From: an uncultured bacterium
GTDB taxonomy: Bacteria > Cyanobacteriota > Cyanobacteriia > Thermostichales > Thermostichaceae
Assembly: GCA_964429885.1 (NCBI GenBank)
Contig: CAYSEO010000002.1
Location: forward strand, 17,072 to 60,385
DNA length: 43,314 nt
Direction of reading: 5' to 3'
In this document: positions 1 through 43,314 of the stretch, in pieces
Position numbering within the stretch: the first letter of the stretch is position 1
Layout of the letters: every line of letters begins with the position of its first letter
Made by a program: the position numbers and the translations under genes
Notes under the pieces: generated by a model
Database searches by the model: none
What the model was told of the DNA's origin: nothing
What the model saw: only the letters and a program-made list of their open reading frames with translations

Positions 1-17
1 GGGATCAGGAGCGAGTT

Positions 18-326
18 ATGGCCCCACAGCGATGGACCGATGAGATGTTGGATCGTCAAGCTGAGCAGATCGCTGACGATCGGGCTCGTATGGCTGAGAG
101 GAGTCGGGAGATCGAGGCACTACTAGAGGGACAACGGATGTTGGTGCAGATCTATCAACAGGAGCACGAGGCTAGGGTGGAGGCGGATCGACGCTTTAAT
201 CGATTCATCGAGGAGCAACAGCGGATCAATCAAAGACTGGAGGCTGCAATCGAGAGACTAGACGCCACGATCGAGCGGCTAGAGCGGATCATCACCTTCC
301 GATCGGACAACGGTAACCTGGGTTAA
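18..326 (+). CDS. hypothetical coiled-coil protein (102 aa)
   Basis: ATG ORF preceded by AGGAG. The sequence is E/R/Q-rich and heptad-like (AIERLDATIERLERI). No catalytic motif recognised. Confidence 0.5.
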   Translation: MAPQRWTDEMLDRQAEQIADDRARMAERSREIEALLEGQRMLVQIYQQEHEARVEADRRFNRFIEEQQRINQRLEAAIERLDATIERLERIITFRSDNGNLG

Positions 327-422
327 GGCACTGGTCTCAGAGGATCTAAAGCACCGTGGCATTCCGTGGAGACGAACGGGAGAGAGTACCTTAGGATCGG
401 TGCCTGCCGCTAGAAGTTAAGG

Positions 423-1070
423 ATGGATTCGGTGGTGACCCAGGTAGGGGAGGATCTTGATCAACTGAACTCTGGATCTGAACAGCCGCATCCCTGTTGG
501 CTGGAGGTCTGGGTGGATCAGCCTAAACTGAGTGGTTGCTATACCTATCGTGTCCCCGCTCATTTGACGATCACCCCTGGTGACATCCTGGCGGTCCCCT
601 TCGGTAACCAGATGCTCAGTGCCATCGCCCTCCGGTTCATCCCGTCCCTACCTGCGGATCTACAGCCTACCCGGATCCGCTCTGTAGAGGAGGTGGTGGC
701 CGCCGGGATCCTGCCGCCGACATTTTGGCCTCTGTTGGAGAAGGTATCCAGCTACTATCTCACTCCCCTAGCCCAGGTCTTACGGACGGTATTGCCCACT
801 GGATTGCTGAGCCGCTCCCAGAAACGGATCCAGTTACAGACGGCTCCTGTGGTGGCGACGGGATTGTCCCACTCAGCCCAACAGATCCTGACTCTCCTGC
901 AACAGAAAAAGGGAGATCTCTCCTGGACCTATCTGAAACGCCAGATCCCCCAAGCCAGTCAGGGGGTGGTGGAGCTGATCCGGCAGGGCTGGGTGAGCAG
1001 TTACTGGCGCGAAAACTCAGGTCCACAACCCAAGCAACAGCAGGCGGTGACTCTTTGTCATGAGATCTGA
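423..1070 (+). CDS. priA: primosomal protein N-prime (PriA), N-terminal 3-prime-DNA-binding / winged-helix fragment; ends at an in-frame TGA
   Basis: PriA-like N-terminus (YTYRVP...GDILAVPFGNQMLSAIAL...YYLTPLAQVLRTVLP). It is in the same reading frame as ORF 1098..2891, separated only by TGA at 1068..1070. Confidence 0.75.
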   Translation: MDSVVTQVGEDLDQLNSGSEQPHPCWLEVWVDQPKLSGCYTYRVPAHLTITPGDILAVPFGNQMLSAIALRFIPSLPADLQPTRIRSVEEVVAAGILPPTFWPLLEKVSSYYLTPLAQVLRTVLPTGLLSRSQKRIQLQTAPVVATGLSHSAQQILTLLQQKKGDLSWTYLKRQIPQASQGVVELIRQGWVSSYWRENSGPQPKQQQAVTLCHEI

Positions 1071-1097
1071 GAGGATCTGAGCCCCCAGCAACGGGAG

Positions 1098-2891
1098 GTG
1101 CTCCTCTGTTTGAAACGGGCCGGGGGAGATCTATTACTGACGGAGCTGCTGGAGCGAATCAGTACCACCCGAGGCACAGTACAAGCCTTAGCCCGTAAGG
1201 GACGGGTCCAGATCAGTCAACGGCAGATCCTGCGTACCCTACAGGGGCCTGCGGTACCCTCCGATCAGCCCAAGGATCTAACCCCCGCTCAACAACAGGC
1301 GGTGACAGCGGTGGTGGAGACCTTGGATCGGGCTCAGACCTTTCTGCTCCATGGGGTAACGGGATCCGGCAAGACGGAGGTATACCTGCAGGTGATCGCG
1401 CAGGTATTGGCTCGGGGGCGATCTGCCCTGGTGTTGGTGCCCGAGATCGGTTTGACACCCCAGCTAACCGATCGGTTTCGAGCTCGGTTTGGATCCAAGG
1501 TATTGGTTTATCACAGTGGGTTATCAACAGGAGAGCGCTATGACACCTGGCGATCGATGCTTTCCTCCCAGCCTCAGGTGGTGGTGGGCACCCGTTCCGC
1601 CATCTTTGCTCCTTTGCCTCAACTGGGTCTGATCATCCTGGATGAGGAACATGATGATAGCTACAAACAGGATCAACCCCAACCCTGCTACCATGCCCGC
1701 ACCGTGGCCTATTGGCGCTCGATCCTCAGCCCCTGTCCCTTGATCCTGGGCAGCGCTACCCCTGCGGTGGAAACCTATGCTGCCAGTCTGAAAAACCGGA
1801 TCCAGCTCCTGATTCTCCCGGATCGGATCCCCAAAGCTGAGGGTGCTCCTCCCTCCATGCCCCCGATCAGCTTGGTGGATCTACGACTGGAGTTGGAGAA
1901 GGGCAATCGTTCCCCCTTCAGTCAATATTTACAGGAGGCCCTAGATCAGATCGCGGAACGACAGGAACAGGCGATCTTGTTTGTCCCCCGGCGGGGCTAC
2001 AGTACCTTCGTGCTCTGTCGCAGTTGCGGTGAACCTCTCAGCTGTGATCACTGTGATGTCTCCCTCACCTTCCACCAGACGGGCCAACATCTGCGCTGTC
2101 ATTACTGTGGTGATCGGCAGGTCTATCCCGATCACTGCCCCAGCTGTGGATCCCCCTATCTGAAACATTTCGGCAGTGGCACCCAACGCATCGAAGATCT
2201 GATGGCTCAACGCTGGCCCCAATTGCGGCTGCTCCGCTTCGATAGTGATACCACCAGTCGCAAAGGATCCCATCGAGAGATCCTGGATCGGTTCAATCAG
2301 GGGGAGGCGGATGTGTTAGTGGGCACCCAGATGTTGACCAAGGGCCTGGATGTACCTCAAGTCACCTTAGTGGGGGTCTTGGCTGCTGATGGGATCTTGA
2401 ATCAGGCGGACTTTCGGGCCGCTGAACGATCCTTTCAACTGCTGACCCAGGTAGCCGGACGAGCCGGACGGGGAGAACGAGCCGGACAGGTGATCATTCA
2501 AACCTATCTACCCGAACATCCCACCCTGCAATCGATCCGTAATTATGACTATGGGCAATTCATCACCCAGGAGCTCAGCCAACGTCAGGACAGTGGTTAT
2601 CCCCCCTACCGTAATCTGATCTTGATCCGACTCAGCAGTCCCGATCTCACTCGCCTACAACAGGGATGCCAACAAGTGCGGGAGCAACTAGAGGGTGTTC
2701 CGGCAGAGATCTTGGGGCCTTGCCCGGCTCAGGTGGAACGGGTGAGTGGACGCTATCGCTGGCAGATCCTCTTGAAGGAGTTGGACTCTGATCCTTGGCA
2801 ACGAGGCCGCTTAGCTCCCCAGTTGATGAGTTTGCGGGCACCGGCGGAAGTACGGATCAGCCTGGATGTGGATCCGTTGCGGATCCTGTGA
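1098..2891 (+). CDS. priA: primosomal protein N-prime (PriA), helicase core, Cys-rich zinc region and C-terminal domain
   Basis: Walker A GVTGSGKTEVY and DEEH box ILDEEHD. Cys cluster CRSCGEPLSCDHCDVSLTFHQTGQHLRCHYCGDRQVYPDHCPSCGS. Helicase motif GTQMLTKGLD. The frame continues upstream through EDLSPQQREV to the TGA at 1068. Reading 423..2891 as one frame gives 823 codons including the internal TGA and the terminal stop. Confidence 0.9.
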   Translation: MLLCLKRAGGDLLLTELLERISTTRGTVQALARKGRVQISQRQILRTLQGPAVPSDQPKDLTPAQQQAVTAVVETLDRAQTFLLHGVTGSGKTEVYLQVIAQVLARGRSALVLVPEIGLTPQLTDRFRARFGSKVLVYHSGLSTGERYDTWRSMLSSQPQVVVGTRSAIFAPLPQLGLIILDEEHDDSYKQDQPQPCYHARTVAYWRSILSPCPLILGSATPAVETYAASLKNRIQLLILPDRIPKAEGAPPSMPPISLVDLRLELEKGNRSPFSQYLQEALDQIAERQEQAILFVPRRGYSTFVLCRSCGEPLSCDHCDVSLTFHQTGQHLRCHYCGDRQVYPDHCPSCGSPYLKHFGSGTQRIEDLMAQRWPQLRLLRFDSDTTSRKGSHREILDRFNQGEADVLVGTQMLTKGLDVPQVTLVGVLAADGILNQADFRAAERSFQLLTQVAGRAGRGERAGQVIIQTYLPEHPTLQSIRNYDYGQFITQELSQRQDSGYPPYRNLILIRLSSPDLTRLQQGCQQVREQLEGVPAEILGPCPAQVERVSGRYRWQILLKELDSDPWQRGRLAPQLMSLRAPAEVRISLDVDPLRIL

Positions 2892-2958
2892 ACAGGCAAT
2901 CCATTATGGCCCGATCTGCGTACTCTCCTTAGAGCCCTATGTTCTACTAGGAGAGCTG

Positions 2959-3249
2959 ATGCCGCGTTTAATGGTAACCCAAAGAATCTTACGCCAGATC
3001 CATCGGGGATTGGCACCGATCCTGTTGCTGCCTGTGTTGATCACCCTCTGCAGTGGAGCGCTCTATCAGGTGGCTCTGTTAGGGCAACAGGCTGGGGATT
3101 ATTACTGGATCCTGCAGGTCCATCGAGGTCATTTCGGGATCATCAACTTAGAGACGGTTTTTCCCTTCCTCAATAGTTTTGGTTTGTTAGTGATGACTGG
3201 CAGCGGTATCTCCATGTGGATCCAGATGCAAAGAAAGCGAGGTGAATGA
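2959..3249 (+). CDS. small integral membrane protein (about 96 aa, two hydrophobic helices; possibly PepSY-associated TM-helix-like)
   Basis: ATG at 2959 preceded by AGGAGAG. Hydrophobic stretches LAPILLLPVLITLCSGALY and FPFLNSFGLLVMTGSGISMW. The ORF track extends to 2866, but that extension overlaps the priA 3-prime end. Confidence 0.55.
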   Translation: MPRLMVTQRILRQIHRGLAPILLLPVLITLCSGALYQVALLGQQAGDYYWILQVHRGHFGIINLETVFPFLNSFGLLVMTGSGISMWIQMQRKRGE

Positions 3250-4085
3250 TGTTTCTACTCCAGCATACGCAGCTTCTGAACCGGCCTGGTTGTCTGATCG
3301 GGGAGGATCTCCTCTACCTCTACAATCGCTATTTTCAACATCAGCAAACCTATGGCAGAGAGGTTAGAGATTGGGTGATCTCACGGTCTCGCCAGCAGCT
3401 GGATCAAGACAAGGTGCATCTGGTAGTCGAAGGGGAAGCTGATCTGACGGTTTGGAGTCTGTTACCGGCCCACTACGTTCCGCCAGCCTCATCCCAAAAC
3501 CGATCCACAAAGTCCCACCCACCCCGTTCCTCCCTGGTACTCAAGCTATTGCAGGACTATCATCAGGGACAGAGAAATTTTCACAACATGGCCCTGGAGG
3601 GGAGCGATCTCAGCCAGGTCGATCTACCTCGGATCGATCTGAGCTATGGTTTGTTGAATGAGAGTTGTCTACGACGGGCCAACCTGACTCAAGGGAGCCT
3701 GGCCTGGGCCTATCTGAGGCAAGCGGATTTGCAGGAGGCCAATCTGAGGGAGACTCACCTGGAGGGGGCCTATCTGAACTGGGCTGATCTCTCCCAAGCG
3801 GATCTGAGTCGCAGTTGCTTGGTGCAGGCGGAGCTGACGGAGGCTTGTCTCAGGCAATCCCTGTTGTCTCAGGCTAATTTGCAGGGGGCGGTGTTACTGA
3901 ACGCCGATCTGCGGGGGGCCAATCTCCGCTATGCCGATCTCTCCCAAGCCAATCTGGCAGGGGCCGATCTTTCCCAAGCCGACTTGACGGGAGCCCAGGT
4001 ATCTCTGTCCAGCCTGCGTCGATCGCAGCTACACGAAACGATCTTGCCAACGGGTAAACCTGTCAGTGGACCTCTGTCCCTGTGA
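3246..4085 (+). CDS. pentapeptide-repeat protein with an N-terminal domain of unknown function
   Basis: C-terminal half is a long run of A(D/N)LxX pentapeptides (ANLRYADLSQANLAGADLSQADLTGAQV). An ATGA start/stop overlap with the upstream ORF suggests translational coupling. Confidence 0.85.
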   Translation: MMFLLQHTQLLNRPGCLIGEDLLYLYNRYFQHQQTYGREVRDWVISRSRQQLDQDKVHLVVEGEADLTVWSLLPAHYVPPASSQNRSTKSHPPRSSLVLKLLQDYHQGQRNFHNMALEGSDLSQVDLPRIDLSYGLLNESCLRRANLTQGSLAWAYLRQADLQEANLRETHLEGAYLNWADLSQADLSRSCLVQAELTEACLRQSLLSQANLQGAVLLNADLRGANLRYADLSQANLAGADLSQADLTGAQVSLSSLRRSQLHETILPTGKPVSGPLSL

Positions 4086-4284
4086 AGAATCGACGGAGGT
4101 ACGGATCCCCAGCGGATCCCGTCGGACAGGCGGGATCTGGGAGACTATGTCAACGCTTGTCTACGGAAAAACTGATCTGTGCTTGCTTCCAGTGGTTATC
4201 GAGTTACGTAGTATCGCGGTTCTCCCTGTACGAGAAGTGATGGAATATGGGTAGGTTCCCGAGAAGAGTAAGGTATCCATACAG

Positions 4285-5172
4285 ATGGCAATGATCGGTG
4301 ATCTTGAGGACTTTGGATTGGCAGAGCTGTTACAAGTGATAGGGCGAGGCAGCAAGAGTGGTCAGCTCTCCGTTTGGACCCCTTCAGGTGTGTCTCACAT
4401 CTGGTTTTATCAAGGACGAGTGGTTGCAGCCTCGCCTCCAGGTGGACAACCGGATTTACAACAGCGACTGCAGCAAAACCCAGAGATCCAGGTTCAGTGT
4501 GGTGGATCTGCTGAACGGGTAGTGACCAAGCTAGCTAACCTCTGCGGTCCGAGCACCCACCCCTTGGGTGCCTGTGTGAGGAAGCAGGGGTTGATCTCAG
4601 GGGGGGGGTTGACCCTGGTGTTTCGTCAGCAACTTCAGGATGGGGTTTACCCCCTATTTGAGTTGGAGTCTGGGCAGTTTAACTTTAATGCCAAGGCTCC
4701 TATCCCTTATGGAGAGATGACGGGGTTGAGCAAGGAATGTTTGGATATTGCCATCGAGGGACTGCGCCGGGTCAAGAGCAGAGATCAACAGATCCGCAAC
4801 CTGCCGTCGGCTGAGGCCTGTTTCTGTCGCACTTCTGATGATCTTCCCCTCGCTAGACTTTCCCCTGTAGAGTGGAACGTGTGGGAAAGGGTTTCCCCCC
4901 ACCGACTGCTACAGGAGATTGCCCAGGAAATGGAGATCGATCTGCCCACCATTCAGTACACCTGTGGACGCTTGTTACAAGTGGGTTTGATTCAAGAGAC
5001 GGTCCATTCCTCGTCAGTTGCTCAGCCCTCAAAGGTCCCTGGTAGCTGGGAGGCTCTGGATGTGATCTCCTCTGACCCTGCAGAACCCGAGAGAGAGAAG
5101 GAACCCATCAACAGTTCCTTGCTCAATCGGCTGGCCTCAGCCCTACGTGGGATCCAGAAGAATAGGCGTTAA
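4285..5172 (+). CDS. DUF4388 / PATAN-domain protein
   Basis: N-terminus MIGDLEDFGLAELLQVIGRGSKSGQLSV matches the characteristic DUF4388/PATAN opening (G-L-x-F-x-L-x-E-L-L-Q). Contains a G9 tract at 4600..4608. Confidence 0.7.
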   Translation: MAMIGDLEDFGLAELLQVIGRGSKSGQLSVWTPSGVSHIWFYQGRVVAASPPGGQPDLQQRLQQNPEIQVQCGGSAERVVTKLANLCGPSTHPLGACVRKQGLISGGGLTLVFRQQLQDGVYPLFELESGQFNFNAKAPIPYGEMTGLSKECLDIAIEGLRRVKSRDQQIRNLPSAEACFCRTSDDLPLARLSPVEWNVWERVSPHRLLQEIAQEMEIDLPTIQYTCGRLLQVGLIQETVHSSSVAQPSKVPGSWEALDVISSDPAEPEREKEPINSSLLNRLASALRGIQKNRR

Positions 5173-5317
5173 GCCTAGCTTTGTTCCCGATCTCCTCGTT
5201 GCACCCAGTTGGAGGTCATGGAATCTGTATGAGTTGGAGCTACTAAATATTGAGATACAGTGCATCGTTATGGGCACGATATCTTGTTCGAAGTGCTGAC
5301 ATCACAGGAGGATAATT

Positions 5318-5686
5318 ATGCCAGACATGGCATCTTTGGAAGAACTACTCAGGAACTTTGTTTCTTCTACCCAGGATGTTGAGGGTGCTGCCATTGTGAC
5401 CCCGGATGGTCTTCCCTTGGCTTCCGTTTTACCTGCCGGGATGGACGAGGAGCGCACCTCAGCCATGTCCGCAGCCATGCTGTCCTTGGGAGAAAGGATT
5501 GGTAGAGAATTGGTGCGAGGCGGGATCGAACGGATCTTCGTACAGGGAGACAAGGGTTATGGAGTCCTGACCAGTTGTGGACAGGATACGGTGCTGTTGA
5601 CTCTTGCCAATGCCCAGGTCAAGCAGGGCCTCCTTTTCCTGGAGATCAAGCGGGTGAGTGAAAGCATATCTGTGGCGATGCGATAG
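5318..5686 (+). CDS. Roadblock/LC7 (MglB-like) domain protein
   Basis: Strong SD (ACAGGAGGATAATT-ATG). Sequence VEGAAIVTPDGLPLASVLPAGMDEERTSAMSAAMLSLGERIGRELVRGGIERIFVQGDKGYGVL is typical of Robl/LC7/MglB. Confidence 0.85.
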   Translation: MPDMASLEELLRNFVSSTQDVEGAAIVTPDGLPLASVLPAGMDEERTSAMSAAMLSLGERIGRELVRGGIERIFVQGDKGYGVLTSCGQDTVLLTLANAQVKQGLLFLEIKRVSESISVAMR

Positions 5687-5776
5687 CACTCCTCAGCAAT
5701 TCTGAATCGCCCATGATCGACAGAGCTGACTATTCTAGTCTTCCCAAGAAATTTCACATCATGACGGAGTTTGACA

Positions 5777-6328
5777 ATGGCTATTGATCCTAAAAAACTA
5801 TTGGCTACATTGGCCTTCCGGACAGAATTAACCGATACCGATCGGGATCTGCTCAAGCGAAACGCGACTTGGGGAGAGACCATAGCACCCGAGATGGCTG
5901 ATTGTTTCTACAACTATCTCGATCGGGATACGGAGATGTTGGAGATCCTGAAAAAGCACAACCGAGATCGCTTGCGCCAGACTTTCATTGATTGGTTCAA
6001 GGAGATGTTTACAGGCATGGACAACTGGGGATCCGAGTACGCCCAACGGCGCTGGAAGATCGGTCTGGTGCATGTGCGAGTAGGAATTGGGCCTCAACAT
6101 GTTGTCCCCGCCATGTCTGCCGTGGTCCTGGAGGTTGGCAAACGGTTAAAAGAGGAAGGCAAGCCTGATGATCTGCGGAATACGCTGAGCAAGATCTGTA
6201 TGATCGATCTCTCTTTTATCGAGCAGGCTTATATCGATGTGGCTTGCAATGCAGTTCAACAGGAGACGGGCATGAGCGAAGCCCTGTTCAAGCGTCTGAT
6301 CGCCACTGGGGCCAAGGGGATAGACTAG
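5777..6328 (+). CDS. stand-alone sensor globin (protoglobin / globin-coupled-sensor type globin domain, no output domain)
   Basis: LTDTDRDLLKRN...IAPEMADCFYNYL...RLRQTFIDWFKEMFTG...YAQRRWKIGLVHVRVGIGPQHVVPAM follows the pattern of globin-coupled sensor domains. The putative proximal His lies in HVRVG. ATG at 5777; the ORF track starts at TTG 5771. Confidence 0.7.
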   Translation: MAIDPKKLLATLAFRTELTDTDRDLLKRNATWGETIAPEMADCFYNYLDRDTEMLEILKKHNRDRLRQTFIDWFKEMFTGMDNWGSEYAQRRWKIGLVHVRVGIGPQHVVPAMSAVVLEVGKRLKEEGKPDDLRNTLSKICMIDLSFIEQAYIDVACNAVQQETGMSEALFKRLIATGAKGID

Positions 6329-6383
6329 ATCCAGAGTTAGAAACGCCGATTCCGTTATCAGCAGTTGTTATCTCCCATGTTCC

Positions 6384-6929
6384 ATGCAACGCATTTTCAG
6401 AGTCGTGATCGCTGGCCCAGTGGGGTCTGGGAAATCCACCTTAATCCGCAGCATCAGTGAGATCGATGTGGTGGACACCGATCGAGCTGCCACCGATGAG
6501 ACGGCAACCCTCAAACCCAAAACTACCGTGGCGATGGATTTCGGTCGTTTGTCTCTCGGAGAGAACATGTGGCTACATCTCTATGGGACTCCAGGGCAGG
6601 CCCGTTTCAACTTCATGTGGGATCTGCTGATCAGGCGAGCCCACGGTTATGTATTGTTGGTCCCTGCTCATTGTCCCAAAGTGTTTCGAGAGGCTCGGGC
6701 GATCAAGCTGTTTATGCAGCAACGGGTAGAGTTACCCCTGGTGGTAGGGGTCACCCATACCGATCACCCCAAGGCTTGGGATCCGGATGATATCCGTTTG
6801 ACTCTAGCTGATGAGGAGCAGATCTCCTATCCCACTACTGTGGTGGATCCCCGTGATCCGGCTTCAGTGGCCTCATCTTTGCTGCTGATGGTGGAGCAGT
6901 TGGCAGGTGAGGCAGCGGCCATGGGTTAG
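6384..6929 (+). CDS. small Ras-like GTPase (MglA / conservon CvnD-like ATP/GTP-binding protein)
   Basis: P-loop GPVGSGKST, switch II LYGTPGQ, and a THTD motif at the G4 position. Size is 181 aa. Confidence 0.85.
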   Translation: MQRIFRVVIAGPVGSGKSTLIRSISEIDVVDTDRAATDETATLKPKTTVAMDFGRLSLGENMWLHLYGTPGQARFNFMWDLLIRRAHGYVLLVPAHCPKVFREARAIKLFMQQRVELPLVVGVTHTDHPKAWDPDDIRLTLADEEQISYPTTVVDPRDPASVASSLLLMVEQLAGEAAAMG

Positions 6930-6999
6930 GAGAGAGATCCGTTCAGATCACTGCTATGGCTTCATTCTTCGCCATCCGGTAAGCTAAGAGCCGTTAGGC

Positions 7000-8064
7000 A
7001 TGAGGAGGATCCGGACTGTGCAGCTGCAGGAAGTGGCGAAGCGATTGGGCTGTCTGTTTGAGGGGGATCCGACCCTTCAGATCCAGGGGGCAGCGTCACT
7101 GGGAGAGGCGCAGCCGGGGGATCTGAGTTTCATCAGTGATGTCAAATATCTGCCCCTGCTAGAACAAACCCAGGCCAGTGCTGTGTTGGCCCCTGATCGG
7201 ATCATGCCTCCCGCTCACTTGGGATGTTTACGGACCTCTTACCCTCGGCTGACCTTTGCTCAGGCCATCGAGATCTTCTATCAGCCCTTTCGGCAAGCGG
7301 TAGGGATCCATCCCAGTGCGGTGATCGCGGCGGATGTCCAGTTAGGAGAGGCTGTGGCCATTGGTCCCCAAGTGGTGATCGAGTCCGGGGTCAGCATCGG
7401 GGCCGGGGCTCAGATCCATGCCGGGGTGGTGATCTATCCAGGGGTGCAGATCGGCCAGAATTGCCAACTGTTTGCGAACTGTGTGATCCATGAGCGATCC
7501 GTGATTGGTGATAACTGTTTGATCCATAGTGGGGCGGTGATCGGGGATGACGGCTTCGGTCATGTGCCTCAGGCGGATGGCAGTTGGTATCGAATGTCGC
7601 AGTCGGGGATCGTGGTTTTAGAGAACGGGGTAGATGTGGGCTCCAATGTCACCATCGATCGGCCTGCGGTGGGGGAGACGCGCATCGGTGAAGGGACCAA
7701 GATCGACAATCTGGTGCAGATCGGCCATGGAGTCCGGACGGGTCGTCATTGTGTCCTGGTGGCCCAGGTGGGATTAGCTGGAGGGGTAGAACTGGGACAA
7801 CGGGTGATCCTGGGGGGACAGGTGGGGGCAGCGGGCGATATTCAGATCGGCGACGGGGTAACGGCGGTGGGACAGACAGGGATCACAGGCTCCATTCCAC
7901 CGGGACAGATGATCGCGGGTTATCCCCATCAACTCCATGCGGATTGGCGGCGGACAGCAGCGGCGGAGCGCAGGTTGCCGGAGTTGTTGAAAACGGTGCG
8001 ACGCTTGGAGCGACGGCTGCGGGATCTCGAAAATCAGTTGGGATCTGAGGCGGGTCATGATTAA
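7000..8064 (+). CDS. lpxD: UDP-3-O-acylglucosamine N-acyltransferase
   Basis: LpxD N-terminal domain (LQEVAKRLG...GDLSFISDVKYLPLLEQTQASAVL), then left-handed beta-helix hexapeptide repeats (GAQIHAGVVIYPGVQIGQNCQLFANCVIHERSVIGDNCLIHSGAVIGDDGFG) and a C-terminal helix. Confidence 0.9.
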   Translation: MRRIRTVQLQEVAKRLGCLFEGDPTLQIQGAASLGEAQPGDLSFISDVKYLPLLEQTQASAVLAPDRIMPPAHLGCLRTSYPRLTFAQAIEIFYQPFRQAVGIHPSAVIAADVQLGEAVAIGPQVVIESGVSIGAGAQIHAGVVIYPGVQIGQNCQLFANCVIHERSVIGDNCLIHSGAVIGDDGFGHVPQADGSWYRMSQSGIVVLENGVDVGSNVTIDRPAVGETRIGEGTKIDNLVQIGHGVRTGRHCVLVAQVGLAGGVELGQRVILGGQVGAAGDIQIGDGVTAVGQTGITGSIPPGQMIAGYPHQLHADWRRTAAAERRLPELLKTVRRLERRLRDLENQLGSEAGHD

Positions 8065-8130
8065 TTGATACGGAATGGGTGGACCTGTTGTCCTACCGTG
8101 AGGGATGCAGCGTTGCACAGGATCTACGGC

Positions 8131-9450
8131 ATGAGTGAGGAACGAAATCTTGGCATCTTTTCCATCGCGGCCCTGTTGGTCTCGATCCATTACGGCATGG
8201 GCTTCATGTTGGGGACAGCGGAGAAAGCCTTTAGTCAGGGGCTAGCAGGGAGTTTGTACGCTCTCTCCATCAGTGGGGGGACGTTGGCATTATTGGGGGT
8301 GAGTCAGTTCTATTGGCGTGAGATCGACCAGATCTGGACGTTGTTTGGACAGCAGTATGGTGAGGGATCGAAGCGATTAGTGGGGGTAATGTCGTGGCTT
8401 TCCCTGATCGGGATTGGGGCGGCGCAGCTGATCTCAGGTTTGTTTATCTTGCGGGCATTACATTTACCTGTGATCCCTGGTTTGATCACGTTAACGATAG
8501 TTTGTGGGATCTTATCATTGTTGCCGGTGGAGAAGGCCAGTTGGATCTTTAGAGGGCTATTGCTGGTTAATATGGGTGTCCTCTTATATGGGGTTTGGCT
8601 GCTGCATGGGATGCCCGCCTATGTCCAAAGTCCGCTGGAGTTTTGGCCTGCTTTAGAACAGCTGGATAGGGTCAAGATCGTTGGGATCTCTCTACCTACT
8701 ATCCTATTGATCTCCATCGATATGCGCTGTCAACAGGTGGTGATTAAAGCGAAGGATCACCGCAGTTTATGGTGGGGCTGTGTGCTAGCGGCAGGGATCT
8801 TTGTCATGTTGGCGCTATTGCCCTCGGCCTTGATGGGAGCGGCTCAGGAGGCGGGGATCCTGCCTGCAGAAGTAGGTGGAAAGGAAGCCTTATTGTATAT
8901 CTTGGCCTGGATCGGGGGTGGTGGAGATCGACCCTTGGGGATCGGGTTGGTGGCGGTGTTGTTGGTGCCTGCCTTGGGGGCTGGTAGTGGGGTCTTGAGA
9001 ACTCAGACGAAGGCGGCCATGGATTTTGTACGGTTTCTACCCAGTGCCCAAGCTAATCGCCTTTTATTTACCGGGATCAATGCCAGCTTATGTCTGGCTC
9101 TCGCACTCAAAGGGAGTGAGATCGTGGATCTGATCGTTTGTTTCTATGCGGTCTATGTGGGGGCAGTTTGGGTGCCCTTCCTGGCCTATTGGGCGCAGCG
9201 AACCAGACGATATCCCTTTGCAGATTCCAGTGTCAGACGATCTTTGATTGCAGGCAGCTTGGCGGCCACATCGGGACTGCTGATCACCCTGAGCTCTCCG
9301 GATTGGCGACTTTGGCATAGCGATGTTTTGACGGTCTTGATCATGGGAAGTAGCGTCGGGATCCTGTGTTTATTGATCAATCAAGGGCTGGTGTTTCTGC
9401 AGTCTGCCACTGAAGCGGATGAGGCGATCCAGGAGGAGGGTTTATCCTGA
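8131..9450 (+). CDS. polytopic membrane transporter (sodium:solute-symporter-like; function uncertain)
   Basis: About 12 hydrophobic segments. I favour ATG at 8131 (MSEERNLGIFSIAALL) over the ORF-track start 8065, which abuts the lpxD stop. Confidence 0.6.
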   Translation: MSEERNLGIFSIAALLVSIHYGMGFMLGTAEKAFSQGLAGSLYALSISGGTLALLGVSQFYWREIDQIWTLFGQQYGEGSKRLVGVMSWLSLIGIGAAQLISGLFILRALHLPVIPGLITLTIVCGILSLLPVEKASWIFRGLLLVNMGVLLYGVWLLHGMPAYVQSPLEFWPALEQLDRVKIVGISLPTILLISIDMRCQQVVIKAKDHRSLWWGCVLAAGIFVMLALLPSALMGAAQEAGILPAEVGGKEALLYILAWIGGGGDRPLGIGLVAVLLVPALGAGSGVLRTQTKAAMDFVRFLPSAQANRLLFTGINASLCLALALKGSEIVDLIVCFYAVYVGAVWVPFLAYWAQRTRRYPFADSSVRRSLIAGSLAATSGLLITLSSPDWRLWHSDVLTVLIMGSSVGILCLLINQGLVFLQSATEADEAIQEEGLS

Positions 9451-9464
9451 GAGCGATAGATCCC

Positions 9465-10118
9465 TCAGGCATACTTAGCGATCTGTTCCTGTAGCCAGCG
9501 ATTAGCACCCTGGTTGCCCTCTTCCAGAGTATGGATCAGGGCTCCCTCTAGGACGGCAACGGGTAAGCCCAGTAGAGCGGCTGAGATCTCTGTAGGGTAA
9601 TAGCGCCCATCAGTACTGAGTTGAACGATAGAGGCTCGTAGACTGCCCAGATCAATGACCCAATATTCTTTTAAACCCAAGGCTGAATAGAGCTTTTTCT
9701 TGCCCAGATCTGAGATCAAAACATCATCCAATACCTCGACGATTAGATCTGGGGTACGATGCTGATTGAGATTCAGAGTAGTCTGACGATCTCGTTTCCA
9801 TTGCACGGCAGGATCCCCAATATAAACGACTTGATCAGGACAGGCCGCTTGTTGGTTGGGTTTCTCCAGATGACAGCGACGGTAGGCATTGAAACTCTGA
9901 TCTCGCCGGGTAAACCATTGGAAAAATAGACTGGGGAAGAGATCGTTGATCCGCACACAATTGAGACTCTGGGGGATCCGGTCGATCAGTAAATAACCCC
10001 GATGGAAGAAGAGTCTGGGATCCAAGTCTGGTAGATCTCGGATGCTCTCATAGGCATCCCAGGAGGCAGGTTGCCAGGTGGGTTGAAAGTTTGAGTCTGT
10101 AGGAATGGGAGCAGTCAT
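9465..10118 (-). CDS. Uma2-family (DUF820) putative endonuclease
   Basis: C-terminal PDLIVEVL...KKKLYSALGLKEYWVIDL pattern typical of the Uma2 restriction-endonuclease-like fold. Confidence 0.75.
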   Translation of the reverse strand: MTAPIPTDSNFQPTWQPASWDAYESIRDLPDLDPRLFFHRGYLLIDRIPQSLNCVRINDLFPSLFFQWFTRRDQSFNAYRRCHLEKPNQQAACPDQVVYIGDPAVQWKRDRQTTLNLNQHRTPDLIVEVLDDVLISDLGKKKLYSALGLKEYWVIDLGSLRASIVQLSTDGRYYPTEISAALLGLPVAVLEGALIHTLEEGNQGANRWLQEQIAKYA

Positions 10119-10120
10119 CT

Positions 10121-10690
10121 CTAGATCCAGACGAAGATCTCCTCCACTAAAGCACTAAACCCTGGCAGCAGAGGAGAGGTAAGGGTATCCCCTCCGATCA
10201 ACGTACTCTCTAACTGTAATTGAGCCTGGTGACGACGATAGATCTGTACCGTTTGTTGTTGCCAATTGACGATCCAATATTCCTGTACTCCCTGGCGAGA
10301 ATATAGCTTTAACTTGATCTCCTTATCCCGCTGCTCGTTCTGTTCTCCTGGAGAGAGGATCTCGATCACCAGATCTGGGGCCACCGTGAGATGACCTGCA
10401 GCATCCAATCCCTGCTCCAAAAGCTCTCGCCGGATCCAGATCACATCCGGGATCACGGCATCGTGGGGGCCGAGAATAAGGCCAGGGGTCTGAAAGGTTC
10501 TGCCCAGTTCGGTCTGATCTGACCAGCGTTCCAGGGACAAGCTCAGCCGCATGGCCACGCTTTGGTGACGTAAATGAGGAGATCGAGTCACGAACAGCTC
10601 TCCGTCAACGATCTCATACCGTTTCCAGCCGCCATCATCTGGCATCGCCTCCAGATCTCGGGTTGTCCAGCGTAGGGAAGGAGCCACCAT
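10121..10690 (-). CDS. Uma2-family (DUF820) putative endonuclease
   Basis: RYEIVDGELFVTRSPHLRHQ...PDLVIEILSPGEQNEQRDKEIKLKLYSRQGVQEYWIVN is the canonical Uma2 motif set. It lies 2 nt from the downstream paralog. Confidence 0.85.
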   Translation of the reverse strand: MVAPSLRWTTRDLEAMPDDGGWKRYEIVDGELFVTRSPHLRHQSVAMRLSLSLERWSDQTELGRTFQTPGLILGPHDAVIPDVIWIRRELLEQGLDAAGHLTVAPDLVIEILSPGEQNEQRDKEIKLKLYSRQGVQEYWIVNWQQQTVQIYRRHQAQLQLESTLIGGDTLTSPLLPGFSALVEEIFVWI

Positions 10691-10735
10691 GGGATTGAGC
10701 TCAAACAGGAAGTTAACTTGAGGCTATTCTAATGA

Positions 10736-12490
10736 TCAATAGCGATCAACGTCCAGGATCTGAACCTGATGCATACCCCTTACTGAGTTGAATAGGCAAA
10801 CTGCTGAGCTGTGGATCGCTTCTTCTCGGGTAACGATCCCTTCGTGTATCTTTTTTTGATCCAGTAACCAAGCTCGATAAGTCCCAGGCAATAGCCCACA
10901 GTGAACTGGAGGGGTCACCCAGGTCTCATTGATCCAAAAGGCTACATTGGCTATGGTGGATTCTGTGATCTGTCCAGCCTGATTGAATAGCAATACATCC
11001 CCAGGTCCCTGAGCTTGATGGATGGCTTGATCATAGACCTGACGATGGGTCGTTTTATGGTACAAGAACAGGTTCTGTTGATCGATAGGATGTCGCGCCA
11101 GAGGTAGATCCTGAAACCTGAGTTGACTGGGATCGATCGGTCTCGCCTCACAGTCCACATGACCTGATCGGTTGATCTGAAGTCGAACTCGATGGGGTTT
11201 ATGAAGGAACTTCTGGGTTTGTTGGTCTAAAACTTGGATCACACGATCAAGATCGATAGAAAAGGAGAAATACTGAGCGGATTGAGATAATCTTTTGAGA
11301 TGGTAGTCCAACAACATAAAACCCTGATCGGGATCCCACAACAGTGTCTCTATGAGATCAAAGTGATCCTGACGAGGGGCTAGAATCCGCGCTTTTGCCT
11401 GACATTCCTGAAGCTCCAGATCGGGCTGAGATTCCCAGACGATCCCGCCTCCCACCCCATATTCTGTTTCCCCAGTTCCTGTGTTTATGAGGAGAGTCCG
11501 GATGGCAACATTAAACTGGGCCTGACGGCGAGGTGCGACATAACCGATCGTGCCAGTGTAGATACGACGTGGGGATCGTTCCAGTTGTCGAATAATCTCC
11601 ATGCTGCGCCGTTTTGGGGCTCCTGTGATCGAGGCTGCGGGGAACAAGGCTGTCAGGATCTGATCTAAAGAAGCTTGAGTTTGAGCCTGGACTGTGGAGG
11701 TTATCTGCCAGACTGTCGGATATTGTTCTGCTGTCAATAGAGAGGGTACCTGAACTGATCCCACCCGCGCGATCCGGCCTAAATCATTGCGAACCATATC
11801 CGTGATCATGATATTCTCCGCCCTCTCCTTTTCGGAGTTGAGTAAAGACTTGAGCTGCTGTTGATCGTCCTCAAATCCCAATCCTCGGGCCGCTGTCCCC
11901 TTCATGGGTTGAGACTCGATCCGATCCCCATTGAGACGAAAGAATAGCTCCGGGGAGGCACAGCAGATCCCCCAGTCTCCTGTATGAATATAAGCTCCAT
12001 AGGGAGATCCCTGATCCCCCATAAGCTCCAAGAAGATCAGCCAGGGATCCGTAGTTGTTTCTGAACGATACCGATAGGTGAAGTTAACTTGATATGTCTC
12101 CCCTTGATGGATGTAGGAGTGGATCTGAGCGAGACAATGGTGATATTCTTGAGCTGAAAGAGAGGATCGCCAAGTGAGCGGTAAGGAATTCGTCGATTGA
12201 GTGGGAAGCTCTGTGATCTGCTGGGGAGAGTTGAAGATCCCAAACCACAATAGCGGGAACCCATTAGATCCTTGAGTTATCAAGCAAGGATCAAAAGCAG
12301 ATGCCGCCTCATAAGCCAGAAACCCTGCTGCCCAGTATCCGTCTATCTGCGTGAGCTGATCCACCTGTTGCACCAAGGGTAGGACCTGATCGATTTGATC
12401 GGTGGTCAGGATCTGAATGGGCTTGGAGAAGAGTAACCAACGGGCTTGGTGGGGATCTCGCAGGGCAATCTGAGGCGGGAATTCGATCAT
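10736..12490 (-). CDS. pabB: bifunctional aminodeoxychorismate synthase component I / aminodeoxychorismate lyase (PabB-PabC fusion)
   Basis: Chorismate-binding motifs (PMKGTAARG, FPAASITGAPKRRSMEII, GGGIVWES), followed by a class-IV aminotransferase-like C-terminal part of about 200 aa (LLDYHLKRL...ANVAFWINETWVTPPVHCGLLPGTYR). Confidence 0.85.
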   Translation of the reverse strand: MIEFPPQIALRDPHQARWLLFSKPIQILTTDQIDQVLPLVQQVDQLTQIDGYWAAGFLAYEAASAFDPCLITQGSNGFPLLWFGIFNSPQQITELPTQSTNSLPLTWRSSLSAQEYHHCLAQIHSYIHQGETYQVNFTYRYRSETTTDPWLIFLELMGDQGSPYGAYIHTGDWGICCASPELFFRLNGDRIESQPMKGTAARGLGFEDDQQQLKSLLNSEKERAENIMITDMVRNDLGRIARVGSVQVPSLLTAEQYPTVWQITSTVQAQTQASLDQILTALFPAASITGAPKRRSMEIIRQLERSPRRIYTGTIGYVAPRRQAQFNVAIRTLLINTGTGETEYGVGGGIVWESQPDLELQECQAKARILAPRQDHFDLIETLLWDPDQGFMLLDYHLKRLSQSAQYFSFSIDLDRVIQVLDQQTQKFLHKPHRVRLQINRSGHVDCEARPIDPSQLRFQDLPLARHPIDQQNLFLYHKTTHRQVYDQAIHQAQGPGDVLLFNQAGQITESTIANVAFWINETWVTPPVHCGLLPGTYRAWLLDQKKIHEGIVTREEAIHSSAVCLFNSVRGMHQVQILDVDRY

Positions 12491-12494
12491 TGGC

Positions 12495-14267
12495 TCAGCG
12501 ATTGGGATCGGCTAGGTTTCTAAACTGAGTAAACTGATTCTCAAACAGGAGCTTGACCGTACCGATGGGGCCATTACGATGTTTGGCGATGATCACCTCG
12601 GCGATCCCCCGTTCATTAGTATTGGGATCGTAATACTCCGGTCGGTAGAGCATCATCACGATATCCGCATCCTGTTCGATACTGTTATGGACCAGGATCT
12701 TATTGGCGACAAAGTTGTGGTGGCGAGGCATCTCGATGTCATACACCTCCACAGGCTCTGAGGGATCACTGATGGATTGGATCGGATCCCAGATCAGCTC
12801 ATCTTGGATCGCCAGAGCGATCTCCTCATCCAATTGTAGATCGTCCAAAGATTTCCAGCCGGATCGGGTAAAGAAGGGATGGTTGCCGGTGGCCTGGATC
12901 TCATGTCTGAGCCGAGTGGTGAGGGTATAAACGGACTTGCTGCCATTGGAAAACACCTTGACGGGTTGTTGCGGCACCAATCGTCCCCGAGCATTCAAAC
13001 TCATCAATCGGGGTAAAGATCGACTGGCGGTATTGAGCAATTGCACCAGCGTCCAGGTCTTACCCGTGTCCACATCCAACACTGTGGTATCTCCAACCAA
13101 ACAGCCGGATTCCCTCAGATCTGACAATTGAGGGCGCTTATCAGAACGGGATTCCACAGCCCGACTCAGCTGAGAAAGCACCACCACCGGGGCAGAGAGC
13201 TCCTTAGCTAATCCTTTGAGCCCACGGGACATGCGGGACAGCTCCTGAACACGGTTGTCTGAGGTGGAACCCTGCATCAACTGCAGATAGTCGATCAAGA
13301 TCATGCCCAAAACCCCTCCGGATTCGGCTTGCAGACGACGGGCTTTGGAGCGGATCTCAGTCACATTACAATTGGGGGTATCGTCAATGTAGATCGGGGT
13401 CTGGGCCAGATAGCCAAACGCCTGACTCAAACGCTGCCATTCATTCTCACTGATCCGACCGGAGCGGAGCCGATTGCTTTCGATCCGAGCCTCACTGGCT
13501 AACATCCGCTGTACCAATTGTTCCCGCGACATCTCCAGGCTAAACACCGCCACGGGTAATCGTGAATAGGCCGCCACATTGCGGGCCACATTCAAAGAGA
13601 AACTGGTCTTACCCATAGAGGGCCGACCCGCAATAATGATCAGATCAGAGGGCTGCAGACCCTGGGTAATGTTGTCCAGATCGATAAACTTGGTGGGGAT
13701 CCCTGGTAGATCGGAATCCCCCTGAAACTTCTCCTCCAGATCGGAAAAGATGTTCAGTAAGATCTCCGAGGCTGGCATCAGTGCCCGTTGGATCCGTTCC
13801 TGGGTGATACCAAAGATCTCCTGCTCGATCTGATCCATGATCTGGGGGATCGGCTGGCTGGTGTCGTAGGCAAACTTGGCAATGGAGTTGCTGGCCTCGA
13901 TCAGCTTGCGGCGGGTGTACTTATCCAGCACCAGCTTGGCATACTGATCGATATTGATGCTACTGACGGTTTGATCCAAGAGCCGCCGGATGGACCCCGG
14001 TCCCCCTACCTTATCCAGCCGACCGTGATCATCTAGGTGCGCCGTCACCGTCATCAGATCCGTGGGCTGCCCCTGACTGTGGAGCAACAGGGCCGCTCGA
14101 TAGATCTCCTGATGGGCCGTGATGTAGAACGCCTCCGGTCGCAACAGCTCCGCCACCCGAGTTAAGGCGTCCGGGTCCAAGAGGATCCCCCCTAAGATCT
14201 CCTCCTCTGCCTCGATATTTTGTGGGGGTAGCCGGTCGCCACCCGTCAGATCGTAATCATTGGCCAC
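12495..14267 (-). CDS. dnaB: replicative DNA helicase DnaB, containing a mini-intein
   Basis: PPQNIEAEEEILGGILLDP N-terminus, Walker A AGRPSMGKTSF, Walker B MILIDYLQLM. At 590 aa it is about 140 aa longer than a typical DnaB because of the insertion between RESG and SIEQDADIV. Confidence 0.95.
   Translation of the reverse strand: MANDYDLTGGDRLPPQNIEAEEEILGGILLDPDALTRVAELLRPEAFYITAHQEIYRAALLLHSQGQPTDLMTVTAHLDDHGRLDKVGGPGSIRRLLDQTVSSINIDQYAKLVLDKYTRRKLIEASNSIAKFAYDTSQPIPQIMDQIEQEIFGITQERIQRALMPASEILLNIFSDLEEKFQGDSDLPGIPTKFIDLDNITQGLQPSDLIIIAGRPSMGKTSFSLNVARNVAAYSRLPVAVFSLEMSREQLVQRMLASEARIESNRLRSGRISENEWQRLSQAFGYLAQTPIYIDDTPNCNVTEIRSKARRLQAESGGVLGMILIDYLQLMQGSTSDNRVQELSRMSRGLKGLAKELSAPVVVLSQLSRAVESRSDKRPQLSDLRESGCLVGDTTVLDVDTGKTWTLVQLLNTASRSLPRLMSLNARGRLVPQQPVKVFSNGSKSVYTLTTRLRHEIQATGNHPFFTRSGWKSLDDLQLDEEIALAIQDELIWDPIQSISDPSEPVEVYDIEMPRHHNFVANKILVHNSIEQDADIVMMLYRPEYYDPNTNERGIAEVIIAKHRNGPIGTVKLLFENQFTQFRNLADPNR
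12684..13103 (-). mobile_element. DnaB mini-intein (140 aa, no homing-endonuclease domain)
   Basis: Starts with Cys (TGT; ACA on + strand at 13101..13103) in CLVGDTTVL (block A). Block B ATGNHPFFT, block F VYDIEMPRHHNFVAN, block G ILVHN, then +1 Ser (SIEQDAD). Only about 40 residues lie between blocks B and F. Confidence 0.9.
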
Positions 14268-14299
14268 GGACTTGCTCCCGGCGATGATCTATGGATGAT

Positions 14300-14767
14300 C
14301 TATTCAGGCGAGACCTGGATCCGCAGCGTTGCGGTGACCTCGGGATGCAGGCGGACCTCCACAGGATACACCCCGGTCTTCTTCACCTCATCTTGCAGGG
14401 TGATGTTGCGCTTGTCGATGTCCAAACCACTGGTGGACAGGATCACCTCAGCGATGTTGTCAGAGGTCACTGTCCCGAACAGGGTCTCCTCATCCTCACC
14501 CACGGTCTTACGCACCACAAACCGACCAATGGTCTCCAGGGCGGTCTTGTAGGACTCAGCCTGCTGTTTCTCCGCGATCTTACGGGCGGCCTCCTGCTCC
14601 TCCCGCATCTTCTGCTCCTTGAGGATGCCTGGGGTGACCCGAGTGGCCATCTGGCGCGGAAACAGGTAGTTGCGGGCATATCCCGGCTTGACGCCCACCA
14701 CCTCACCCGGCTTACCCAGGTTGGGCACTTCCTCTCGTAGCAGCACCTGCATGTTGCGCTTGACCAT
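14300..14767 (-). CDS. rplI: 50S ribosomal protein L9
   Basis: MQVLLREEVPNLGKPGEVVGVKPGYARNYLFPRQMA is the L9 N-domain signature. The rplI-dnaB adjacency is also typical. Confidence 0.93.
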   Translation of the reverse strand: MVKRNMQVLLREEVPNLGKPGEVVGVKPGYARNYLFPRQMATRVTPGILKEQKMREEQEAARKIAEKQQAESYKTALETIGRFVVRKTVGEDEETLFGTVTSDNIAEVILSTSGLDIDKRNITLQDEVKKTGVYPVEVRLHPEVTATLRIQVSPE

Positions 14768-14920
14768 CCGATCCCCCTCGCTTACGACGTCGTTAACCTT
14801 TATTAGCAGCCCACTATTCTAGAGGATCAGACCCCTCCCTGGCCAGACCTATGCCCGTTCCCACCCTCTATGAAGGATTGCAAGGGATCATGACAAAGAT
14901 CGGCAACAACAGGACCCGCT

Positions 14921-14950
14921 CTTGATTCATCAAGAATTCTTGATTTAAGG
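14921..14950. promoter_or_regulatory. candidate operator: three CTTGAT/ATCAAG half-sites upstream of the pstS-like gene
   Basis: CTTGATTCATCAAGAATTCTTGATTTAAGG lies 45-74 nt upstream of ATG 14995. It contains a CTTGAT-TC-ATCAAG inverted repeat plus a third direct CTTGAT. Confidence 0.3.
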
Positions 14951-14994
14951 TCAGAGGGGGAATCAAATGATCCCAAGCAAGGAAGGAGGAGCCG

Positions 14995-15999
14995 ATGAGA
15001 GTGGATCAGAGCAGGAGCGGGGTGGCCAGGATCTTGCTGAGTGCGATGCTGGCAGCCTGTGGGGGATCGACCCCGCAGCAGGTGGCTCCGATCGAGATCG
15101 ATGGTTCCAGTACGGTCTATCCGATCACGGTGGCGGTGGTGGAGGCTTTTCAACAGAGCCAATCTCCTGAGGCGGAGATCTCCGTCAGCTTCTCTGGGAC
15201 TGGGGGCGGGTTCGAGAAATTCTGTGCTGGAGAGACTCAGATCAATGATGCCTCTCGCCCGATCCTGTTGGAGGAGGTGGAGGCCTGTAAGCAGGCAGGG
15301 GTGCCCTTTATTGAGCTGCCCATTGCCTATGATGCCCTGACGGTGGTGGTTAATCCGGAGAACGATTGGGTGGATCACCTGACGGTGGATGAGCTGCGGC
15401 AGATCTGGAGCAGTCGCTCTCAACGGCGGATCACAGACTGGGATCAGATTCGCTCGGAGTGGCCGGATGAGCCTTTGGAATTGTATGGACCAGGGGCGGA
15501 TTCCGGGACCTTTGATTACTTTATCGAAGCGATCGAGGCAAGGCGCAGCCGCAGTGATTATGTGGCCAGTGAGGATGACGAGGTGATCGCCCAGGGGGTG
15601 ATCCGAGAGCCCAATGGTTTAGGATACTTTGGGTTCGCCTACTACGAGGAGAATCAGGATCAACTGCGGGCGGTACCGATCGACAACGGTGAAGGTCCGA
15701 TCTTGCCTTCGCAGGAGACGGTAGAGGATGGCAGCTATCAGCCCTTATCTCGCCCCCTGTTCATTTACGTCAATCAGGATGCGGCTCTCAAGAACCCTTT
15801 GGTGGAGGAGTTTGTCGAGTTCTATTTGGAGGCGGCTCCAGGGGTGGCCCAGTCTGTGGGTTATGTACCACTGCCAGAGGAAGGTTACACCATCGCGGAG
15901 ATCACCCTGCAACAGGGAGAGGTGGGGACGGTGTTTGAGGGCAAGCCCCAGCCCAATCTGAGGATCGCTGATCTGTTGCGTAAGCGAGCTCAGTACTAA
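14995..15999 (+). CDS. pstS: PstS-family phosphate-binding periplasmic lipoprotein
   Basis: Signal peptide with lipobox (LLSAMLAAC-GG). IEIDGSSTVYPIT, SGTGGGFEKF and ASRPI motifs of PBP-like-2 phosphate-binding proteins. SD is GGAAGGAGGAG. Confidence 0.8.
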   Translation: MRVDQSRSGVARILLSAMLAACGGSTPQQVAPIEIDGSSTVYPITVAVVEAFQQSQSPEAEISVSFSGTGGGFEKFCAGETQINDASRPILLEEVEACKQAGVPFIELPIAYDALTVVVNPENDWVDHLTVDELRQIWSSRSQRRITDWDQIRSEWPDEPLELYGPGADSGTFDYFIEAIEARRSRSDYVASEDDEVIAQGVIREPNGLGYFGFAYYEENQDQLRAVPIDNGEGPILPSQETVEDGSYQPLSRPLFIYVNQDAALKNPLVEEFVEFYLEAAPGVAQSVGYVPLPEEGYTIAEITLQQGEVGTVFEGKPQPNLRIADLLRKRAQY

Positions 16000-16049
16000 C
16001 TTCAGCTCCGATCCCCTCCATCCACCCCGATCTCAGCCACTTCGAGTCT

Positions 16050-16742
16050 TTAGGAGGAATGAGCTGCCTGAGTCTCCGGAATCTGCACTTCTAGGATCAA
16101 ATTATGGACAGCAGCGTTGACGAATAGGGTGTTGCCTTGGGTGATCTGTTTACCTCCGTCGTAGTGCATGTGACCACAGAAGTAGTAACGGGGCTGGATC
16201 GCCTCCACTAAGGGCTTGAGGGTGGGGGTGCGGCGATGGTACCACTTACTTTTCTCATCCAAGATCCCACGGGGCGGGGCATGGGTGATCACCACATCCG
16301 CTTGGGTTTGACTATGGGTGGCCAGGATCTCCTTGAGACGAGAGGAGGTCAGGGTCCAGTTCCAGCCACAGGGCGGGGTCCAGGGCACCAGCAGCACCCG
16401 TAGTCCCAGTAAAGTGATCAAGGTGGTTTCCGTGGCGATGATCCCCTGCTCACCGGCCAAAGGCGCCAGTACCGAGGCGGAGGGATCATGATTGCCAGGG
16501 ACAAATATCCAGGGTTTACCCAGTTGATCCACTTGAGTCAGAAAGATCCTGAGTAAGTCCACCTCGTGCTTACCCTTGGGATGAAACCCCTGCTTGCCTG
16601 CCTGGGGTTGAGCCCCTGCCTGGGAGCAAAAGTCACCACAGTTGATGTACCAGTCGCAGCTTGGGATCTGTTCTAGAGCCCGCTCCAACAGATGGGGGGT
16701 ACAGTGGTAATCCGATCCGATCAGGACACGTAGGGATCTCAT
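16050..16742 (-). CDS. metallophosphoesterase (calcineurin-like)
   Basis: Motifs GSDYHC, CGDF, VPGNHD and CGHMHYD. I favour ATG at 16742 (MRSLRVLIGSDYH); the ORF track extends to 16868. Confidence 0.8.
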   Translation of the reverse strand: MRSLRVLIGSDYHCTPHLLERALEQIPSCDWYINCGDFCSQAGAQPQAGKQGFHPKGKHEVDLLRIFLTQVDQLGKPWIFVPGNHDPSASVLAPLAGEQGIIATETTLITLLGLRVLLVPWTPPCGWNWTLTSSRLKEILATHSQTQADVVITHAPPRGILDEKSKWYHRRTPTLKPLVEAIQPRYYFCGHMHYDGGKQITQGNTLFVNAAVHNLILEVQIPETQAAHSS

Positions 16743-16855
16743 GGCAGGGCCGGTGCAGTTCACCTCCATAGCTACTCTGTTAGTCCAGAGAGGATCAACC
16801 CACCACGGAGCCAGATCCGAGAGATGACTCGTCACCGAAGTGATGGGATGCTGCC

Positions 16856-17380
16856 ATGATATTGGCAAGCCGTCTCGCCCCAGATGTGATGACTACCACA
16901 CGTGCCTATGCTCTGCTCGTCCCTGTGCCCCATGTCCATCTGATCGCAGCACAACAGGTGTGTCAGCAACAGGGCAAAGTAGCCTTTGGCAGTCGTGAGA
17001 CCCGTCTATTCCGACATCTCGATCTCTCCCGCTATAAGGATGAGGTGGACATCTTCATCACCTCCCTCACCGGCGAACGCCCCATCGAGACCAGCATCAC
17101 CTGGCATGGGGTCTACATCGGTCATGTGCAGGCGGAGGGCAGTGGCACCCATCCCGACAAGGCCCGCTATCGACCCTATACGGACTACGAAAACGATCAC
17201 CCCGGTCGTTGGTGGCTATTCTGGGAGGTGCGGGATCTCCAGCCCATTTCTCCTCTACCGATCCAAACCCTGAAACGGTTCGATCAAAAGATCTCCTTCG
17301 ATCCCCACTTCATGCCCGAGAAACCCTTACTGATCGAGCATCCCTATCCTCGTCAGAAGTTACCGGTCTTTAATGTTTGA
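16856..17380 (+). CDS. hypothetical protein (174 aa)
   Basis: Long ORF with no recognised motif. An alternative ATG is at 16889. It is co-directional with, and abuts, the deacetylase gene. Confidence 0.5.
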   Translation: MILASRLAPDVMTTTRAYALLVPVPHVHLIAAQQVCQQQGKVAFGSRETRLFRHLDLSRYKDEVDIFITSLTGERPIETSITWHGVYIGHVQAEGSGTHPDKARYRPYTDYENDHPGRWWLFWEVRDLQPISPLPIQTLKRFDQKISFDPHFMPEKPLLIEHPYPRQKLPVFNV

Positions 17381-17406
17381 TCCCAAGTTCTGATCTGATC
17401 CTTGCC

Positions 17407-18159
17407 ATGCCCAACGCCACCGCCCGCTCCATCCTGCCCCAAGCCCTCTATCCCTGGATCCATCACGGGGCCAAGCGTCTGTTTCCAGATTGCCTTTGGG
17501 AGCTTCCCGATCCAGTTCAAACCCAGATCGCCCTCACCTTTGATGATGGCCCTCACCCGGAGTACACCCCGGCCTTGCTCCAGGTGCTGGAGGGTTGGGG
17601 GATCCAGGCCAGCTTCTTTCTACTGGGACACCGAGTGGAACGATGGCCCCAGATCACCGCTCAGATCCGGGCCGCCGGTCACCATCTGGGCCTACATGGA
17701 TATCAACACCGCTCCTTCCCCACCTTATCGACAGAGGAACTGCAGCGATCTCTCCTCCAGACCCAAACCCTGATCGCCTCCGCCTGTCAGGAGAGCCCTG
17801 ATCAGTATCGGGATGTACGTCCCCCCAATGGCCTGTTTCTGCCCCAAACCCTCAGCCAACTCCGCCGTTGGGGCTATCGGCCTGTGATGTGGAGTATCGT
17901 GCCTGAGGACTGGATCCTGCCCCCCGTGGAGCTGGTGATCGAGCGGGTCTGCCGTCGGGTTTATCCTGGGGCGCTGATTGTGCTCCATGACGGAATGTAT
18001 GGGGGATCCCAGGTGGTGCAGACTGTGGAGCAGTTGATCCCGCGTTTACAGGACCAGGGATATCGTTTTCTCACCCTTGGGGACCCGAGAACTGGGGCGC
18101 CCGCGCCAGATCCAGGGCCTCAGAATCCGCTGTCAACCGTTCCAGATCCCAGATCTTGA
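17407..18159 (+). CDS. polysaccharide deacetylase (NodB homology domain)
   Basis: ALTFDDGPHPEYTP, FFLLG and LGLHGYQHRSF motifs. ATG at 17407; the ORF track starts at TTG 17377. The 3-prime tail overlaps the convergent WD40 gene. Confidence 0.85.
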   Translation: MPNATARSILPQALYPWIHHGAKRLFPDCLWELPDPVQTQIALTFDDGPHPEYTPALLQVLEGWGIQASFFLLGHRVERWPQITAQIRAAGHHLGLHGYQHRSFPTLSTEELQRSLLQTQTLIASACQESPDQYRDVRPPNGLFLPQTLSQLRRWGYRPVMWSIVPEDWILPPVELVIERVCRRVYPGALIVLHDGMYGGSQVVQTVEQLIPRLQDQGYRFLTLGDPRTGAPAPDPGPQNPLSTVPDPRS

Positions 18160-19237
18160 GGGTGCCATCGGAGCTACCTGTGATGATCGAGCGACCATCC
18201 GGGGTGATCAAGACGGTGCGCACATCCCGCTCATGTTCCGTCAGGGTATGGAGCAACAATCCCGTCCTCAGATCCCACAGCTTGATGGTGTTGTCGGCGC
18301 TGCCACTCACCAGATAGCGACCCTCAGGGCTAAAGGCCACAGCCCGGATCCAGGAGTCATGACCCATCAGGGTACGCATCAAGGCTCCCGTCTCCAGATC
18401 CCAGAGCTTGATCGTTCGATCAGAACTGCCACTCACCAGGATCTTGCCATCGGGACTCAGGGCCAGTGCCCGCACCCAGCTTTGATGCCCCGAGATCCGA
18501 GCGATCGGTTGCTGCGATCCCAGATCCCAGACCCGAATGCTAGCGTCCACAGGCTCGCTGTGATCCTCTGGTTGTTTCAGCCAGGATCCACTAAAAAAAG
18601 TCCAACCATCAGTGCTCAACACCAGCGAACGCACCCCCGCCTCCAGATCCGCCAGGGTGCCCGTCAGCTCGCCCGTCTCCAGATCCCAGAGCTTAATGCT
18701 GCGATCGGAGCTGCCACTGATCAGCCGCTGCCCGTCTGGGGTGATGGTCAGAGCAAAGATGTTACCGGAGTGATCCGTTAGGGTATACCGCAGTCGTTGC
18801 CGATCCAGATCCCAGACCTTGACCGTATCATCAGCGCTACCGCTTACCAGAGTCCGACCGTCAGGGCTGAGAGCTAGGGTATAGACCCGACCGCTATGAC
18901 CCTCCAGGGTATTCAACAGTTGCCCACTCTCCAGATCCCAGATCTTGAGGGTGTGATCGGCACTGGCACTGATCAAACGTTGTTGGTCAGGGGTGATCAC
19001 GATGGATTCCACCCGATCTTGATGTCCCGTCAGGGTGTGGAGCGCCTGGGTGGGATCGGTGGGTTGGTTTTGAGAGAGGTGTTGTTGTCGGAGAGCACAG
19101 ATCAGGCTGAAGGGCGTAACGCCGAACACGAGGATCCCGAGGGAGAGGGCGATGGGGGCCCAAATGTGAGTCAGGGGTCTGAGTCGAAGAGAGGTGGGAG
19201 GCTCCGTCAGAGCCTGAGGCAGTCTAGGTGAGGTCAT
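18071..19237 (-). CDS. WD40-repeat protein with N-terminal transmembrane anchor
   Basis: Seven or more repeats of the H..V.....SPDG..L.SGS.D.TIK(L/I/V)WDL pattern. Hydrophobic IWAPIALSLGILVFGVTPFSLICAL near the N-terminus. Confidence 0.9.
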   Translation of the reverse strand: MTSPRLPQALTEPPTSLRLRPLTHIWAPIALSLGILVFGVTPFSLICALRQQHLSQNQPTDPTQALHTLTGHQDRVESIVITPDQQRLISASADHTLKIWDLESGQLLNTLEGHSGRVYTLALSPDGRTLVSGSADDTVKVWDLDRQRLRYTLTDHSGNIFALTITPDGQRLISGSSDRSIKLWDLETGELTGTLADLEAGVRSLVLSTDGWTFFSGSWLKQPEDHSEPVDASIRVWDLGSQQPIARISGHQSWVRALALSPDGKILVSGSSDRTIKLWDLETGALMRTLMGHDSWIRAVAFSPEGRYLVSGSADNTIKLWDLRTGLLLHTLTEHERDVRTVLITPDGRSIITGSSDGTLKIWDLERLTADSEALDLARAPQFSGPQG

Positions 19238-19440
19238 GGGTGAGGCAGAGCGGAGTGATCATCTTTGAGCATAACGTGCCCACTTCTCCAGGGAATCTGC
19301 ATTTCTACGGGGATCCGAACATTGACAAAAGCGCCATTTTAGGGAAGCGGAGGACGAAAGCTAACCTCAAAATGACGCTGATGATTGAGAAAGGATCCAA
19401 AATGTGGCTCGCGAGCTCTGACGATCTCAGTGCAACCTCC

Positions 19441-19470
19441 GTGCGATCACGTGCGATCACGTGCGATCAT
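19441..19470. repeat. tandem decamer (GTGCGATCAC) x3
   Basis: gtgcgatcac gtgcgatcac gtgcgatcat read directly. It abuts repeat-element copy A, inside the predicted leader of the WD40 gene. Confidence 0.9.
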
Positions 19471-19471
19471 C

Positions 19472-19537
19472 AGTAGATCAGCAAAAACGTTTATACAGGC
19501 TATATCGTGCATGTCAAAGCAGTCTTGCTGATCTACT
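19472..19537 (-). repeat. dispersed 66-bp element, copy A (inverted ends, internal sigma70-like promoter facing the WD40 gene)
   Basis: The ends AGTAGATCAGCAA / TTGCTGATCTACT are a 13-bp inverted repeat. On the minus strand, TTGACA (19512..19517) and TATAAA (19490..19495) are separated by 16 nt. By eye roughly 80 percent identical to the copies at 29065 and 36212. Confidence 0.8.
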
Positions 19538-19612
19538 TAAACAGGAACAGGGAACAAACGGTGTCGAGGGTGGAGGTTCGGATCCGTGATGGGGAGTGTT
19601 CAGGCTGATCTA

Positions 19613-20023
19613 CTATTCAGACGCTTCAGGCTCCTCTACGGTCGTCACCCGATTCACCTGACCCTCCTCAACGGTGGTGGTGGTGGTGACCGATCCGCTC
19701 CGAGGACCCGAGGAGGTCTTGACGTAGGCGTCATCCTCAACGGTGCGGGTGGTAGAGGCAGAATTGCCCTGAGGACCTGAGTAGGTCTTGACGTAAGCGT
19801 CATCCTCAACGGTGCGAGTGGTGGAGGCAGAATTGCCCTCAGATCCGGTGGTGGTCCGGGTGAATGTCCCGTTCCCCGCCGATCGGGTGGTGGTAGCAGA
19901 GTTACCATTGGGTCCCGTGCGCACCACATCCGCAGACACTCGAGGAACACTGAGAGCACCCAATACCACCAGCGTGGTCAAGGCAGACAGTGCGTTCAAT
20001 GATCTCATCATGACCTCCTTCAA
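19613..20023 (-). CDS. secreted repeat protein (136 aa)
   Basis: Signal-peptide-like N-terminus (LNALSALTTLVVLGALSVPRVSA). 23-aa module GNSASTTRTVEDDAYVKT(Y/S)SGP(Q/R) repeated. Confidence 0.65.
   Translation of the reverse strand: MKEVMMRSLNALSALTTLVVLGALSVPRVSADVVRTGPNGNSATTTRSAGNGTFTRTTTGSEGNSASTTRTVEDDAYVKTYSGPQGNSASTTRTVEDDAYVKTSSGPRSGSVTTTTTVEEGQVNRVTTVEEPEASE
19715..19852. repeat. 69-bp tandem duplication inside the secreted-protein CDS
   Basis: Units start at 19715 and 19784 (ggtcttgacgta[g/a]gcgtcatcctcaacggtgcg...gaattgccct) and encode the 23-aa protein repeat. Confidence 0.85.
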
Positions 20024-20195
20024 GGCATGTCAGGTTTCCACAATCAGAATAGGATTTTGCCTGGGTGAGAACATCGAGCTGAGGTCATCGATAGCTCTCT
20101 AACCAAAGCCTTGATTGAGAATGACGAAAGTCATATTCAGGTGATCCTGCTCAGTTTGGCAGTTGATAACCTTGAGATCTGAAATAATATCTTCC

Positions 20196-20240
20196 AACAG
20201 ACCATCAGATCTCTTGCTTGAAGAGATCTGATGGTCTGTT
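20196..20240 (-). terminator. perfect 20-bp stem / 5-nt loop hairpin downstream of the methyltransferase operon
   Basis: AACAGACCATCAGATCTCTT-gcttg-AAGAGATCTGATGGTCTGTT, 17 nt after the stop at 20257. There is no clear U-tract, so an intrinsic-terminator call is tentative. Confidence 0.5.
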
Positions 20241-20256
20241 CATGTCAGCCGAAAAG

Positions 20257-21096
20257 TCAGCTGGACTTGCGGAAGTGGAAGATGCACCAGGATAGGTAGC
20301 CGTTCTTGCCCCCCTCGATCCAGTGACCCAGCCCAGTCTTCATCCGATCGATGTAGGCTTGACTGACCACAGACTTAACCTCTGACTCTCGCCGTTGAGT
20401 TTCCTGCAACACACGCGAGTAGTGATTCACCAGTTGCTGGGTGTGATCCTCACAGGTCACCTCCTCACAGCCCAACTGCCGTAAGGACTCTCGGTAGAAA
20501 CTGGGGGATCCCAGGGTCTCCAGATGGATCCGATCCAGGATCGGCTGCAGCACCCCCTCGGGACAATCATCCGCCTGCATGGGATCGGTGAACACAAAGC
20601 TGCCTCCCGGCTTTAGCACGCGGGCCACCTCCCGCAATACCTGGGGCCGATCCCCACTGTGGAGAATGGCATCCTGAGACCAGACCACATCAAATTGATC
20701 TGCCTCCGCCGGGATCTGCTCAAAGCTGCCATCGACCACCTGGATCCGGGAGGCCAGACCCTGCTCCTGGTTCATCTGTCGATCCCGGTCGTTCTCCACC
20801 TCGCTCAGGTTGAGAGCCATCACGCGACAGCCATAGGTCTTGGCCAGATAGCGAGCGGCACCGCCATAGCCCGCCCCGATATCCAACACCTGAGACTGGG
20901 CCGAGAGATCCAGTAATGAGGCCAACCGCTCCACCGTTCGTCGGCTAGCAGTGCGGATCTCCTCCGTCTCTGACTGGTAGAGACCGATGTGGATATCCTC
21001 CCCGCCCCAAATGGTGAAGTAGAAGGTATCCGCGTCGTGGCTGTTGTAATAGTCCCGCGCCACACTGACGGGTTGAGAGTAGTTTGTCGCCGTCAT
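20257..21096 (-). CDS. sarcosine/dimethylglycine N-methyltransferase (glycine betaine synthesis, second enzyme)
   Basis: SAM motif I VLDIGAGYGGAARYLA. N-terminus VARDYYNSHDADTFYFTIWGGEDIHIGLY resembles the dimethylglycine methyltransferases of halophilic cyanobacteria. It sits immediately downstream (8-nt gap) of the GSMT-like gene. Confidence 0.75.
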   Translation of the reverse strand: MTATNYSQPVSVARDYYNSHDADTFYFTIWGGEDIHIGLYQSETEEIRTASRRTVERLASLLDLSAQSQVLDIGAGYGGAARYLAKTYGCRVMALNLSEVENDRDRQMNQEQGLASRIQVVDGSFEQIPAEADQFDVVWSQDAILHSGDRPQVLREVARVLKPGGSFVFTDPMQADDCPEGVLQPILDRIHLETLGSPSFYRESLRQLGCEEVTCEDHTQQLVNHYSRVLQETQRRESEVKSVVSQAYIDRMKTGLGHWIEGGKNGYLSWCIFHFRKSS

Positions 21097-21104
21097 CTCG
21101 ATCC

Positions 21105-21932
21105 TTAGTTCACCAACTCGACATCTTCTTCGTAGTGCTTCTCCGCCACATGAATGAAGAAGTCCGGGGTCTCCTCCCGATAGGTCTCCTGGAAATCCCC
21201 ATAGGTTTCGATCTTCTGGAAGCCCACCTCATGCAACAGCCGCCGGGTGTACTCCTGGCGTAGAGGAAACATGTTGAGGTGGAACACCGACTGGTCCGGG
21301 AAAGCATAGCGGAAGCGGGCCAGACCGTCATCCATATACTCCGGCGCCACCTGCACATCCTCACCACAGTAGTAGTAGATATGCTTGCTGGAATAACCAT
21401 GATCCAGGATGGCGTCATAGTTGCGCTGATCTAGGATCAACAGACCATCGTGACGCAGGGCCGCGTAGAACTCCGCCAACGCCTTGCGCCGATCCTTCTC
21501 CGCAAACAGATGGGTGAAGGAGTTGCCCAGACAGATCACGGCATCGAACTCCCCATGCACATCCCGGTTCAGCCAGCGCCAGTCCGCATGGATCGTGCGC
21601 ATGATGTGACCATAGTGACGGGCATTGGCAAACGCCTTGGTCAACATCTCAGGGGATCCGTCAGCACTGACCACATCAAACCCCGCATTCAGCAGCCGCA
21701 CCGAATGAAATCCCGTCCCCGTGGCCACATCCAGGATCCGTTTCACCCCACGCTGTTTGAGCAGATCGATGAAGAAATCCCCCTCGCTCTCAGCCCGCAG
21801 ATCCCAGTTGATCAAGCGGTCCCACTTCTCCACAAAGGACTGCACGTACTCCAACTGGTAGTGGTCGGTATCCCGTACAGCGACCGGGTTGGTCCCAAAG
21901 TGTTGTTGAGTTCTATGGGTAGCAATTGACAT
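21105..21932 (-). CDS. glycine/sarcosine N-methyltransferase (glycine betaine synthesis, first enzyme)
   Basis: SAM motif ILDVATGTGFHSVRLL. Also VRDTDHYQLEYVQSFVEKWDRLINWDLRAESEGDFF, LGNSFTHLF, LILDQRNYD and YYYCGEDV, which look GNMT/GSMT-like. Confidence 0.75.
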   Translation of the reverse strand: MSIATHRTQQHFGTNPVAVRDTDHYQLEYVQSFVEKWDRLINWDLRAESEGDFFIDLLKQRGVKRILDVATGTGFHSVRLLNAGFDVVSADGSPEMLTKAFANARHYGHIMRTIHADWRWLNRDVHGEFDAVICLGNSFTHLFAEKDRRKALAEFYAALRHDGLLILDQRNYDAILDHGYSSKHIYYYCGEDVQVAPEYMDDGLARFRYAFPDQSVFHLNMFPLRQEYTRRLLHEVGFQKIETYGDFQETYREETPDFFIHVAEKHYEEDVELVN

Positions 21933-22698
21933 CTATTGATCCCTCACTAACGGTTTGCATCAGATCAGCAGCAGCCTTAGCCAGCCCGTGATCTTGATCT
22001 AGCGATCTGGAGCTTGCCCCTCAGTCCAGAACCCTGACTCTGCTCCCCGTATGGTGTTCCAGCACCCTCATCCTGCCACCTGAAACACCTCAGAGGTATC
22101 AACCGGATGATCGATCCCAGATCACGTTGAGCTCTATGAAATATCAAAGCCCAGATGGTTTCAAGACCGGATTGATCTTGAATAGTATACAGATCCACAG
22201 GATGACCTCCTGGCGCGGATCCCTGGTGTCACAAACAGAGGAGTTGAGGTATAGCGCTGCCCTAAACCTGCGAATAGGCAAACATATCGTGGCAGCAGAG
22301 CATTCTAGACTGAGTGATAAACATAGCCCTAGACCGGAGTTTAGACTACAACTTGAGATCCGGGCGGACAGTGAATGGACCCAAGATCACAAGCAATCCA
22401 TAAGATGTACAGTAAGAACATACCAGAAAGTTGTTGCGCCATCAACCTCCCTGAATCCAAAACTCCGGAGGATCCCGGTTTTCATTCGAGAATCGAGAAA
22501 AACCTACAATTAGACGTAGCCTGAACCCTGTGATCCCACCTATGCCTAGAATCGTCGTGGAGTTTAATGCGCGTTTAAGGTTGAATCTCAGATTCTATGC
22601 AGACTTCGCATCTACCTCAAGACAGAAGTTCAGGTTATGGAATCGGATCTTTTGCTCCATGCGGAGCCCAAAGATTCAGACCTGAGAGGGAGATCCGG

Positions 22699-22986
22699 TT
22701 AGCTGACATGCTTGAGGATCGCGTTGAGGTAGGCTTGTTCCAGGGTATGGCCCCAAGCGAACTGAGAGATGGAGCGGTGTTCTGGCAGGTAGGCCCAGCA
22801 GGGACCCTCGTGGGTGAAGAAATGACGCACCTCCCACCAGGATTCTCCCGGAGACACATCCTTAACCGCTCGCAGAAACCGACCCCGATGGCGGGCGATC
22901 CGTTCCTCCACGAAATAGGGTCCACAGAGGCTAAGTTCCTCGATGGCTGCAACGAACTCCGAGCGGGCTTTAGGATAGCGGGCCAT
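22699..22986 (-). CDS. hypothetical protein (95 aa)
   Basis: ATG at 22986 preceded by AGGAGA at suitable spacing. No recognised motif. It sits in an otherwise gene-poor 1.27-kb interval. Confidence 0.4.
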   Translation of the reverse strand: MARYPKARSEFVAAIEELSLCGPYFVEERIARHRGRFLRAVKDVSPGESWWEVRHFFTHEGPCWAYLPEHRSISQFAWGHTLEQAYLNAILKHVS

Positions 22987-23257
22987 TGGGCTGTTCTCCT
23001 CTCGATAGGTACAACAGGTCCCAGCCGGGAACCGACTCTCGACCATGGATGAATTGCTCGCCATTATAGGATCTGAGATCCTGAGTCGATCCCCCTAGGC
23101 AGCCCCAGTCACAGAGAGAGATCGACAGATCCCCCATGGGATCAGGCTCAGGGGCTAAGATCCTGGGAGTCTGTAGAGATCCTGTAGTTTTCGTCGAGTT
23201 GTCATGGACCCCTCTCAGTAACTGGACCACAGCGCCACTACCCCCCCTCGGCCTGAC

Positions 23258-24361
23258 GTGATGGCGGCGATGCAGACCGCTATGGCGGAGGCTTGGGGTA
23301 ACCCGTCCAGTTTGCATGCTTGGGGGGAGCGGGCGGCCCTGGCCATGGAGCGAGCTCGGCTGCAGGTGGCGGAGTTGATCGGGGCGGATCTGGATCAGAT
23401 CGTGTTCACCTCGGGGGGCACGGAGGCCAATAATCTGGCCCTATTTGGGTTGGCGGAGCTGGCCCCACAGCCTGGGCATCTGGTGATCTCCAGTGTCGAG
23501 CATTCCTCGGTGGAGAAGGTGGCGCTACGTCTGGCGACCCGAGGGTGGCGGATCACGCGGGTGCCGGTGACCTCTGAGGGGCTGGTTACGGTGGAGGCTC
23601 TGGAGGCAGCTCTACAACCGGATACCCTGGCGGTCTCGATCCTGCATGGCCAGAACGAGGTGGGGGTGGTGCAGCCGATCCAGGAGCTGGCTCAGGTGTG
23701 CCGTAGCCGGGGGGTGATCTTTCACTGTGATTGTGTGCAGACGGCGGGGCGGTTGCCCTTGGCCGTGACGGACCTGCAGGTGGATCTGATGTCGATCTCC
23801 TCCCATAAGCTGTATGGTCCTCAGGGAGTGGGGGCGCTCTACATCCGGCCTGGATTGGATCTGGCCGCTGTGGTGCAGGGGGGTGGACAGGAACGGGGGT
23901 TACGATCTGGGACCCAGGCGGTACCGGCCATTGTCGGTTTTGGTGTAGCGGCGGAATGGGCACAACGGGAGATGGCCACCGAGATCCCGCGTCTTCGATC
24001 TTTGCAGGGGTATCTTCATCAACGTCTAGCGGATCTGCCCTCCCTGCAACTGATCGGTCCTCAGGATCTGGCCCAACGTCTGCCCCATCACCTCAGCTAC
24101 TGTGTCGAGTCCACCACTGGCACAGCCTTGGTGCAGCAGATGAGTCAAGTCGGGATCGCCATCAGTGCCGGATCTGCCTGCAAGCGTGGCAAACTGGCCC
24201 CCAGTCCTGCTTTAGTGGCCATGGGGATCCCGCCAGAGCTCACCCTGGGAGCGATCCGGATCAGCTTGGGCAAGGCCACGACTCAGGGGGCTTTAGACTA
24301 CACGGCGACGACATTGCGATCTTTAGTCACCACAGCCTCAATGGCGGGTCTGGCTTCTTGA
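23258..24361 (+). CDS. cysteine desulfurase (NifS/IscS family, class V aminotransferase)
   Basis: GNPSSLHAWG, PLP-Lys motif SISSHKLYGPQGVGALY and active-site Cys loop SAGSACKRG. The conserved N-terminal LDHSATTPPRPDV continues in frame upstream to ATG 23204 but is cut by TAA at 23219..23221. Confidence 0.9.
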   Translation: MMAAMQTAMAEAWGNPSSLHAWGERAALAMERARLQVAELIGADLDQIVFTSGGTEANNLALFGLAELAPQPGHLVISSVEHSSVEKVALRLATRGWRITRVPVTSEGLVTVEALEAALQPDTLAVSILHGQNEVGVVQPIQELAQVCRSRGVIFHCDCVQTAGRLPLAVTDLQVDLMSISSHKLYGPQGVGALYIRPGLDLAAVVQGGGQERGLRSGTQAVPAIVGFGVAAEWAQREMATEIPRLRSLQGYLHQRLADLPSLQLIGPQDLAQRLPHHLSYCVESTTGTALVQQMSQVGIAISAGSACKRGKLAPSPALVAMGIPPELTLGAIRISLGKATTQGALDYTATTLRSLVTTASMAGLAS

Positions 24362-24465
24362 ATCGGATCACTGATCTGCTTAGACCCCAAAACTCCTTCT
24401 TGGGTAGACCGCTCGATCTGGGATCCAGAGGTTAGAGTGGTAGCGAGTATGCGGTCTTGGTCATT

Positions 24466-25080
24466 ATGACGGAGAATAGCCCCTACCAAGTGCTGGGTGT
24501 CAGTGAGGATGCCTCCTTCGAGGAGATCCAGGCAGCAAGAGAAAGCCTGCTCAGGCGGATGACTCCCCATAGTGAGGAGGAGCAGGAGCGGGTGGAACAA
24601 GCCTATGACATGATCCTGATGCAACGGCTCAAGTTGCGTAAGGAAGGAAAGATCGCGGTACCTGATCGGATCCGGTATGCGGAGCGGGCTTTAGAGGCGG
24701 AGGCGGAGGTCCCTACACCAGCTCATACTCATAAGATCGTATTGCCTGATTGGGCAGGGCGCTTACTGGATACCCCCGATCGCTCCGATATCTTTTTGCC
24801 AGGGGTGATCTTCGCTGTTCTCTGTCTGGGGGTCCTGACGGTCTCGGGGGAAACGTTCACGGTGATCCTATCCTTGGGACTGCTGAATAGTTTGTATTTC
24901 CTCTATCGCAAGGAGCGTCGATTCTTCCGTGCTCTGCTGATGGCTTTAGGGGGGCTGATCGGCGGGTGGTTGATCTCCACTGGGATCCTGAGTGTGGTGG
25001 CGGGTCAGAGCCTCAGTGCTCTGTGGGCTGTGGGGCTCACCTTCGTGGTGATGTGGTTGGTGACGGCCTTTCTTCGCTGA
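24466..25080 (+). CDS. J-like-domain membrane protein (resembles plant CPP1/CDF1-type chaperone-like proteins)
   Basis: N-terminal SPYQVLGVSEDASFEEIQAARESLL (J-domain helix I/II-like) plus C-terminal hydrophobic helices. ATG at 24466. Confidence 0.7.
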   Translation: MTENSPYQVLGVSEDASFEEIQAARESLLRRMTPHSEEEQERVEQAYDMILMQRLKLRKEGKIAVPDRIRYAERALEAEAEVPTPAHTHKIVLPDWAGRLLDTPDRSDIFLPGVIFAVLCLGVLTVSGETFTVILSLGLLNSLYFLYRKERRFFRALLMALGGLIGGWLISTGILSVVAGQSLSALWAVGLTFVVMWLVTAFLR

Positions 25081-25097
25081 GATCGAGATCGGCTGAA

Positions 25098-25124
25098 GCC
25101 CTCCTGGGAGGGGTTGGGGTGGGT
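25098..25124. repeat. GC-rich hairpin-containing short repeat (copy 1)
   Basis: GCCCTCCTGGGAGGGGTTGGGGTGGGT, 18 nt after the stop of the upstream gene. A near-identical copy is at 31499..31526. CCCTCC/GGAGGG can form a stem. Confidence 0.6.
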
Positions 25125-25306
25125 TAACCCTAGGGGAATCGCAGTGATCCGCATACACGAGAGGAGCCAGACCTGTAGATCGAGCTATTGCCGAGGAGCG
25201 CTCCAGGACTGTATTGTTGATAACCATATTATCCACTCTGGGATGAGGCGTGATCTGGCTACCACTCACCTCAGGGGGATCTGCCCGCTAGCCCCTCTGG
25301 AAACCT

Positions 25307-26608
25307 ATGCTGGCCTCTCAGAAAAAATCGTGCCTCACCCCGGCCAAGCGGCTACAGCAGCTCCCGGCCTATGTGTTTGCCCGTCTGGATGAGCTGAAGG
25401 TGCGGGCTCGCAATCAGGGATTGGATCTGATCGATCTGGGTATGGGCAATCCCGATGGTCCTACTCCTCCGACAGTGGTGGAGGCAGCCCAACGAGCGAT
25501 CCAGGACAGCACTAATCATGGCTATCCGCCGTTTGAGGGCACGAGCAGCTTTCGGACTGCGATCACGGAATGGTACCAGCGGCGCTATGGAGTGGAGCTG
25601 GATCCTGAGGGGGAAGCTCTGCCGTTGTTGGGATCCAAGGAAGGTCTCACTCATCTAGCCCTGGCCTATGTGGATCCGGGGGATCTAGTCCTCGTCCCTA
25701 GCCCGGCCTACCCCGCCCACTTTCGGGGACCCTTGATCGCGGGAGCCGAGATCTATCCCTTACCCATGGGGCCTGAACGGAATTGGCTGATCGATGTCGA
25801 TGCGATTCCGTCTGAGGTTGCGGCACGGGCTCGGGTGCTTTACTTCAACTACCCCAACAATCCCACTACAGCGGTGGCTCCACGGGAGCTGTTTGAGCGG
25901 ATCGTTCAGTTTGCCCATCGGCATGATCTGATCCTGGTGCATGATCTGTGTTACGCGGAGCTGGCTTTCGATGGCTATCAGCCCACCAGTCTGTTAGAGA
26001 TCCCAGGGGCCAAGGAGATCGGGGTCGAGTTTCACACCCTTTCAAAAACCTACAATATGGCCGGTTGGCGAGTCGGTTTTGTGGTGGGCAACCGTCAGAT
26101 CATCCAGAGCTTGCGGACCCTAAAAACGAACCTAGATTATGGTATCTTTGCGGCGATCCAGACGGCAGCGGAGACAGCTCTAAGACTCCCGGATCACTAC
26201 CTCCATTCCGTGCAGCAACGCTATCAAGCCCGCCGCGATCTAATGATCGATCGTCTCTCTCAATTGGGCTGGCAGATCACGCCGCCTCAGGCCACCATGT
26301 ATCTCTGGATCCCGACACCCATTTTGGCCAATGGGGAGCATGAGGGATCAACAGAGTTCGCCCTACAGGTGTTGGAGAAGACCGGTGTCGTCGTGACCCC
26401 TGGCAATGCCTTTGGAGAAGGAGGAGAGGGCTATGTGCGGATCAGTCTGATCGCGGATGGGGATCGGCTGGGGGAGGCGATCGATCGGTGGAGTGCTGCC
26501 GGGATCGTCTATCAGAAACATCCTCGATCCATGGGTTTGGCTCATAGCCAGAGGCACGATCTTTCTGAACGAGTGGATGAGTTGCTCTGGCGGGATCCAG
26601 GCCAGTGA
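25307..26608 (+). CDS. PLP-dependent aminotransferase, class I/II (AspC / DapL-related)
   Basis: LPAYVFARLDELK, GMGNPDGPTP, NYPNNPT and PLP-Lys motif TLSKTYNMAGWRVGF. Confidence 0.88.
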   Translation: MLASQKKSCLTPAKRLQQLPAYVFARLDELKVRARNQGLDLIDLGMGNPDGPTPPTVVEAAQRAIQDSTNHGYPPFEGTSSFRTAITEWYQRRYGVELDPEGEALPLLGSKEGLTHLALAYVDPGDLVLVPSPAYPAHFRGPLIAGAEIYPLPMGPERNWLIDVDAIPSEVAARARVLYFNYPNNPTTAVAPRELFERIVQFAHRHDLILVHDLCYAELAFDGYQPTSLLEIPGAKEIGVEFHTLSKTYNMAGWRVGFVVGNRQIIQSLRTLKTNLDYGIFAAIQTAAETALRLPDHYLHSVQQRYQARRDLMIDRLSQLGWQITPPQATMYLWIPTPILANGEHEGSTEFALQVLEKTGVVVTPGNAFGEGGEGYVRISLIADGDRLGEAIDRWSAAGIVYQKHPRSMGLAHSQRHDLSERVDELLWRDPGQ

Positions 26609-26726
26609 TCGCAGATCTCCACAGATCGGTGCTCTGATCGTCGGTGACGGTTTGGGTTACTGTTAACATCAGGCTGCCTAACCATAAGCCAACACATCTT
26701 GACCTTGGAAACCTCTCGATAGCCCC

Positions 26727-28385
26727 ATGACTGGACAGTCCCTCACGATCTACGACACCACCCTGCGAGACGGCGCCCAACGGGAAGGTCTGGCCCTCTC
26801 CATCGAGGATAAGCTCCAGATCGCCAAGCTCCTGGACCAACTGGGGATCCCGTTTATCGAGGGGGGTTGGCCCGGTGCCAATCCTAAAGATGTGCAATTC
26901 TTCCTGCAGCTGAAAGAGGAGCCCCTCATCCAGGCAGAGATCGTCCCCTTCTGCTCCACCCGTCGTCCCCAACGCTCCGCCCAAGACGATCCCATGTTTC
27001 AGGCGATTCTGGCGGCAGGCACCCGCTACGTCACCGTCTTCGGCAAATCCTGGGATCTGCATGTCACCGACAGCCTCAACACCACCCTGGCGGAGAACCT
27101 GGAGATGATCCGGGACACTATCGTCTATCTGCGCTCCCAACAGCGACGGGTGATCTATGATGCCGAACACTGGTTTGATGCCTATCGTTACAATCCCGAG
27201 TATGCCCTGGAGACCCTGAGGACGGCAGCGGAGGCGGGTGCGCAATGGCTAGTTCTCTGTGATACCAATGGTGGTCGTTTACCCACGGAGATCGCCCAGA
27301 TCACCCAGGGGGTCCTGGAGGAAGCCCATCACCTGCAGGGGGCTCAGATCGGCATTCATACCCACAATGACTCGGGTACGGCGGTGGCCAATGCCCTAGC
27401 TGCAGTCCAAACCGGAGCCACCATGATCCAGGGCACGATCAATGGCTATGGGGAACGCTGTGGCAATGCCAATCTCTGTAGTCTGATCCCCAATCTGGAG
27501 CTGAAGCTGGGTTATCACTGTTTGCCGGAGGGCAAGTTAACCCGACTGACGGAAACCTCCCGAGCCGTGAGTGAGGTGGTCAATCTAGCTCCCGATGATC
27601 ATGCCCCGTTTGTGGGACGCTCCGCCTTCGCCCACAAGGGAGGGATCCATGTCAGTGCCGTCCGTAAGAATCCCATCACCTACGAACATATCCAACCGGA
27701 TCAGGTGGGCAATGTCAGACGGATCGTGGTTTCCGAACAGGCGGGCATGAGCAATGTGTTGACCAAGGTGGCACACTTTGGTTTCGAGATGGAGAAACAG
27801 GATCCCAGAGCCCAACAGATCCTCAAGCATTTGAAACAGCTGGAGATGCAAGGGTACCAATTCGAAGCAGCAGAGGCCAGCTTTGAGCTATTGGTGCGGG
27901 GGTGTCTGGGATTGCGGCCTGAGTTCTTTGAGCTGATCCATTTCAACGTTACCTCCAACACCGATTCCACATGGAGCAGTCTGGGCTGGGATCTGGAGGA
28001 ACAGCAACCTGAGGTCCTCTCTCTGGCGGCGATCAAGGTGCGGGTGGAGGATCAGGTGCGGGTGACTGCTGGTGAAGGCAATGGTCCGGTGGCGGCGATG
28101 GACAGTGCCCTGCGCAAGGCCTTATTGGAGTTCTATCCGCAGTTGAAGCAAACCCATCTCTCCGATTACAAGGTCCGGATCCTGGATGGTCGGGCGGGCA
28201 CCTCAGCTCGAACTCGGGTATTGATCGAGTTCAGTGATGGCCAACATCGGTGGACCACGGTGGGAGTCTCCCCCAACATCATCGAAGCCTCCTGTCGGGC
28301 CCTAACGGAAGGATTGGACTATGCCCTGATGAAATTCGCAGGCAAAATCCAGGATCCGATCCCCTCTTCCTCCCTTTCCAGCTAA
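26727..28385 (+). CDS. cimA: (R)-citramalate synthase / 2-isopropylmalate-synthase-family protein
   Basis: LTIYDTTLRDGAQREG, IHTHNDSGTAVAN and GERCGNANL. The size (about 550 aa) and the C-terminal LeuA-dimer-like regulatory domain are typical of the cyanobacterial CimA type. Confidence 0.85.
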   Translation: MTGQSLTIYDTTLRDGAQREGLALSIEDKLQIAKLLDQLGIPFIEGGWPGANPKDVQFFLQLKEEPLIQAEIVPFCSTRRPQRSAQDDPMFQAILAAGTRYVTVFGKSWDLHVTDSLNTTLAENLEMIRDTIVYLRSQQRRVIYDAEHWFDAYRYNPEYALETLRTAAEAGAQWLVLCDTNGGRLPTEIAQITQGVLEEAHHLQGAQIGIHTHNDSGTAVANALAAVQTGATMIQGTINGYGERCGNANLCSLIPNLELKLGYHCLPEGKLTRLTETSRAVSEVVNLAPDDHAPFVGRSAFAHKGGIHVSAVRKNPITYEHIQPDQVGNVRRIVVSEQAGMSNVLTKVAHFGFEMEKQDPRAQQILKHLKQLEMQGYQFEAAEASFELLVRGCLGLRPEFFELIHFNVTSNTDSTWSSLGWDLEEQQPEVLSLAAIKVRVEDQVRVTAGEGNGPVAAMDSALRKALLEFYPQLKQTHLSDYKVRILDGRAGTSARTRVLIEFSDGQHRWTTVGVSPNIIEASCRALTEGLDYALMKFAGKIQDPIPSSSLSS

Positions 28386-28394
28386 GGGATCTCC

Positions 28395-28982
28395 ATGGCA
28401 CTCCCTCACCCCTCCCAGTCGATCCTAGAATTTTGGTTTGGCTCCATTACGGATCCTGACTATGGCCAACCTCGTCAAGCCTGGTTCATCAAAGATCCCC
28501 AATTTGATCACCAGATCCAGGCGCAATTCTTCGGGATCTACGCTCAGGCTGCTACAGGTCAGTTACAGGATTGGCAGGACCATCCCCTCTCTGGTTTGGC
28601 ATTGGTGATCGTTTTAGATCAGTTCTCTCGTAATCTATTCCGACGTCAGCCCCAAGCTTTTGCCACGGATCCGATGGCTCGGGCTGCCGCAAAACAAGCC
28701 CTAGATCGGGGATTTGATCAGGAGCTGCTGCCGGTACAGCGATGGTTTCTCTATCTGCCCTTTGAACATAGTGAGGATCTAGAAGATCAACATCGATCGG
28801 TGGAACTCTTCTCGCAACTGGATCAGTCTGATCCAGAAAACGCCAAGTGTCTGGCCTATGCGAAACGTCATCTGGAGGTGATCCAGAGATTCGGTCGATT
28901 CCCCCACCGCAATCGGATCCTGGGCCGGACCTCCACTGCAGCGGAGATCGAGTTTTTGCAACAACCTGGATCATCCTTCTAG
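28395..28982 (+). CDS. DUF924-family protein
   Basis: ILEFWFG, VLDQFSRNLFR, FLYLPFEHSE and IQRFGRFPHRNRILGRTST are the characteristic DUF924 blocks. Confidence 0.85.
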   Translation: MALPHPSQSILEFWFGSITDPDYGQPRQAWFIKDPQFDHQIQAQFFGIYAQAATGQLQDWQDHPLSGLALVIVLDQFSRNLFRRQPQAFATDPMARAAAKQALDRGFDQELLPVQRWFLYLPFEHSEDLEDQHRSVELFSQLDQSDPENAKCLAYAKRHLEVIQRFGRFPHRNRILGRTSTAAEIEFLQQPGSSF

Positions 28983-29064
28983 AAATAGTTTTGTAGACAA
29001 CAAGTCAGCAGATATTGCAGTCGCTCCATTCTTTAGGATATGACGATCGTTTGACCTGAGGCTA

Positions 29065-29130
29065 AGTAGATCGACAAAATTACTTTGACATACACTATAT
29101 AGCCTGTATAAACGTTTTTGCTGATCGACT
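29065..29130 (+). repeat. dispersed 66-bp element, copy B (promoter facing the transketolase-like gene)
   Basis: AGTAGATCGACAAAATTACTTTGACATACACTATATAGCCTGTATAAACGTTTTTGCTGATCGACT. TTGACA (29085..29090) and TATAAA (29107..29112) are separated by 16 nt. Confidence 0.8.
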
Positions 29131-29441
29131 TACGCCTGATCCGGGCGTCTCAATCGGAGTGGCGACTGCAATAACTCTTAGACCTGTGCGGGAGTCATCG
29201 TGTCTGTCTGCTCAATTTGGGACTCTGATCTGGCCTGGGGAGAGCTAAGCTGCTTGCCGAGATAGAGGGGGAACTGGATCCTGAGCTAACTTCGGATCTC
29301 ACAGGGCTTGGTTTACAGTGATAGGACAGCCTGATCACGGGCTGCTTCGCAGATGTATGGATGGGGGGTCGATCTGAACTCCGACTCGATCTGATCCTCT
29401 GACCGACCCCATCGCTCTCTGTCGTGCCGCAAGGAACCTCC

Positions 29442-31355
29442 ATGACTATCGCAACCGCTCCTTTCCCCATTGATCTGGATGCCTACCAACGGATCAGCCT
29501 CGATCCGGCCACTACCACCCTCACCCCCGAACAGAAACAGGCGCTGCGGGCCAACATTCAGCTGTGTCGGGATACCATCGTCTTCTTCACCGCCACGGGC
29601 GCAGCGAAGGGCTTGGGGGGACATACCGGAGGTCCCTACGACACGGTGCCGGAGGTGATGATCCTGGATGCTCTATTCCGGGGTAAGCCCGAGGCTTTTG
29701 TGCCGATCTTCTTTGATGAGGCGGGACACCGGGTGGCGACCCAGTATCTCATGTCAGCTCTGGATGGCGATCTGCCCCTGGAAAAGCTGGTGCATTATCG
29801 GGAGGCCCATCACCATCTGCCGGGACACCCAGAGAAGGGGTTGACCCCTGGGGTGAAGTTTAGCTCCGGTCGTCTCGGTCACATGTGGCCCTATGTCAAC
29901 GGTGTGGCTCTGGCTAATCCTGGCAAAGCGGTGTTTTGTCTCGGATCGGACGGATCTCAGCAGGAGGGTAATGATGCGGAGGCGGCTCGTCTGGCTGTAG
30001 CCCAACACCTGAATGTCAAGCTGCTGATCGATGACAACGATGTCACCATTGCTGGACATCCCTCTAACTACCTGCCGGGATTTAGTGTGGCTCAGACGTT
30101 GCGGGGCCATGGGCTAACGGTTCTAGAGGGGGATGGTGAGGATCTGGACGGCCTCTACCAGCGCATCTGTCAAGCGATCGAGACACCGGGGCCGGTGGCT
30201 GTGATCTGCAAGCGCAAGATGTCTGTGGGCATTGAGGGCATTGAAGGATCTACCCATGGCCATGATGTGATCCCTTTGGATAAAGCATTGACCTTCCTGG
30301 AGTCTCGGGGCCGAACGGAGGCGGTCGAGTATCTCAAGAGCCTGGAGAAGCCCAAGAATCCCTATACCTTCATGGGATCTAGCAGCAATGTGGGCTCTAA
30401 CCGCAATATCTTTGGCGATACGGTGGTCAAGATCCTGGGTCGCATGAGTGAGACGGAGCGCAAAGAGAAGGTGTTGGTGGTGGACAACGATCTGGAAGGA
30501 TCCTGTGGGCTGAAACAGATCCGACAGGCTCACCCAGAGGTGTTCATCAGCGGCGGCATCATGGAGCGGGGCAACCTATCTGCTGCGGCTGGCTTTGGCA
30601 TGGAGCAGGGCAAGCAAGGCATCTATGCCACCTTTAGTGCCTTCTTAGAGATGGTGGTGTCTGAAATCACCATGTCTCGTCTCAATTACTCCAACATTCT
30701 CTGTCATTTCTCCCATGCTGGGGTGGATGATATGGCGGACAATACCTGTCACTTCGGCATCAATAATATGTTTGCCGATAACGGCTTGGATGATGGCCAC
30801 GAGACTCGCCTGTATTTTCCTGGGGATGGTCATCAGATGGCGGCTTGTGTGGAGGCGATCTTCAATGATCCGGGCCTGCGATTTATCTTCTCCACCCGCT
30901 CTAAGGTGCCCTACATTCTGGATGAATCGGGCAAGGAGTTCTTTGGTGAGGGCTATACCTTTACCCCCGGCAAGGATGAGGTGATCCGGGAAGGAACGGC
31001 AGGTTACATTGTCGCCTTTGGGGATGCTCTGTATCGCTCGGTGGATGCAGTGGAGCGCCTCAAGCAACAGGGAATCAGCGTAGGACTGATCAACAAGCCC
31101 ACTCTAAATGTGGTGGATGAGGACATGATTGCCAAGATCGGGACCTCTGGGTTTGTGCTGGTGGTGGAGCCCTTCAACCGGCGCACAGGTCTAGGCAGCC
31201 GTTTTGGCTCCTGGCTACTGGAGCGGGATCTGACGCCGAAATATGCTTACCTGGGCACTTACCGAGAAGGATCCGGTGGTCTTTGGGAGCAGTACCCCCA
31301 CCAGGGCATCGATCCGGACAGCATCATGGCTAAGGTGAAGCAGCTAGCGGGCTAG
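29442..31355 (+). CDS. transketolase-family protein (divergent, about 637 aa)
   Basis: GGHTGGPYD in place of the canonical SGHPG. ThDP-binding GSDGSQQEGNDAEAARLA...LIDDNDVTIAG. Pyrimidine-binding and C-terminal domains are present. ATG at 29442 follows AAGGAACC. Confidence 0.85.
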   Translation: MTIATAPFPIDLDAYQRISLDPATTTLTPEQKQALRANIQLCRDTIVFFTATGAAKGLGGHTGGPYDTVPEVMILDALFRGKPEAFVPIFFDEAGHRVATQYLMSALDGDLPLEKLVHYREAHHHLPGHPEKGLTPGVKFSSGRLGHMWPYVNGVALANPGKAVFCLGSDGSQQEGNDAEAARLAVAQHLNVKLLIDDNDVTIAGHPSNYLPGFSVAQTLRGHGLTVLEGDGEDLDGLYQRICQAIETPGPVAVICKRKMSVGIEGIEGSTHGHDVIPLDKALTFLESRGRTEAVEYLKSLEKPKNPYTFMGSSSNVGSNRNIFGDTVVKILGRMSETERKEKVLVVDNDLEGSCGLKQIRQAHPEVFISGGIMERGNLSAAAGFGMEQGKQGIYATFSAFLEMVVSEITMSRLNYSNILCHFSHAGVDDMADNTCHFGINNMFADNGLDDGHETRLYFPGDGHQMAACVEAIFNDPGLRFIFSTRSKVPYILDESGKEFFGEGYTFTPGKDEVIREGTAGYIVAFGDALYRSVDAVERLKQQGISVGLINKPTLNVVDEDMIAKIGTSGFVLVVEPFNRRTGLGSRFGSWLLERDLTPKYAYLGTYREGSGGLWEQYPHQGIDPDSIMAKVKQLAG

Positions 31356-31369
31356 GCTGTGCATACTCA

Positions 31370-31415
31370 GGGCTTGATCGAGATACGGAGGTTAATCTTT
31401 GGCTCGATCGAGCCC
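31370..31415 (+). terminator. 13-bp stem hairpin after the transketolase-like gene
   Basis: GGGCTTGATCGAG-N20-CTCGATCGAGCCC with one G-U wobble, 15 nt after the stop. No U-tract follows. Confidence 0.4.
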
Positions 31416-31498
31416 CCTTCAGCTCCTAGGATCTGAAAACCTTTTAGGGCTACCTGATACACAGATCTCTCATCCCATCTCTCATTCATCCTCTTGTT

Positions 31499-31526
31499 CC
31501 CCTCCTGGGAGGGGCTAGGGGTGGGT
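31499..31526. repeat. GC-rich hairpin-containing short repeat (copy 2)
   Basis: CCCCTCCTGGGAGGGGCTAGGGGTGGGT; compare 25098..25124. Confidence 0.6.
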
Positions 31527-31590
31527 CAGATCACCGAACTATGTATACACGGTACCCTAGTGGGGTATTGCTGGGTTGAGGATCTTGGGG

Positions 31591-32046
31591 ATGGATATTC
31601 GTATTGATGATCTACAAGGGCCTGAGATCGCTAACTTGTTAGACGAACATCTGCAGGATATGGCCTTCCACTCCCCTCCAGAAAGTTGCCATGCCTTGGA
31701 TCTGGAGGGGTTGCGGGTGCCCGAGGTTACTGTCTGGACGCTGTGGCAGGACAGCGAGCTTTTGGGGTGTGGTGCCCTAAAGGAATTGGATCCTACCCAT
31801 GGGGAGATCAAATCCATGCGAACCGCTAGAGCCCATCGCAGAAAGGGGATCGCCTCTCGTCTTCTGAGCCATATTTTGGAGGAGTCCCGCCGCCGTTCCT
31901 ATCGACGAGTCAGCCTTGAGACCGGCTCCATGGTCGCCTTCACCCCGGCTCATGCGCTCTACACCAGGTTTGGATTTCAGCTCTGTCAACCGTTTGCTAC
32001 CTATAAAGAGGATCCCAATAGCATCTTCATGACTCTAGAATTGTGA
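31591..32046 (+). CDS. GNAT-family N-acetyltransferase
   Basis: Acetyl-CoA motif A region HRRKGIASRLLSHIL and a beta-bulge region GCGALKEL...GEIKSMRT. ATG at 31591. Confidence 0.85.
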   Translation: MDIRIDDLQGPEIANLLDEHLQDMAFHSPPESCHALDLEGLRVPEVTVWTLWQDSELLGCGALKELDPTHGEIKSMRTARAHRRKGIASRLLSHILEESRRRSYRRVSLETGSMVAFTPAHALYTRFGFQLCQPFATYKEDPNSIFMTLEL

Positions 32047-32082
32047 TGATATCGCTCAGGATCATGAGCTCCTATCCCATTC

Positions 32083-32709
32083 TCAATCAAACTCCACAGA
32101 CCATTGGCTGGGCCGATCATGGTAGCGAAACATGCGCTGGATCTGATCGGCGGTGACCCGTCCAATGGAGAGCTCAGGAAGAGCATCTCGATAAAAGAAT
32201 TGGGCTGCAAGGGTCTCCACGTAATCGGGCTGCTCCTGACTCAGGATCTCGCAGTGAAAGAATAGTTTGTAGATATGGAATGGATAGGGGGGATAGTGGG
32301 CATGTTGGCTGCGATCATACACAGCTAACAGCCGAACGGTTCGAGTTCGATAACCTGCCTCCTCCAGGATCTCTCGCTCCACCGCCTGACTGGGTCGATC
32401 GTTGACATCGGCCCAACCTCCGGGCAGAGTCCAACGTCCGTCAGATCTCTCCTGCACCAAGAGGATCTGTCCCTCCTGGAATACCACGCCCCGCACATCC
32501 ACCTTGGGAGTGGCATAGCCCGACTCTTGTGCGAACAGATCGATGATCTGCTCAGAGGTCCAGCCGGAGGGGGTGGAGAGGATCTGGGCTGCGATCTCCC
32601 GGATCGACTCATAGCGCTCCACATCGTAGGGACTCTCGGCGAAATGCAGTCCATTCTGAGCGATCCCCTGGAGCTGTCTGGCCCATTGCAACCATTGAGG
32701 ATCCATCAC
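32083..32709 (-). CDS. NUDIX hydrolase with N-terminal helical NUDIX-associated domain
   Basis: Nudix box GGWADVNDRPSQAVEREILEEAGY. N-terminal WLQWARQLQGIAQNGLHFAESPYDVERYE. Confidence 0.9.
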   Translation of the reverse strand: MMDPQWLQWARQLQGIAQNGLHFAESPYDVERYESIREIAAQILSTPSGWTSEQIIDLFAQESGYATPKVDVRGVVFQEGQILLVQERSDGRWTLPGGWADVNDRPSQAVEREILEEAGYRTRTVRLLAVYDRSQHAHYPPYPFHIYKLFFHCEILSQEQPDYVETLAAQFFYRDALPELSIGRVTADQIQRMFRYHDRPSQWSVEFD

Positions 32710-33392
32710 ACCTTCTCCGCTGCCATGCGCACGAACCGATCCTGTTTATACCGTTGCTGAGCGATCACCTGAAAGCCGCAATGCTCCAACAGCCAGACCA
32801 GATCATCGGCACTGAACCGATTATGCTCATAGAAATGGGTGAACCAATCATCAAGCAACTCCAGATCCGTATCCGTGGCAAAGATCTGATCCACCTCTTC
32901 CTCACTAAAGTAGAGGACCAGGGGAGCCCGGATCCAGTCCACCAACATCAATCTGCCACCGGGTTTCAGCAAACGATGGGCTGTTTGTAGCAAACGGACA
33001 GGCTGGATCATCTCGTGTAACACCACGACGGATTGAGCCACATCCATAGAATGGGGTTCCAGGGATAGCTGTGGATCATGTAGGTCCGCCTTCAGCAGTT
33101 GGACTTGCGGCAGATCCGCCAACAGCTCCCGAGCCTTCTCCAACATATAAGGCATCAGATCGACGCCGAAGAGATGAGCTTGAGGGTAGCGATCAGCCCA
33201 GAGCTGCAGGGCCAATCCCGGACCTGTGCCCAGATCCAGCAGCCGAGGCTGATCTCCGAGACAGGGGTGGATATGTTGATTCCAAAACGACCAGAAGTCC
33301 TCATTGAATCGACCTGGGGTGGTCTGTACCATCAGATCGGAGAACTCAGGACCCCGATGGTGTTGGGTCAGCAGGCTAAGGGTGTCGGGCAT
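32706..33392 (-). CDS. class I SAM-dependent methyltransferase
   Basis: Motif I LLDLGTGPGLA, post-I FGVDL, and motif LKPGGRLMLVD. A 4-nt overlap with the downstream Nudix gene suggests an operon. Confidence 0.85.
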   Translation of the reverse strand: MPDTLSLLTQHHRGPEFSDLMVQTTPGRFNEDFWSFWNQHIHPCLGDQPRLLDLGTGPGLALQLWADRYPQAHLFGVDLMPYMLEKARELLADLPQVQLLKADLHDPQLSLEPHSMDVAQSVVVLHEMIQPVRLLQTAHRLLKPGGRLMLVDWIRAPLVLYFSEEEVDQIFATDTDLELLDDWFTHFYEHNRFSADDLVWLLEHCGFQVIAQQRYKQDRFVRMAAEKV

Positions 33393-33462
33393 GATCCAGG
33401 ATTGAGCAGCGAACTAGACCCATTATGGAGGATCAGGAGATTCTCTTGGGCGGATCCGAGCT

Positions 33463-33479
33463 CAATCTTTTAAAGATTG
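33463..33479. promoter_or_regulatory. perfect 17-bp palindrome in a divergent intergenic region (candidate operator)
   Basis: CAATCTTT-T-AAAGATTG, between the methyltransferase start (33392, minus) and the GDPD start (33586, plus). Confidence 0.35.
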
Positions 33480-33585
33480 TGAAGTCAGGTGATCGCTTTA
33501 CCAAACCTTTACGAGGCTTATACCTGAGGGACTTCGCTCTGGGTGTATGGTTGCCCTTAGCTTCCGAAGACTACTGGAGATCGTT

Positions 33586-34848
33586 ATGAGCATTTCTAGA
33601 TCGAGATCGGCCCTCGGGCTATCGATGCTGGCCGCCCTGTGGGTTGGGACACCTGTTCTAGCTCAGGATACCCAAGACAGCGGTGAGATCAATGTGCAAC
33701 TGGGACCTCGCCCCTACTACCTGGTTGAGGATATGGAGGAAGGCGAACTGAAATCGGCCTTACAGCAATGTGCCGAAGGACCTTTTTTCAAATCGGACTT
33801 CTCCATTGGTCACCGGGGAGCGCCTCTGCAATTCCCAGAGCATACCCGCGAGTCCTATGAGGCGGCGGCTCGCATGGGGGCCGGGATCCTAGAGTGTGAT
33901 GTCACCTTTACCCAAGATCGGGAGCTGGTCTGTCGTCACTCCCAATGTGATCTGCACACCACCACCAATATCCTGGCCATTCCAGAGTTGGCGGAGAAGT
34001 GTTCGGTGCCCTTTAGCCCTGCGGATCTGGAGGAGGGCACGGAGGCGACAGCGGAGTGTTGCACCAGTGATATCACCTTGGCTGAGTTCAAAACCCTCTG
34101 TGGCAAGATGGATGCCTCTGATCCTAACGCCACCACGGTCGAGGAGTATTTAGGGGGCACGGCGGATTGGCGCACGGATCTGTACTCCACCTGTGGCACG
34201 GTGATCTCTCATGGGGAGAGCATTGAGTTGTTCAGCGATCTGGGGGCTAAATTCACCCCTGAGCTCAAGTCTCCCAGTGTGGAGATGCCGTTTGAGGGGG
34301 AGTATTCCCAGGAAGATTACGCGCAACAACTGATCGATGAGTATAAGGATGCGGGCATTGAGCCGGATCAGGTGTACGCGCAATCTTTCAATCTAGAGGA
34401 TGTGTTGTATTGGATCGAGAACGAGCCTGAGTTTGGCGAGCAAGCGGTGTTCCTGGATGATCGTTACGATGATCCAGAGTTTGATCATTCTGATCCGGAA
34501 ACCTGGTCCCCGGATATGGAGGCTTTGGTGGAGGATGGGGTGCAGATCATCGCCCCTCCCATGTGGATGTTGGTGGCGGTGGATGAGGACGATCAGATTG
34601 TACCCTCGGTCTATGCCACTGCAGCTCAGGAGGCAGGCTTGGAGATCATCACCTGGACGATCGAGCGCTCCGCTCCTCTGGAAGATGGCGGGGGTTGGTA
34701 CTACCAAACTGTGGAGGAGGTCATCGATAACGATGGGGATATGATGACGGTCCTTAATGTTTTGGCTCAAGATGTCGAAGTGTTAGGGATCTTCTCCGAC
34801 TGGCCCGCCACGGTCACCTACTACGCCAACTGCATGGGTCTGGAGTAA
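33586..34848 (+). CDS. secreted glycerophosphodiester phosphodiesterase family protein
   Basis: Signal peptide ([18 protein letters not shown]). GDPD motif [20 protein letters not shown]...[19 protein letters not shown] at 33586. Confidence 0.85.
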
Positions 34849-34898
34849 AGGGTTTAGATCTCCTTGAGAATCCTAACGGGATCTCTGAATCAAGTACT

Positions 34899-34925
34899 GG
34901 GAATCCTACTAGGGATCCCTTTTTT
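34899..34925 (+). terminator. rho-independent terminator of the GDPD gene
   Basis: GGGAATCC-tacta-GGGATCCC stem (one mismatch) followed by TTTTTT. Confidence 0.6.
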
Positions 34926-35106
34926 GTTCTGAGAGATAGGGGAGAATCTTACCTCTAACCCATGCCCACCCATGGCAGCAGCCCCAGCCTTGAGAAAATG
35001 GCGACGATCGTAACGATCGAATCAGGTAAACATGATCAGAGAGCCTCCTGGGTTGCTTGATAGATACTGTTGAGATCCAGAGGATCCAGAGAGATGAATA
35101 GGAACC

Positions 35107-36066
35107 TTATGAGCCAAAAGTTGCCTCGATCCGACTACGGTAATAGTCCCGCGTGGTGATGGCTGGATAAAGCGGGGGTCGATCCGCTCCTTGACAGGTG
35201 GGCACACACTGGATCTCGGCCTCAGCATCGGGTCCGCCAAAGAATACGATCGAGTCGCGAGAGGTCTGAGCGTGAGCTTGTGTTGGCATCACCACCCGAT
35301 GGGCATTGGAGCAGAATTCATGGTTGGTCCATCGTTGCATCAGATCCCCAATATTGACCAAAACGGTCCCTGGGATCGGAGTGGCAGGCACCCATTCCCC
35401 CAGACGGGTCAATACCTCCAGGCCTCCCACTTGATCTTGAAACAATAGCGTCACACTGCCCCAATCCGTATGATCTCCAGTGCGGATCTGGTTGGGTTTC
35501 AAGGACTGGGTGAGGGGGGGATAATGTAGCAATCTCAAGGTGTAATTCTGTTGGGTATGGCGCTCCGCAAAGAATCCCTCCGGCAGATCCAGAGCCAGAG
35601 CAAAGGATCGCAAGACCTCAGCAGTGAGATCTTCACAGGCGGCACAGAAGCTCTCGATCTGCTGTTGAAATCCGTCTAGATCCTGAGGCCATTGGTTGGG
35701 TTGAGCGGTGTTCCGATCACTCCCCAGATCCAGGGCCTCCTTGTAATCGCCAGGTCGCTCCGGATCCAGTTGCTGTCGCTCTGGGGCCACATACCCGCGA
35801 TTGGTGGGCTGCCAGCTGATCTGTTCCTTGATCTCCAAGGGCAAGCTGAAGAATCGCTGGGACTGAGCAAAGGTCTCAGACAGGAGCTGCTCTGGCAGAC
35901 CAGGCTGGCTCAGATACATGAACCCGATCTCATGACAAGCATGATAGATCTGTTGAGCGATCCGGTACCGTGTAACAGCATCCCCCTGACGAAACTCAGA
36001 GAAGTTGATCACAGGGATCTGGGTAGTAGAGAGGGTTGGGGATCCAGTCATGGACATGGGACACAA
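35107..36066 (-). CDS. 2-oxoglutarate/Fe(II)-dependent oxygenase (isopenicillin-N-synthase-like)
   Basis: N-terminal DIOX_N-like IPVINFSEF...ACHEIGFMYL. HxD in GDHTDWGSVTLL, distal His in NAHRV, and RDSIVFF. Confidence 0.85.
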   Translation of the reverse strand: MCPMSMTGSPTLSTTQIPVINFSEFRQGDAVTRYRIAQQIYHACHEIGFMYLSQPGLPEQLLSETFAQSQRFFSLPLEIKEQISWQPTNRGYVAPERQQLDPERPGDYKEALDLGSDRNTAQPNQWPQDLDGFQQQIESFCAACEDLTAEVLRSFALALDLPEGFFAERHTQQNYTLRLLHYPPLTQSLKPNQIRTGDHTDWGSVTLLFQDQVGGLEVLTRLGEWVPATPIPGTVLVNIGDLMQRWTNHEFCSNAHRVVMPTQAHAQTSRDSIVFFGGPDAEAEIQCVPTCQGADRPPLYPAITTRDYYRSRIEATFGS

Positions 36067-36211
36067 TCATGATCGGTGATCTGTTTATTAGCTGAGCAGA
36101 TTACTCAAGACAGAATCGTTAAATCGGATACGAGAGGCAGGATTAGGGAATGACGCAGGCCAACCCATCGATGGCTGCTAGTACTCGCCTCAGAGCACCT
36201 ATCGCTTGATA

Positions 36212-36275
36212 AGTAGTATCGGCAAAATTGCTTTGATATACAGTATAGAGTCTGTATAAACGTTTTTGCTGATCT
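36212..36275 (+). repeat. dispersed 66-bp element, copy C (promoter points antisense into 36315..36974)
   Basis: AGTAGTATCGGCAAAATTGCTTTGATATACAGTATAGAGTCTGTATAAACGTTTTTGCTGATCT. TTGATA (36233..36238) and TATAAA (36255..36260) are separated by 16 nt. Confidence 0.75.
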
Positions 36276-36314
36276 CCTTATCGGGTTCTCGGTGAACCAT
36301 AGATCTTCCCCCGA

Positions 36315-36974
36315 TCACTCCCGTATCAAGCTGAGCTGCCCCTCCATGACCTCCAGTCGATCGACATCCTGGAGCAGATCCTGTAGCTCTTGTAACGGAG
36401 GTTGATCGTTTTGGGGATCGGAGAGCAACTCAAAGATATTGATATCTTGCCAGTCAGCGAGAACCTGCTGCTTGACCTCATCGGGCAACTCTTGACCTGC
36501 AAAATCAAAGTCTGTGATGCTGGCCAGGAGTTGATCGTTTTCCACGGACAGAGCGATGGAGAAACTGCCGTTTAGATAGCGTCCTGAGAAAAAGGGAATG
36601 CCCTCCAATGGGACCGATCCTTGAGCTGAGAGCTGATCCTCATCGATATTCACGAAAGTCTTGCCTGCGATGACTGGGTTATCCGCGATCAGGGCATTGA
36701 TATCCTCCTCTGTCAGGACCAATTCATTCACCTGATCTGATTCCTGAAAATCCTCAATCCGCTGTCTGATCTGATCCACCTGACCGGGTGCCGGGTCAGC
36801 GACTGGGATCGGGGCAGGTTCCTCAACCGTGAGGGAAAGTAGGGCCTCTCTAGCGCTATAGAGAACGAATGCCGTACATCCTCCAACCCCCAAAGCCAAG
36901 ATCCCAACCGTCAGACAGCCCCAGAACAGACATCCAGGTCCTTTTCTCGCTTCCCCTGAAGAACTCATTGCCAC
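36315..36974 (-). CDS. membrane-anchored acidic hypothetical protein (219 aa)
   Basis: N-terminal TM helix (CLFWGCLTVGILALGVGGCTAFVLY) followed by a D/E/Q-rich soluble part. It lies 75 nt downstream of the histidine kinase on the same strand. Confidence 0.6.
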   Translation of the reverse strand: MAMSSSGEARKGPGCLFWGCLTVGILALGVGGCTAFVLYSAREALLSLTVEEPAPIPVADPAPGQVDQIRQRIEDFQESDQVNELVLTEEDINALIADNPVIAGKTFVNIDEDQLSAQGSVPLEGIPFFSGRYLNGSFSIALSVENDQLLASITDFDFAGQELPDEVKQQVLADWQDINIFELLSDPQNDQPPLQELQDLLQDVDRLEVMEGQLSLIRE

Positions 36975-37049
36975 TGCCTCCTAAAGTGATTGCCTGGTTC
37001 CAGACTTCCCTACCTTTACCTCAAGGCTATCTGCTTTACCCCTTCAATC

Positions 37050-39830
37050 TTAAGACTGTTTACCTCCCTCCTGAGCCAGAGAGGACAGGGGAAGTCGGAT
37101 CGTAAAGGCGGTCTGTCCATCGCCACTCTCCACAGAGATCTTGCCTCCCAACCACTCTACAGCTCGTTTTACCAGCGAGAGCCCTAGACCCGTGCCCCCT
37201 TGCTGCCACTGATCCGCCTTAGGGATCCGATAGAACTTTTCAAAGAGATTGGGTAGGTGATCACTGGGGATCGCAACTCCGGTGTTGATGATCTGAAACT
37301 CTAGGGTCATGGGATCCAGTGAGCGAGCCCTAATCTTGATCTGGTGCTGAGGTGGGGTGTACTTGCAGGCGTTGGTGATCAGCTCTGAGATGACCCGCTC
37401 TAGGGTGAGGCGATCGGTCTGTAGAACCTCTAGGTTGGGATCGATATCCAGCTCAAGCTGTTGTTGTCTTTGTTGAGTTCGTTCCTGAAAGGATCCTACA
37501 ACTCTCTCTAGCCAATCCCGGATTGAGATCATCTCTGGAATCAGAGCTTTGCTGCTGGTCTCTAGGCGTTGTAGATCTAAGAGATCGTTGATTAAAGAGA
37601 TCTCTCGGTTGCACTCCCGTTCTAGGATATTGAGATAGTGACTTTGTTTCTCTGGGGATTCCACCGCCAGCTGTAACATCTTGGCCGCCATCTTGATGTT
37701 GGTCATCGGAGTGCGGAGCTCATGGGAGACTGTAGCAACAAAATCATCCTTGAGTTGGTTGAGCTTCTCCAGTTCCTTGACCTGGGCTTGAGCTGTCTCA
37801 TATAGTCGAGCTTGTCGGATCGCGATGGCACATTGAGCGGCCACCTGCTGCATCAGCTGGATCTCAGCCTCGCTAAACAATTCTGGGCTGGGCTTAGAGG
37901 CACCTAAGGATCCCAGTAGGATCTGATTATCAGCGATAGGGCAGATCAGTAAGGTGTGATTCTGTTCCTGGGGCCAGAGTGGACGTTCTAGGAAACAACA
38001 CTGCACCACCTGTCCCTGACTCAGCTGATCGATCAGAGGCTTGAGATCGGAGATCGTCTCTGAGACCTCGCCATAACTTAAACCTATCTCTGGATCAAAA
38101 TAACAGATCAGCGAGGAGATCTGTTGCTCCAGATCTATTTGTCGGATCGCCACCCGAGTTAATCCTAATCCTTCGCCTAACGATTGAGTCGCTACTGCTA
38201 ATAGATGAGATTCATCTAGGCTCTCTCGAATATTTTGAGTGATCCGGCGTAGCAGTTCCTCGTTTTGGAGTGCTCGTTGCAGTTGTTGGGTACGAGTCTG
38301 AACCTGTTGATCTAACTCTGTGTTGATCTGTTGTACCTGTCGGTAAAGCTCCCCATGTTGGATTGCCACTGCCAATTGATCTGCCACTTGCTTGATCAAC
38401 AATTGCTCATCCCATGTCCACTGCCGATAGCGATCACACTGTTGTACACAGAGGATCCCTTTCACCTGATCGTCCAATCGGATAGAGACCGCCAGCATCG
38501 ACTTGATCTGGAGAGACTCCACGAGAGGCATCACCTCCATCAATAAAGGGTGCTCCTGGGCATTATCTACCACTACCGGATCCACTTGGGCCAGAACTGC
38601 TTGAGCATGACGATTATCCTCAATCGGGATCTGTGTATCGAGGACGGCCCAGGTTTTCTCCAGGGTAGATGTCATGGTGTACTGAAAGGCTGAATCCGTC
38701 GGGGAACAGAGGGCGACAACACCACGGCTGGTCTGGAAGGTGGATAGTAGGGCCTCCGTAGCCCGCTCTAAGATCAGATCCAGATCTAAGCTCTGACGGA
38801 TGGCGTCAACCAGTAAATTCAGGAGCTTCTCTCGCCGAGCTTGTTGTAGAGTCAGCTCATACAGCTGGGATTGTTGAATGGCGATGGACAATTGCGCTGT
38901 GATCTGTCGGAGTACCTCGATCTCCCAGGTGTGCCAGATCCGAGGTCCTGTGCATTGGTGAGCGATCATTAATCCCCAGACTCCTTCGTCGTGGAGGATG
39001 GGTACCACCAGATTGGCTTGCACCTGAAACTGACTCAAAAGCTTTACATGACACTCCTGTAGATCCCCAGCATAGATGTCCTCATGGCAGCGGATCTGAC
39101 CTTGCCGAAAGGGTTCAATCTCTCCTCTGCCGAAGCAAGGATCATGAATCGTTCTTCCCAAGATCGAAAGACGAGGCCCCACCACGGACTCCACAGTGAT
39201 GTCACCACTCCCGTCGATATTGAGTTGATAGATCACTACTCGATCGACCTTCAACCACTGACGGATCTCTGAGACCGCTGTGTTCAAAACATCGTTTAAC
39301 TGTAGGGATTGACGGATCTGTTGGCTGATACGATTCAGGATCCGCCCCTGTTTGGTGCGCAGCTGCATCAATATCTCCGCCTGCTTGTTCTCCGTGATAT
39401 CCCTGATGATCACCAGGACCGTATCTGGACCACAGATGGAGATGCGGGCCTCCTCGTAACGGATCTCTCCCTCCATCTGTAAGGAGTATTCATATTGTTG
39501 TAGTTGTCTTGTCTGCAGAGCTCGCTCCACATAGGTCATCCGCTCTTGAGCCGCATCTGCAGGCATGACGTCATAGATCGTGGCAGGGATGGAGGAGAAG
39601 AGTCGATCATGTCTATAGATCTTGACTCCCTCACCCGAGTTAAGGGGTCGTAGCGTCCCATCTCGGGACATCAAGATCAACAGATCAGGGATGGAGGAAA
39701 CCAGACTGGCTTCTAGGGTGCTGAGTTGTTGGAGGGGATAAGCAGGTCCCTGATCCGAAGCTGACGGGGTAGGACGACCCAGTAATCGATCACTCAGGGT
39801 GCTCAGGGCTTGTCTCAGGGATGCCAACAT
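37050..39830 (-). CDS. multi-domain sensor histidine kinase (PAS + several GAF + HisKA + HATPase_c)
   Basis: H-box VATVSHELRTPMTNI, N-box LITNACKYTP and G-boxes IINTGVAI / GGTGLGLSLV. Repeated GAF-like blocks upstream (VVIYQ..., WGLMIAHQC..., GILCVQQC..., LLGSLGASK...). ATG at 39830; the ORF track starts at TTG 39866. Confidence 0.9.
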   Translation of the reverse strand: MLASLRQALSTLSDRLLGRPTPSASDQGPAYPLQQLSTLEASLVSSIPDLLILMSRDGTLRPLNSGEGVKIYRHDRLFSSIPATIYDVMPADAAQERMTYVERALQTRQLQQYEYSLQMEGEIRYEEARISICGPDTVLVIIRDITENKQAEILMQLRTKQGRILNRISQQIRQSLQLNDVLNTAVSEIRQWLKVDRVVIYQLNIDGSGDITVESVVGPRLSILGRTIHDPCFGRGEIEPFRQGQIRCHEDIYAGDLQECHVKLLSQFQVQANLVVPILHDEGVWGLMIAHQCTGPRIWHTWEIEVLRQITAQLSIAIQQSQLYELTLQQARREKLLNLLVDAIRQSLDLDLILERATEALLSTFQTSRGVVALCSPTDSAFQYTMTSTLEKTWAVLDTQIPIEDNRHAQAVLAQVDPVVVDNAQEHPLLMEVMPLVESLQIKSMLAVSIRLDDQVKGILCVQQCDRYRQWTWDEQLLIKQVADQLAVAIQHGELYRQVQQINTELDQQVQTRTQQLQRALQNEELLRRITQNIRESLDESHLLAVATQSLGEGLGLTRVAIRQIDLEQQISSLICYFDPEIGLSYGEVSETISDLKPLIDQLSQGQVVQCCFLERPLWPQEQNHTLLICPIADNQILLGSLGASKPSPELFSEAEIQLMQQVAAQCAIAIRQARLYETAQAQVKELEKLNQLKDDFVATVSHELRTPMTNIKMAAKMLQLAVESPEKQSHYLNILERECNREISLINDLLDLQRLETSSKALIPEMISIRDWLERVVGSFQERTQQRQQQLELDIDPNLEVLQTDRLTLERVISELITNACKYTPPQHQIKIRARSLDPMTLEFQIINTGVAIPSDHLPNLFEKFYRIPKADQWQQGGTGLGLSLVKRAVEWLGGKISVESGDGQTAFTIRLPLSSLAQEGGKQS

Positions 39831-40025
39831 GACTAGGACGGATCGGCAGGGCTGAAAGGGCAACAATAACAGGGGGGGCCTTTATTGGTGCTCATTATAA
39901 CTTAGGGGAAACGTCCCTTTCTCAGCGGTTTCCGTGTTACCTTTTGCCTGCCCCGATCTGAGCCGAACCCTTGTACCTCTCTTCCCGAGCTAGTGTGACC
40001 TAAATGTCTCTATGGGAAACATTTC

Positions 40026-41192
40026 GTGATGATCAGCACCGCTCTGGACCTCGGGAGAGTTGAGGATCTGATGGCATCCTCTGTGGGTCAGGTCTTCCCC
40101 TGTGGGCAACTCCAGATCCATTGGCAGGATCAGGTGATCTGCTCGCAAGCTTATGGTCAACTTCAGGTGGATCACCCCTGCACGCCACAACATCAGTTCG
40201 ATATCGCCTCGATCACCAAACTTTTCACCGCCACAGCTTGGCTCCGGCTCGCCTCCCAGAGAGATCTGGATCTGGAGGGATCGGTACAGCTACTTTTGCC
40301 TGAGATCGCCACTCCCCGACCGCTGGGTTCCTACGAGGATCCCCTACACCCCGGCCAATGGATCACCCTCTCCCCTCAGACAGACCCCATGGAGCTTATC
40401 GATCCTCAACAGCTCACCTGGCGGCAGTTGCTCACCCATAGCTCTGGCTTGCCTCCTTGGCGTCCCCTGTTTCGCTGTCCCAATCGGCAAGCGGCGGTTG
40501 AGATGGCCCTGGGCACCTGCTTCAGTTACCCACCGGGCACGCAGGTGCGTTACAGCGATATTGGCCTGATCTGGATCGGTCTGGCCCTAGAACGGCTGAC
40601 AGAGATGCCCCTCGATCAAGTCATCCAATCCCAGGTGATCGAACCCTTAGGTCTAAAGGACACGGGGTTTCGACCCGTCTCTGATGATCCGATCCCCCAA
40701 CCCTTGCATTGGGATCCTGTGGACTCCATCGCGGCCACGGAGGACTGTCGCTGGCGAGGCAGACGGATCCGGGGCGAGGTTCATGATGAGAACGGGGCTC
40801 GTCTCGGGGGAGTGGCGGGTCATGCGGGCTTGTTCTCCACCGCTGCCGATCTGGCTCGCTTCGGTCAGTGCTTTCTGTCTGGGGGCTTGCCGCTCCTCGA
40901 TCTCTCCACTCGGGATCAGATGATCCAACCCCATGCCGAACAGGGGGATCACCGTCGGGGACTGGGGTTCGCGCTGCGATCTGCTCACCCTGAGGCCAGT
41001 AGCTTTCCTCTCAGCGCAGGAGCCTACGGACACACCGGCTTTACGGGCACCTCCCTCTGGATCGATCCCCATCATTCTCTGGTGGTTGCCTGTCTCACCA
41101 ACAGCATCTACTACGGACGAGATCACAGCGGGATCTTGCCCTTTCGGGTAGCCCTACATGAGGCCATTGTGTCAGCCCTAGAAATCCTCTAA
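40026..41192 (+). CDS. serine hydrolase, beta-lactamase/transpeptidase-like (class C / esterase family)
   Basis: SxxK motif ASITKLF, YSD (YxN position) and HTG (KTG position) in YGHTGFTGTS. Confidence 0.85.
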   Translation: MMISTALDLGRVEDLMASSVGQVFPCGQLQIHWQDQVICSQAYGQLQVDHPCTPQHQFDIASITKLFTATAWLRLASQRDLDLEGSVQLLLPEIATPRPLGSYEDPLHPGQWITLSPQTDPMELIDPQQLTWRQLLTHSSGLPPWRPLFRCPNRQAAVEMALGTCFSYPPGTQVRYSDIGLIWIGLALERLTEMPLDQVIQSQVIEPLGLKDTGFRPVSDDPIPQPLHWDPVDSIAATEDCRWRGRRIRGEVHDENGARLGGVAGHAGLFSTAADLARFGQCFLSGGLPLLDLSTRDQMIQPHAEQGDHRRGLGFALRSAHPEASSFPLSAGAYGHTGFTGTSLWIDPHHSLVVACLTNSIYYGRDHSGILPFRVALHEAIVSALEIL

Positions 41193-41663
41193 CAGGGGAC
41201 CCAGACGGGCTAGGACCGGATCCGCCTCTTTGGGTTGAGGAGCGGGCTGAGAGGGGGTTGCCTGCCCAGATCCTGCGGCCAATGCATCCACCCGAGAGGC
41301 CAATTGGACCAGATCGGACTCCAATTGGTTGAGCCGGTCTGCCTCAGGAGCCAAGGACTGCAGACGTTCCTCCAAGGCTGCGATCTGCCGCTTCAGCTCC
41401 CCTAGGGTTTCCAGATCCGTGGCATCTGAGCCAGGCACATGTCCGTTCTCTGGGGAAGCCTCGGCCTGTTGCATGTACTGTTGGACCACATGTTTACAGA
41501 GGTCGCTAAAGCTGGAGAAAGAGGACTCTGAGAGAAACTCCTCGATAGAGGTGAGCAGCTCCTGTTCGGTCTCCAGATCGAAGGTCACCGACTTGCTGGA
41601 TTTGGTCGGGACGCGTTGGGTTGAGGTGCGACTGGATCGGCTGGAACGACGGGATTGTGCCAT
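41178..41663 (-). CDS. ParR-like adaptor candidate: basic N-terminus, short beta-strand/helix segment and C-terminal coiled coil (161 aa)
   Basis: SRRSSRSSRTSTQRVPTKSSKSVTFDLETEQELLTSIEEFL (possibly ribbon-helix-helix-like), then LGELKRQIAALEERLQSL...LNQLESDLVQLASRVDAL. It lies 31 nt downstream of the ParM-like gene. Confidence 0.5.
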   Translation of the reverse strand: MAQSRRSSRSSRTSTQRVPTKSSKSVTFDLETEQELLTSIEEFLSESSFSSFSDLCKHVVQQYMQQAEASPENGHVPGSDATDLETLGELKRQIAALEERLQSLAPEADRLNQLESDLVQLASRVDALAAGSGQATPSQPAPQPKEADPVLARLGPLLEDF

Positions 41664-41694
41664 AGAGATCCTCAGGTAACAACTAATGCAAAGC

Positions 41695-42753
41695 TTAGGT
41701 CGATTCCGCTGCTGCCGGTCGGAGATTCATCTTATGCAACTGCATCTCACCGTAGAGGAACTGACCCAGGACATTGGCCTTACGAGAGGGATCCGCCAGG
41801 TGAGCTTTCAGATTGGCCTCCTCCATTAACGGCAACAGCTCCTCCCAGAAAAAGGCCCCACCACCCCCTGTGATGATGACCTCTGTGGCCCGTTCCGGCA
41901 ACCAGTTCAACAGGCGACCCGAGATATCGTTGGCGAAATTACGCTTCAGGGTGGGCAAGATCTCGTCTAGATTGGTGGGCTTTTTGGCCCCGCGGGGACG
42001 ATATAACCGTTCTCCCTTGGGCTTATGGACTGCAGCGATCAGGGATAGGGATTGGGCATCTGCCCCCTCGATTTGGTTGGCCACCAGCTCGTAGAACTGA
42101 CTCATAGCAAACCCCTCACTGGAGGAGGCCCCTCGGGCAAACCGGAACCGATCCACCATCAAAAAATCTGTGGTCTGATGACCGATATCGACGATGGCCA
42201 CGGACAGATCCTTGAAGCTAACTCCCTTCTCCCCCTGAGCCTCAGCCCACAACAGACTGCCATAGCCCTCCGGTACCACCCACACCTCTGGAATAGAGAC
42301 GGTGATGGGATTACCTCGAAACATCATCTGGTGTTTACGCAGGATCAGCTGAGTGATCTCGGTTTTCTCCTGCTCAAACTTTTCCTGAGAGAGATAGGGA
42401 ATGCCTAACACCACCATCACCTCATCGTGGACATGGAGGAGTCCAATACAAGCCAACATCCGCACCAGAGCATCCTGCACTTTCGAGCGTCCGATACCTA
42501 GATCCGCCTGTAGGTCTGCGGCTAACTGGCCCACGGCGTAGTAATCGTTGCGGTATTCCAACCAGATATCCAGTAAAGGATCGGTGGATTGTTCGTCAAA
42601 TCCCCCATGGCTGATCTCAGAGGAGGTTCCCTGCTTGACGTTAGCGGGCACCAGGATCACCTGTTCAGGATCGCGGTTGATGCAGGCCTTAGAGGAGGTG
42701 CGGCCCAGATCGATACTCAGCAGGTAGGGGGACGCGGATGGTGATGAACTCAT
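41695..42753 (-). CDS. actin-like ATPase of the ParM/StbA type
   Basis: Phosphate-1 LLSIDLGRTSSK, phosphate-2 AIVDIGHQTTDF and adenosine motif VIITGGGGAFF. The connect region VVPEGYGS is also ParM-like. Confidence 0.75.
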   Translation of the reverse strand: MSSSPSASPYLLSIDLGRTSSKACINRDPEQVILVPANVKQGTSSEISHGGFDEQSTDPLLDIWLEYRNDYYAVGQLAADLQADLGIGRSKVQDALVRMLACIGLLHVHDEVMVVLGIPYLSQEKFEQEKTEITQLILRKHQMMFRGNPITVSIPEVWVVPEGYGSLLWAEAQGEKGVSFKDLSVAIVDIGHQTTDFLMVDRFRFARGASSSEGFAMSQFYELVANQIEGADAQSLSLIAAVHKPKGERLYRPRGAKKPTNLDEILPTLKRNFANDISGRLLNWLPERATEVIITGGGGAFFWEELLPLMEEANLKAHLADPSRKANVLGQFLYGEMQLHKMNLRPAAAEST

Positions 42754-42898
42754 AGGATCGAACGGACCTCCAGATCGCCAGCGAGATAATTGCCTGACTC
42801 GTTCCCAATTATTCCATTAGATCTGGGTTTGACCAGACGGAATTGAGCAGCAAGTCCGATTTCCTAGAATAACCTTATCGGGCTAGGGTCTTACACCC

Positions 42899-43282
42899 TT
42901 AGGCTTTGCCATCGGGATACAGCCGGATCAGTCCCTTCCGAGCGGCATTGTGAACCTCTAGAGGGGCGTCGCTGCGTAACAGTTGACGATACAGGGCCTC
43001 AGCGGTCTCTAGGCTGCCCAGTTCCCGATGTTGATCTGCCATCTCCAGTAATCGATGCACACTGGGGCTCTCCCCCTGGGTCTGTAGGACTCGGATCTCC
43101 TCCAATCGCTCCAACACCATAGGCCGGAGGGTGAGGGTCCCATCCAGATCCAGCACCTCCCGGTAAAAGCGTTGGGCCTCTCGATACTGCTCTTGTTCGT
43201 CGTAAGCTTCCGCCAACTGGAGGGCGATCTCGGCAATATGAGGGGTGGCTCGATCCAGAAACTGTCGATGTAAGGCATCCAT
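42899..43282 (-). CDS. TPR-like helical repeat protein (127 aa)
   Basis: Helix-turn-helix repeats such as ALQLAEAYDEQEQYREAQRFYREVLDLD and LETAEALYRQLLRSD. Same strand as the ParM-like gene and upstream of it. Confidence 0.5.
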   Translation of the reverse strand: MDALHRQFLDRATPHIAEIALQLAEAYDEQEQYREAQRFYREVLDLDGTLTLRPMVLERLEEIRVLQTQGESPSVHRLLEMADQHRELGSLETAEALYRQLLRSDAPLEVHNAARKGLIRLYPDGKA

Positions 43283-43314
43283 GCGACGGCTGAGGGGGGT
43301 GCCCTTGTGGGGCT

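What the first reader, a model, noticed from the sequence alone, without database searches (positions are those of the whole stretch)
1..43314. Strong over-representation of GATC across the window, with gene-specific troughs
The enrichment comes from hand counts. An unbiased sequence of this composition should carry a given 4-mer about once per 250-270 bp.

Regions at the high background density:
- 1..300: 10 GATC
- 1081..1680 (priA): 15
- About 1.5 to 1.7 per 60 nt in the Uma2 genes

Regions with clearly lower density:
- rplI, 14341..14760: 2
- Roadblock gene, 5318..5686: 3
- DUF4388 region, 4141..5280: 14
- ParM-like gene, 41701..42720: 13
- Transketolase stretch, 30601..30900: 2

Flanking bases vary (GGATCC, AGATCT, CGATCG, TGATCA, GGATCA and others). 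The enriched unit therefore appears to be the tetramer itself, not the classical cyanobacterial HIP1 octamer GCGATCGC, which I did not notice at a comparable frequency.

The enrichment reaches into coding sequence in all three frames (codon pairs such as GAG-ATC, GGA-TCC, xxG-ATC). That implies a drive or selection acting on DNA rather than on protein. The troughs could mark highly expressed genes or more recently acquired DNA.
Basis: seen in the sequence. Interest (0 to 1): 0.65.

Follow-up and report, generated by a model that had tools for sequence, protein, structure and literature searches.

The report
GATC tetramer saturating a cyanobacterial genome
This stretch of a cyanobacterial chromosome carries the 4-base palindrome GATC once every 46 bases, filling about 72% of the places where it fits without changing a protein; this looks like an extreme tetramer form of the "highly iterated palindromes" of cyanobacteria, whose origin is still unexplained.

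Summary
GATC occurs 944 times in 43,314 nt (21.8/kb, O/E 5.7) and is by far the top 4-mer. HIP1 (GCGATCGC) occurs 0 times.

Codon or amino-acid usage does not explain it:
- Synonymous shuffles give 544±13 GATC in CDS against 846 observed (z=24).
- GAT is 93% of Asp codons before C but 57% before A/T.
- Intergenic DNA is equally enriched (O/E 6.2).

One parameter fits both compartments: a log-odds bonus of about 1.8 per GATC. GATC fills 72% of synonymously available sites. The unit is the bare tetramer, because flanks follow the dinucleotide background.

The "gene-specific troughs" are not beyond chance. Counts per 250–1000 nt are Poisson or under-dispersed, and density tracks the number of permissive dipeptides (r=0.81).

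The window belongs to a Thermostichales-related cyanobacterium. Its closest relative (PriA 86% identical) shows the same saturation. More distant relatives enrich GGATCC/GGGATCCC, the known Thermostichus HIP variant, at lower density.

Best reading: a lineage-specific, site-level fixation bias toward GATC, a tetramer-level HIP. It is probably tied to GATC methylation and biased repair, but that link is inferred; no methyltransferase could be examined.

The parts
1..43314 (.). Chromosomal segment uniformly saturated with the palindrome GATC (944 copies, 21.8/kb; 8.7% of all bases lie inside a GATC)
   Evidence: Exact counts and nulls. Density is 21.4/kb in CDS and 23.5/kb in intergenic DNA. 846 of 1171 synonymously available sites are occupied.
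9465..10690 (-). Two tandem Uma2-family genes, among the densest stretches (26 and 28 GATC/kb; occupancy 0.68 and 0.94)
   Evidence: The low density is explained by amino-acid sequence; occupancy is 3/5.
5189..5524 (.). Second-longest GATC-free gap (335 nt), covering an intergenic spacer and the 5' half of the Roadblock/LC7 gene
   Evidence: The expected maximum gap for an exponential distribution is about 314 nt, so this is not significant.
30518..30857 (.). Longest GATC-free gap (339 nt), inside the transketolase-family gene (29424-31355, occupancy 0.57)
22597..23052 (+). ORF with no family hit and the lowest occupancy (4 of 13 available sites, p=0.002). It may be a mis-called ORF or younger DNA.
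21933..22126 (.). Example of a non-coding spacer with 8 GATC in 194 nt. Intergenic DNA as a whole has 94 GATC against 15.2 expected.
   Evidence: intergenic shuffles give 15.1±3.7, maximum 30.

Best explanation
The window comes from a Thermostichales-related cyanobacterium whose genome is under a uniform, site-level fixation bias in favour of the tetramer GATC. Every position that can become GATC is favoured by roughly e^1.8, about 6-fold in odds, whether it is coding or not.

Shown here:
- GATC has filled about 72% of the places where it is synonymous.
- It has reshaped codon usage: GAT is 80% of Asp codons and ATC is 83% of Ile codons.
- It has begun to push amino-acid sequences in weakly constrained proteins.
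- It makes up 8.7% of the DNA.
- The bias is DNA-level and flank-independent. It is shared with the closest relative and graded across the clade.

Inferred:
- This is the tetramer-level end member of the cyanobacterial 'highly iterated palindrome' (HIP) phenomenon. Sister lineages enrich GGATCC/GGGATCCC around the same GATC core.
- The most likely engine is the near-universal cyanobacterial GATC adenine methyltransferase (DmtA/Dam type) coupled to a repair or gene-conversion step that resolves mismatches in favour of the strand carrying a methylatable GATC. This is a molecular ratchet of the kind Elhai proposed for HIPs, here with specificity relaxed to the 4-bp core.
- If the sites are methylated, about 9.7% of all adenines would be m6A.
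For: A real effect that is not codon usage:
- O/E is 5.7.
- Synonymous-shuffle z is 24 and codon-order-shuffle z is 26.

Context dependence:
- GAT is 93% of Asp codons before C but 56-58% before A/T.
- ATC is 91% of Ile codons after G but 67-75% otherwise.
- The preceding codon ends in G 82% of the time before ATC but 36-42% elsewhere.
- Leu after Asp is CTN 129 times and TTR 6 times.
- Odds ratios are 6.7 (Ile) and 10.5 (Asp).

One parameter fits both compartments:
- A Gibbs model with a bonus S per GATC reproduces the 846 CDS sites at S of about 1.8.
- Intergenic ln(O/E) is 1.82 (94 observed against 15.2 expected).

The unit is the tetramer: flanks are within 0.62-1.52 of background, and GAT[^C] has O/E 1.17.

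Placement is essentially random: gap CV is 0.87, the maximum gap is 339 nt against 314 expected, there is no 10-11 nt period, and the pair-correlation ratio is 0.86-1.02.

The property belongs to the lineage:
- The closest relative L081 (PriA 86% identical over the helicase part; an independent Logan assembly) has O/E 5.5, 21/kb and occupancy 0.68.
- Relatives at 64-69% PriA identity have O/E 2.0-4.0, with GGATCC making up about 30-45% of their GATC.
- 80 other cyanobacterial loci range from 0.01 to 2.6 and carry HIP1 at about 1/kb.

Amino-acid-level push:
- PriA has 9.4 permissive dipeptides per 100 aa against 7.0±0.7 in 118 orthologues.
- 13 of the 16 sites made possible only by window-specific residues are occupied.

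Literature:
- GGGATCCC replaces HIP1 in Thermostichus (Synechococcus OS-A/B') at 1.2-1.3/kb.
- DmtA is present in almost all cyanobacteria outside the picocyanobacteria.
- Elhai proposed a methyl-directed mismatch-repair ratchet.
- Sources: PMC4390886; PMC5861425.
Against: - No DNA methyltransferase, MutH/Vsr-like nuclease or GATC restriction gene lies in the window or in the fetched relatives' loci. The rest of the genome could not be read, so the methylation link is untested.
- Elhai's ratchet was framed for G-5mC sites and predicts saturation near 1 site/kb. The density here is about 20 times higher.
- Depletion of one-off neighbours is not confined to the T:G-type neighbour expected of very-short-patch repair. 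GATT/AATC is depleted about 5-fold, GACC about 6-fold, and transversion neighbours 2-3-fold.
- Occupancy is somewhat lower when another GATC lies within 20 nt (0.66 against 0.79). A strictly independent per-site drive does not predict this.
- Sequence data alone cannot separate a neutral drive from weak selection with the same coefficient.
Confidence: 0.5

Rival explanations
1. Natural selection for function. Dense (methylated) GATC is itself useful, for example for chromosome structure, replication or repair timing, or self-marking. Each extra site then gives a small fitness gain (Ne·s of order 1).
For: - The HIP1 and GGGATCCC motifs of other cyanobacteria are more conserved between genomes than control motifs, which Xu et al. 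read as selection (PMC5861425).
- Here 47 of the 48 window GATC at sites that are synonymously possible in both genomes are also GATC in L081, whereas 4-fold sites outside GATC are only 53% identical.
- Occupancy drops slightly when another GATC is within 20 nt, a hint of diminishing returns.
Against: - Placement is Poisson-like, with no spacing rule or periodicity.
- Coding and intergenic DNA show the same log-odds, so there is no sign of regulatory targeting.
- With an equilibrium occupancy of about 0.8, a neutral drive also predicts about 89% shared sites, so the conservation test is weak.
- No known function needs a site every 46 bp.
Confidence: 0.25
2. DNA-uptake or recombination drive. 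The cell's transformation or recombination machinery prefers GATC-rich (or GATC-methylated) DNA, so GATC-bearing alleles spread by biased uptake. This is how uptake sequences (DUS/USS) accumulate.
For: - The accumulation is uniform, weak per site and genome-wide in both coding and non-coding DNA, which is the signature expected of an uptake-type drive.
- A 2026 preprint links HIP1 to horizontal-transfer machinery (10.64898/2026.06.24.733823).
Against: - A 4-mer carries too little information to be a specific uptake tag.
- Known uptake sequences are 9-12 nt, non-palindromic and occur at about 1/kb.
- No competence genes or uptake data were examined here.
Confidence: 0.1
3. Very-short-patch-type repair tied to a cytosine-methylating GATC enzyme. 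Deamination-type T:G mismatches in GATT/AATC contexts are always repaired to GATC, which inflates the site (the way Vsr/Dcm inflates CCWGG in E. coli; that comparison rests on my own knowledge, no paper was read for it).
For: GATT/AATC is about 5-fold depleted in context. ATT is 5% of Ile codons after G but 26% otherwise. A at 4-fold third positions is 3% before ATC but 16% elsewhere.
Against: - GACC, which would need C-to-T at position 3, is depleted just as strongly. GAC is 7% of Asp codons before C but 43% before A/T. Transversion neighbours are depleted too.
- A T:G-only repair cannot produce these patterns.
- The VSP effect in E. coli is much smaller (my own knowledge).
Confidence: 0.08
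4. By-product of amino-acid and codon usage or of base composition, with no motif-level process.
For: - A maximal-order Markov model gives O/E of only 1.23.
- High-GC bacteria reach a mononucleotide O/E of 3-4.8 largely through G-ending codons followed by ATC.
Against: - Synonymous and codon-order shuffles fall far short (z=24 and 26).
- Codon choice depends on the neighbouring base.
- Intergenic DNA is enriched 6.2-fold.
- GAT (T-ending) and ATC (C-ending) are both about 80% while AAT/AAC and TTT/TTC are about 50/50.
- GAT and ATC outside GATC are near expectation.
- The Markov result is circular, because GAT and ATC counts are dominated by GATC itself.
Confidence: 0.02

Closest known systems
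GGGATCCC, the alternative highly iterated palindrome of Thermostichus (Synechococcus sp. JA-3-3Ab / JA-2-3B'a) (Elhai 2015, PMC4390886; Xu et al. 2018, PMC5861425)
   Same: - Same clade: the best named PriA hits are Thermostichus.
- Same GATC core.
- HIP1 is absent.
- The motif is present in all frames and in non-coding DNA.
- It is shared between related genomes.
- Thermostichus-type loci fetched here show it (26 GGGATCCC in about 20 kb).
   Different: - Here the enriched word is the bare 4-mer, and GGGATCCC occurs only 7 times in 43 kb.
- Density is 21.8/kb against 1.2-1.3/kb.
- All 16 flanks are used roughly as background predicts.
- Synonymous sites are about 72% saturated and codon usage is visibly reshaped.
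HIP1 (GCGATCGC) of most cyanobacteria
   Same: - A palindrome built on GATC that overlaps the DmtA (GATC) methylation site.
- Genome-wide over-representation that codon usage does not explain.
- The proposed origin is a methylation-linked repair ratchet.
   Different: - HIP1 is an 8-mer at about 0.3-2.5/kb, said to be quasi-periodic and under selection. It is absent here (0 copies).
- GATC here is Poisson-placed and 10-40 times denser.
- In Elhai's Table S4, GATC O/E is 0.16-1.37 in the roughly 60 rows I read. How that column was calculated is unclear.
Dam/GATC usage in Escherichia coli and relatives (methyl-directed mismatch repair, SeqA)
   Same: The same 4-bp palindrome, which is the target of an orphan adenine methyltransferase.
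   Different: In E. coli GATC is near its expected frequency of about 1 per 250 bp (my own knowledge). No MutH or SeqA homologue was looked for or seen here.
DNA uptake sequences (Neisseria DUS, Haemophilus USS)
   Same: Short words spread through coding and non-coding DNA by a weak, genome-wide drive rather than by local function.
   Different: Uptake sequences are 9-12 nt, non-palindromic and occur at about 1/kb (my own knowledge). A 4-mer cannot act as a specific tag except through its density.

Membership tests
Highly iterated palindromes (HIP class, Elhai 2015 / Xu 2018) | A palindromic oligomer strongly over-represented relative to base composition and to codon usage | tested here: met
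   O/E is 5.7. Synonymous-shuffle z is 24 and codon-order-shuffle z is 26.
Highly iterated palindromes (HIP class, Elhai 2015 / Xu 2018) | Alternative HIPs occur in genomes where HIP1 is low or absent | tested here: met
   GCGATCGC occurs 0 times in 43 kb, against about 1/kb in 80 other cyanobacterial loci.
Highly iterated palindromes (HIP class, Elhai 2015 / Xu 2018) | A GC-rich (at least 75% GC) 5- to 8-mer at roughly 1-2 copies per kb | tested here: not met
   The word is a 4-mer with 50% GC at 21.8/kb. No longer word stands out beyond its flank background.
Highly iterated palindromes (HIP class, Elhai 2015 / Xu 2018) | Enriched in all three reading frames and in non-coding DNA | tested here: met
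   Frame counts are 325, 79 and 442. Intergenic O/E is 6.2.
Highly iterated palindromes (HIP class, Elhai 2015 / Xu 2018) | Motif copies conserved between related genomes more than control positions | tested here: inconclusive
   In priA, 47 of 61 window GATC are shared with L081, and 47 of 48 at jointly permissive sites, against 53% identity at 4-fold sites. With an equilibrium occupancy of about 0.8, a neutral drive predicts nearly the same result.
Highly iterated palindromes (HIP class, Elhai 2015 / Xu 2018) | Quasi-periodic spacing along the chromosome (Xu 2018) | tested here: not met
   Gaps are close to exponential (CV 0.87). The index of dispersion is 0.72-1.03. The only periodicity is the 3-nt coding one.
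Highly iterated palindromes (HIP class, Elhai 2015 / Xu 2018) | A methyltransferase recognising (part of) the word is encoded in the genome | not testable with these tools
   There is no DNA methyltransferase in the window or in the relatives' loci. The window's own genome is not retrievable. DmtA is reported to be near-universal in cyanobacteria.
Very-short-patch (Vsr-type) repair-driven site enrichment | Selective depletion of the deamination product of the site (here GATT/AATC) relative to other one-off neighbours | tested here: not met
   GATT/AATC is depleted about 5-fold, but GACC is depleted about 6-fold and transversion neighbours 2-3-fold.
DNA uptake sequences (DUS/USS) | A 9-12 nt non-palindromic word at about 1/kb | tested here: not met
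   The enriched unit is a 4-bp palindrome with background flanks.

The most novel reading that the evidence does not exclude
A self-reinforcing, site-level molecular drive has pushed a 4-bp methylation site to near-saturation in one cyanobacterial lineage. The engine would be a GATC-recognising nicking, repair or conversion activity whose specificity relaxed from GGATCC to GATC. It would turn about 10% of adenines into potential m6A and measurably rewrite codon usage and protein sequences. The genome would then be a natural experiment in which the long-debated origin of HIP palindromes (drive or selection) can be measured directly, with a per-site coefficient of about 1.8.
Probability: 0.2. 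Interest if true: 0.85.

Novelty: new variant of a known kind. Interest (0 to 1): 0.62.

Why it matters
Highly iterated palindromes were described in cyanobacteria three decades ago. It is still unknown whether they are made by a repair ratchet, kept by selection, or both.

This lineage makes the effect much easier to measure. The bias acts on the minimal 4-bp core, at a density that yields hundreds of informative sites per gene cluster. That allows several measurements:
- The strength of the bias can be estimated (log-odds about 1.8, the same in coding and non-coding DNA).
- Its cost can be seen in reshaped codon usage and extra Asp-X and X-Ile dipeptides.
- Its specificity can be compared across a graded series of relatives (GGGATCCC, GGATCC, GATC).

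Two practical points follow. Tetranucleotide-based binning and codon-usage models will behave oddly on such genomes. If the sites are methylated, the DNA would be among the most heavily adenine-methylated known. GATC-cutting enzymes that tolerate the methylation state would cut it into roughly 46-bp pieces, and those blocked by that state would not cut it at all.

Tried and rejected
- **Own contig:** the exact-protein look-up found nothing for the window's own proteins, so the rest of the genome, including its methyltransferases, could not be examined.
- **Genome scan:** It gave 80 cyanobacterial loci that serve as background but no close relative.
- **Metagenome scan:** the scan with PriA matched a universal helicase motif. 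It returned only distant PriA (38-48% identity) from unrelated bacteria, useful only as a general background. Median GATC O/E there is 1.35; the maximum is 4.78 in a 70% GC, 4.8-kb contig.
- **PCC 7336:** its PriA was not on record.
- **Helical phasing and clustering:** I looked for a 10-11 nt phase or clustering of GATC and found none.
- **Longer motif or repeat family:** I looked for one behind the tetramer and found none. The top 8-mers occur at most 21 times and simply reflect the common codons CAG/CTG next to GATC.
- **tRNA genes:** none are present in the window.
- **Elhai's Table S4:** its GATC O/E column (0.16-1.37 in the rows read) is not consistent with the 5- and 6-mer frequencies in his Table S3. 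I did not use it as a quantitative baseline.
- **Literature:** searches for an earlier description of tetramer-level GATC hyper-abundance in cyanobacteria found none. These searches cover only the held library.
Full report
**1. Observation**

GATC occurs 944 times in 43,314 nt, one per 45.9 nt. From base composition (55.1% GC) 165 are expected, so O/E is 5.71. A first-order Markov model gives 2.65. The maximal-order model gives 1.23, but that model is circular here because 64% of all GAT and ATC trinucleotides lie inside GATC.

GATC is the top tetramer by a wide margin, and the runners-up are its overlaps. GCGATCGC (HIP1) is absent. GATC covers 8.7% of the bases in the window. If all sites carried m6A, 9.7% of adenines would be methylated.

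**2. Is it more than codon and amino-acid usage?**

I called 46 non-overlapping ORFs, most of them confirmed by Pfam.
- GATC density is 21.4/kb in CDS and 23.5/kb in the 4.0 kb of intergenic DNA.
- Shuffling synonymous codons within each gene, which keeps the protein and the gene's own codon usage, gives 544±13 GATC against 846 observed (z=24). Shuffling codon order gives 405±17 (z=26). These nulls are conservative, because the codon usage they preserve is itself distorted.
- GAT is 80% of Asp codons and ATC is 83% of Ile codons, yet AAT/AAC and TTT/TTC are about 50/50.

Codon choice depends on the neighbouring base:
- GAT is 93% of Asp codons when the next base is C and 56-58% when it is A or T.
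- ATC is 91% of Ile codons after G and 67-75% otherwise.
- A codon with a synonymous G-ending option ends in G 82% of the time before ATC and 36-42% elsewhere.
- Leu after Asp is CTN 129 times and TTR 6 times.
- When the first codon of a Gly-Ser or Arg-Ser pair is GGA, CGA or AGA, the Ser codon is TCN in 79 of 81 cases.

Of 1171 dipeptide positions where GATC can be written synonymously, 846 (72%) carry it.

**3. One parameter fits everything**

I estimated baseline codon usage from codons that cannot take part in a GATC. I then sampled synonymous sequences with a weight e^S per GATC. The observed 846 is reproduced at S of about 1.8 (S=0 gives 461; S=1.8 gives 855±13).

Intergenic DNA has 94 GATC against 15.2 expected (shuffles 15.1±3.7, maximum 30), so ln(O/E)=1.82. 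Direct odds ratios agree: 6.7 for Ile ATC:ATT after G against non-G, and 10.5 for Asp GAT:GAC before C against A/T. The same DNA-level bias therefore acts in coding and non-coding sequence.

**4. The unit is the tetramer**

All 16 NGATCN hexamers are present (35-94 copies each). Each lies at 0.62-1.52 of what the bases flanking other G's and C's predict. CGATCG is lowest simply because CpG is depleted (0.70). GAT not followed by C has O/E 1.17, and ATC not preceded by G has O/E 1.25. No repeat family or longer word lies behind the signal.

**5. Placement and the 'troughs'**

- Gaps between sites are close to exponential (mean 45.9, CV 0.87).
- The two longest gaps (339 nt at 30518-30857 and 335 nt at 5189-5524) match the 314 nt expected for the maximum.
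- Counts per 250, 500 and 1000 nt have an index of dispersion of 0.72, 0.88 and 1.03, so they are not over-dispersed.
- The pair-correlation ratio is 0.86-1.02 from 5 to 300 nt, with only the 3-nt coding period.
- Across genes, density follows the density of permissive dipeptides (r=0.81). rplI has 5 such sites (3 filled) and Roadblock has 6 (3 filled).
- Occupancy heterogeneity is modest (chi2 71 on 45 df, p=0.008). It is lower in the DUF4388 gene (0.52), the transketolase-family gene (0.57) and the ParM-like gene (0.54). It is lowest in the unannotated ORF 22597-23052 (0.31).

The troughs are therefore mostly amino-acid composition plus sampling, not marks of expression or recent acquisition.

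One small unexplained effect remains. Occupancy is 0.66 when another GATC lies within 20 nt and 0.79 otherwise (z is about 4.9 by my own arithmetic from those counts, not a tool result).

**6. Whose genome, and how widespread?**

The window is ordinary chromosome: priA, an intein-bearing dnaB, rplI, lpxD, a pabB/pabC fusion, aminotransferases, an IPMS-like gene, a GAF histidine kinase, Uma2 genes and others.

The best named PriA relatives are Thermostichus species (65-67% identity), then Synechococcus sp. PCC 7336 (62%). The source is therefore a Thermostichales-related cyanobacterium. Its own record is masked.

| Comparison set | GATC O/E | Other features |
|---|---|---|
| L081, closest relative (PriA 86%, independent Logan assembly) | 5.5 (21/kb) | All flanks used; occupancy 0.68; intergenic O/E 4.8 |
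| L082, L087, L088, L089 (PriA 64-69%) | 2.8-4.0 | GGATCC is about 32-44% of GATC; occupancy 0.37-0.56 |
| L085 (Thermostichus MAG) and L086 (unnamed Cyanobacteriota MAG, PriA 63%) | 2.0-2.5 | 26 GGGATCCC each |
| L083, L084, L037 (46% GC lineage) | about 2.5 | Flank-independent |
| 80 other cyanobacterial loci | 0.01-2.6 | HIP1 at about 1/kb |
| 80 loci from unrelated bacteria | median 1.35 | Maximum 4.78 (13/kb, occupancy 0.52) in a 70% GC contig |

The window and L081 are thus the extreme of a graded, clade-wide tendency centred on the GATC core.

**7. Turnover and cost**

In priA the window has 61 GATC and L081 has 62; 47 are shared. At the 58 positions permissive in both genomes, 47 are GATC in both, 5 in one only and 6 in neither. 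Four-fold sites outside GATC are 53% identical (chance 30%).

Of 16 positions permissive only because of a window-specific residue, 13 are GATC. The window's PriA has 9.4 permissive dipeptides per 100 aa against 7.0±0.7 in 118 orthologues. The other high values belong to relatives whose DNA is also GATC-rich.

In the strongly conserved transketolase-family protein the excess is small (7.3 against 6.8±0.4). Its occupancy is still 0.57 against 0.17 in orthologues. The bias therefore leaks into protein sequence where constraint is weak.

**8. What is known**

- Elhai (2015) surveyed 97 cyanobacterial genomes. HIP1 and a few alternative HIPs occur at about 0.5-2.5/kb. GGGATCCC replaces HIP1 in Synechococcus OS-A/B' at 1.16-1.35/kb. 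GATC is 'generally underrepresented' in groups A and B. A GATC methyltransferase (DmtA) is present in almost all cyanobacteria outside the picocyanobacteria. He proposed that a methyl-directed mismatch-repair ratchet creates HIPs, saturating near 1/kb.
- Xu et al. (2018) found HIP1 and GGGATCCC conserved and quasi-periodic, and argued for selection.
- A 2026 preprint on 389 genomes again treats only octamers, and notes that HIP1 is absent from Thermostichales.
- I found no description of tetramer-level GATC saturation.

**9. Mechanism**

Shown: a uniform, flank-independent, lineage-specific fixation bias of about e^1.8 per GATC acts at the DNA level.

Inferred: it belongs with the HIP phenomenon and is driven through GATC methylation coupled to biased mismatch correction or gene conversion.

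Against a pure very-short-patch mechanism, all one-off neighbours are depleted, not only GATT/AATC. Against selection for spacing or regulation, placement is Poisson-like and the strength is equal in intergenic DNA. Weak selection for sheer density cannot be excluded, and the slight deficit of very close pairs would fit it. No methyltransferase or nuclease could be examined, so this step remains untested.

**10. Verdict**

This is a new, extreme variant of a known kind of genome feature. It is interesting mainly because it makes the HIP origin question quantitatively testable.

Noticed in passing
window 423-2891 (stop at 1068-1070): priA is split by an in-frame TGA (…TGT CAT GAG ATC TGA GAG GAT CTG…). 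The upstream ORF (423-1070) encodes the 3' DNA-binding domain and the downstream ORF (1098-2891) the helicase. The TGA aligns with a Cys codon (TGC) in L081 and with a Cys in L082. It could be a nonsense mutation, a sequencing error or a read-through site. It lies between two GATC.
   Followed up: partly
window 12495-14267 (-): The replicative helicase DnaB carries an intein: Pfam Intein_splicing hits lie inside DnaB_C, and the protein is 590 aa.
   Followed up: no
window 1-43314: CG-containing palindromic tetramers are strongly depleted (CGCG O/E 0.21, ACGT 0.28, GCGC 0.33). CpG is 0.70 and TpA is 0.63. This may reflect restriction avoidance or a CpG-directed process, separate from the GATC excess.
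   Followed up: no
L021 (MAG Scytonematopsis contorta HA4267-MV1), whole locus: This locus shows the opposite extreme: a single GATC in 21.9 kb (O/E 0.01). It resembles the GATC avoidance Elhai ascribed to a GATC restriction enzyme in Calothrix PCC 7103.
   Followed up: no
L082, L088, L089 (Thermostichales-related MAG or metagenome contigs): These relatives enrich the hexamer GGATCC (3.6-6/kb, about 32-44% of all GATC) with few full GGGATCCC (2-11). This is a hexamer-level stage between the known octamer HIP variant and the bare tetramer of the window.
   Followed up: partly
window 9465-10690 (-); L081 3548-4174 (-): Two Uma2-family (PD-(D/E)XK-like 'putative restriction endonuclease') genes sit in tandem. 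The relative also has one next to priA. Their function is unknown, and any link to GATC is pure speculation.
   Followed up: no
window 22597-23052 (+): This ORF has no Pfam or NCBIfam hit and overlaps antisense ORFs. It has the lowest GATC occupancy (4 of 13) and 8.8 GATC/kb. It may be mis-called or relatively young DNA.
   Followed up: partly
window-wide (all potential GATC sites in CDS): A potential site is filled less often when another GATC lies within 20 nt (0.66, n=587) than when the nearest is farther away (0.79, n=584). This mild negative interference is not predicted by an independent per-site model.
   Followed up: partly
L160 (Ga0310810_10055845, 4.8 kb, 70% GC, unrelated bacterium): GATC O/E is 4.8 (13/kb), with a synonymous-shuffle ratio of 1.8 and occupancy 0.52. 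GATC excess beyond codon usage also exists, at a lower level, outside cyanobacteria.
   Followed up: partly
window 41178-41663 (-) and 41695-42753 (-): An FcmC-like 'filament morphology membrane protein' hit (NCBIfam, 79 bits, below the 90-bit cutoff) lies next to the ParM/Alp-like actin gene. This may be a cell-shape gene pair.
   Followed up: no

Follow-up and report, generated by a model that had tools for sequence, protein, structure and literature searches.

A stand-alone sensor-family globin encoded with a Roadblock protein and an MglA/CvnD-type GTPase in cyanobacteria: a candidate heme-based input to a GTPase switch

The window analysed here is a stretch of 43,314 nt from an uncultured bacterium (GCA_964429885.1, CAYSEO010000002.1:17072-60385); all positions are counted from its first letter. 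The block 4285-6929 contains four co-directional open reading frames on the plus strand, separated by short gaps of 145, 90, and 55 nt as described in the first-pass annotation (Table 1). The families proposed there for the four products hold, all Pfam matches exceeding the curated cut-offs, and the motifs quoted (GPVGSGKST, GTPGQ, and HVRVGIGPQH) are each present. The globin had been given 184 aa; the gene was confirmed and its length corrected to 183 aa. A start at the upstream TTG (position 5771) is possible, but the orthologues begin with MAIDP. Since all of 18-9450 is plus strand, co-directionality within the window is little proof of a connection between the genes. The cluster is nevertheless no chance arrangement, because it is conserved across genomes.

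Table 1. Features of the four-gene block and its upstream region
Feature	Position	Strand	Remark
Conserved noncoding block, candidate operon promoter or 5' leader	4150..4262	+	kept upstream in the closest relative (L081)
PATAN/DUF4388 ORF	4285-5172	+	295 aa
G9 homopolymer in the PATAN ORF, encodes SGGG	4600-4608	+	sole run of at least 8 nt in the window
Roadblock/LC7 ORF	5318-5686	+	122 aa
Sensor-family globin ORF	5777-6328	+	183 aa
P-loop GTPase ORF	6384-6929	+	181 aa

The noncoding block upstream of the PATAN gene shares about 76% identity over 107 nt with the region that precedes Roadblock in the genome of the closest relative, which has no PATAN gene there. It contains no match to the sigma-70 consensus or to Rfam, and we regard it as a candidate promoter or leader of the operon, the promoter role being presumed. 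Within the four-gene block a promoter scan gave no promoter on the plus strand, and an Rfam search at E 1 or better returned nothing. The hairpins resembling terminators are weak and lie mostly inside genes, none being convincing as an internal terminator. A strong AGGAGG ribosome-binding site precedes the Roadblock gene. The short gaps, the lack of a convincing internal terminator, and the upstream block retained in the PATAN-less relative all count for an operon, whose transcription is predicted from sequence.

Two features of base composition had also been pointed out. Chance alone would give about 0.8 G9/C9 runs in the window, and the GGG encoded by the G9 tract is not conserved among orthologues; a phase-variation signal was thus rejected. 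The density of GATC is 15.9/kb in the block and 21.8/kb in the whole window, and 3.9% of equal-sized sliding windows are as low. Since the dip is confined to the PATAN and Roadblock genes it is marginal (4th percentile), GC content is ordinary (0.51-0.54), and a mark of foreign origin or of special regulation was likewise rejected. The tract is real, but neither feature carries weight.

The globin matches Pfam Protoglobin (PF11563) over residues 16-154 with an E value of 3.8e-18 and 66.4 bits (cut-off 25). Among PDB sequences it matches 8h17_A, the Thermosynechococcus protein Tlr1989, at 1.9e-68 with about 60% identity, and on these matches it is an orthologue of Tlr1989. The AF2 model (pLDDT 90.8) was aligned with 8h17 by Foldseek with a TMt of 0.93 and an rmsd of 1.3 Å, followed by GsGCS, AfGcHK, and HemAT (TMt of 0.84 for 2w31, 0.85 for 5ohf, and 0.80 for 1or6). 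The sensor globins reached E values of 1e-5 to 1e-4, whereas flavohemoglobin, Vitreoscilla-type globins, and the protoglobin of M. acetivorans gave 0.02 or worse, the last only 0.07. The protein consists of the Protoglobin domain alone; a C-terminally fused transmitter (MCP, kinase, GGDEF etc.) is absent, and all 120 homologues among the matches listed measure 173-199 aa. Because it has no fused transmitter, it is a sensor single-domain globin (SSDgb) and not a globin-coupled sensor proper. The earlier assignment to the sensor (S) family without transmitter is thereby borne out by the Pfam match, the fold, and the single-domain length.

The first histidine of HVRVGIGPQH, H99, aligns with the proximal histidine of HemAT (SIHLRIG) and of GsGCS (HAHVRVG), and Y45 aligns with the DAFYKNL motif of HemAT. 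Following the HemAT and AfGcHK literature, we take H99 to be the proximal His F8 and Y45 the distal Tyr B10. Both residues are invariant in 22 orthologues, and so are E163, T164, G165, L170, F171, R173, and G178 of the C-terminal tail. The proximal histidine is the sole invariant column among 62 distant multidomain relatives. The globin fold and the heme-ligand residues on which the first-pass annotation depends are present, as seen from the crystal structure of the orthologue (8H17) and the invariance of H99 and Y45, and binding of heme and of gaseous ligands is predicted. In the 62 nearest multidomain relatives the outputs are histidine kinase, MCP, PAS, and GGDEF domains; a Rosetta-stone search among them found no fusion of the globin to Roadblock, GTPase, or PATAN.

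The Roadblock protein matches Pfam Robl_LC7 at 3.4e-16 and, among PDB sequences, 7f8m at 4.5e-25 and CvnB5 (3leq) at 2e-8. Its PDGL motif is conserved in 99 sequences, and such an Asp-Gly pair is given as typical of the MglB proteins that accompany GTPases of MglA groups 2-5 (Wuichet and Sogaard-Andersen 2014). These matches identify it as an MglB/CvnB-like Roadblock/LC7 protein.

The GTPase matches ATP_bind_1 at 1.4e-14, with weaker matches to Ras, Roc, and MMR_HSR1, and its best PDB match is Thermus MglA (9.5e-5). In 78 relatives the G1 motif reads GxxGxGK[ST] and the G2 motif KxxTTVAxDFG; the G3 motif YGTPGQxRF is invariant (78/78), and in the G4 motif THxD the Thr is present in 74, the His in 75, and the Asp in 76 sequences. 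Beside the G2 Thr (K-x-x-T47-T48) a Thr replaces the intrinsic arginine finger, the R53 of Thermus MglA aligning with a Thr. GTPGQ, a Thr replacing the Arg finger, and the DG pair of the Roadblock partner are the criteria listed for MglA groups 2-5 by Wuichet and Sogaard-Andersen (2014). Relative to the guanine-specificity motif [NT]KxD, the G4 motif retains Thr and Asp and has His for Lys, and as the canonical Lys is missing, guanine specificity is putative. Groups 2 and 3 are described as also lacking the G4 Lys, yet CvnD9 is a GTPase. These motifs place the protein with MglA groups 2-5, to which CvnD of the conservons belongs, and its THxD is family-specific; the P-loop GTPase family named in the first-pass annotation was correct, a canonical MglA it is not. 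A natural Roadblock-GTPase fusion was found as well (P0349).

A scan of 185,579 species genomes yielded 273 globin loci, the best 80 of which are all cyanobacterial. Linkage was counted in 68 loci flanked on each side by 3.5 kb or more, a partner being scored when within 4 kb of the globin gene. Roadblock was found in 62/68, the GTPase in 56/68, PATAN in 44/68, and all three in 44/68 loci; the globin gene stood alone in 6/68. At least three gene orders occur (PAT-ROB-GLO-GTP, PAT-GTP-ROB-GLO, and GLO-ROB-GTP-PAT), nearly all genes being co-directional. Clades differ in their gene order, the genes flanking the cluster in one genome are unrelated to those in another, and the synteny spans at least eight cyanobacterial lineages of deeply divergent orders. 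Among 81 cases, the gene directly beside the globin gene is Roadblock in 56 (in 68 when F5, a family described below, is not counted), the GTPase in 18, and PATAN in 3, with a median distance of 151 nt between globin and Roadblock. The synteny looked for in related genomes is thus strong, and because of the permuted order and the unrelated flanks we regard the link between globin and module as functional.

In some genomes the genes for Roadblock, GTPase, and F5 occur in several copies and as arrays (L077 and L078), and in one Calothrix genome the cluster adjoins hyp hydrogenase-maturation genes. Such arrays, and the globin loci lacking a partner, are what one would expect if the adjacency were meaningless and the globin gene hitch-hiked beside an abundant, mobile Roadblock/GTPase cassette. 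The frequency of Roadblock near the globin gene, across divergent orders, in three arrangements and between differing flanks, and the co-directional genes with short gaps make this explanation very unlikely on synteny already.

The PATAN protein matches DUF4388/PatA_N at 3.7e-24 (85.5 bits). As the match covers residues 5-165 and the profile has 122 positions, an alpha-helical insert is implied. In the AF2 model (pLDDT 83) the PATAN domain extends over residues 1-167 with helices at 58-126, and is followed by a beta-alpha-alpha-alpha-beta unit (179-239), a disordered stretch (244-272), and a helix (277-292). Weak matches to MarR_2, HTH_31, HTH_24, and HTH_IclR recur across the family, all below the Pfam thresholds, and the modelled C-terminus may be called winged-HTH-like. 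Pfam gave no Response_reg match and hence no receiver domain; when the model was compared with PDB structures, no match fell below E 0.02, those to GATOR1 and LuxR-type proteins being insignificant. PATAN is the loosest member of the cluster, absent from a third of the loci and cleanly deleted in the closest relative, and is therefore no obligate effector. The earlier assignment to the PATAN family stands; the effector role given to it does not hold as an obligate one.

In cyanobacteria, PilB1, the motor of type IV pili, is bound by the PATAN domains of PixG and PixE (cited in PMC9090330), and for this reason surface motility or cell polarity, responsive to oxygen or redox state, would be the likely output. 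Alternatively, with the same sensing, the output could be transcription, the state of the GTPase controlling DNA binding by the winged-HTH-like domain. The predicted beta-alpha-alpha-alpha-beta unit and the recurrence of the HTH matches would fit this, but every one of these matches is sub-threshold, the PDB offers no significant fold match, the PATAN proteins already known exert their effect by contacting another protein, PilB1, and the PATAN protein is dispensable in the nearest relative. We therefore consider a transcriptional output unlikely.

Related clusters contain a fifth conserved family, F5, an uncharacterised protein of 152 aa. The closest homologues of the GTPase sit in PAT-ROB-F5-GTP clusters, in which F5 takes exactly the place of the globin, and many loci carry both. 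A V4R-type domain was considered for F5 and discarded (no Pfam match at E 0.1 or better, no NCBIfam match, no PDB sequence or profile match), and a cryptic globin was ruled out by an hhalign probability of 1.2%. Since homology is undetectable, the equivalence of F5 and globin is one of position. For the globin, the first-pass annotation had proposed the sensor slot. That it is an S-family globin is upheld, whereas the slot is that of CvnC, between Roadblock and GTPase, and not that of the sensor kinase CvnA.

The shared place of globin and F5 raises the question whether the globin is always part of the Roadblock-GTPase complex, as a constitutive adaptor or third subunit with the same structural role as F5 or CvnC, serving for example as platform, GEF-like factor, or localisation factor. 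The heme would then be structural or non-signalling and the input would come from elsewhere. Such an adaptor would agree with the co-occurrence of globin and F5 and with the fact that synteny gives no direction of input. However, the nearest relatives of the globin (GsGCS, AfGcHK, and HemAT) are bona fide ligand-sensing domains, the ligand-contacting Tyr B10, needless for a purely structural heme, is invariant, and F5 resembles the globin in position only. We judge a constitutive adaptor to be rather improbable.

The globin could also be an output or protective enzyme (an NO dioxygenase, a peroxidase-like scavenger, or an O2 buffer) that is governed by the GTPase module or co-expressed with it under micro-oxic or nitrosative stress. 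Enzymatic roles are frequent among single-domain globins, nitrite reductase and peroxynitrite isomerase activities are reported for protoglobins in the titles of the respective papers, and the neighbouring hyp genes in Calothrix would be in line with such a role. Against this, the protein belongs to the sensor family, sensor globins come first in Foldseek, the cluster has no reductase partner, and detoxification genes are not typically linked so tightly, and in many lineages, to a GTPase pair of regulatory kind in particular. There is accordingly little reason to expect an enzyme here.

We compared the block with four known systems and with Tlr1989. Tlr1989 of Thermosynechococcus elongatus BP-1 (PDB 8H17; Mathur et al. 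2023, Int J Biol Macromol 240:124471, PMID 37076076), a "single sensor hemoglobin domain" by title and PDB entry name, is likewise a stand-alone globin. In Thermosynechococcus (L048 and L061) Roadblock, GTPase, and PATAN genes follow downstream, in the order GLO-ROB-GTP-PAT as opposed to PAT-ROB-GLO-GTP here. Judging by its title, that study dealt with the isolated thermostable hemoglobin domain. Our literature search, with the Tlr1989 study taken by its title, found no publication linking a globin to a GTPase module, in agreement with the earlier statement that no globin-controlled bacterial small-GTPase module has been described.

The Streptomyces conservon (CvnA kinase, CvnB Roadblock, CvnC DUF742, and CvnD GTPase) is also a four-gene operon with the shared order X - Roadblock - Y - GTPase. 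ATP_bind_1, GTPGQ, and the Thr in place of the Arg finger are common to both, as is the Roadblock resembling CvnB5. In the block studied here the PATAN-winged-HTH protein and the heme globin replace the histidine kinase and DUF742, the G4 motif is THxD and not the NxFD of group 2, and the host belongs to the cyanobacteria and not to the actinobacteria. No CvnA-type kinase is encoded in 4285-6929 or within the conserved portion of 80 related loci; the sole kinase in the window (ORF 37050-39866) is on the other strand, at a distance of about 30 kb. DUF742 matched neither the four proteins nor F5, and a CvnC-like nature of the PATAN C-terminus was dismissed, that region giving the sub-threshold MarR and HTH matches alone. 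MglA and MglB of Myxococcus and Thermus form a Ras-like GTPase and Roadblock pair too, Thermus MglA being the best structure match, and PATAN genes near MglA/MglB genes have been noted (Makarova 2006; Wuichet 2014). However, group 1 MglA has an intrinsic Arg finger where Thr is found here, its G3 motif is TVPGQ rather than GTPGQ, RomR/RomX are absent, and sequence similarity is weak (E about 1e-4).

With the globin-coupled sensors (HemAT, AfGcHK, GsGCS, EcDosC, and BpeGReg) the globin shares the S-family fold, His F8, and Tyr B10, its nearest multidomain relatives being globin-histidine kinases and globin-MCPs. Those proteins carry a fused transmitter, whereas here a conserved tail of about 20 residues is all that follows the domain and the transmitter is presumed to reside in the neighbouring genes. 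The PATAN-REC regulators (PatA, PixG, PixE, and TaxP) have the N-terminal PATAN/DUF4388 domain with an alpha-helical insertion in common with our protein, but a CheY-like receiver in place of its HTH-like domain and C-terminal helix, so that their input is phosphorylation and here would be the GTPase.

On balance we favour, with moderate confidence, a conserved cyanobacterial signalling module with Roadblock, the stand-alone sensor globin, and the CvnD/MglA-type GTPase as its core and the PATAN-winged-HTH protein as a frequent accessory. The partners are identified by homology or synteny, and from their properties we infer the direction of the signal, its dependence on the heme ligand, and its output. 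The globin would bind heme through H99, with Y45 on the distal side, and its conformation would shift with O2, NO, or CO ligation or with the redox state of the iron, as in the globin domains of globin-coupled sensors. Having no covalently attached transmitter, it would act in trans, and the Roadblock dimer is its most likely contact because Roadblock is the gene found most regularly beside it. This contact may involve the invariant tail at the C-terminus (residues 163-181), which lies beyond the globin fold. By holding or releasing Roadblock, the globin would tune a GAP/GEF-like action of Roadblock and thus set the GTP/GDP state of the GTPase, comparable to the action of RomR on MglB in Myxococcus. 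MglB has GAP and GEF properties and is sequestered by RomR (PMC13408092). The GTP-bound GTPase would then engage downstream partners, of which the co-encoded PATAN-winged-HTH protein is the best candidate.

A further-reaching proposal we make tentatively: the module may contain a heme-based sensor of gas or redox state with a prokaryotic Ras-like GTPase switch as its output, the first of this kind, the state of the globin acting through the Roadblock dimer on the nucleotide state of the GTPase. It might serve an oxygen-responsive, aerotaxis-like control of polarity or pilus motility in mat-forming, surface-motile cyanobacteria, and the position between Roadblock and GTPase might be a swappable input slot for the globin, F5, or the DUF742 protein of conservons. 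To our knowledge small GTPases and Roadblock proteins are not among the known outputs of globin-coupled sensors, and we know of no signalling partner of the sensor single-domain globins in about twenty years of cataloguing, of no input to bacterial Roadblock/GTPase modules beyond Myxococcus and Streptomyces, and of no study of PATAN domains other than those fused to receivers. The conserved operon offers a testable partner to each of the three. If the proposal is true, small GTPases would join the outputs of heme-based gas sensors, cyanobacteria facing steep daily oxic-anoxic swings would have a way to adjust motility and polarity to oxygen or redox state, and the purpose of the third conservon-type subunit would be explained. 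The hypothesis is directly testable, since a crystal structure exists for the Thermosynechococcus orthologue and genetic work is feasible both in this organism and in Nostoc. With 5345 versus 596 clusters, the GTPase family exceeds the globin family in size about ninefold, and most modules of this type consequently work without a globin.

Each of the four ORFs of the block (window 4285-6929) was assigned to one clear Pfam family above the curated cut-off, and the first-pass annotation, which had read them as PATAN, Roadblock, globin and GTPase, was right on all of them. Their positions are collected in the table. The successive ORFs are separated by gaps of 145, 90 and 55 nt. For the globin an alternative TTG start at 5771 is possible; its orthologues begin with MAIDP, at the ATG. 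Besides ATP_bind_1, a family to which the CvnD GTPases of the Streptomyces conservons belong as well, the GTPase gave weaker Ras, Roc and MMR_HSR1 matches in Pfam. An NCBIfam search returned no name for any of the four proteins. The flanking genes are ordinary, and since only the + strand is used from 18 to 9450 of the window, the co-directionality of the block alone carries little weight.

Positions of the block genes, their flanks, the parts of the modelled PATAN protein (residue numbers) and examples of the conserved family F5 in related genomic loci (L-numbers)
Feature	Position	Strand	Remark
priA	1098-2891	+	flank
Pentapeptide-repeat gene	3246-4085	+	flank
PATAN (DUF4388/PatA_N) protein, 295 aa	4285-5172	+	Pfam 3.7e-24
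Roadblock (Robl_LC7) protein, 122 aa	5318-5686	+	Pfam 3.4e-16
Globin (Protoglobin), 183 aa	5777-6328	+	Pfam 3.8e-18
GTPase (ATP_bind_1), 181 aa	6384-6929	+	Pfam 1.4e-14
lpxD	7000-8064	+	flank
PATAN domain	residues 1-167		model; known helical insertion at helices 58-126
Beta-alpha-alpha-alpha-beta unit	residues 179-239		model
Disordered stretch	residues 244-272		model
Conserved terminal helix	residues 277-292		model
F5 examples	L015:6782-7240, L084:4510-4980, L085:4421-4891, L086:3989-4465		38 more loci

In a sequence search of solved structures the globin matched best with 8h17_A, 'Tlr1989 protein' (E 1.9e-68); next in rank were the globin domains of GsGCS from Geobacter, HemAT from Bacillus and AfGcHK from Anaeromyxobacter. 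PDB 8H17, released 2023-04-26, is the 'Crystal structure of the Globin domain of Thermosynechococcus elongatus BP-1'; the title of the paper behind it (Mathur et al., PMID 37076076) presents this orthologue as a hemoglobin domain. An AlphaFold model built from 22 orthologues was confident (pLDDT 90.8) and was superposed by Foldseek on 8H17 with a TMt of 0.93 and an rmsd of 1.3 A; other sensor globins came next, and flavohemoglobins, Vitreoscilla-type globins and archaeal protoglobin matched much more weakly. H99 (GLVHVRVG) aligned with the proximal His of HemAT and GsGCS, and Y45 (DCFYNYL) with the B10 Tyr of HemAT. Both residues are unchanged in all 22 cyanobacterial orthologues, and the proximal His is the only invariant column across 62 distant multidomain relatives. 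The heme globin proposed for 5777-6328 is thus supported in its fold as well as in its heme pocket, and the absence of a transmitter domain was confirmed. Since the homologues among the matches listed are all 173-199 aa long, the protein is a sensor single-domain globin, a class already recognised (PMC7475203), and not a globin-coupled sensor, which carries a transmitter. In the model and the 22 orthologues, conservation does not stop with the globin fold but extends to a helix at the C-terminus, where E163, T164, G165, L170, F171, R173 and G178 are invariant; this tail is a candidate docking element. The family is small and closely knit: it forms 596 clusters at 90% identity, and a representative library of 1.84 billion proteins contains only 4 representatives below 1e-30 and 24 below 1e-10.

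The best solved relative of the GTPase is Thermus MglA (E 9.5e-5). Across 78 cyanobacterial relatives the G1 motif reads GxxGxGK[ST], G2 KxxTTVAxDFG, G3 YGTPGQxRF, which is invariant, and G4 THxD. MglA groups 2-5, to which conservon CvnD belongs, are defined by GTPGQ, by a Thr at the place of the intrinsic Arg finger of group 1 and by an MglB partner with an Asp-Gly pair (Wuichet and Sogaard-Andersen, PMC4316618). All three features were found in the GTPase and Roadblock of the block, the pair of the Roadblock being a conserved PDGL. Compared with the Lys-containing G4 motif, THxD keeps Thr and Asp and has His for Lys. This Lys is also missing in MglA groups 2 and 3, yet CvnD9 is a GTPase (PMC4316618), and guanine specificity of the block GTPase is plausible despite THxD. 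The Roadblock matched solved Roadblock proteins, among them Streptomyces CvnB5 (2e-8). A natural one-chain fusion of Roadblock and GTPase was encountered in a JGI metagenome (P0349, 242 aa, Pfam PF03259+PF03029, that is, Robl_LC7 + ATP_bind_1); with 60% identity to the window GTPase, it argues independently that the two proteins work as a pair.

A pattern scan of 185,579 species, each represented by a single genome, gave 273 loci that code for globin relatives. The 80 best of these 273 are all cyanobacterial and span Thermostichales, Pseudanabaena, Thermosynechococcus, Leptolyngbya/Nodosilinea, Elainellales, Nostocales, Coleofasciculaceae and Xenococcaceae. For the 68 loci that extend 3.5 kb or more on both sides, partners were sought by tblastn and with profile HMMs made from the window proteins, and were counted as present within 4 kb of the globin. 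A Roadblock was found in 62 of the 68 loci, a GTPase in 56 and a PATAN gene in 44; all three together were likewise present in 44/68, so the four-gene synteny expected from the first-pass annotation does exist in related genomes, with permuted order. PATAN-Roadblock-globin-GTPase is the order in Thermostichales, the window included, PATAN-GTPase-Roadblock-globin that in Nostocales, and globin-Roadblock-GTPase-PATAN that in Pseudanabaena, Leptolyngbya and Thermosynechococcus (tlr1989 and the genes downstream). The cluster genes are nearly all co-directional, and the flanks are unrelated from genome to genome. An association that is kept while order shuffles and flanks change is a classical mark of functional coupling. 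By homology and by this mark, a heme-type sensor globin, a Roadblock and a CvnD/MglA-type GTPase are coupled in function, in many loci with a PATAN-HTH protein as well, and the reading that their adjacency is meaningless is effectively excluded by the synteny. In a single genome, that of Calothrix sp. NIES-3974, a divergent hypA/B/C/D/E/F hydrogenase-maturation cluster adjoins the globin cluster (L083:8018-14555), an arrangement that might point to a setting related to oxygen or be a coincidence.

Clustering of all ORFs of the best 80 loci revealed a fifth, highly conserved family, F5, of 152-158 aa, which is lodged within the Roadblock/GTPase/PATAN clusters of cyanobacteria. It occurs in 42 loci, always co-directional and usually adjoining the Roadblock, and in Coleofasciculus F5-Roadblock pairs are repeated (L077, L078). 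Its conserved motifs are LGDFSSIVCFKA, AGRxRGK, CSAGE, GKxTESVLRGG and HDV. No match to F5 was obtained in Pfam, NCBIfam or PDB, and none of its members was found in the window. That F5 is a relative of the globin was rejected, as it has no profile similarity to it. Of 81 direct neighbours of the globin, 56 are the Roadblock (68 when F5 is disregarded), 18 the GTPase and 3 the PATAN gene; the median gap between globin and Roadblock is 151 nt. The closest homologues of the window GTPase (59-66% identity) lie in PATAN-Roadblock-F5-GTPase clusters, with F5 exactly at the place of the globin. In conservons it is CvnC/DUF742 that stands between Roadblock and GTPase, whereas in the window it is the globin. 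These arrangements suggest that the place between Roadblock and GTPase is a slot with exchangeable occupants. The 'sensor slot' in which the globin had been placed at first pass was therefore misnamed: by position it is the CvnC slot, and the PATAN gene stands where the sensor kinase CvnA does. Sharing this place with F5 and CvnC, the globin could be a constitutive adaptor in their role, which we regard as unlikely.

The model of the PATAN protein has a pLDDT of 83. Throughout the family, residues 179-239 give recurrent sub-threshold matches to MarR_2, HTH_31, HTH_24 and HTH_IclR. A transcriptional output via this HTH-like domain is conceivable, at a probability lower still than that of the adaptor. 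A profile search found no DUF742 match in the protein, and a fold search of the model no significant PDB match. As the receiver domain of PatA/PixG-type response regulators is missing, it is not a regulator of that type. In the closest relative, the TARA metagenome scaffold L081, whose globin is 91% identical and whose flanks are likewise priA, the pentapeptide gene and lpxD, the PATAN gene is wholly missing by a clean indel: window ~4263-5296 is swapped for ~134 nt (L081:3060-3193). Given this absence, PATAN is dispensable to the core trio of Roadblock, globin and GTPase. The scaffold retains the ribosome-binding region of the Roadblock and, preceding that gene, the noncoding block at window ~4150-4262, a reasonable candidate for an operon promoter or leader. 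Three Thermostichus-type 'Synechococcus' isolates (H55-H65; L001, L003, L004) carry a tandem PATAN pair upstream of Roadblock-globin-GTPase; in these hot-spring Thermostichales the PATAN component is duplicated.

We propose that the globin heme would sense O2, NO, CO or redox state and that the globin would act in trans, with the Roadblock dimer as its most probable target. The Roadblock would relay the state of the globin into an altered nucleotide state of the GTPase, whose GTP form would then engage effectors, for example the PATAN protein. A motility or polarity output that responds to oxygen or redox state would fit the distribution of the cluster, whose lineages are mostly benthic, mat-forming or filamentous. 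There are precedents: the MglB of Myxococcus behaves as a GAP as well as a GEF, and RomR controls that system by sequestering MglB (PMC13408092); regulators of the PATAN type in cyanobacteria bind PilB1, the pilus motor (PMC9090330, citing Han 2022 and Jakob 2020). Three points weaken the proposed mechanism: globin was fused to Roadblock, GTPase or PATAN in none of the 62 nearest multidomain relatives, the GTPase family is about nine-fold bigger than that of the globin, and in 6/68 loci the globin has no partner near it. An enzymatic role for the globin, or a place for it at the output instead of the input, is just as improbable as the transcriptional output.

The Tlr1989 structure and the conservons are each known separately, and PATAN genes near MglA/MglB have been noted (Makarova 2006, Wuichet 2014). 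Wuichet 2014 and a 2021 globin-neighbourhood survey mention neither the globin-GTPase link nor the partners. Within the searchable literature, which leaves most subscription-journal papers out of reach, we found no link of a globin to a Roadblock/GTPase module and no paper joining protoglobin with roadblock; nor did a globin-controlled small-GTPase module turn up, in line with the first-pass annotation, which was aware of none described experimentally. Judged from its genes, the block would be a module of the conservon/MglAB type that includes a heme globin, new as a combination of known parts. To two questions, to what stand-alone sensor globins pass their signal and what feeds cyanobacterial small-GTPase modules, it gives a direct answer that can be tested.

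Two compositional features had been reported for the block. The G9 tract is present at 4600-4608 as the sole homopolymer of at least 8 nt in the window, but at the window composition chance alone would yield ~0.8 such runs, and the encoded Gly-Gly-Gly is unconserved among orthologues. The GATC density is indeed lower in the block (15.9/kb vs 21.8/kb in the window), but 3.9% of equal-sized sliding windows are as low, and the dip, due only to the PATAN and Roadblock genes, has no weight. Over the whole window (1-43314) GATC occurs 944 times, 5.7-fold over the composition expectation and over-represented in each flanking context. The HIP1 octamer GCGATCGC was rejected as the source because CGATCG is the rarest context; the excess suggests strong selection or a mutational bias tied to a GATC-specific methylation or repair system.

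Among the other genes of the window, a 938-aa PAS-GAF-GAF-GAF histidine kinase of phytochrome/cyanobacteriochrome-like architecture (37050-39866, -) and a 388-aa WD40 beta-propeller protein (18071-19237, -) have no connection to the globin-GTPase finding. A tandem pair of ORFs, 217 and 189 aa long, lies at 9465-10118 and 10121-10690 (-); the L081 counterpart of the former is annotated as Uma2 (PF05685, putative restriction-endonuclease-like). The replicative helicase DnaB (12495-14267, -; DnaB_C match at residues 189-584) is interrupted by an intein-splicing domain (Intein_splicing, 3.1e-17).

Follow-up and report, generated by a model that had tools for sequence, protein, structure and literature searches.

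Small dispersed repeats in intergenic DNA

MITEs that carry sigma-70-like promoters are well documented, with the Correia elements, MITEAba12, BrickBuilt and QMITE1 among the examples, and such MITEs also supply IHF sites and RNase-sensitive hairpins to the genes beside them (PMC10969869). The Correia elements of Neisseria, also designated CREE or NEMIS, are small, non-coding and intergenic, are bounded by terminal inverted repeats and by TA borders, contain sigma-70-like promoters from which adjacent genes can be expressed, and fold into a hairpin at the RNA level (PMC10969869). These features recur in a short repeat that is present in three copies, designated A, B and C, in the 43,314-nt stretch of cyanobacterial DNA analysed here (the window), with the qualification that the repeat carries only a promoter-like motif at the corresponding place, that TA is present at both ends in two of the three copies, and that its hairpin is a predicted one. 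The two also differ in several respects: Correia elements are about 100–200 bp long, with repeats of ~26 bp and an IHF site, and number more than 100 copies per genome, whereas the present element spans 70 bp, is known from three copies, has no sequence similarity to the Correia elements and resides in another host phylum.

The same general architecture, and likely the same consequence for neighbouring genes, is found in MITEAba12, BrickBuilt, QMITE1, SonMITE_1, Nezha and the MITEs of Microcystis and Anabaena; cyanobacteria are thus among the known hosts of such elements. The present element is shorter than most MITEs on record and matched no known family in the collections searched. A blastn search with the element against plasmids and phages gave no match, and neither did a search of viral contigs with a degenerate pattern of the left arm and -35 motif. 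The exact 20-mer TATAAACGTTTTTGCTGATC of the invariant core was matched once in 185,579 species genomes, three times in JGI metagenomes and not at all in IMG/VR; because the matching sequences bear no similarity to the element outside the 20-mer, these matches are ascribed to chance, leaving no genuine match in the public genomes and metagenomes searched.

A further point of comparison is provided by the GTAG-tagged REP dimers, or REPINs, which resemble the element in having GTAG...CTAC outer ends, a long hairpin built from two inverted halves, and a position shortly past the 3' end of an upstream gene (PMC3733652). GTAG-tagged REPs also are found in cyanobacteria, and the same pattern of placement has been described for REPs between unidirectional genes (PMC3733652). 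The element departs from REPINs in that its halves are not stem-loops, its composition is AT-rich and its tag is base-paired. A REP unit, by definition, folds into a stem-loop of its own with a stem of 5-13 bp, leaves its tag unpaired, and is accompanied by a RAYT gene and by tens to hundreds of further copies.

A palindromic repeat in three copies

The three copies are present at the places given in the original prediction. Copy A lies on the minus strand at 19470..19539 (70 nt; the minus strand reads TAAGTAGATCAGCAA...TTGCTGATCTACTGA), copy B, the copy named in the original prediction, lies on the plus strand at 29063..29132 (70 nt), and copy C lies on the plus strand at 36210..36280 (71 nt). 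All three had been proposed by eye as a 66-bp element with a whole-length similarity of ~80%; the unit turns out to be slightly longer (70–71 nt), and identities measured in the alignment of the three copies are 87% for A and B, 83% for A and C, and 87% for B and C. When the copies are aligned together with 20-nt flanks, the conserved block opens with TAAGTAG and closes with CT(T/G)A; the flanks are unrelated and the edges are abrupt. The letters of one 23-mer, CTGTATAAACGTTTTTGCTGATC, are the same in all three copies. Allowing up to 3 mismatches, this 23-mer has no further site in the 43-kb window and no match in 100 shuffles, and an nhmmer profile built from the three copies recovered no additional copy or half copy with a meaningful E-value in the window. 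The element has a GC content of 31–39%, compared with 55% for the window, and no copy contains an ORF.

The repeat is real and lies far beyond chance. An identity of 83–87% over 70 nt, combined with sharp borders, unrelated downstream genes and occurrence in both orientations, shows A, B and C to be copies of a single sequence; they are homologous units rather than promoters that evolved independently. The original prediction had likewise held the independent evolution of three promoters to be less likely, and the measured identity, sharp edges and unrelated flanks bear out that judgement.

The element as a whole is an imperfect palindrome, composed of 29-nt arms that are 76% complementary and separated by an 8-nt gap. 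At the ends of copy A complementarity extends over 13 of 13 positions (AGTAGATCAGCAA / TTGCTGATCTACT), in agreement with the inverted ends originally reported for this copy; the ends of the others are degraded, with 2 and 1 mismatches to AGTAGATCAGCAA in the two terminal 13-mers of copy B and a 1-nt insertion in the left arm of copy C. The outer termini take the form GTAG...CTAC, the right end being CGAC in B and CTCC in C. Beyond them lie TA/TA borders in B and C and TA/GA borders in A, to be read with the caution that TA is itself palindromic and merely prolongs the inverted repeat.

The predicted hairpin is most stable in copy A (-27.4 kcal/mol, z -5.8), followed by copy C (-21.5 kcal/mol, z -4.0) and copy B (-12.0 kcal/mol, z -1.6), which has the weakest palindrome of the three; energies on the opposite strand are similar for each copy. 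In the three-copy alignment, compensatory change is seen at one of 26 predicted pairs; pairing is lost in six cells, and covariation contributes an unfavourable term. With compensatory change nearly absent, the palindrome looks inherited and not actively maintained, as far as three sequences, which say little on this point, allow one to judge. Variation is distributed unevenly: none of the 15 variable columns lies within the 23 nt on the right (an invariant run this long has a permutation P of about 0.02), and most of them belong to the left arm or to the spacer that separates the promoter-like hexamers. Conservation covers both hexamers, -35 and -10, and the 14 nt that follow the latter.

An intrinsic terminator was rejected because no T-run, the DNA equivalent of a U-tract, follows the hairpin, and terminator prediction calls none. 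Searched against Rfam, the window gave no match at gathering score, and 28980-29450, the region that holds copy B, gave none even with the threshold relaxed to E<=5.

A promoter-like core

Within each copy, a -35-like hexamer and a -10-like hexamer, located by consensus scan, are separated by a spacer of 16 nt, as had been predicted. In copy A, on the minus strand, TTGACA extends from 19517 to 19512 and TATAAA from 19495 to 19490; in copy B, on the plus strand, TTGACA occupies 29085-29090 and TATAAA 29107-29112; and in copy C, also on the plus strand, the corresponding hexamers are TTGATA at 36233-36238 and TATAAA at 36255-36260. The -35 thus agrees with the consensus at 6/6 positions in A and B and at 5/6 in C, and the -10 agrees at 5/6 in every copy, lacking the final T. 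When both strands of the 43-kb window were scanned for TTGACA-N16-18-TATAAT, four sites matched the sigma-70 consensus at 10 or more of 12 positions, and three of these four are copies A, B and C (scores of 11, 11 and 10); composition-preserving shuffles yielded 0.24 sites at >=11/12. The promoter-like motif is therefore a genuine and unusual property of the element.

The final T is one of the two most conserved positions of the -10 hexamer. Promoter prediction omits all three copies because it requires this T and the copies read TATAAA. The original description of a near-consensus sigma70 promoter consequently holds numerically, at 11/12, and is overstated in that the -10 TATAAA is without the conserved final T. 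Judged from the motif, promoter activity is possible; its strength cannot be assumed and may be low or nil. An sRNA gene downstream of the motif was also considered and was rejected, as the three copies show no conservation past the element.

Gene context

The window represents an ordinary cyanobacterial chromosome, with genes for PriA, DnaB, L9, LpxD, aminotransferases and a LeuA-like enzyme, and no transposase or recombinase genes were found in its 43 kb. Two of these genes merit separate mention. PriA is distributed over two ORFs within 423-2891 on the plus strand, the first (423-1070) encoding the 3'-DNA-binding domain and the second (1098-2891) the helicase domain together with the C-terminal domain; the gene could truly be split, or a frameshift or sequencing error could account for the arrangement. 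The DnaB helicase gene (12495-14267, minus strand) contains an intein splicing domain.

All copies are intergenic and lie between co-directional genes, and both orientations relative to the neighbouring genes occur. Copy A is positioned 73 nt past the upstream stop codon and 232 nt from the start of a gene for a WD40 protein, and copy B 80 nt past the upstream stop and 309 nt from the start of a gene for a transketolase-like protein; in each case the promoter-like side faces the gene downstream. Copy C is located 34 nt beyond the stop of a 217/219-aa ORF on the other strand and about 152 nt from the next start, and its promoter-like side points into the 3' end of this membrane-anchored ORF, antisense to it. 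The orientations given in the original prediction, with A toward the WD40 gene, B toward the transketolase gene and C antisense into a membrane-protein gene, are thus correct. No functional link is evident among the downstream genes.

The surroundings of copy A contain several further repeats. A solo 11-mer, AGTAGATCAGC, identical to the terminal repeat of the element and recovered as a weak nhmmer match, lies at 19602..19614 on the minus strand, where it overlaps the stop codon of a 136-aa ORF 62 nt upstream of copy A, whose orientation it shares; in a GATC-rich genome it could have arisen by chance, or it could be the remnant of a half-site. A perfect tandem repeat of 3 x 10 nt, CGTGCGATCA, at 19440..19469 abuts the inner end of copy A. 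The 136-aa ORF itself (19613-20023, minus strand) has a signal-peptide-like N-terminus and 2.4 tandem Thr/Ser-rich repeats of 69 nt (23 aa), belongs to no Pfam family and falls within a lineage-specific segment. Farther on, at 20196-20240, a perfect inverted repeat with a 20-bp stem and a 5-nt loop sits in an AT-rich gap just past a pair of methyltransferase genes. The pair, at 20257-21932 on the minus strand, encodes two adjoining SAM-dependent methyltransferases of 279 and 275 aa that may constitute a glycine/sarcosine-type methylation pathway.

Comparison with related genomes

Relatives of the window were sought through protein clusters at 90% identity, and all those used share its GATC-rich signature. 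One contig, L011, is 99.97% identical to the window, contains copy C and is the only contig syntenic at site C. The other relatives comprise three TARA scaffolds (L010, L013 and L014) with 86-93% identity, a contig from GCA_964641365.1 (L012) with 86% identity, and two contigs from SRR27364934 (L009 and L007; 84% nt; 61% aa). The sources in which relatives were encountered include the TARA metagenome SAMEA6036885 and the run SRR6462993. No copy of the element was found in the 61.5 kb of these relatives, L011 excluded, a comparison of density that is biased by the window having been picked for its copies.

The transketolase-like protein is 77-81% identical across cyanobacteria generally, and its closest named homologues, at ~80% identity, belong to Leptolyngbyaceae, Elainellaceae and Nodosilinea MAGs. 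The loci of its best named matches (L005 and L006) were tried as an orthologous comparison and set aside, being HIP1-rich, not syntenic and too distant. When homologues of the WD40 protein were sought, WD40 repeats of the generic type overwhelmed the result, and no orthologue emerged.

At site B, homology with L009 and L010 starts at 29277; upstream of this point all three genomes differ and have other neighbouring genes. The ~165 nt that follow (29277-29441), which form the leader before the transketolase-like gene, are strongly conserved in the relatives at 84% and 93%, where the element is lacking, and it follows from this conservation in element-free relatives that the native control region of the transketolase-like gene excludes copy B. 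The leader contains a hairpin of the form CAGCC...GGGCTG with a variable loop and has no Rfam match; it could be a conserved promoter and 5'-UTR or an undescribed cis-regulatory RNA. At site A, homology of the WD40 gene with L014 ends 45 nt before the ATG. Between the two sites, the methyltransferase pair and the LeuA-like gene are syntenic with L012 and L013, the homology running to 20257 and 28405 respectively before the genomes diverge, and the methyltransferase pair is kept in L012.

Between these homologous stretches lie two junction segments, 19283-20256 at site A and 28406-29276 at site B, with no homology in the relatives. In each, a small ORF is followed after about 75-80 nt by the element, and a further 145-190 nt complete the segment. 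The search for empty sites proposed in the original prediction thus gave no clean one: the element is absent from the relatives at A and B, where the whole junction differs.

Gene order is heavily scrambled with respect to relatives that are 86-93% identical. The synteny blocks 16812-19282, 20257/22700-28405 and 29277-33014 have other flanking genes in the TARA and GCA_964641365.1 contigs. In L013, contractile-injection-system genes (CIS tube, VgrG-like and PAAR) at 591-4181 adjoin the block syntenic with 22700-28405, and a fragment of the gene next in line matches positions 17-211 of the window.

The composition of the window is striking. GATC occurs 944 times, or ~22 per kb, which is 5.7x expectation, and the flanking bases show no preference; the HIP1 motif (GCGATCGC) is absent. 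Close relatives are GATC-rich too, with 16-26 GATC/kb, and the Leptolyngbya-like loci L005 and L006 are HIP1-rich instead. GATC was reported to be generally under-represented in the Group A and Group B cyanobacteria of Elhai 2015 (PMC4390886), and against that background the present lineage looks unusual.

Competing explanations

The GTAG...CTAC termini, which resemble head-to-head dimers of GTAG-tagged REPs, raise the question of whether the element might be a REP/REPIN-like sequence copied by a RAYT-type (Y1) transposase; it would act mainly through a 3'-UTR hairpin by which the upstream transcript is stabilised or processed, and its promoter motif would be incidental. The placement of the copies would suit this origin, 34-80 nt past a co-directional upstream stop and 152-309 nt from the next start, as would the long hairpin that folds on both strands and the GTAG-containing 11-mer across the stop codon at 19602-19614. 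We nevertheless regard such an origin as unlikely. Folded separately, the six half-units reach 0 to -2.3 kcal/mol, values that shuffled sequences match, and a REP dimer was rejected because its halves would be expected to fold on their own; REP tags are unpaired, and here GTAG pairs with CTAC within the long hairpin; and the element is AT-rich, not GC-rich. The near-lack of covariation (1/26 pairs, with 6 cells broken), the weak hairpin of copy B (z -1.6) and the missing U-tract also count against such an origin, and a RAYT gene was not seen within 43 kb. The shared regulator-binding module, which the original prediction had offered as an alternative, would here be a complete promoter flanked by operator half-sites, through which a lineage-specific regulator would co-control the WD40 gene, the transketolase-like gene and a third transcript. 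In its favour, the copies contain the window's best sigma-70-like matches; the spacer is less conserved than the -35, the -10 and the initially transcribed region; the promoter-like motif lies between inverted half-sites; and A and B face downstream genes. Set against this, 70 nt that are 83-87% identical and end abruptly speak of copying and not of convergent regulatory sites, the functions of the genes are unrelated, and copy C runs the wrong way, antisense into a convergent ORF. Relatives at 84-93% identity moreover keep the ~165-nt leader of the transketolase-like gene, in two of them, and the 45 nt directly before the WD40 gene, all without the element. The arms are asymmetric as well, with a variable left half-site and an invariant right one, unlike a symmetric operator, and a distance of about 53 bp between half-sites is atypical for an operator. 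An NtcA site was among the candidates tried, and no site of the GTA-N8-TAC type is present. Taken together, these observations leave the regulatory module weak and, in our estimation, decidedly improbable.

The junction context and the arrangement of A and B suggest another proposal, in which the repeats mark, and perhaps cause, rearrangement junctions, either as the ends of a composite or cassette-like unit or as substrates for inversion. Copies A and B, which are 88% complementary, constitute an inverted, outward-facing pair separated by 9523 nt, and a small lineage-specific ORF comes shortly before each of them. Relatives retain synteny across the inner block 20257-28405 and lack both segments made up of a small ORF and the element. 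The breakpoints of homology, however, lie 145-190 nt off the element edges, the cargo consists of ordinary housekeeping-type genes, copy C is solo and has the opposite orientation to its ORF, and no recombinase gene occurs in the window. An integron attC site was also rejected, the core sites GTTRRRY and RYYYAAC being absent from both strands of every copy and of the 10 nt beside it. A role at junctions thus appears highly unlikely. Its most specific form would make the repeats the ends or recombination sites of an attC-less cassette-like unit (small ORF plus 70-bp palindrome), or else would place them at the inverted ends of a composite unit of ~9.7 kb (19470-29132); either way, the repeats would drive the scrambling of gene order relative to the 86-93% identical relatives. 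We give this version only a very slim chance; were it true, a ready-made promoter would be delivered to the gene beyond the junction.

A proposed MITE-like element and its possible effects

The explanation that we favour, with somewhat better than even confidence, is that of a non-autonomous dispersed repeat of the MITE-like kind, specific to this lineage, whose copies share common descent and whose internal promoter is possibly active. It corresponds to the mobile, promoter-carrying, MITE-like branch of the original prediction, which best fits the terminal inverted repeats, the TA on both sides of two of the three copies, the non-coding, AT-rich and intergenic character of the element, its occurrence in both orientations, its internal promoter-like motif and its absence from relatives; mobility is what we infer from these features. 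Several features count against a MITE-like nature. Only three copies and no parent IS are known, a transposase gene is missing from the window, and 70 bp falls at the small end for a MITE. The invariance of the right arm, when the other ends are degraded in B and C, would be odd if a transposase binds both ends. Finally, the TA borders need not reflect a target-site duplication, given the TA/GA borders of copy A and the fact that TA extends the palindrome.

If the element is MITE-like, its architecture can be written as TA|AGTAGATCAGCAA...TTGCTGATCTACT|TA, about 70 bp in all, and a single ancestral sequence would have been copied into intergenic DNA to give the three copies. The likely agent would be a transposase that acts on the terminal repeats and has its gene in another part of the genome, and a TA target, if the TA borders represent its duplication, would fit an enzyme of the IS630/Tc1-mariner type. 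As a side effect, TTGACA-N16-TATAAA may fire weakly rightwards out of the element. Copies A and B might in this way provide an added upstream promoter for the WD40 and transketolase-like genes and copy C might give rise to an antisense transcript, and read-through from the upstream gene would place the long hairpin in RNA.

For annotation, the copies are better flagged as repeats than as regulon sites. The element would constitute a new family of a general kind that is already known, and it opens no new class of mechanism. If the MITE-like reading is confirmed, the element would represent a new and very small MITE-like family in a poorly sampled and compositionally odd cyanobacterial lineage, and would add another mobile repeat to those that bring promoter-like sequence and RNA hairpins to adjacent genes.

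Follow-up and report, generated by a model that had tools for sequence, protein, structure and literature searches.

Organization of the corM–corR locus

Two adjacent genes on the minus strand of the window (the whole 43,314-nt stretch of DNA that was analysed) encode an actin-like ATPase and a small adaptor protein. They are named here after CorM and CorR of Anabaena sp. PCC 7120 (Springstein et al., bioRxiv 10.1101/2025.06.27.661541; PDB 9rmi), which correspond to FcmB and FcmC of Nostoc punctiforme (Nguyen et al., mSphere 2025, PMC12645912; NCBIfam NF052678 and NF052682). The open reading frames of 352 and 161 codons and the 31-nt gap between them stand at the positions given by an earlier sequence-only reading of this DNA. 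The features of the locus are as follows:

42754..42898, minus strand: corM upstream region, 145 nt, with GGAGG 13 nt before the corM ATG
42808..42835, minus strand: promoter-like site 5' of corM, TGGTCA, 16 nt, TG-extended AATAAT (promoter scan)
41695..42753, minus strand: corM (fcmB), 352-aa actin-like, ParM-derived ATPase (ORF call, profile and PDB matches)
41664..41694, minus strand: corM–corR spacer, 31 nt, with a Shine–Dalgarno-like GAGGA 6 nt before the corR ATG
41178..41663, minus strand: corR (fcmC), 161-aa ParR-derived adaptor protein (ORF call, FcmC profile, synteny, AF2 layout)
41592..41663, minus strand: CorR residues 1–24, polybasic Ser/Thr/Arg tail MAQSRRSSRSSRTSTQRVPTKSSK (residue counts, predicted disorder)
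41457..41591, minus strand: CorR residues 25–69, ribbon-helix-helix (RHH) region with strand SVTFD, helices 33–46 and 52–69 and the conserved FSDLCK
41265..41420, minus strand: CorR residues 82–133, long helix H5a, coiled-coil-like (AF2 model)
41181..41222, minus strand: CorR residues 148–161, C-terminal helix H5b DPVLARLGPLLEDF, predicted CorM-binding peptide

The two genes are likely to form an operon because a scan of the spacer (41664..41694) detected no terminator-like site; fcmB and fcmC are co-transcribed in N. punctiforme (PMC12645912). A corR homologue lies directly downstream of corM in 73 of the 80 related loci examined, which confirms the synteny of the pair. The order TPR–corM–corR–bla–HisK is also present in a relative at 82% CorM identity. 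Neither the TPR nor the beta-lactamase-fold gene is a conserved partner of the pair (0 of 80 related loci). The TPR gene, which the sequence-only reading had noted upstream of the pair and described as small, co-occurs with corM in the closest relative only and is a lineage-specific neighbor rather than a part of the module. Its frame is open to the window end, and the part inside the window corresponds to the last 126 residues of a 307-aa protein of that relative.

The contig also carries the housekeeping genes priA, lpxD, pabB, dnaB, rplI, aspC and cimA, and no relaxase, replication, integrase or transposase gene was found near the pair. The chromosomal setting proposed earlier therefore holds, and the contig is not plasmid-like. 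An Rfam scan of the window gave no match.

Repeat searches of the corM upstream region (42754..42898) found no tandem repeats that could represent parC-like iterons, in agreement with the sequence-only reading, and returned short two-copy matches only. The site at 42808..42835 is a candidate promoter, identified by consensus match only, and both of its hexamers fall in blocks conserved with the closest relative (L081). The 7-bp inverted repeat noted earlier (ATAATTG-N13-CAATTAT) is present at 42784–42810. One of its arms is the −10 box of the promoter-like site and the other is not conserved in the alignment to L081, and the repeat was rejected as an operator on the latter ground.

CorM is a member of the FcmB family

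The window CorM scores 540.3 bits against the FcmB profile NF052678, well above the equivalog cut-off of 300, and matches the PDB CorM chain 9rmi over residues 7–341 (E = 9e-135). Pfam assigns ALP_N and MreB-like_C domains. The nucleotide-binding motifs (phosphate-1 SIDLGRTSSK, phosphate-2 VDIGHQTTD and adenosine ITGGGGAFFW), which had been recognized as actin-fold elements in ParM-like form, are real and invariant in a 20-sequence alignment; the invariant positions in the same alignment include D15–G17, D189–T194 and G296–G299. Distant ParM/StbA similarity is detected by Pfam and NCBIfam (PRK13917, 54 bits), and relatives of the protein are annotated in source records as 'plasmid segregation protein ParM'. 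The score against the ParM equivalog NF010498 is, however, 54 bits versus a cut-off of 417, identity to cyanobacterial plasmid ParMs is 23–29%, and the CorM clade separates from plasmid ParMs in 100 of 100 bootstraps. Profile and phylogeny place the ATPase in this polymerizing, ParM-derived clade and not among sugar-kinase or Hsp70-like families.

About 11 residues precede the first strand of the fold in the window CorM and the ORF is not extendable, so that the protein has no counterpart of the disordered N-terminal region, ~40 residues long, found in Nostocales CorM. The region has been reported from the chromosomal clade only, and its removal from Anabaena CorM gives a mutant-like phenotype (10.1101/2025.06.27.661541). 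Short N-termini are also common to the homologues from Elainella, Oculatellaceae, Phormidesmis and Leptolyngbya, so the disordered region does not occur throughout the clade. Filaments that are antiparallel and double-stranded, show dynamic instability and associate with the membrane are known for Anabaena CorM only (10.1101/2025.06.27.661541).

Architecture of CorR

The window CorR scores 79 bits against the FcmC profile NF052682 (E = 4.7e-22), below the cut-off of 90. Scores fall along a gradient from Nostocales (234) through Coleofasciculaceae-type sequences (197), Nodosilinea (145), Leptolyngbya PCC 7375 (121) and Phormidesmis (110) to a low end formed by Elainella (81), the window, L081 (77) and two further relatives, L020 (65) and L002 (56). 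The shortfall of the window protein is divergence from the seed lineages, not missing homology, and it arises because a Ser/Arg tail replaces the amphipathic helix.

An AF2 model of CorR alone, computed from a single sequence (mean pLDDT 65.6) and used for its secondary-structure layout alone, contains helices at residues 33–46, 52–69, 82–133 and 149–159 and a disordered stretch at 134–147. Within the long helix, 10-residue block means are 89–95 pLDDT over residues 91–130, and matches to coiled-coil families are weak. The RHH strand is not predicted in the monomer model; it is assigned from the conserved KSVTF, with the RHH designation borrowed from the published description of CorR (10.1101/2025.06.27.661541). 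The predicted architecture is that of published CorR: RHH, H5a, disordered linker and H5b. The Ser/Arg-rich N-terminus, the short strand and the long helix singled out by the sequence-only reading are all present, and the protein is indeed longer than classical ParR.

Three motifs (KSVTF, FSDLCK and the C-terminal DPxLxRLxPLLEDF) are common to the window CorR and its homologues, 73 of which were aligned. The pattern DP[LVI][LI].RL..[LF][LI][ED][DE]F is the terminal motif of nearly all 70 extracted homologues, and DPVLARLGPLLEDF fits it. By analogy with Anabaena CorR, in which deletion of residues 150–162 abolishes CorM recruitment (10.1101/2025.06.27.661541), this segment is the predicted CorM-binding peptide.

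A polybasic tail in place of the amphipathic helix

The N-terminal amphipathic helix of CorR is described as a Nostocales/Oscillatoriales innovation, and Anabaena CorR without it loses both membrane binding and function (10.1101/2025.06.27.661541). We compared tails by hydrophobic count, aromatic count and net charge. The Nostocales N-terminus, MFQWSKKVVK, contains four hydrophobic residues, including two aromatic ones, whereas residues 1–24 of the window CorR have one hydrophobic residue, no aromatic residue and a net charge of +7. By these counts, the membrane-binding helix (residues 1–10) is absent from the window protein. A hydrophobic-moment scan on the Eisenberg scale was dropped, since arginine dominates the score and amphipathic and polybasic tails are not separated. 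The tail is predicted to be disordered in the AF2 model and is more conserved than the rest of CorR; 17 of its 24 residues are kept in L081, and its pN is 0.12 versus 0.29 for the whole of corR.

The missing helix, together with the FcmC score of 79 against 90 and the missing CorM disordered region, speaks against the CorMR assignment.

Membrane tethering by the window CorR must be treated as an assumption by analogy, because the protein lacks the helix that Anabaena CorR needs. From its sequence, any tether cannot be that helix. We infer that the Ser/Arg tail attaches to the anionic surface of the membrane by electrostatic attraction, and it could be tunable by Ser/Thr phosphorylation.

Host lineage and nativeness of the pair

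CimA and PriA from the contig group with Thermostichus and SM2_3_2 (neighbor-joining bootstraps 151/200 and 190/200), which places the source organism, on these two proteins, with Thermostichales, an order that branches early and whose cultured representatives are unicellular. Its nearest named relatives are likewise unicellular. Both 2025 papers describe the system as confined to filamentous, multicellular cyanobacteria and date chromosomal capture to the ancestor of Nostocales/Oscillatoriales or of heterocyst formers (10.1101/2025.06.27.661541; PMC12645912), and FcmB was absent from all unicellular strains in a 126-species survey (PMC12645912). The Thermostichales-affiliated host thus falls outside the reported range of filamentous Nostocales and Oscillatoriales.

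In a CorM tree rooted with distant plasmid ParMs, the window clade is placed near the base, but with weak support: only 39 of 100 bootstraps keep it out of the crown. It is about equidistant (60–65%) from every sampled CorM lineage and nested in none; the nearest sequences by identity include Elainella and Egbenema (62–64%). Searching for the exact sequence of the window CorM matched no public contig. No CorM relative above 66% identity was found in a genome-collection scan and none above 68% in a metagenome scan, and among Logan-derived proteins only three are at 79–83%: the lineage is poorly sampled. The plasmid-borne CorM-like proteins of Nostocales are 51% identical to the window CorM and 71–72% identical to Nostocales chromosomal CorM. 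They were dropped as an outgroup, being closer to the latter than the window protein is.

GATC density is lower in the pair region (13.9/kb) than in the window (21.8/kb), at a ratio of 0.64 (0.56 for corM alone). The dip reported earlier as about half the background is real in direction, but it ranks no lower than the 4th percentile among sliding windows, and comparable values (13.5–14.5/kb) occur in several housekeeping genes. The observed/expected ratio is 3.2–3.9 in the pair versus about 1 in orthologues of other lineages, and GC3 is host-like. Depletion of GATC was accordingly rejected as an indication that the pair is foreign, because it shares the host's strong enrichment. Relative to the closest relative, dN/dS is 0.11 for corM and 0.38 for corR. 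The pair is native to the Thermostichales-affiliated genome and under purifying selection.

A probable CorMR module on the chromosome and its possible origins

We consider it probable that the pair is orthologous to cyanobacterial CorM/CorR (= FcmB/FcmC), a ParM/ParR module fixed in the chromosome and turned into a cortical cytoskeleton. The system itself was published in 2025, is modeled in NCBIfam and has been solved in the PDB; what is new here is the host lineage and the adaptor tail. CorMR, or FcmBC, goes back to a ParMR system that the chromosome captured; its ParR-derived adaptor tethers filaments to the membrane, and its role is in cell shape, not DNA segregation (10.1101/2025.06.27.661541; PMC12645912). 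Deletion mutants of Anabaena have rounded cells and show no defect in DNA segregation; the filaments are cortical and dynamically unstable, and there is no parC (10.1101/2025.06.27.661541). The independent results from N. punctiforme agree (PMC12645912). Experiments on these orthologues thus bear out the earlier proposal of a domesticated, ParM/ParR-derived chromosomal module. The accompanying idea of a cytomotive system with a cellular cargo does not fit, since the orthologous filaments form a membrane-tethered, shape-controlling cytoskeleton at the cortex.

By analogy with these orthologues, polymerization, membrane tethering and a role in cell shape would extend to the source organism. CorM would bind ATP and assemble into dynamic filaments, which a CorR dimer would capture through its C-terminal helix DPVLARLGPLLEDF and tether to the inner face of the cytoplasmic membrane. 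The filaments would then encircle the cell and could influence lateral wall growth and cell width, with no part played by centromere DNA. The conserved, disordered Ser/Arg tail would substitute for the amphipathic helix as the tether. Since the system has been reported in filamentous cyanobacteria only and the nearest named relatives here are unicellular, the cellular role in the source organism may differ. Control of CorM by an N-terminal extension of MinC is probably absent, because that extension is reported to be unique to Nostocales.

How the module came to be in this lineage can be read in several ways. An ancient horizontal transfer to a unicellular relative of Thermostichales from a filamentous cyanobacterium similar to Leptolyngbya, with a modified function such as rod shape alongside MreB and unrelated to multicellularity, is possible though on balance doubtful. 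It would accommodate the unicellular habit of cultured Thermostichales, the survey in which unicellular strains lack FcmB (PMC12645912), the weakly supported CorM root and the presence of Elainella and Egbenema among the nearest sequences. However, the window clade is nested in none of the sampled lineages and stands about equally far from each, and its GATC enrichment is strongly ameliorated, so any transfer must be old.

More speculatively, CorMR may be older and wider than published, either chromosomal before Thermostichales and the remaining thylakoid-bearing cyanobacteria diverged or the marker of an unrecognized filamentous or shape-plastic lineage within the order. The window CorR would then preserve a state before the amphipathic helix, its tail binding DNA or, in a phosphorylation-switchable manner, anionic membrane. 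If so, the pair would be a living intermediate between a plasmid segregation machine and a cell-shape cytoskeleton.

DNA-contacting N-terminal arms exist in RHH proteins such as ParG and omega, and the basic, flexible, hydrophobic-poor tail ahead of the window RHH strand recalls these arms more than an amphipathic anchor. This likeness, the near-basal position of the window clade, the early-branching host order and the description of the helix as a later-lineage (Nostocales/Oscillatoriales) innovation would suit an intermediate or ancestral adaptor that still binds DNA, on the chromosome or another replicon, for type II-like positioning or segregation or to autoregulate its operon. We regard this as improbable: neither iterons nor a conserved palindrome were found upstream of corM, the basal position is recovered in only 39 of 100 bootstraps, and the window CorM sits firmly inside the chromosomal clade. 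Moreover, Anabaena-type CorR has an identical KSVTF strand, and in EMSA it bound neither of the two fragments tried, one being the promoter region of its own gene and the other E. coli parC (10.1101/2025.06.27.661541). A plasmid ParMRC cassette, on an unrecognized plasmid or left by a recent plasmid integration and without cellular function, is very improbable in spite of the distant ParM/StbA similarity, the ParM annotations of relatives and the 51%-identical genes on some Nostocales plasmids, given the housekeeping neighbors (priA, dnaB, rplI, lpxD, cimA) with no mobile-element genes nearby, the lack of an upstream parC, the ParM equivalog score, the host-like GATC signature and GC3, the synteny and purifying selection shared with a sister species, and the plasmid copies themselves, which are secondary because they nest within Nostocales chromosomal CorM and lack corR.

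For the preferred CorMR assignment, the presence of a native copy under selection in a genome affiliated with Thermostichales implies a much deeper origin of the system, an old horizontal transfer or an unsuspected morphology in the order. The amphipathic helix is the one feature shown to make ParR a membrane adaptor, and the window CorR, which lacks it, is a natural variant for studying the evolution of membrane anchoring and the need for it.

Comparison with known systems

The window pair resembles Anabaena CorMR and Nostoc FcmBC in its chromosomal corM–corR order, the absence of parC, a CorM above the FcmB cut-off and a CorR with RHH, long helix, linker and C-terminal peptide. It differs in the 24-residue polybasic tail that stands where Nostocales CorR has the MFQWSKKVVK helix, in a CorM devoid of the ~40-residue disordered region and in a host affiliated with Thermostichales rather than Nostocales/Oscillatoriales. 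The CorM-like genes of Trichormus variabilis ATCC 29413 plasmid A and Dolichospermum pUHCC0315c belong to the same CorM clade, but they are plasmid-borne, nested within Nostocales and followed by no corR homologue.

Type II ParMRC is the evolutionary source of CorMR (10.1101/2025.06.27.661541; PMC12645912), and the window pair shares with plasmid R1 and its relatives the sequence of an actin-fold ATPase and then a small RHH adaptor, in which a C-terminal helix is the ATPase-binding element (predicted for the window CorR). Unlike those systems, the pair is not plasmid-borne, has no parC iterons and encodes a longer adaptor than classical ParR. Anabaena CorR is reported to lack helices H3 and H4, and it is the only CorR for which binding to membrane instead of DNA has been reported (10.1101/2025.06.27.661541).

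The likeness to the MreB rod complex is a functional analogy. Filaments of both CorM and MreB are actin-like, membrane-associated and run around the cell, and loss of either rounds the cells of filamentous cyanobacteria. CorM, however, derives from plasmid actins and is no MreB paralogue; it is anchored through a separate adaptor, whereas MreB uses its own membrane-binding surface, and its filaments are dynamically unstable, whereas the movement of MreB is driven by peptidoglycan synthesis.

Identity and gene organization of the corM–corR pair

The window contains a copy of a known cytoskeletal system, CorMR of Anabaena or FcmBC of Nostoc punctiforme, with a divergent adaptor N-terminus and in a host that the published range does not cover. 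The relevant features are:

42899–43314, minus strand: TPR gene, frame open to the window end
42835–42808: promoter-like site (TGGTCA, 16 nt, TG-AATAAT); one arm of an inverted repeat is its −10 box
41695–42753, minus strand: corM, reading frame of 352 aa
41178–41663, minus strand: corR, reading frame of 161 aa

Both reading frames of the pair lie where a sequence-only reading had placed them, separated by a 31-nt spacer with GAGGA 6 nt ahead of the corR ATG. The corM product contains Pfam ALP_N (E = 7e-16) and MreB-like_C domains. Its phosphate-1 (SIDLGRTSSK), phosphate-2 (VDIGHQTTD) and adenosine (ITGGGGAFFW) segments are invariant columns in a 20-sequence alignment, bearing out the actin-fold motifs claimed in that reading. 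CorM scores 540 bits against the NCBIfam equivalog ‘filament morphology actin-like protein FcmB’ (cut-off 300), and residues 7–341 align with PDB 9rmi ‘CorM’ (E = 9e-135). With the plasmid ParM equivalog the score is just 54 bits, where the cut-off is 417.

Two 2025 papers describe the orthologues. Springstein et al. renamed the chromosomal ParMR of Anabaena, whose locus has no parC, as CorMR; deletion of corMR rounds the cells and leaves DNA distribution undisturbed, and the cortical CorM filaments, which MinC clears from the poles, are antiparallel, double-stranded and dynamically unstable (10.1101/2025.06.27.661541). Nguyen et al. independently reached the same picture for FcmB/FcmC of N. 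punctiforme (mSphere, PMC12645912): cells that lose either gene are no longer rod-shaped, and FcmB filaments encircle the cell circumference, their membrane localization requiring FcmC. The sequence-only reading was thus right in its central idea, chromosomal domestication of a plasmid actin system, although this has already been published. Judged by its orthologues, the system would shape the cell through ATP-driven CorM filaments that CorR tethers to the membrane.

Genomic setting

The housekeeping content of the window (priA, lpxD, pabB, an intein-bearing dnaB, rplI, aspartate aminotransferase, citramalate synthase and metabolic genes) agrees with its earlier description as chromosomal, and no replication, relaxase, integrase or transposase genes were detected among the rest of the window. 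DnaB (12495–14267, minus strand; 590 aa) carries an intein splicing domain (Pfam PF14890) inside its C-terminal helicase domain. The priA gene (about 432–2891, plus strand) has an in-frame TGA at 1068–1070, where an 86%-identical relative has Cys (HEI*EDL versus DSCDDL). The frame is homologous to PriA on either side of the stop, with the result that gene callers give a 593-aa, N-terminally truncated PriA; the TGA could reflect an error in sequencing, a nonsense mutation of recent date or read-through. A 461-aa frame (8065–9450, plus strand) has no Pfam or NCBIfam match, and a 219-aa frame (36315–36974, minus strand), scanned against Pfam only, has no match there.

A search upstream of corM found no tandem or iterated repeats, confirming the reported lack of parC-like iterons. 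The 7-bp inverted repeat noted there exists; the promoter-like site that includes one arm is kept in L081, the closest relative locus, and the other arm is not. The TPR gene is present as described but is not small: its frame runs off the window end, leaving about 138 codons inside the window, and this part corresponds to the last 126 residues of a 307-aa TPR protein in L081. None of the 80 other loci has a TPR gene beside corM, which marks it as a lineage-specific neighbour. On the other side, a gene for a beta-lactamase-fold, PBP4B/AmpH-like serine hydrolase (40026–41192, plus strand) runs towards corR and shares 15 nt with its 3′ end, an arrangement retained in L081 and not in other lineages. 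The proximity of a cell-wall enzyme gene to genes for a cell-shape cytoskeleton may be meaningful or coincidental.

The pair is a long-resident part of the genome

GATC is the top over-represented tetranucleotide of the window, with 944 sites (21.8 per kb; observed/expected 5.7), and the excess holds across all flanking contexts. The HIP1 sequence (GCGATCGC) has no copy in the window. A sister organism in Logan sample SRR27364934 is represented by three contigs, carrying relatives of CorM (82%), CimA (92%) and PriA (86%), and all three have GATC ratios of 6.4–6.8; the signal is weaker in Thermostichus Nb3U1 (2.7) and MAG SM2_3_2 (3.1). The signature was compared for window positions 1–43314 and loci L081, L089, L090, L091 and L092; most other cyanobacterial loci are near 1. 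The excess looks like a lineage signature, and is possibly a Dam-type methylation or repair signal that replaces HIP1.

The pair shares this signature, with GATC at 3.2 times expectation in corM and 3.9 times in corR, against values near 1 in corM orthologues from other lineages. Its GATC density, previously put at about half the background, is indeed lower (ratio 0.64), but housekeeping genes reach values as low. The pair has a GC3 typical of the window, the order TPR–corM–corR–bla–HisK is common to the window and the 82% CorM relative, and dN/dS is 0.11 for corM and 0.38 for corR. The pair has therefore long resided in the genome under selection, and is neither a recent insertion nor a plasmid remnant.

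CorM phylogeny

A scan of GTDB (one genome per species) with a CorM alignment returned at least 556 relatives, from which 80 loci were retained. Window CorM is 60–65% identical to every other sampled CorM lineage and forms a clade with three Logan relatives (97/100 support). The CorM clade is monophyletic (100/100) with respect to four cyanobacterial plasmid ParMs (23–29% identity). The window clade lies near the base of the CorM tree, outside the remaining crown in just 39/100 replicates; with support for the root position this weak, the presence of corMR in the window lineage could be due either to ancient vertical inheritance or to a horizontal transfer of old date.

CorM-like genes on Nostocales plasmids (L082, L083 and L084, on pUHCC0315c, T. 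variabilis plasmid A and pNPM2) are 51% identical to window CorM and 71–72% identical to chromosomal Nostocales CorM, within which they nest in a neighbour-joining tree. None of the three has a corR homologue downstream. They thus appear to be orphan copies of chromosomal origin, and look like secondary escapes to plasmids.

CorR architecture and the N-terminal tail

In 73 of the 80 loci, the gene that immediately follows corM encodes a homologue of window CorR. A KSVTF-type strand, an FSDLCK motif and a C-terminal DPxLxRLxPLLEDF motif are common to nearly all of the 70 extractable homologues; the window counterpart of the last is DPVLARLGPLLEDF. Window CorR matches the FcmC model with E = 4.7e-22 and 79 bits, missing the curated cut-off of 90. 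FcmC scores drop smoothly with distance from Nostocales (234, 197, 145, 121, 110), ending with Elainella 81, the window 79, L081 77, and the GTDB loci L020 (65) and L002 (56), which argues that the missed cut-off reflects divergence and not missing homology.

The Ser/Arg-rich N-terminus and strand (KSVTFD) described earlier are present, as is a long helix. Single-sequence AlphaFold2 (mean pLDDT 65.6) predicts disorder in residues 1–28 and a linker (134–147), and helices at 33–46, 52–69, 82–133 (long and confident) and 149–159 (C-terminal). As modelled, window CorR has the published layout. Anabaena CorR binds the membrane via an amphipathic helix at residues 1–10 and recruits CorM via a C-terminal helix, residues 150–162 (10.1101/2025.06.27.661541). 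The homologue in L059 (Geitlerinema sp. BBD 1991-9; about 5090–5749, 220 aa) carries two tandem copies of the RHH region, TVTFTSDEGDRALLDRVEQTLKQSDYNTFSELAKS followed by NVTFATEEGDRALFDRVEQTLKQGDYDSFSELAKE, and may be a single-chain RHH dimer.

Homologues from Nostocales, Coleofasciculaceae-type lineages and Nodosilinea have an amphipathic segment before the strand (MFQWSKKVVK-like or MVLKWLRQTKK-like). Window CorR has MAQSRRSSRSSRTSTQRVPTKSSK at this position, 24 residues with a net charge of +7, one hydrophobic residue and no aromatic; the L081 segment is MAPSRRSSRTSRTSTRRMSTKSTK. Unlike Anabaena CorR, the window protein therefore lacks the amphipathic helix that defines membrane binding and has a polybasic tail in its place. 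Compared with L081, the tail has changed less than other parts of CorR (17 of 24 positions match; pN 0.12, versus 0.29 for the whole gene), and it is therefore functional. It would bind anionic membrane electrostatically, possibly under regulation via its serines. Because the published anchor is missing, membrane tethering is uncertain in the window lineage, and the tail may instead have a DNA-binding role; in EMSA, Anabaena CorR shifts neither its own promoter region nor E. coli parC (10.1101/2025.06.27.661541). Window CorM also differs from Nostocales CorM, lacking an N-terminal disordered region of ~40 residues that is likewise missing from many Leptolyngbya-like homologues.

L002 and L020 are the two GTDB loci whose CorR tails (16 residues of Ser/Thr/Lys/Arg) contain no hydrophobic residue. 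Their GATC ratios are 3.2 and 4.3, HIP1 is absent, and they cluster with each other among the early branches of the CorM tree, adjoining the window clade. Their sources may be related lineages that likewise branched early.

Host lineage and comparison with the published range

Window citramalate synthase is 75–77% identical to those of Thermostichus vulcanus, ‘Synechococcus’ Nb3U1 and R65.1, and at most 68% identical to named homologues from other orders; between these values lie a few metagenomic sequences with vague names or none. For PriA, identity is 64–67% with Thermostichus and SM2_3_2 and 62% with PCC 7336, and does not exceed 59% with other named orders. Neighbour-joining trees place the window with Thermostichus (bootstrap 151/200 for CimA and 190/200 for PriA), joined by SM2_3_2 in the PriA tree. 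Among the thylakoid-bearing orders, Thermostichales branches earliest; the members in culture are unicellular, and MAGs alone represent an early mesophilic branch (PMC11304991; PMC10156173).

CorM homologues (L035; proteins P0062, P0050 and P0096) also occur in MAGs labelled as unicellular taxa (Gloeomargaritaceae C42_A2020_066, Cyanothece sp. SIO1E1 and a Chroococcales cyanobacterium). FcmB was reported missing from all unicellular strains in a 126-species survey set; either these labels or bins are unreliable, or that claim needs re-examination. Both system papers give the host range as filamentous Nostocales/Oscillatoriales (10.1101/2025.06.27.661541; PMC12645912), whereas the window host is affiliated with Thermostichales.
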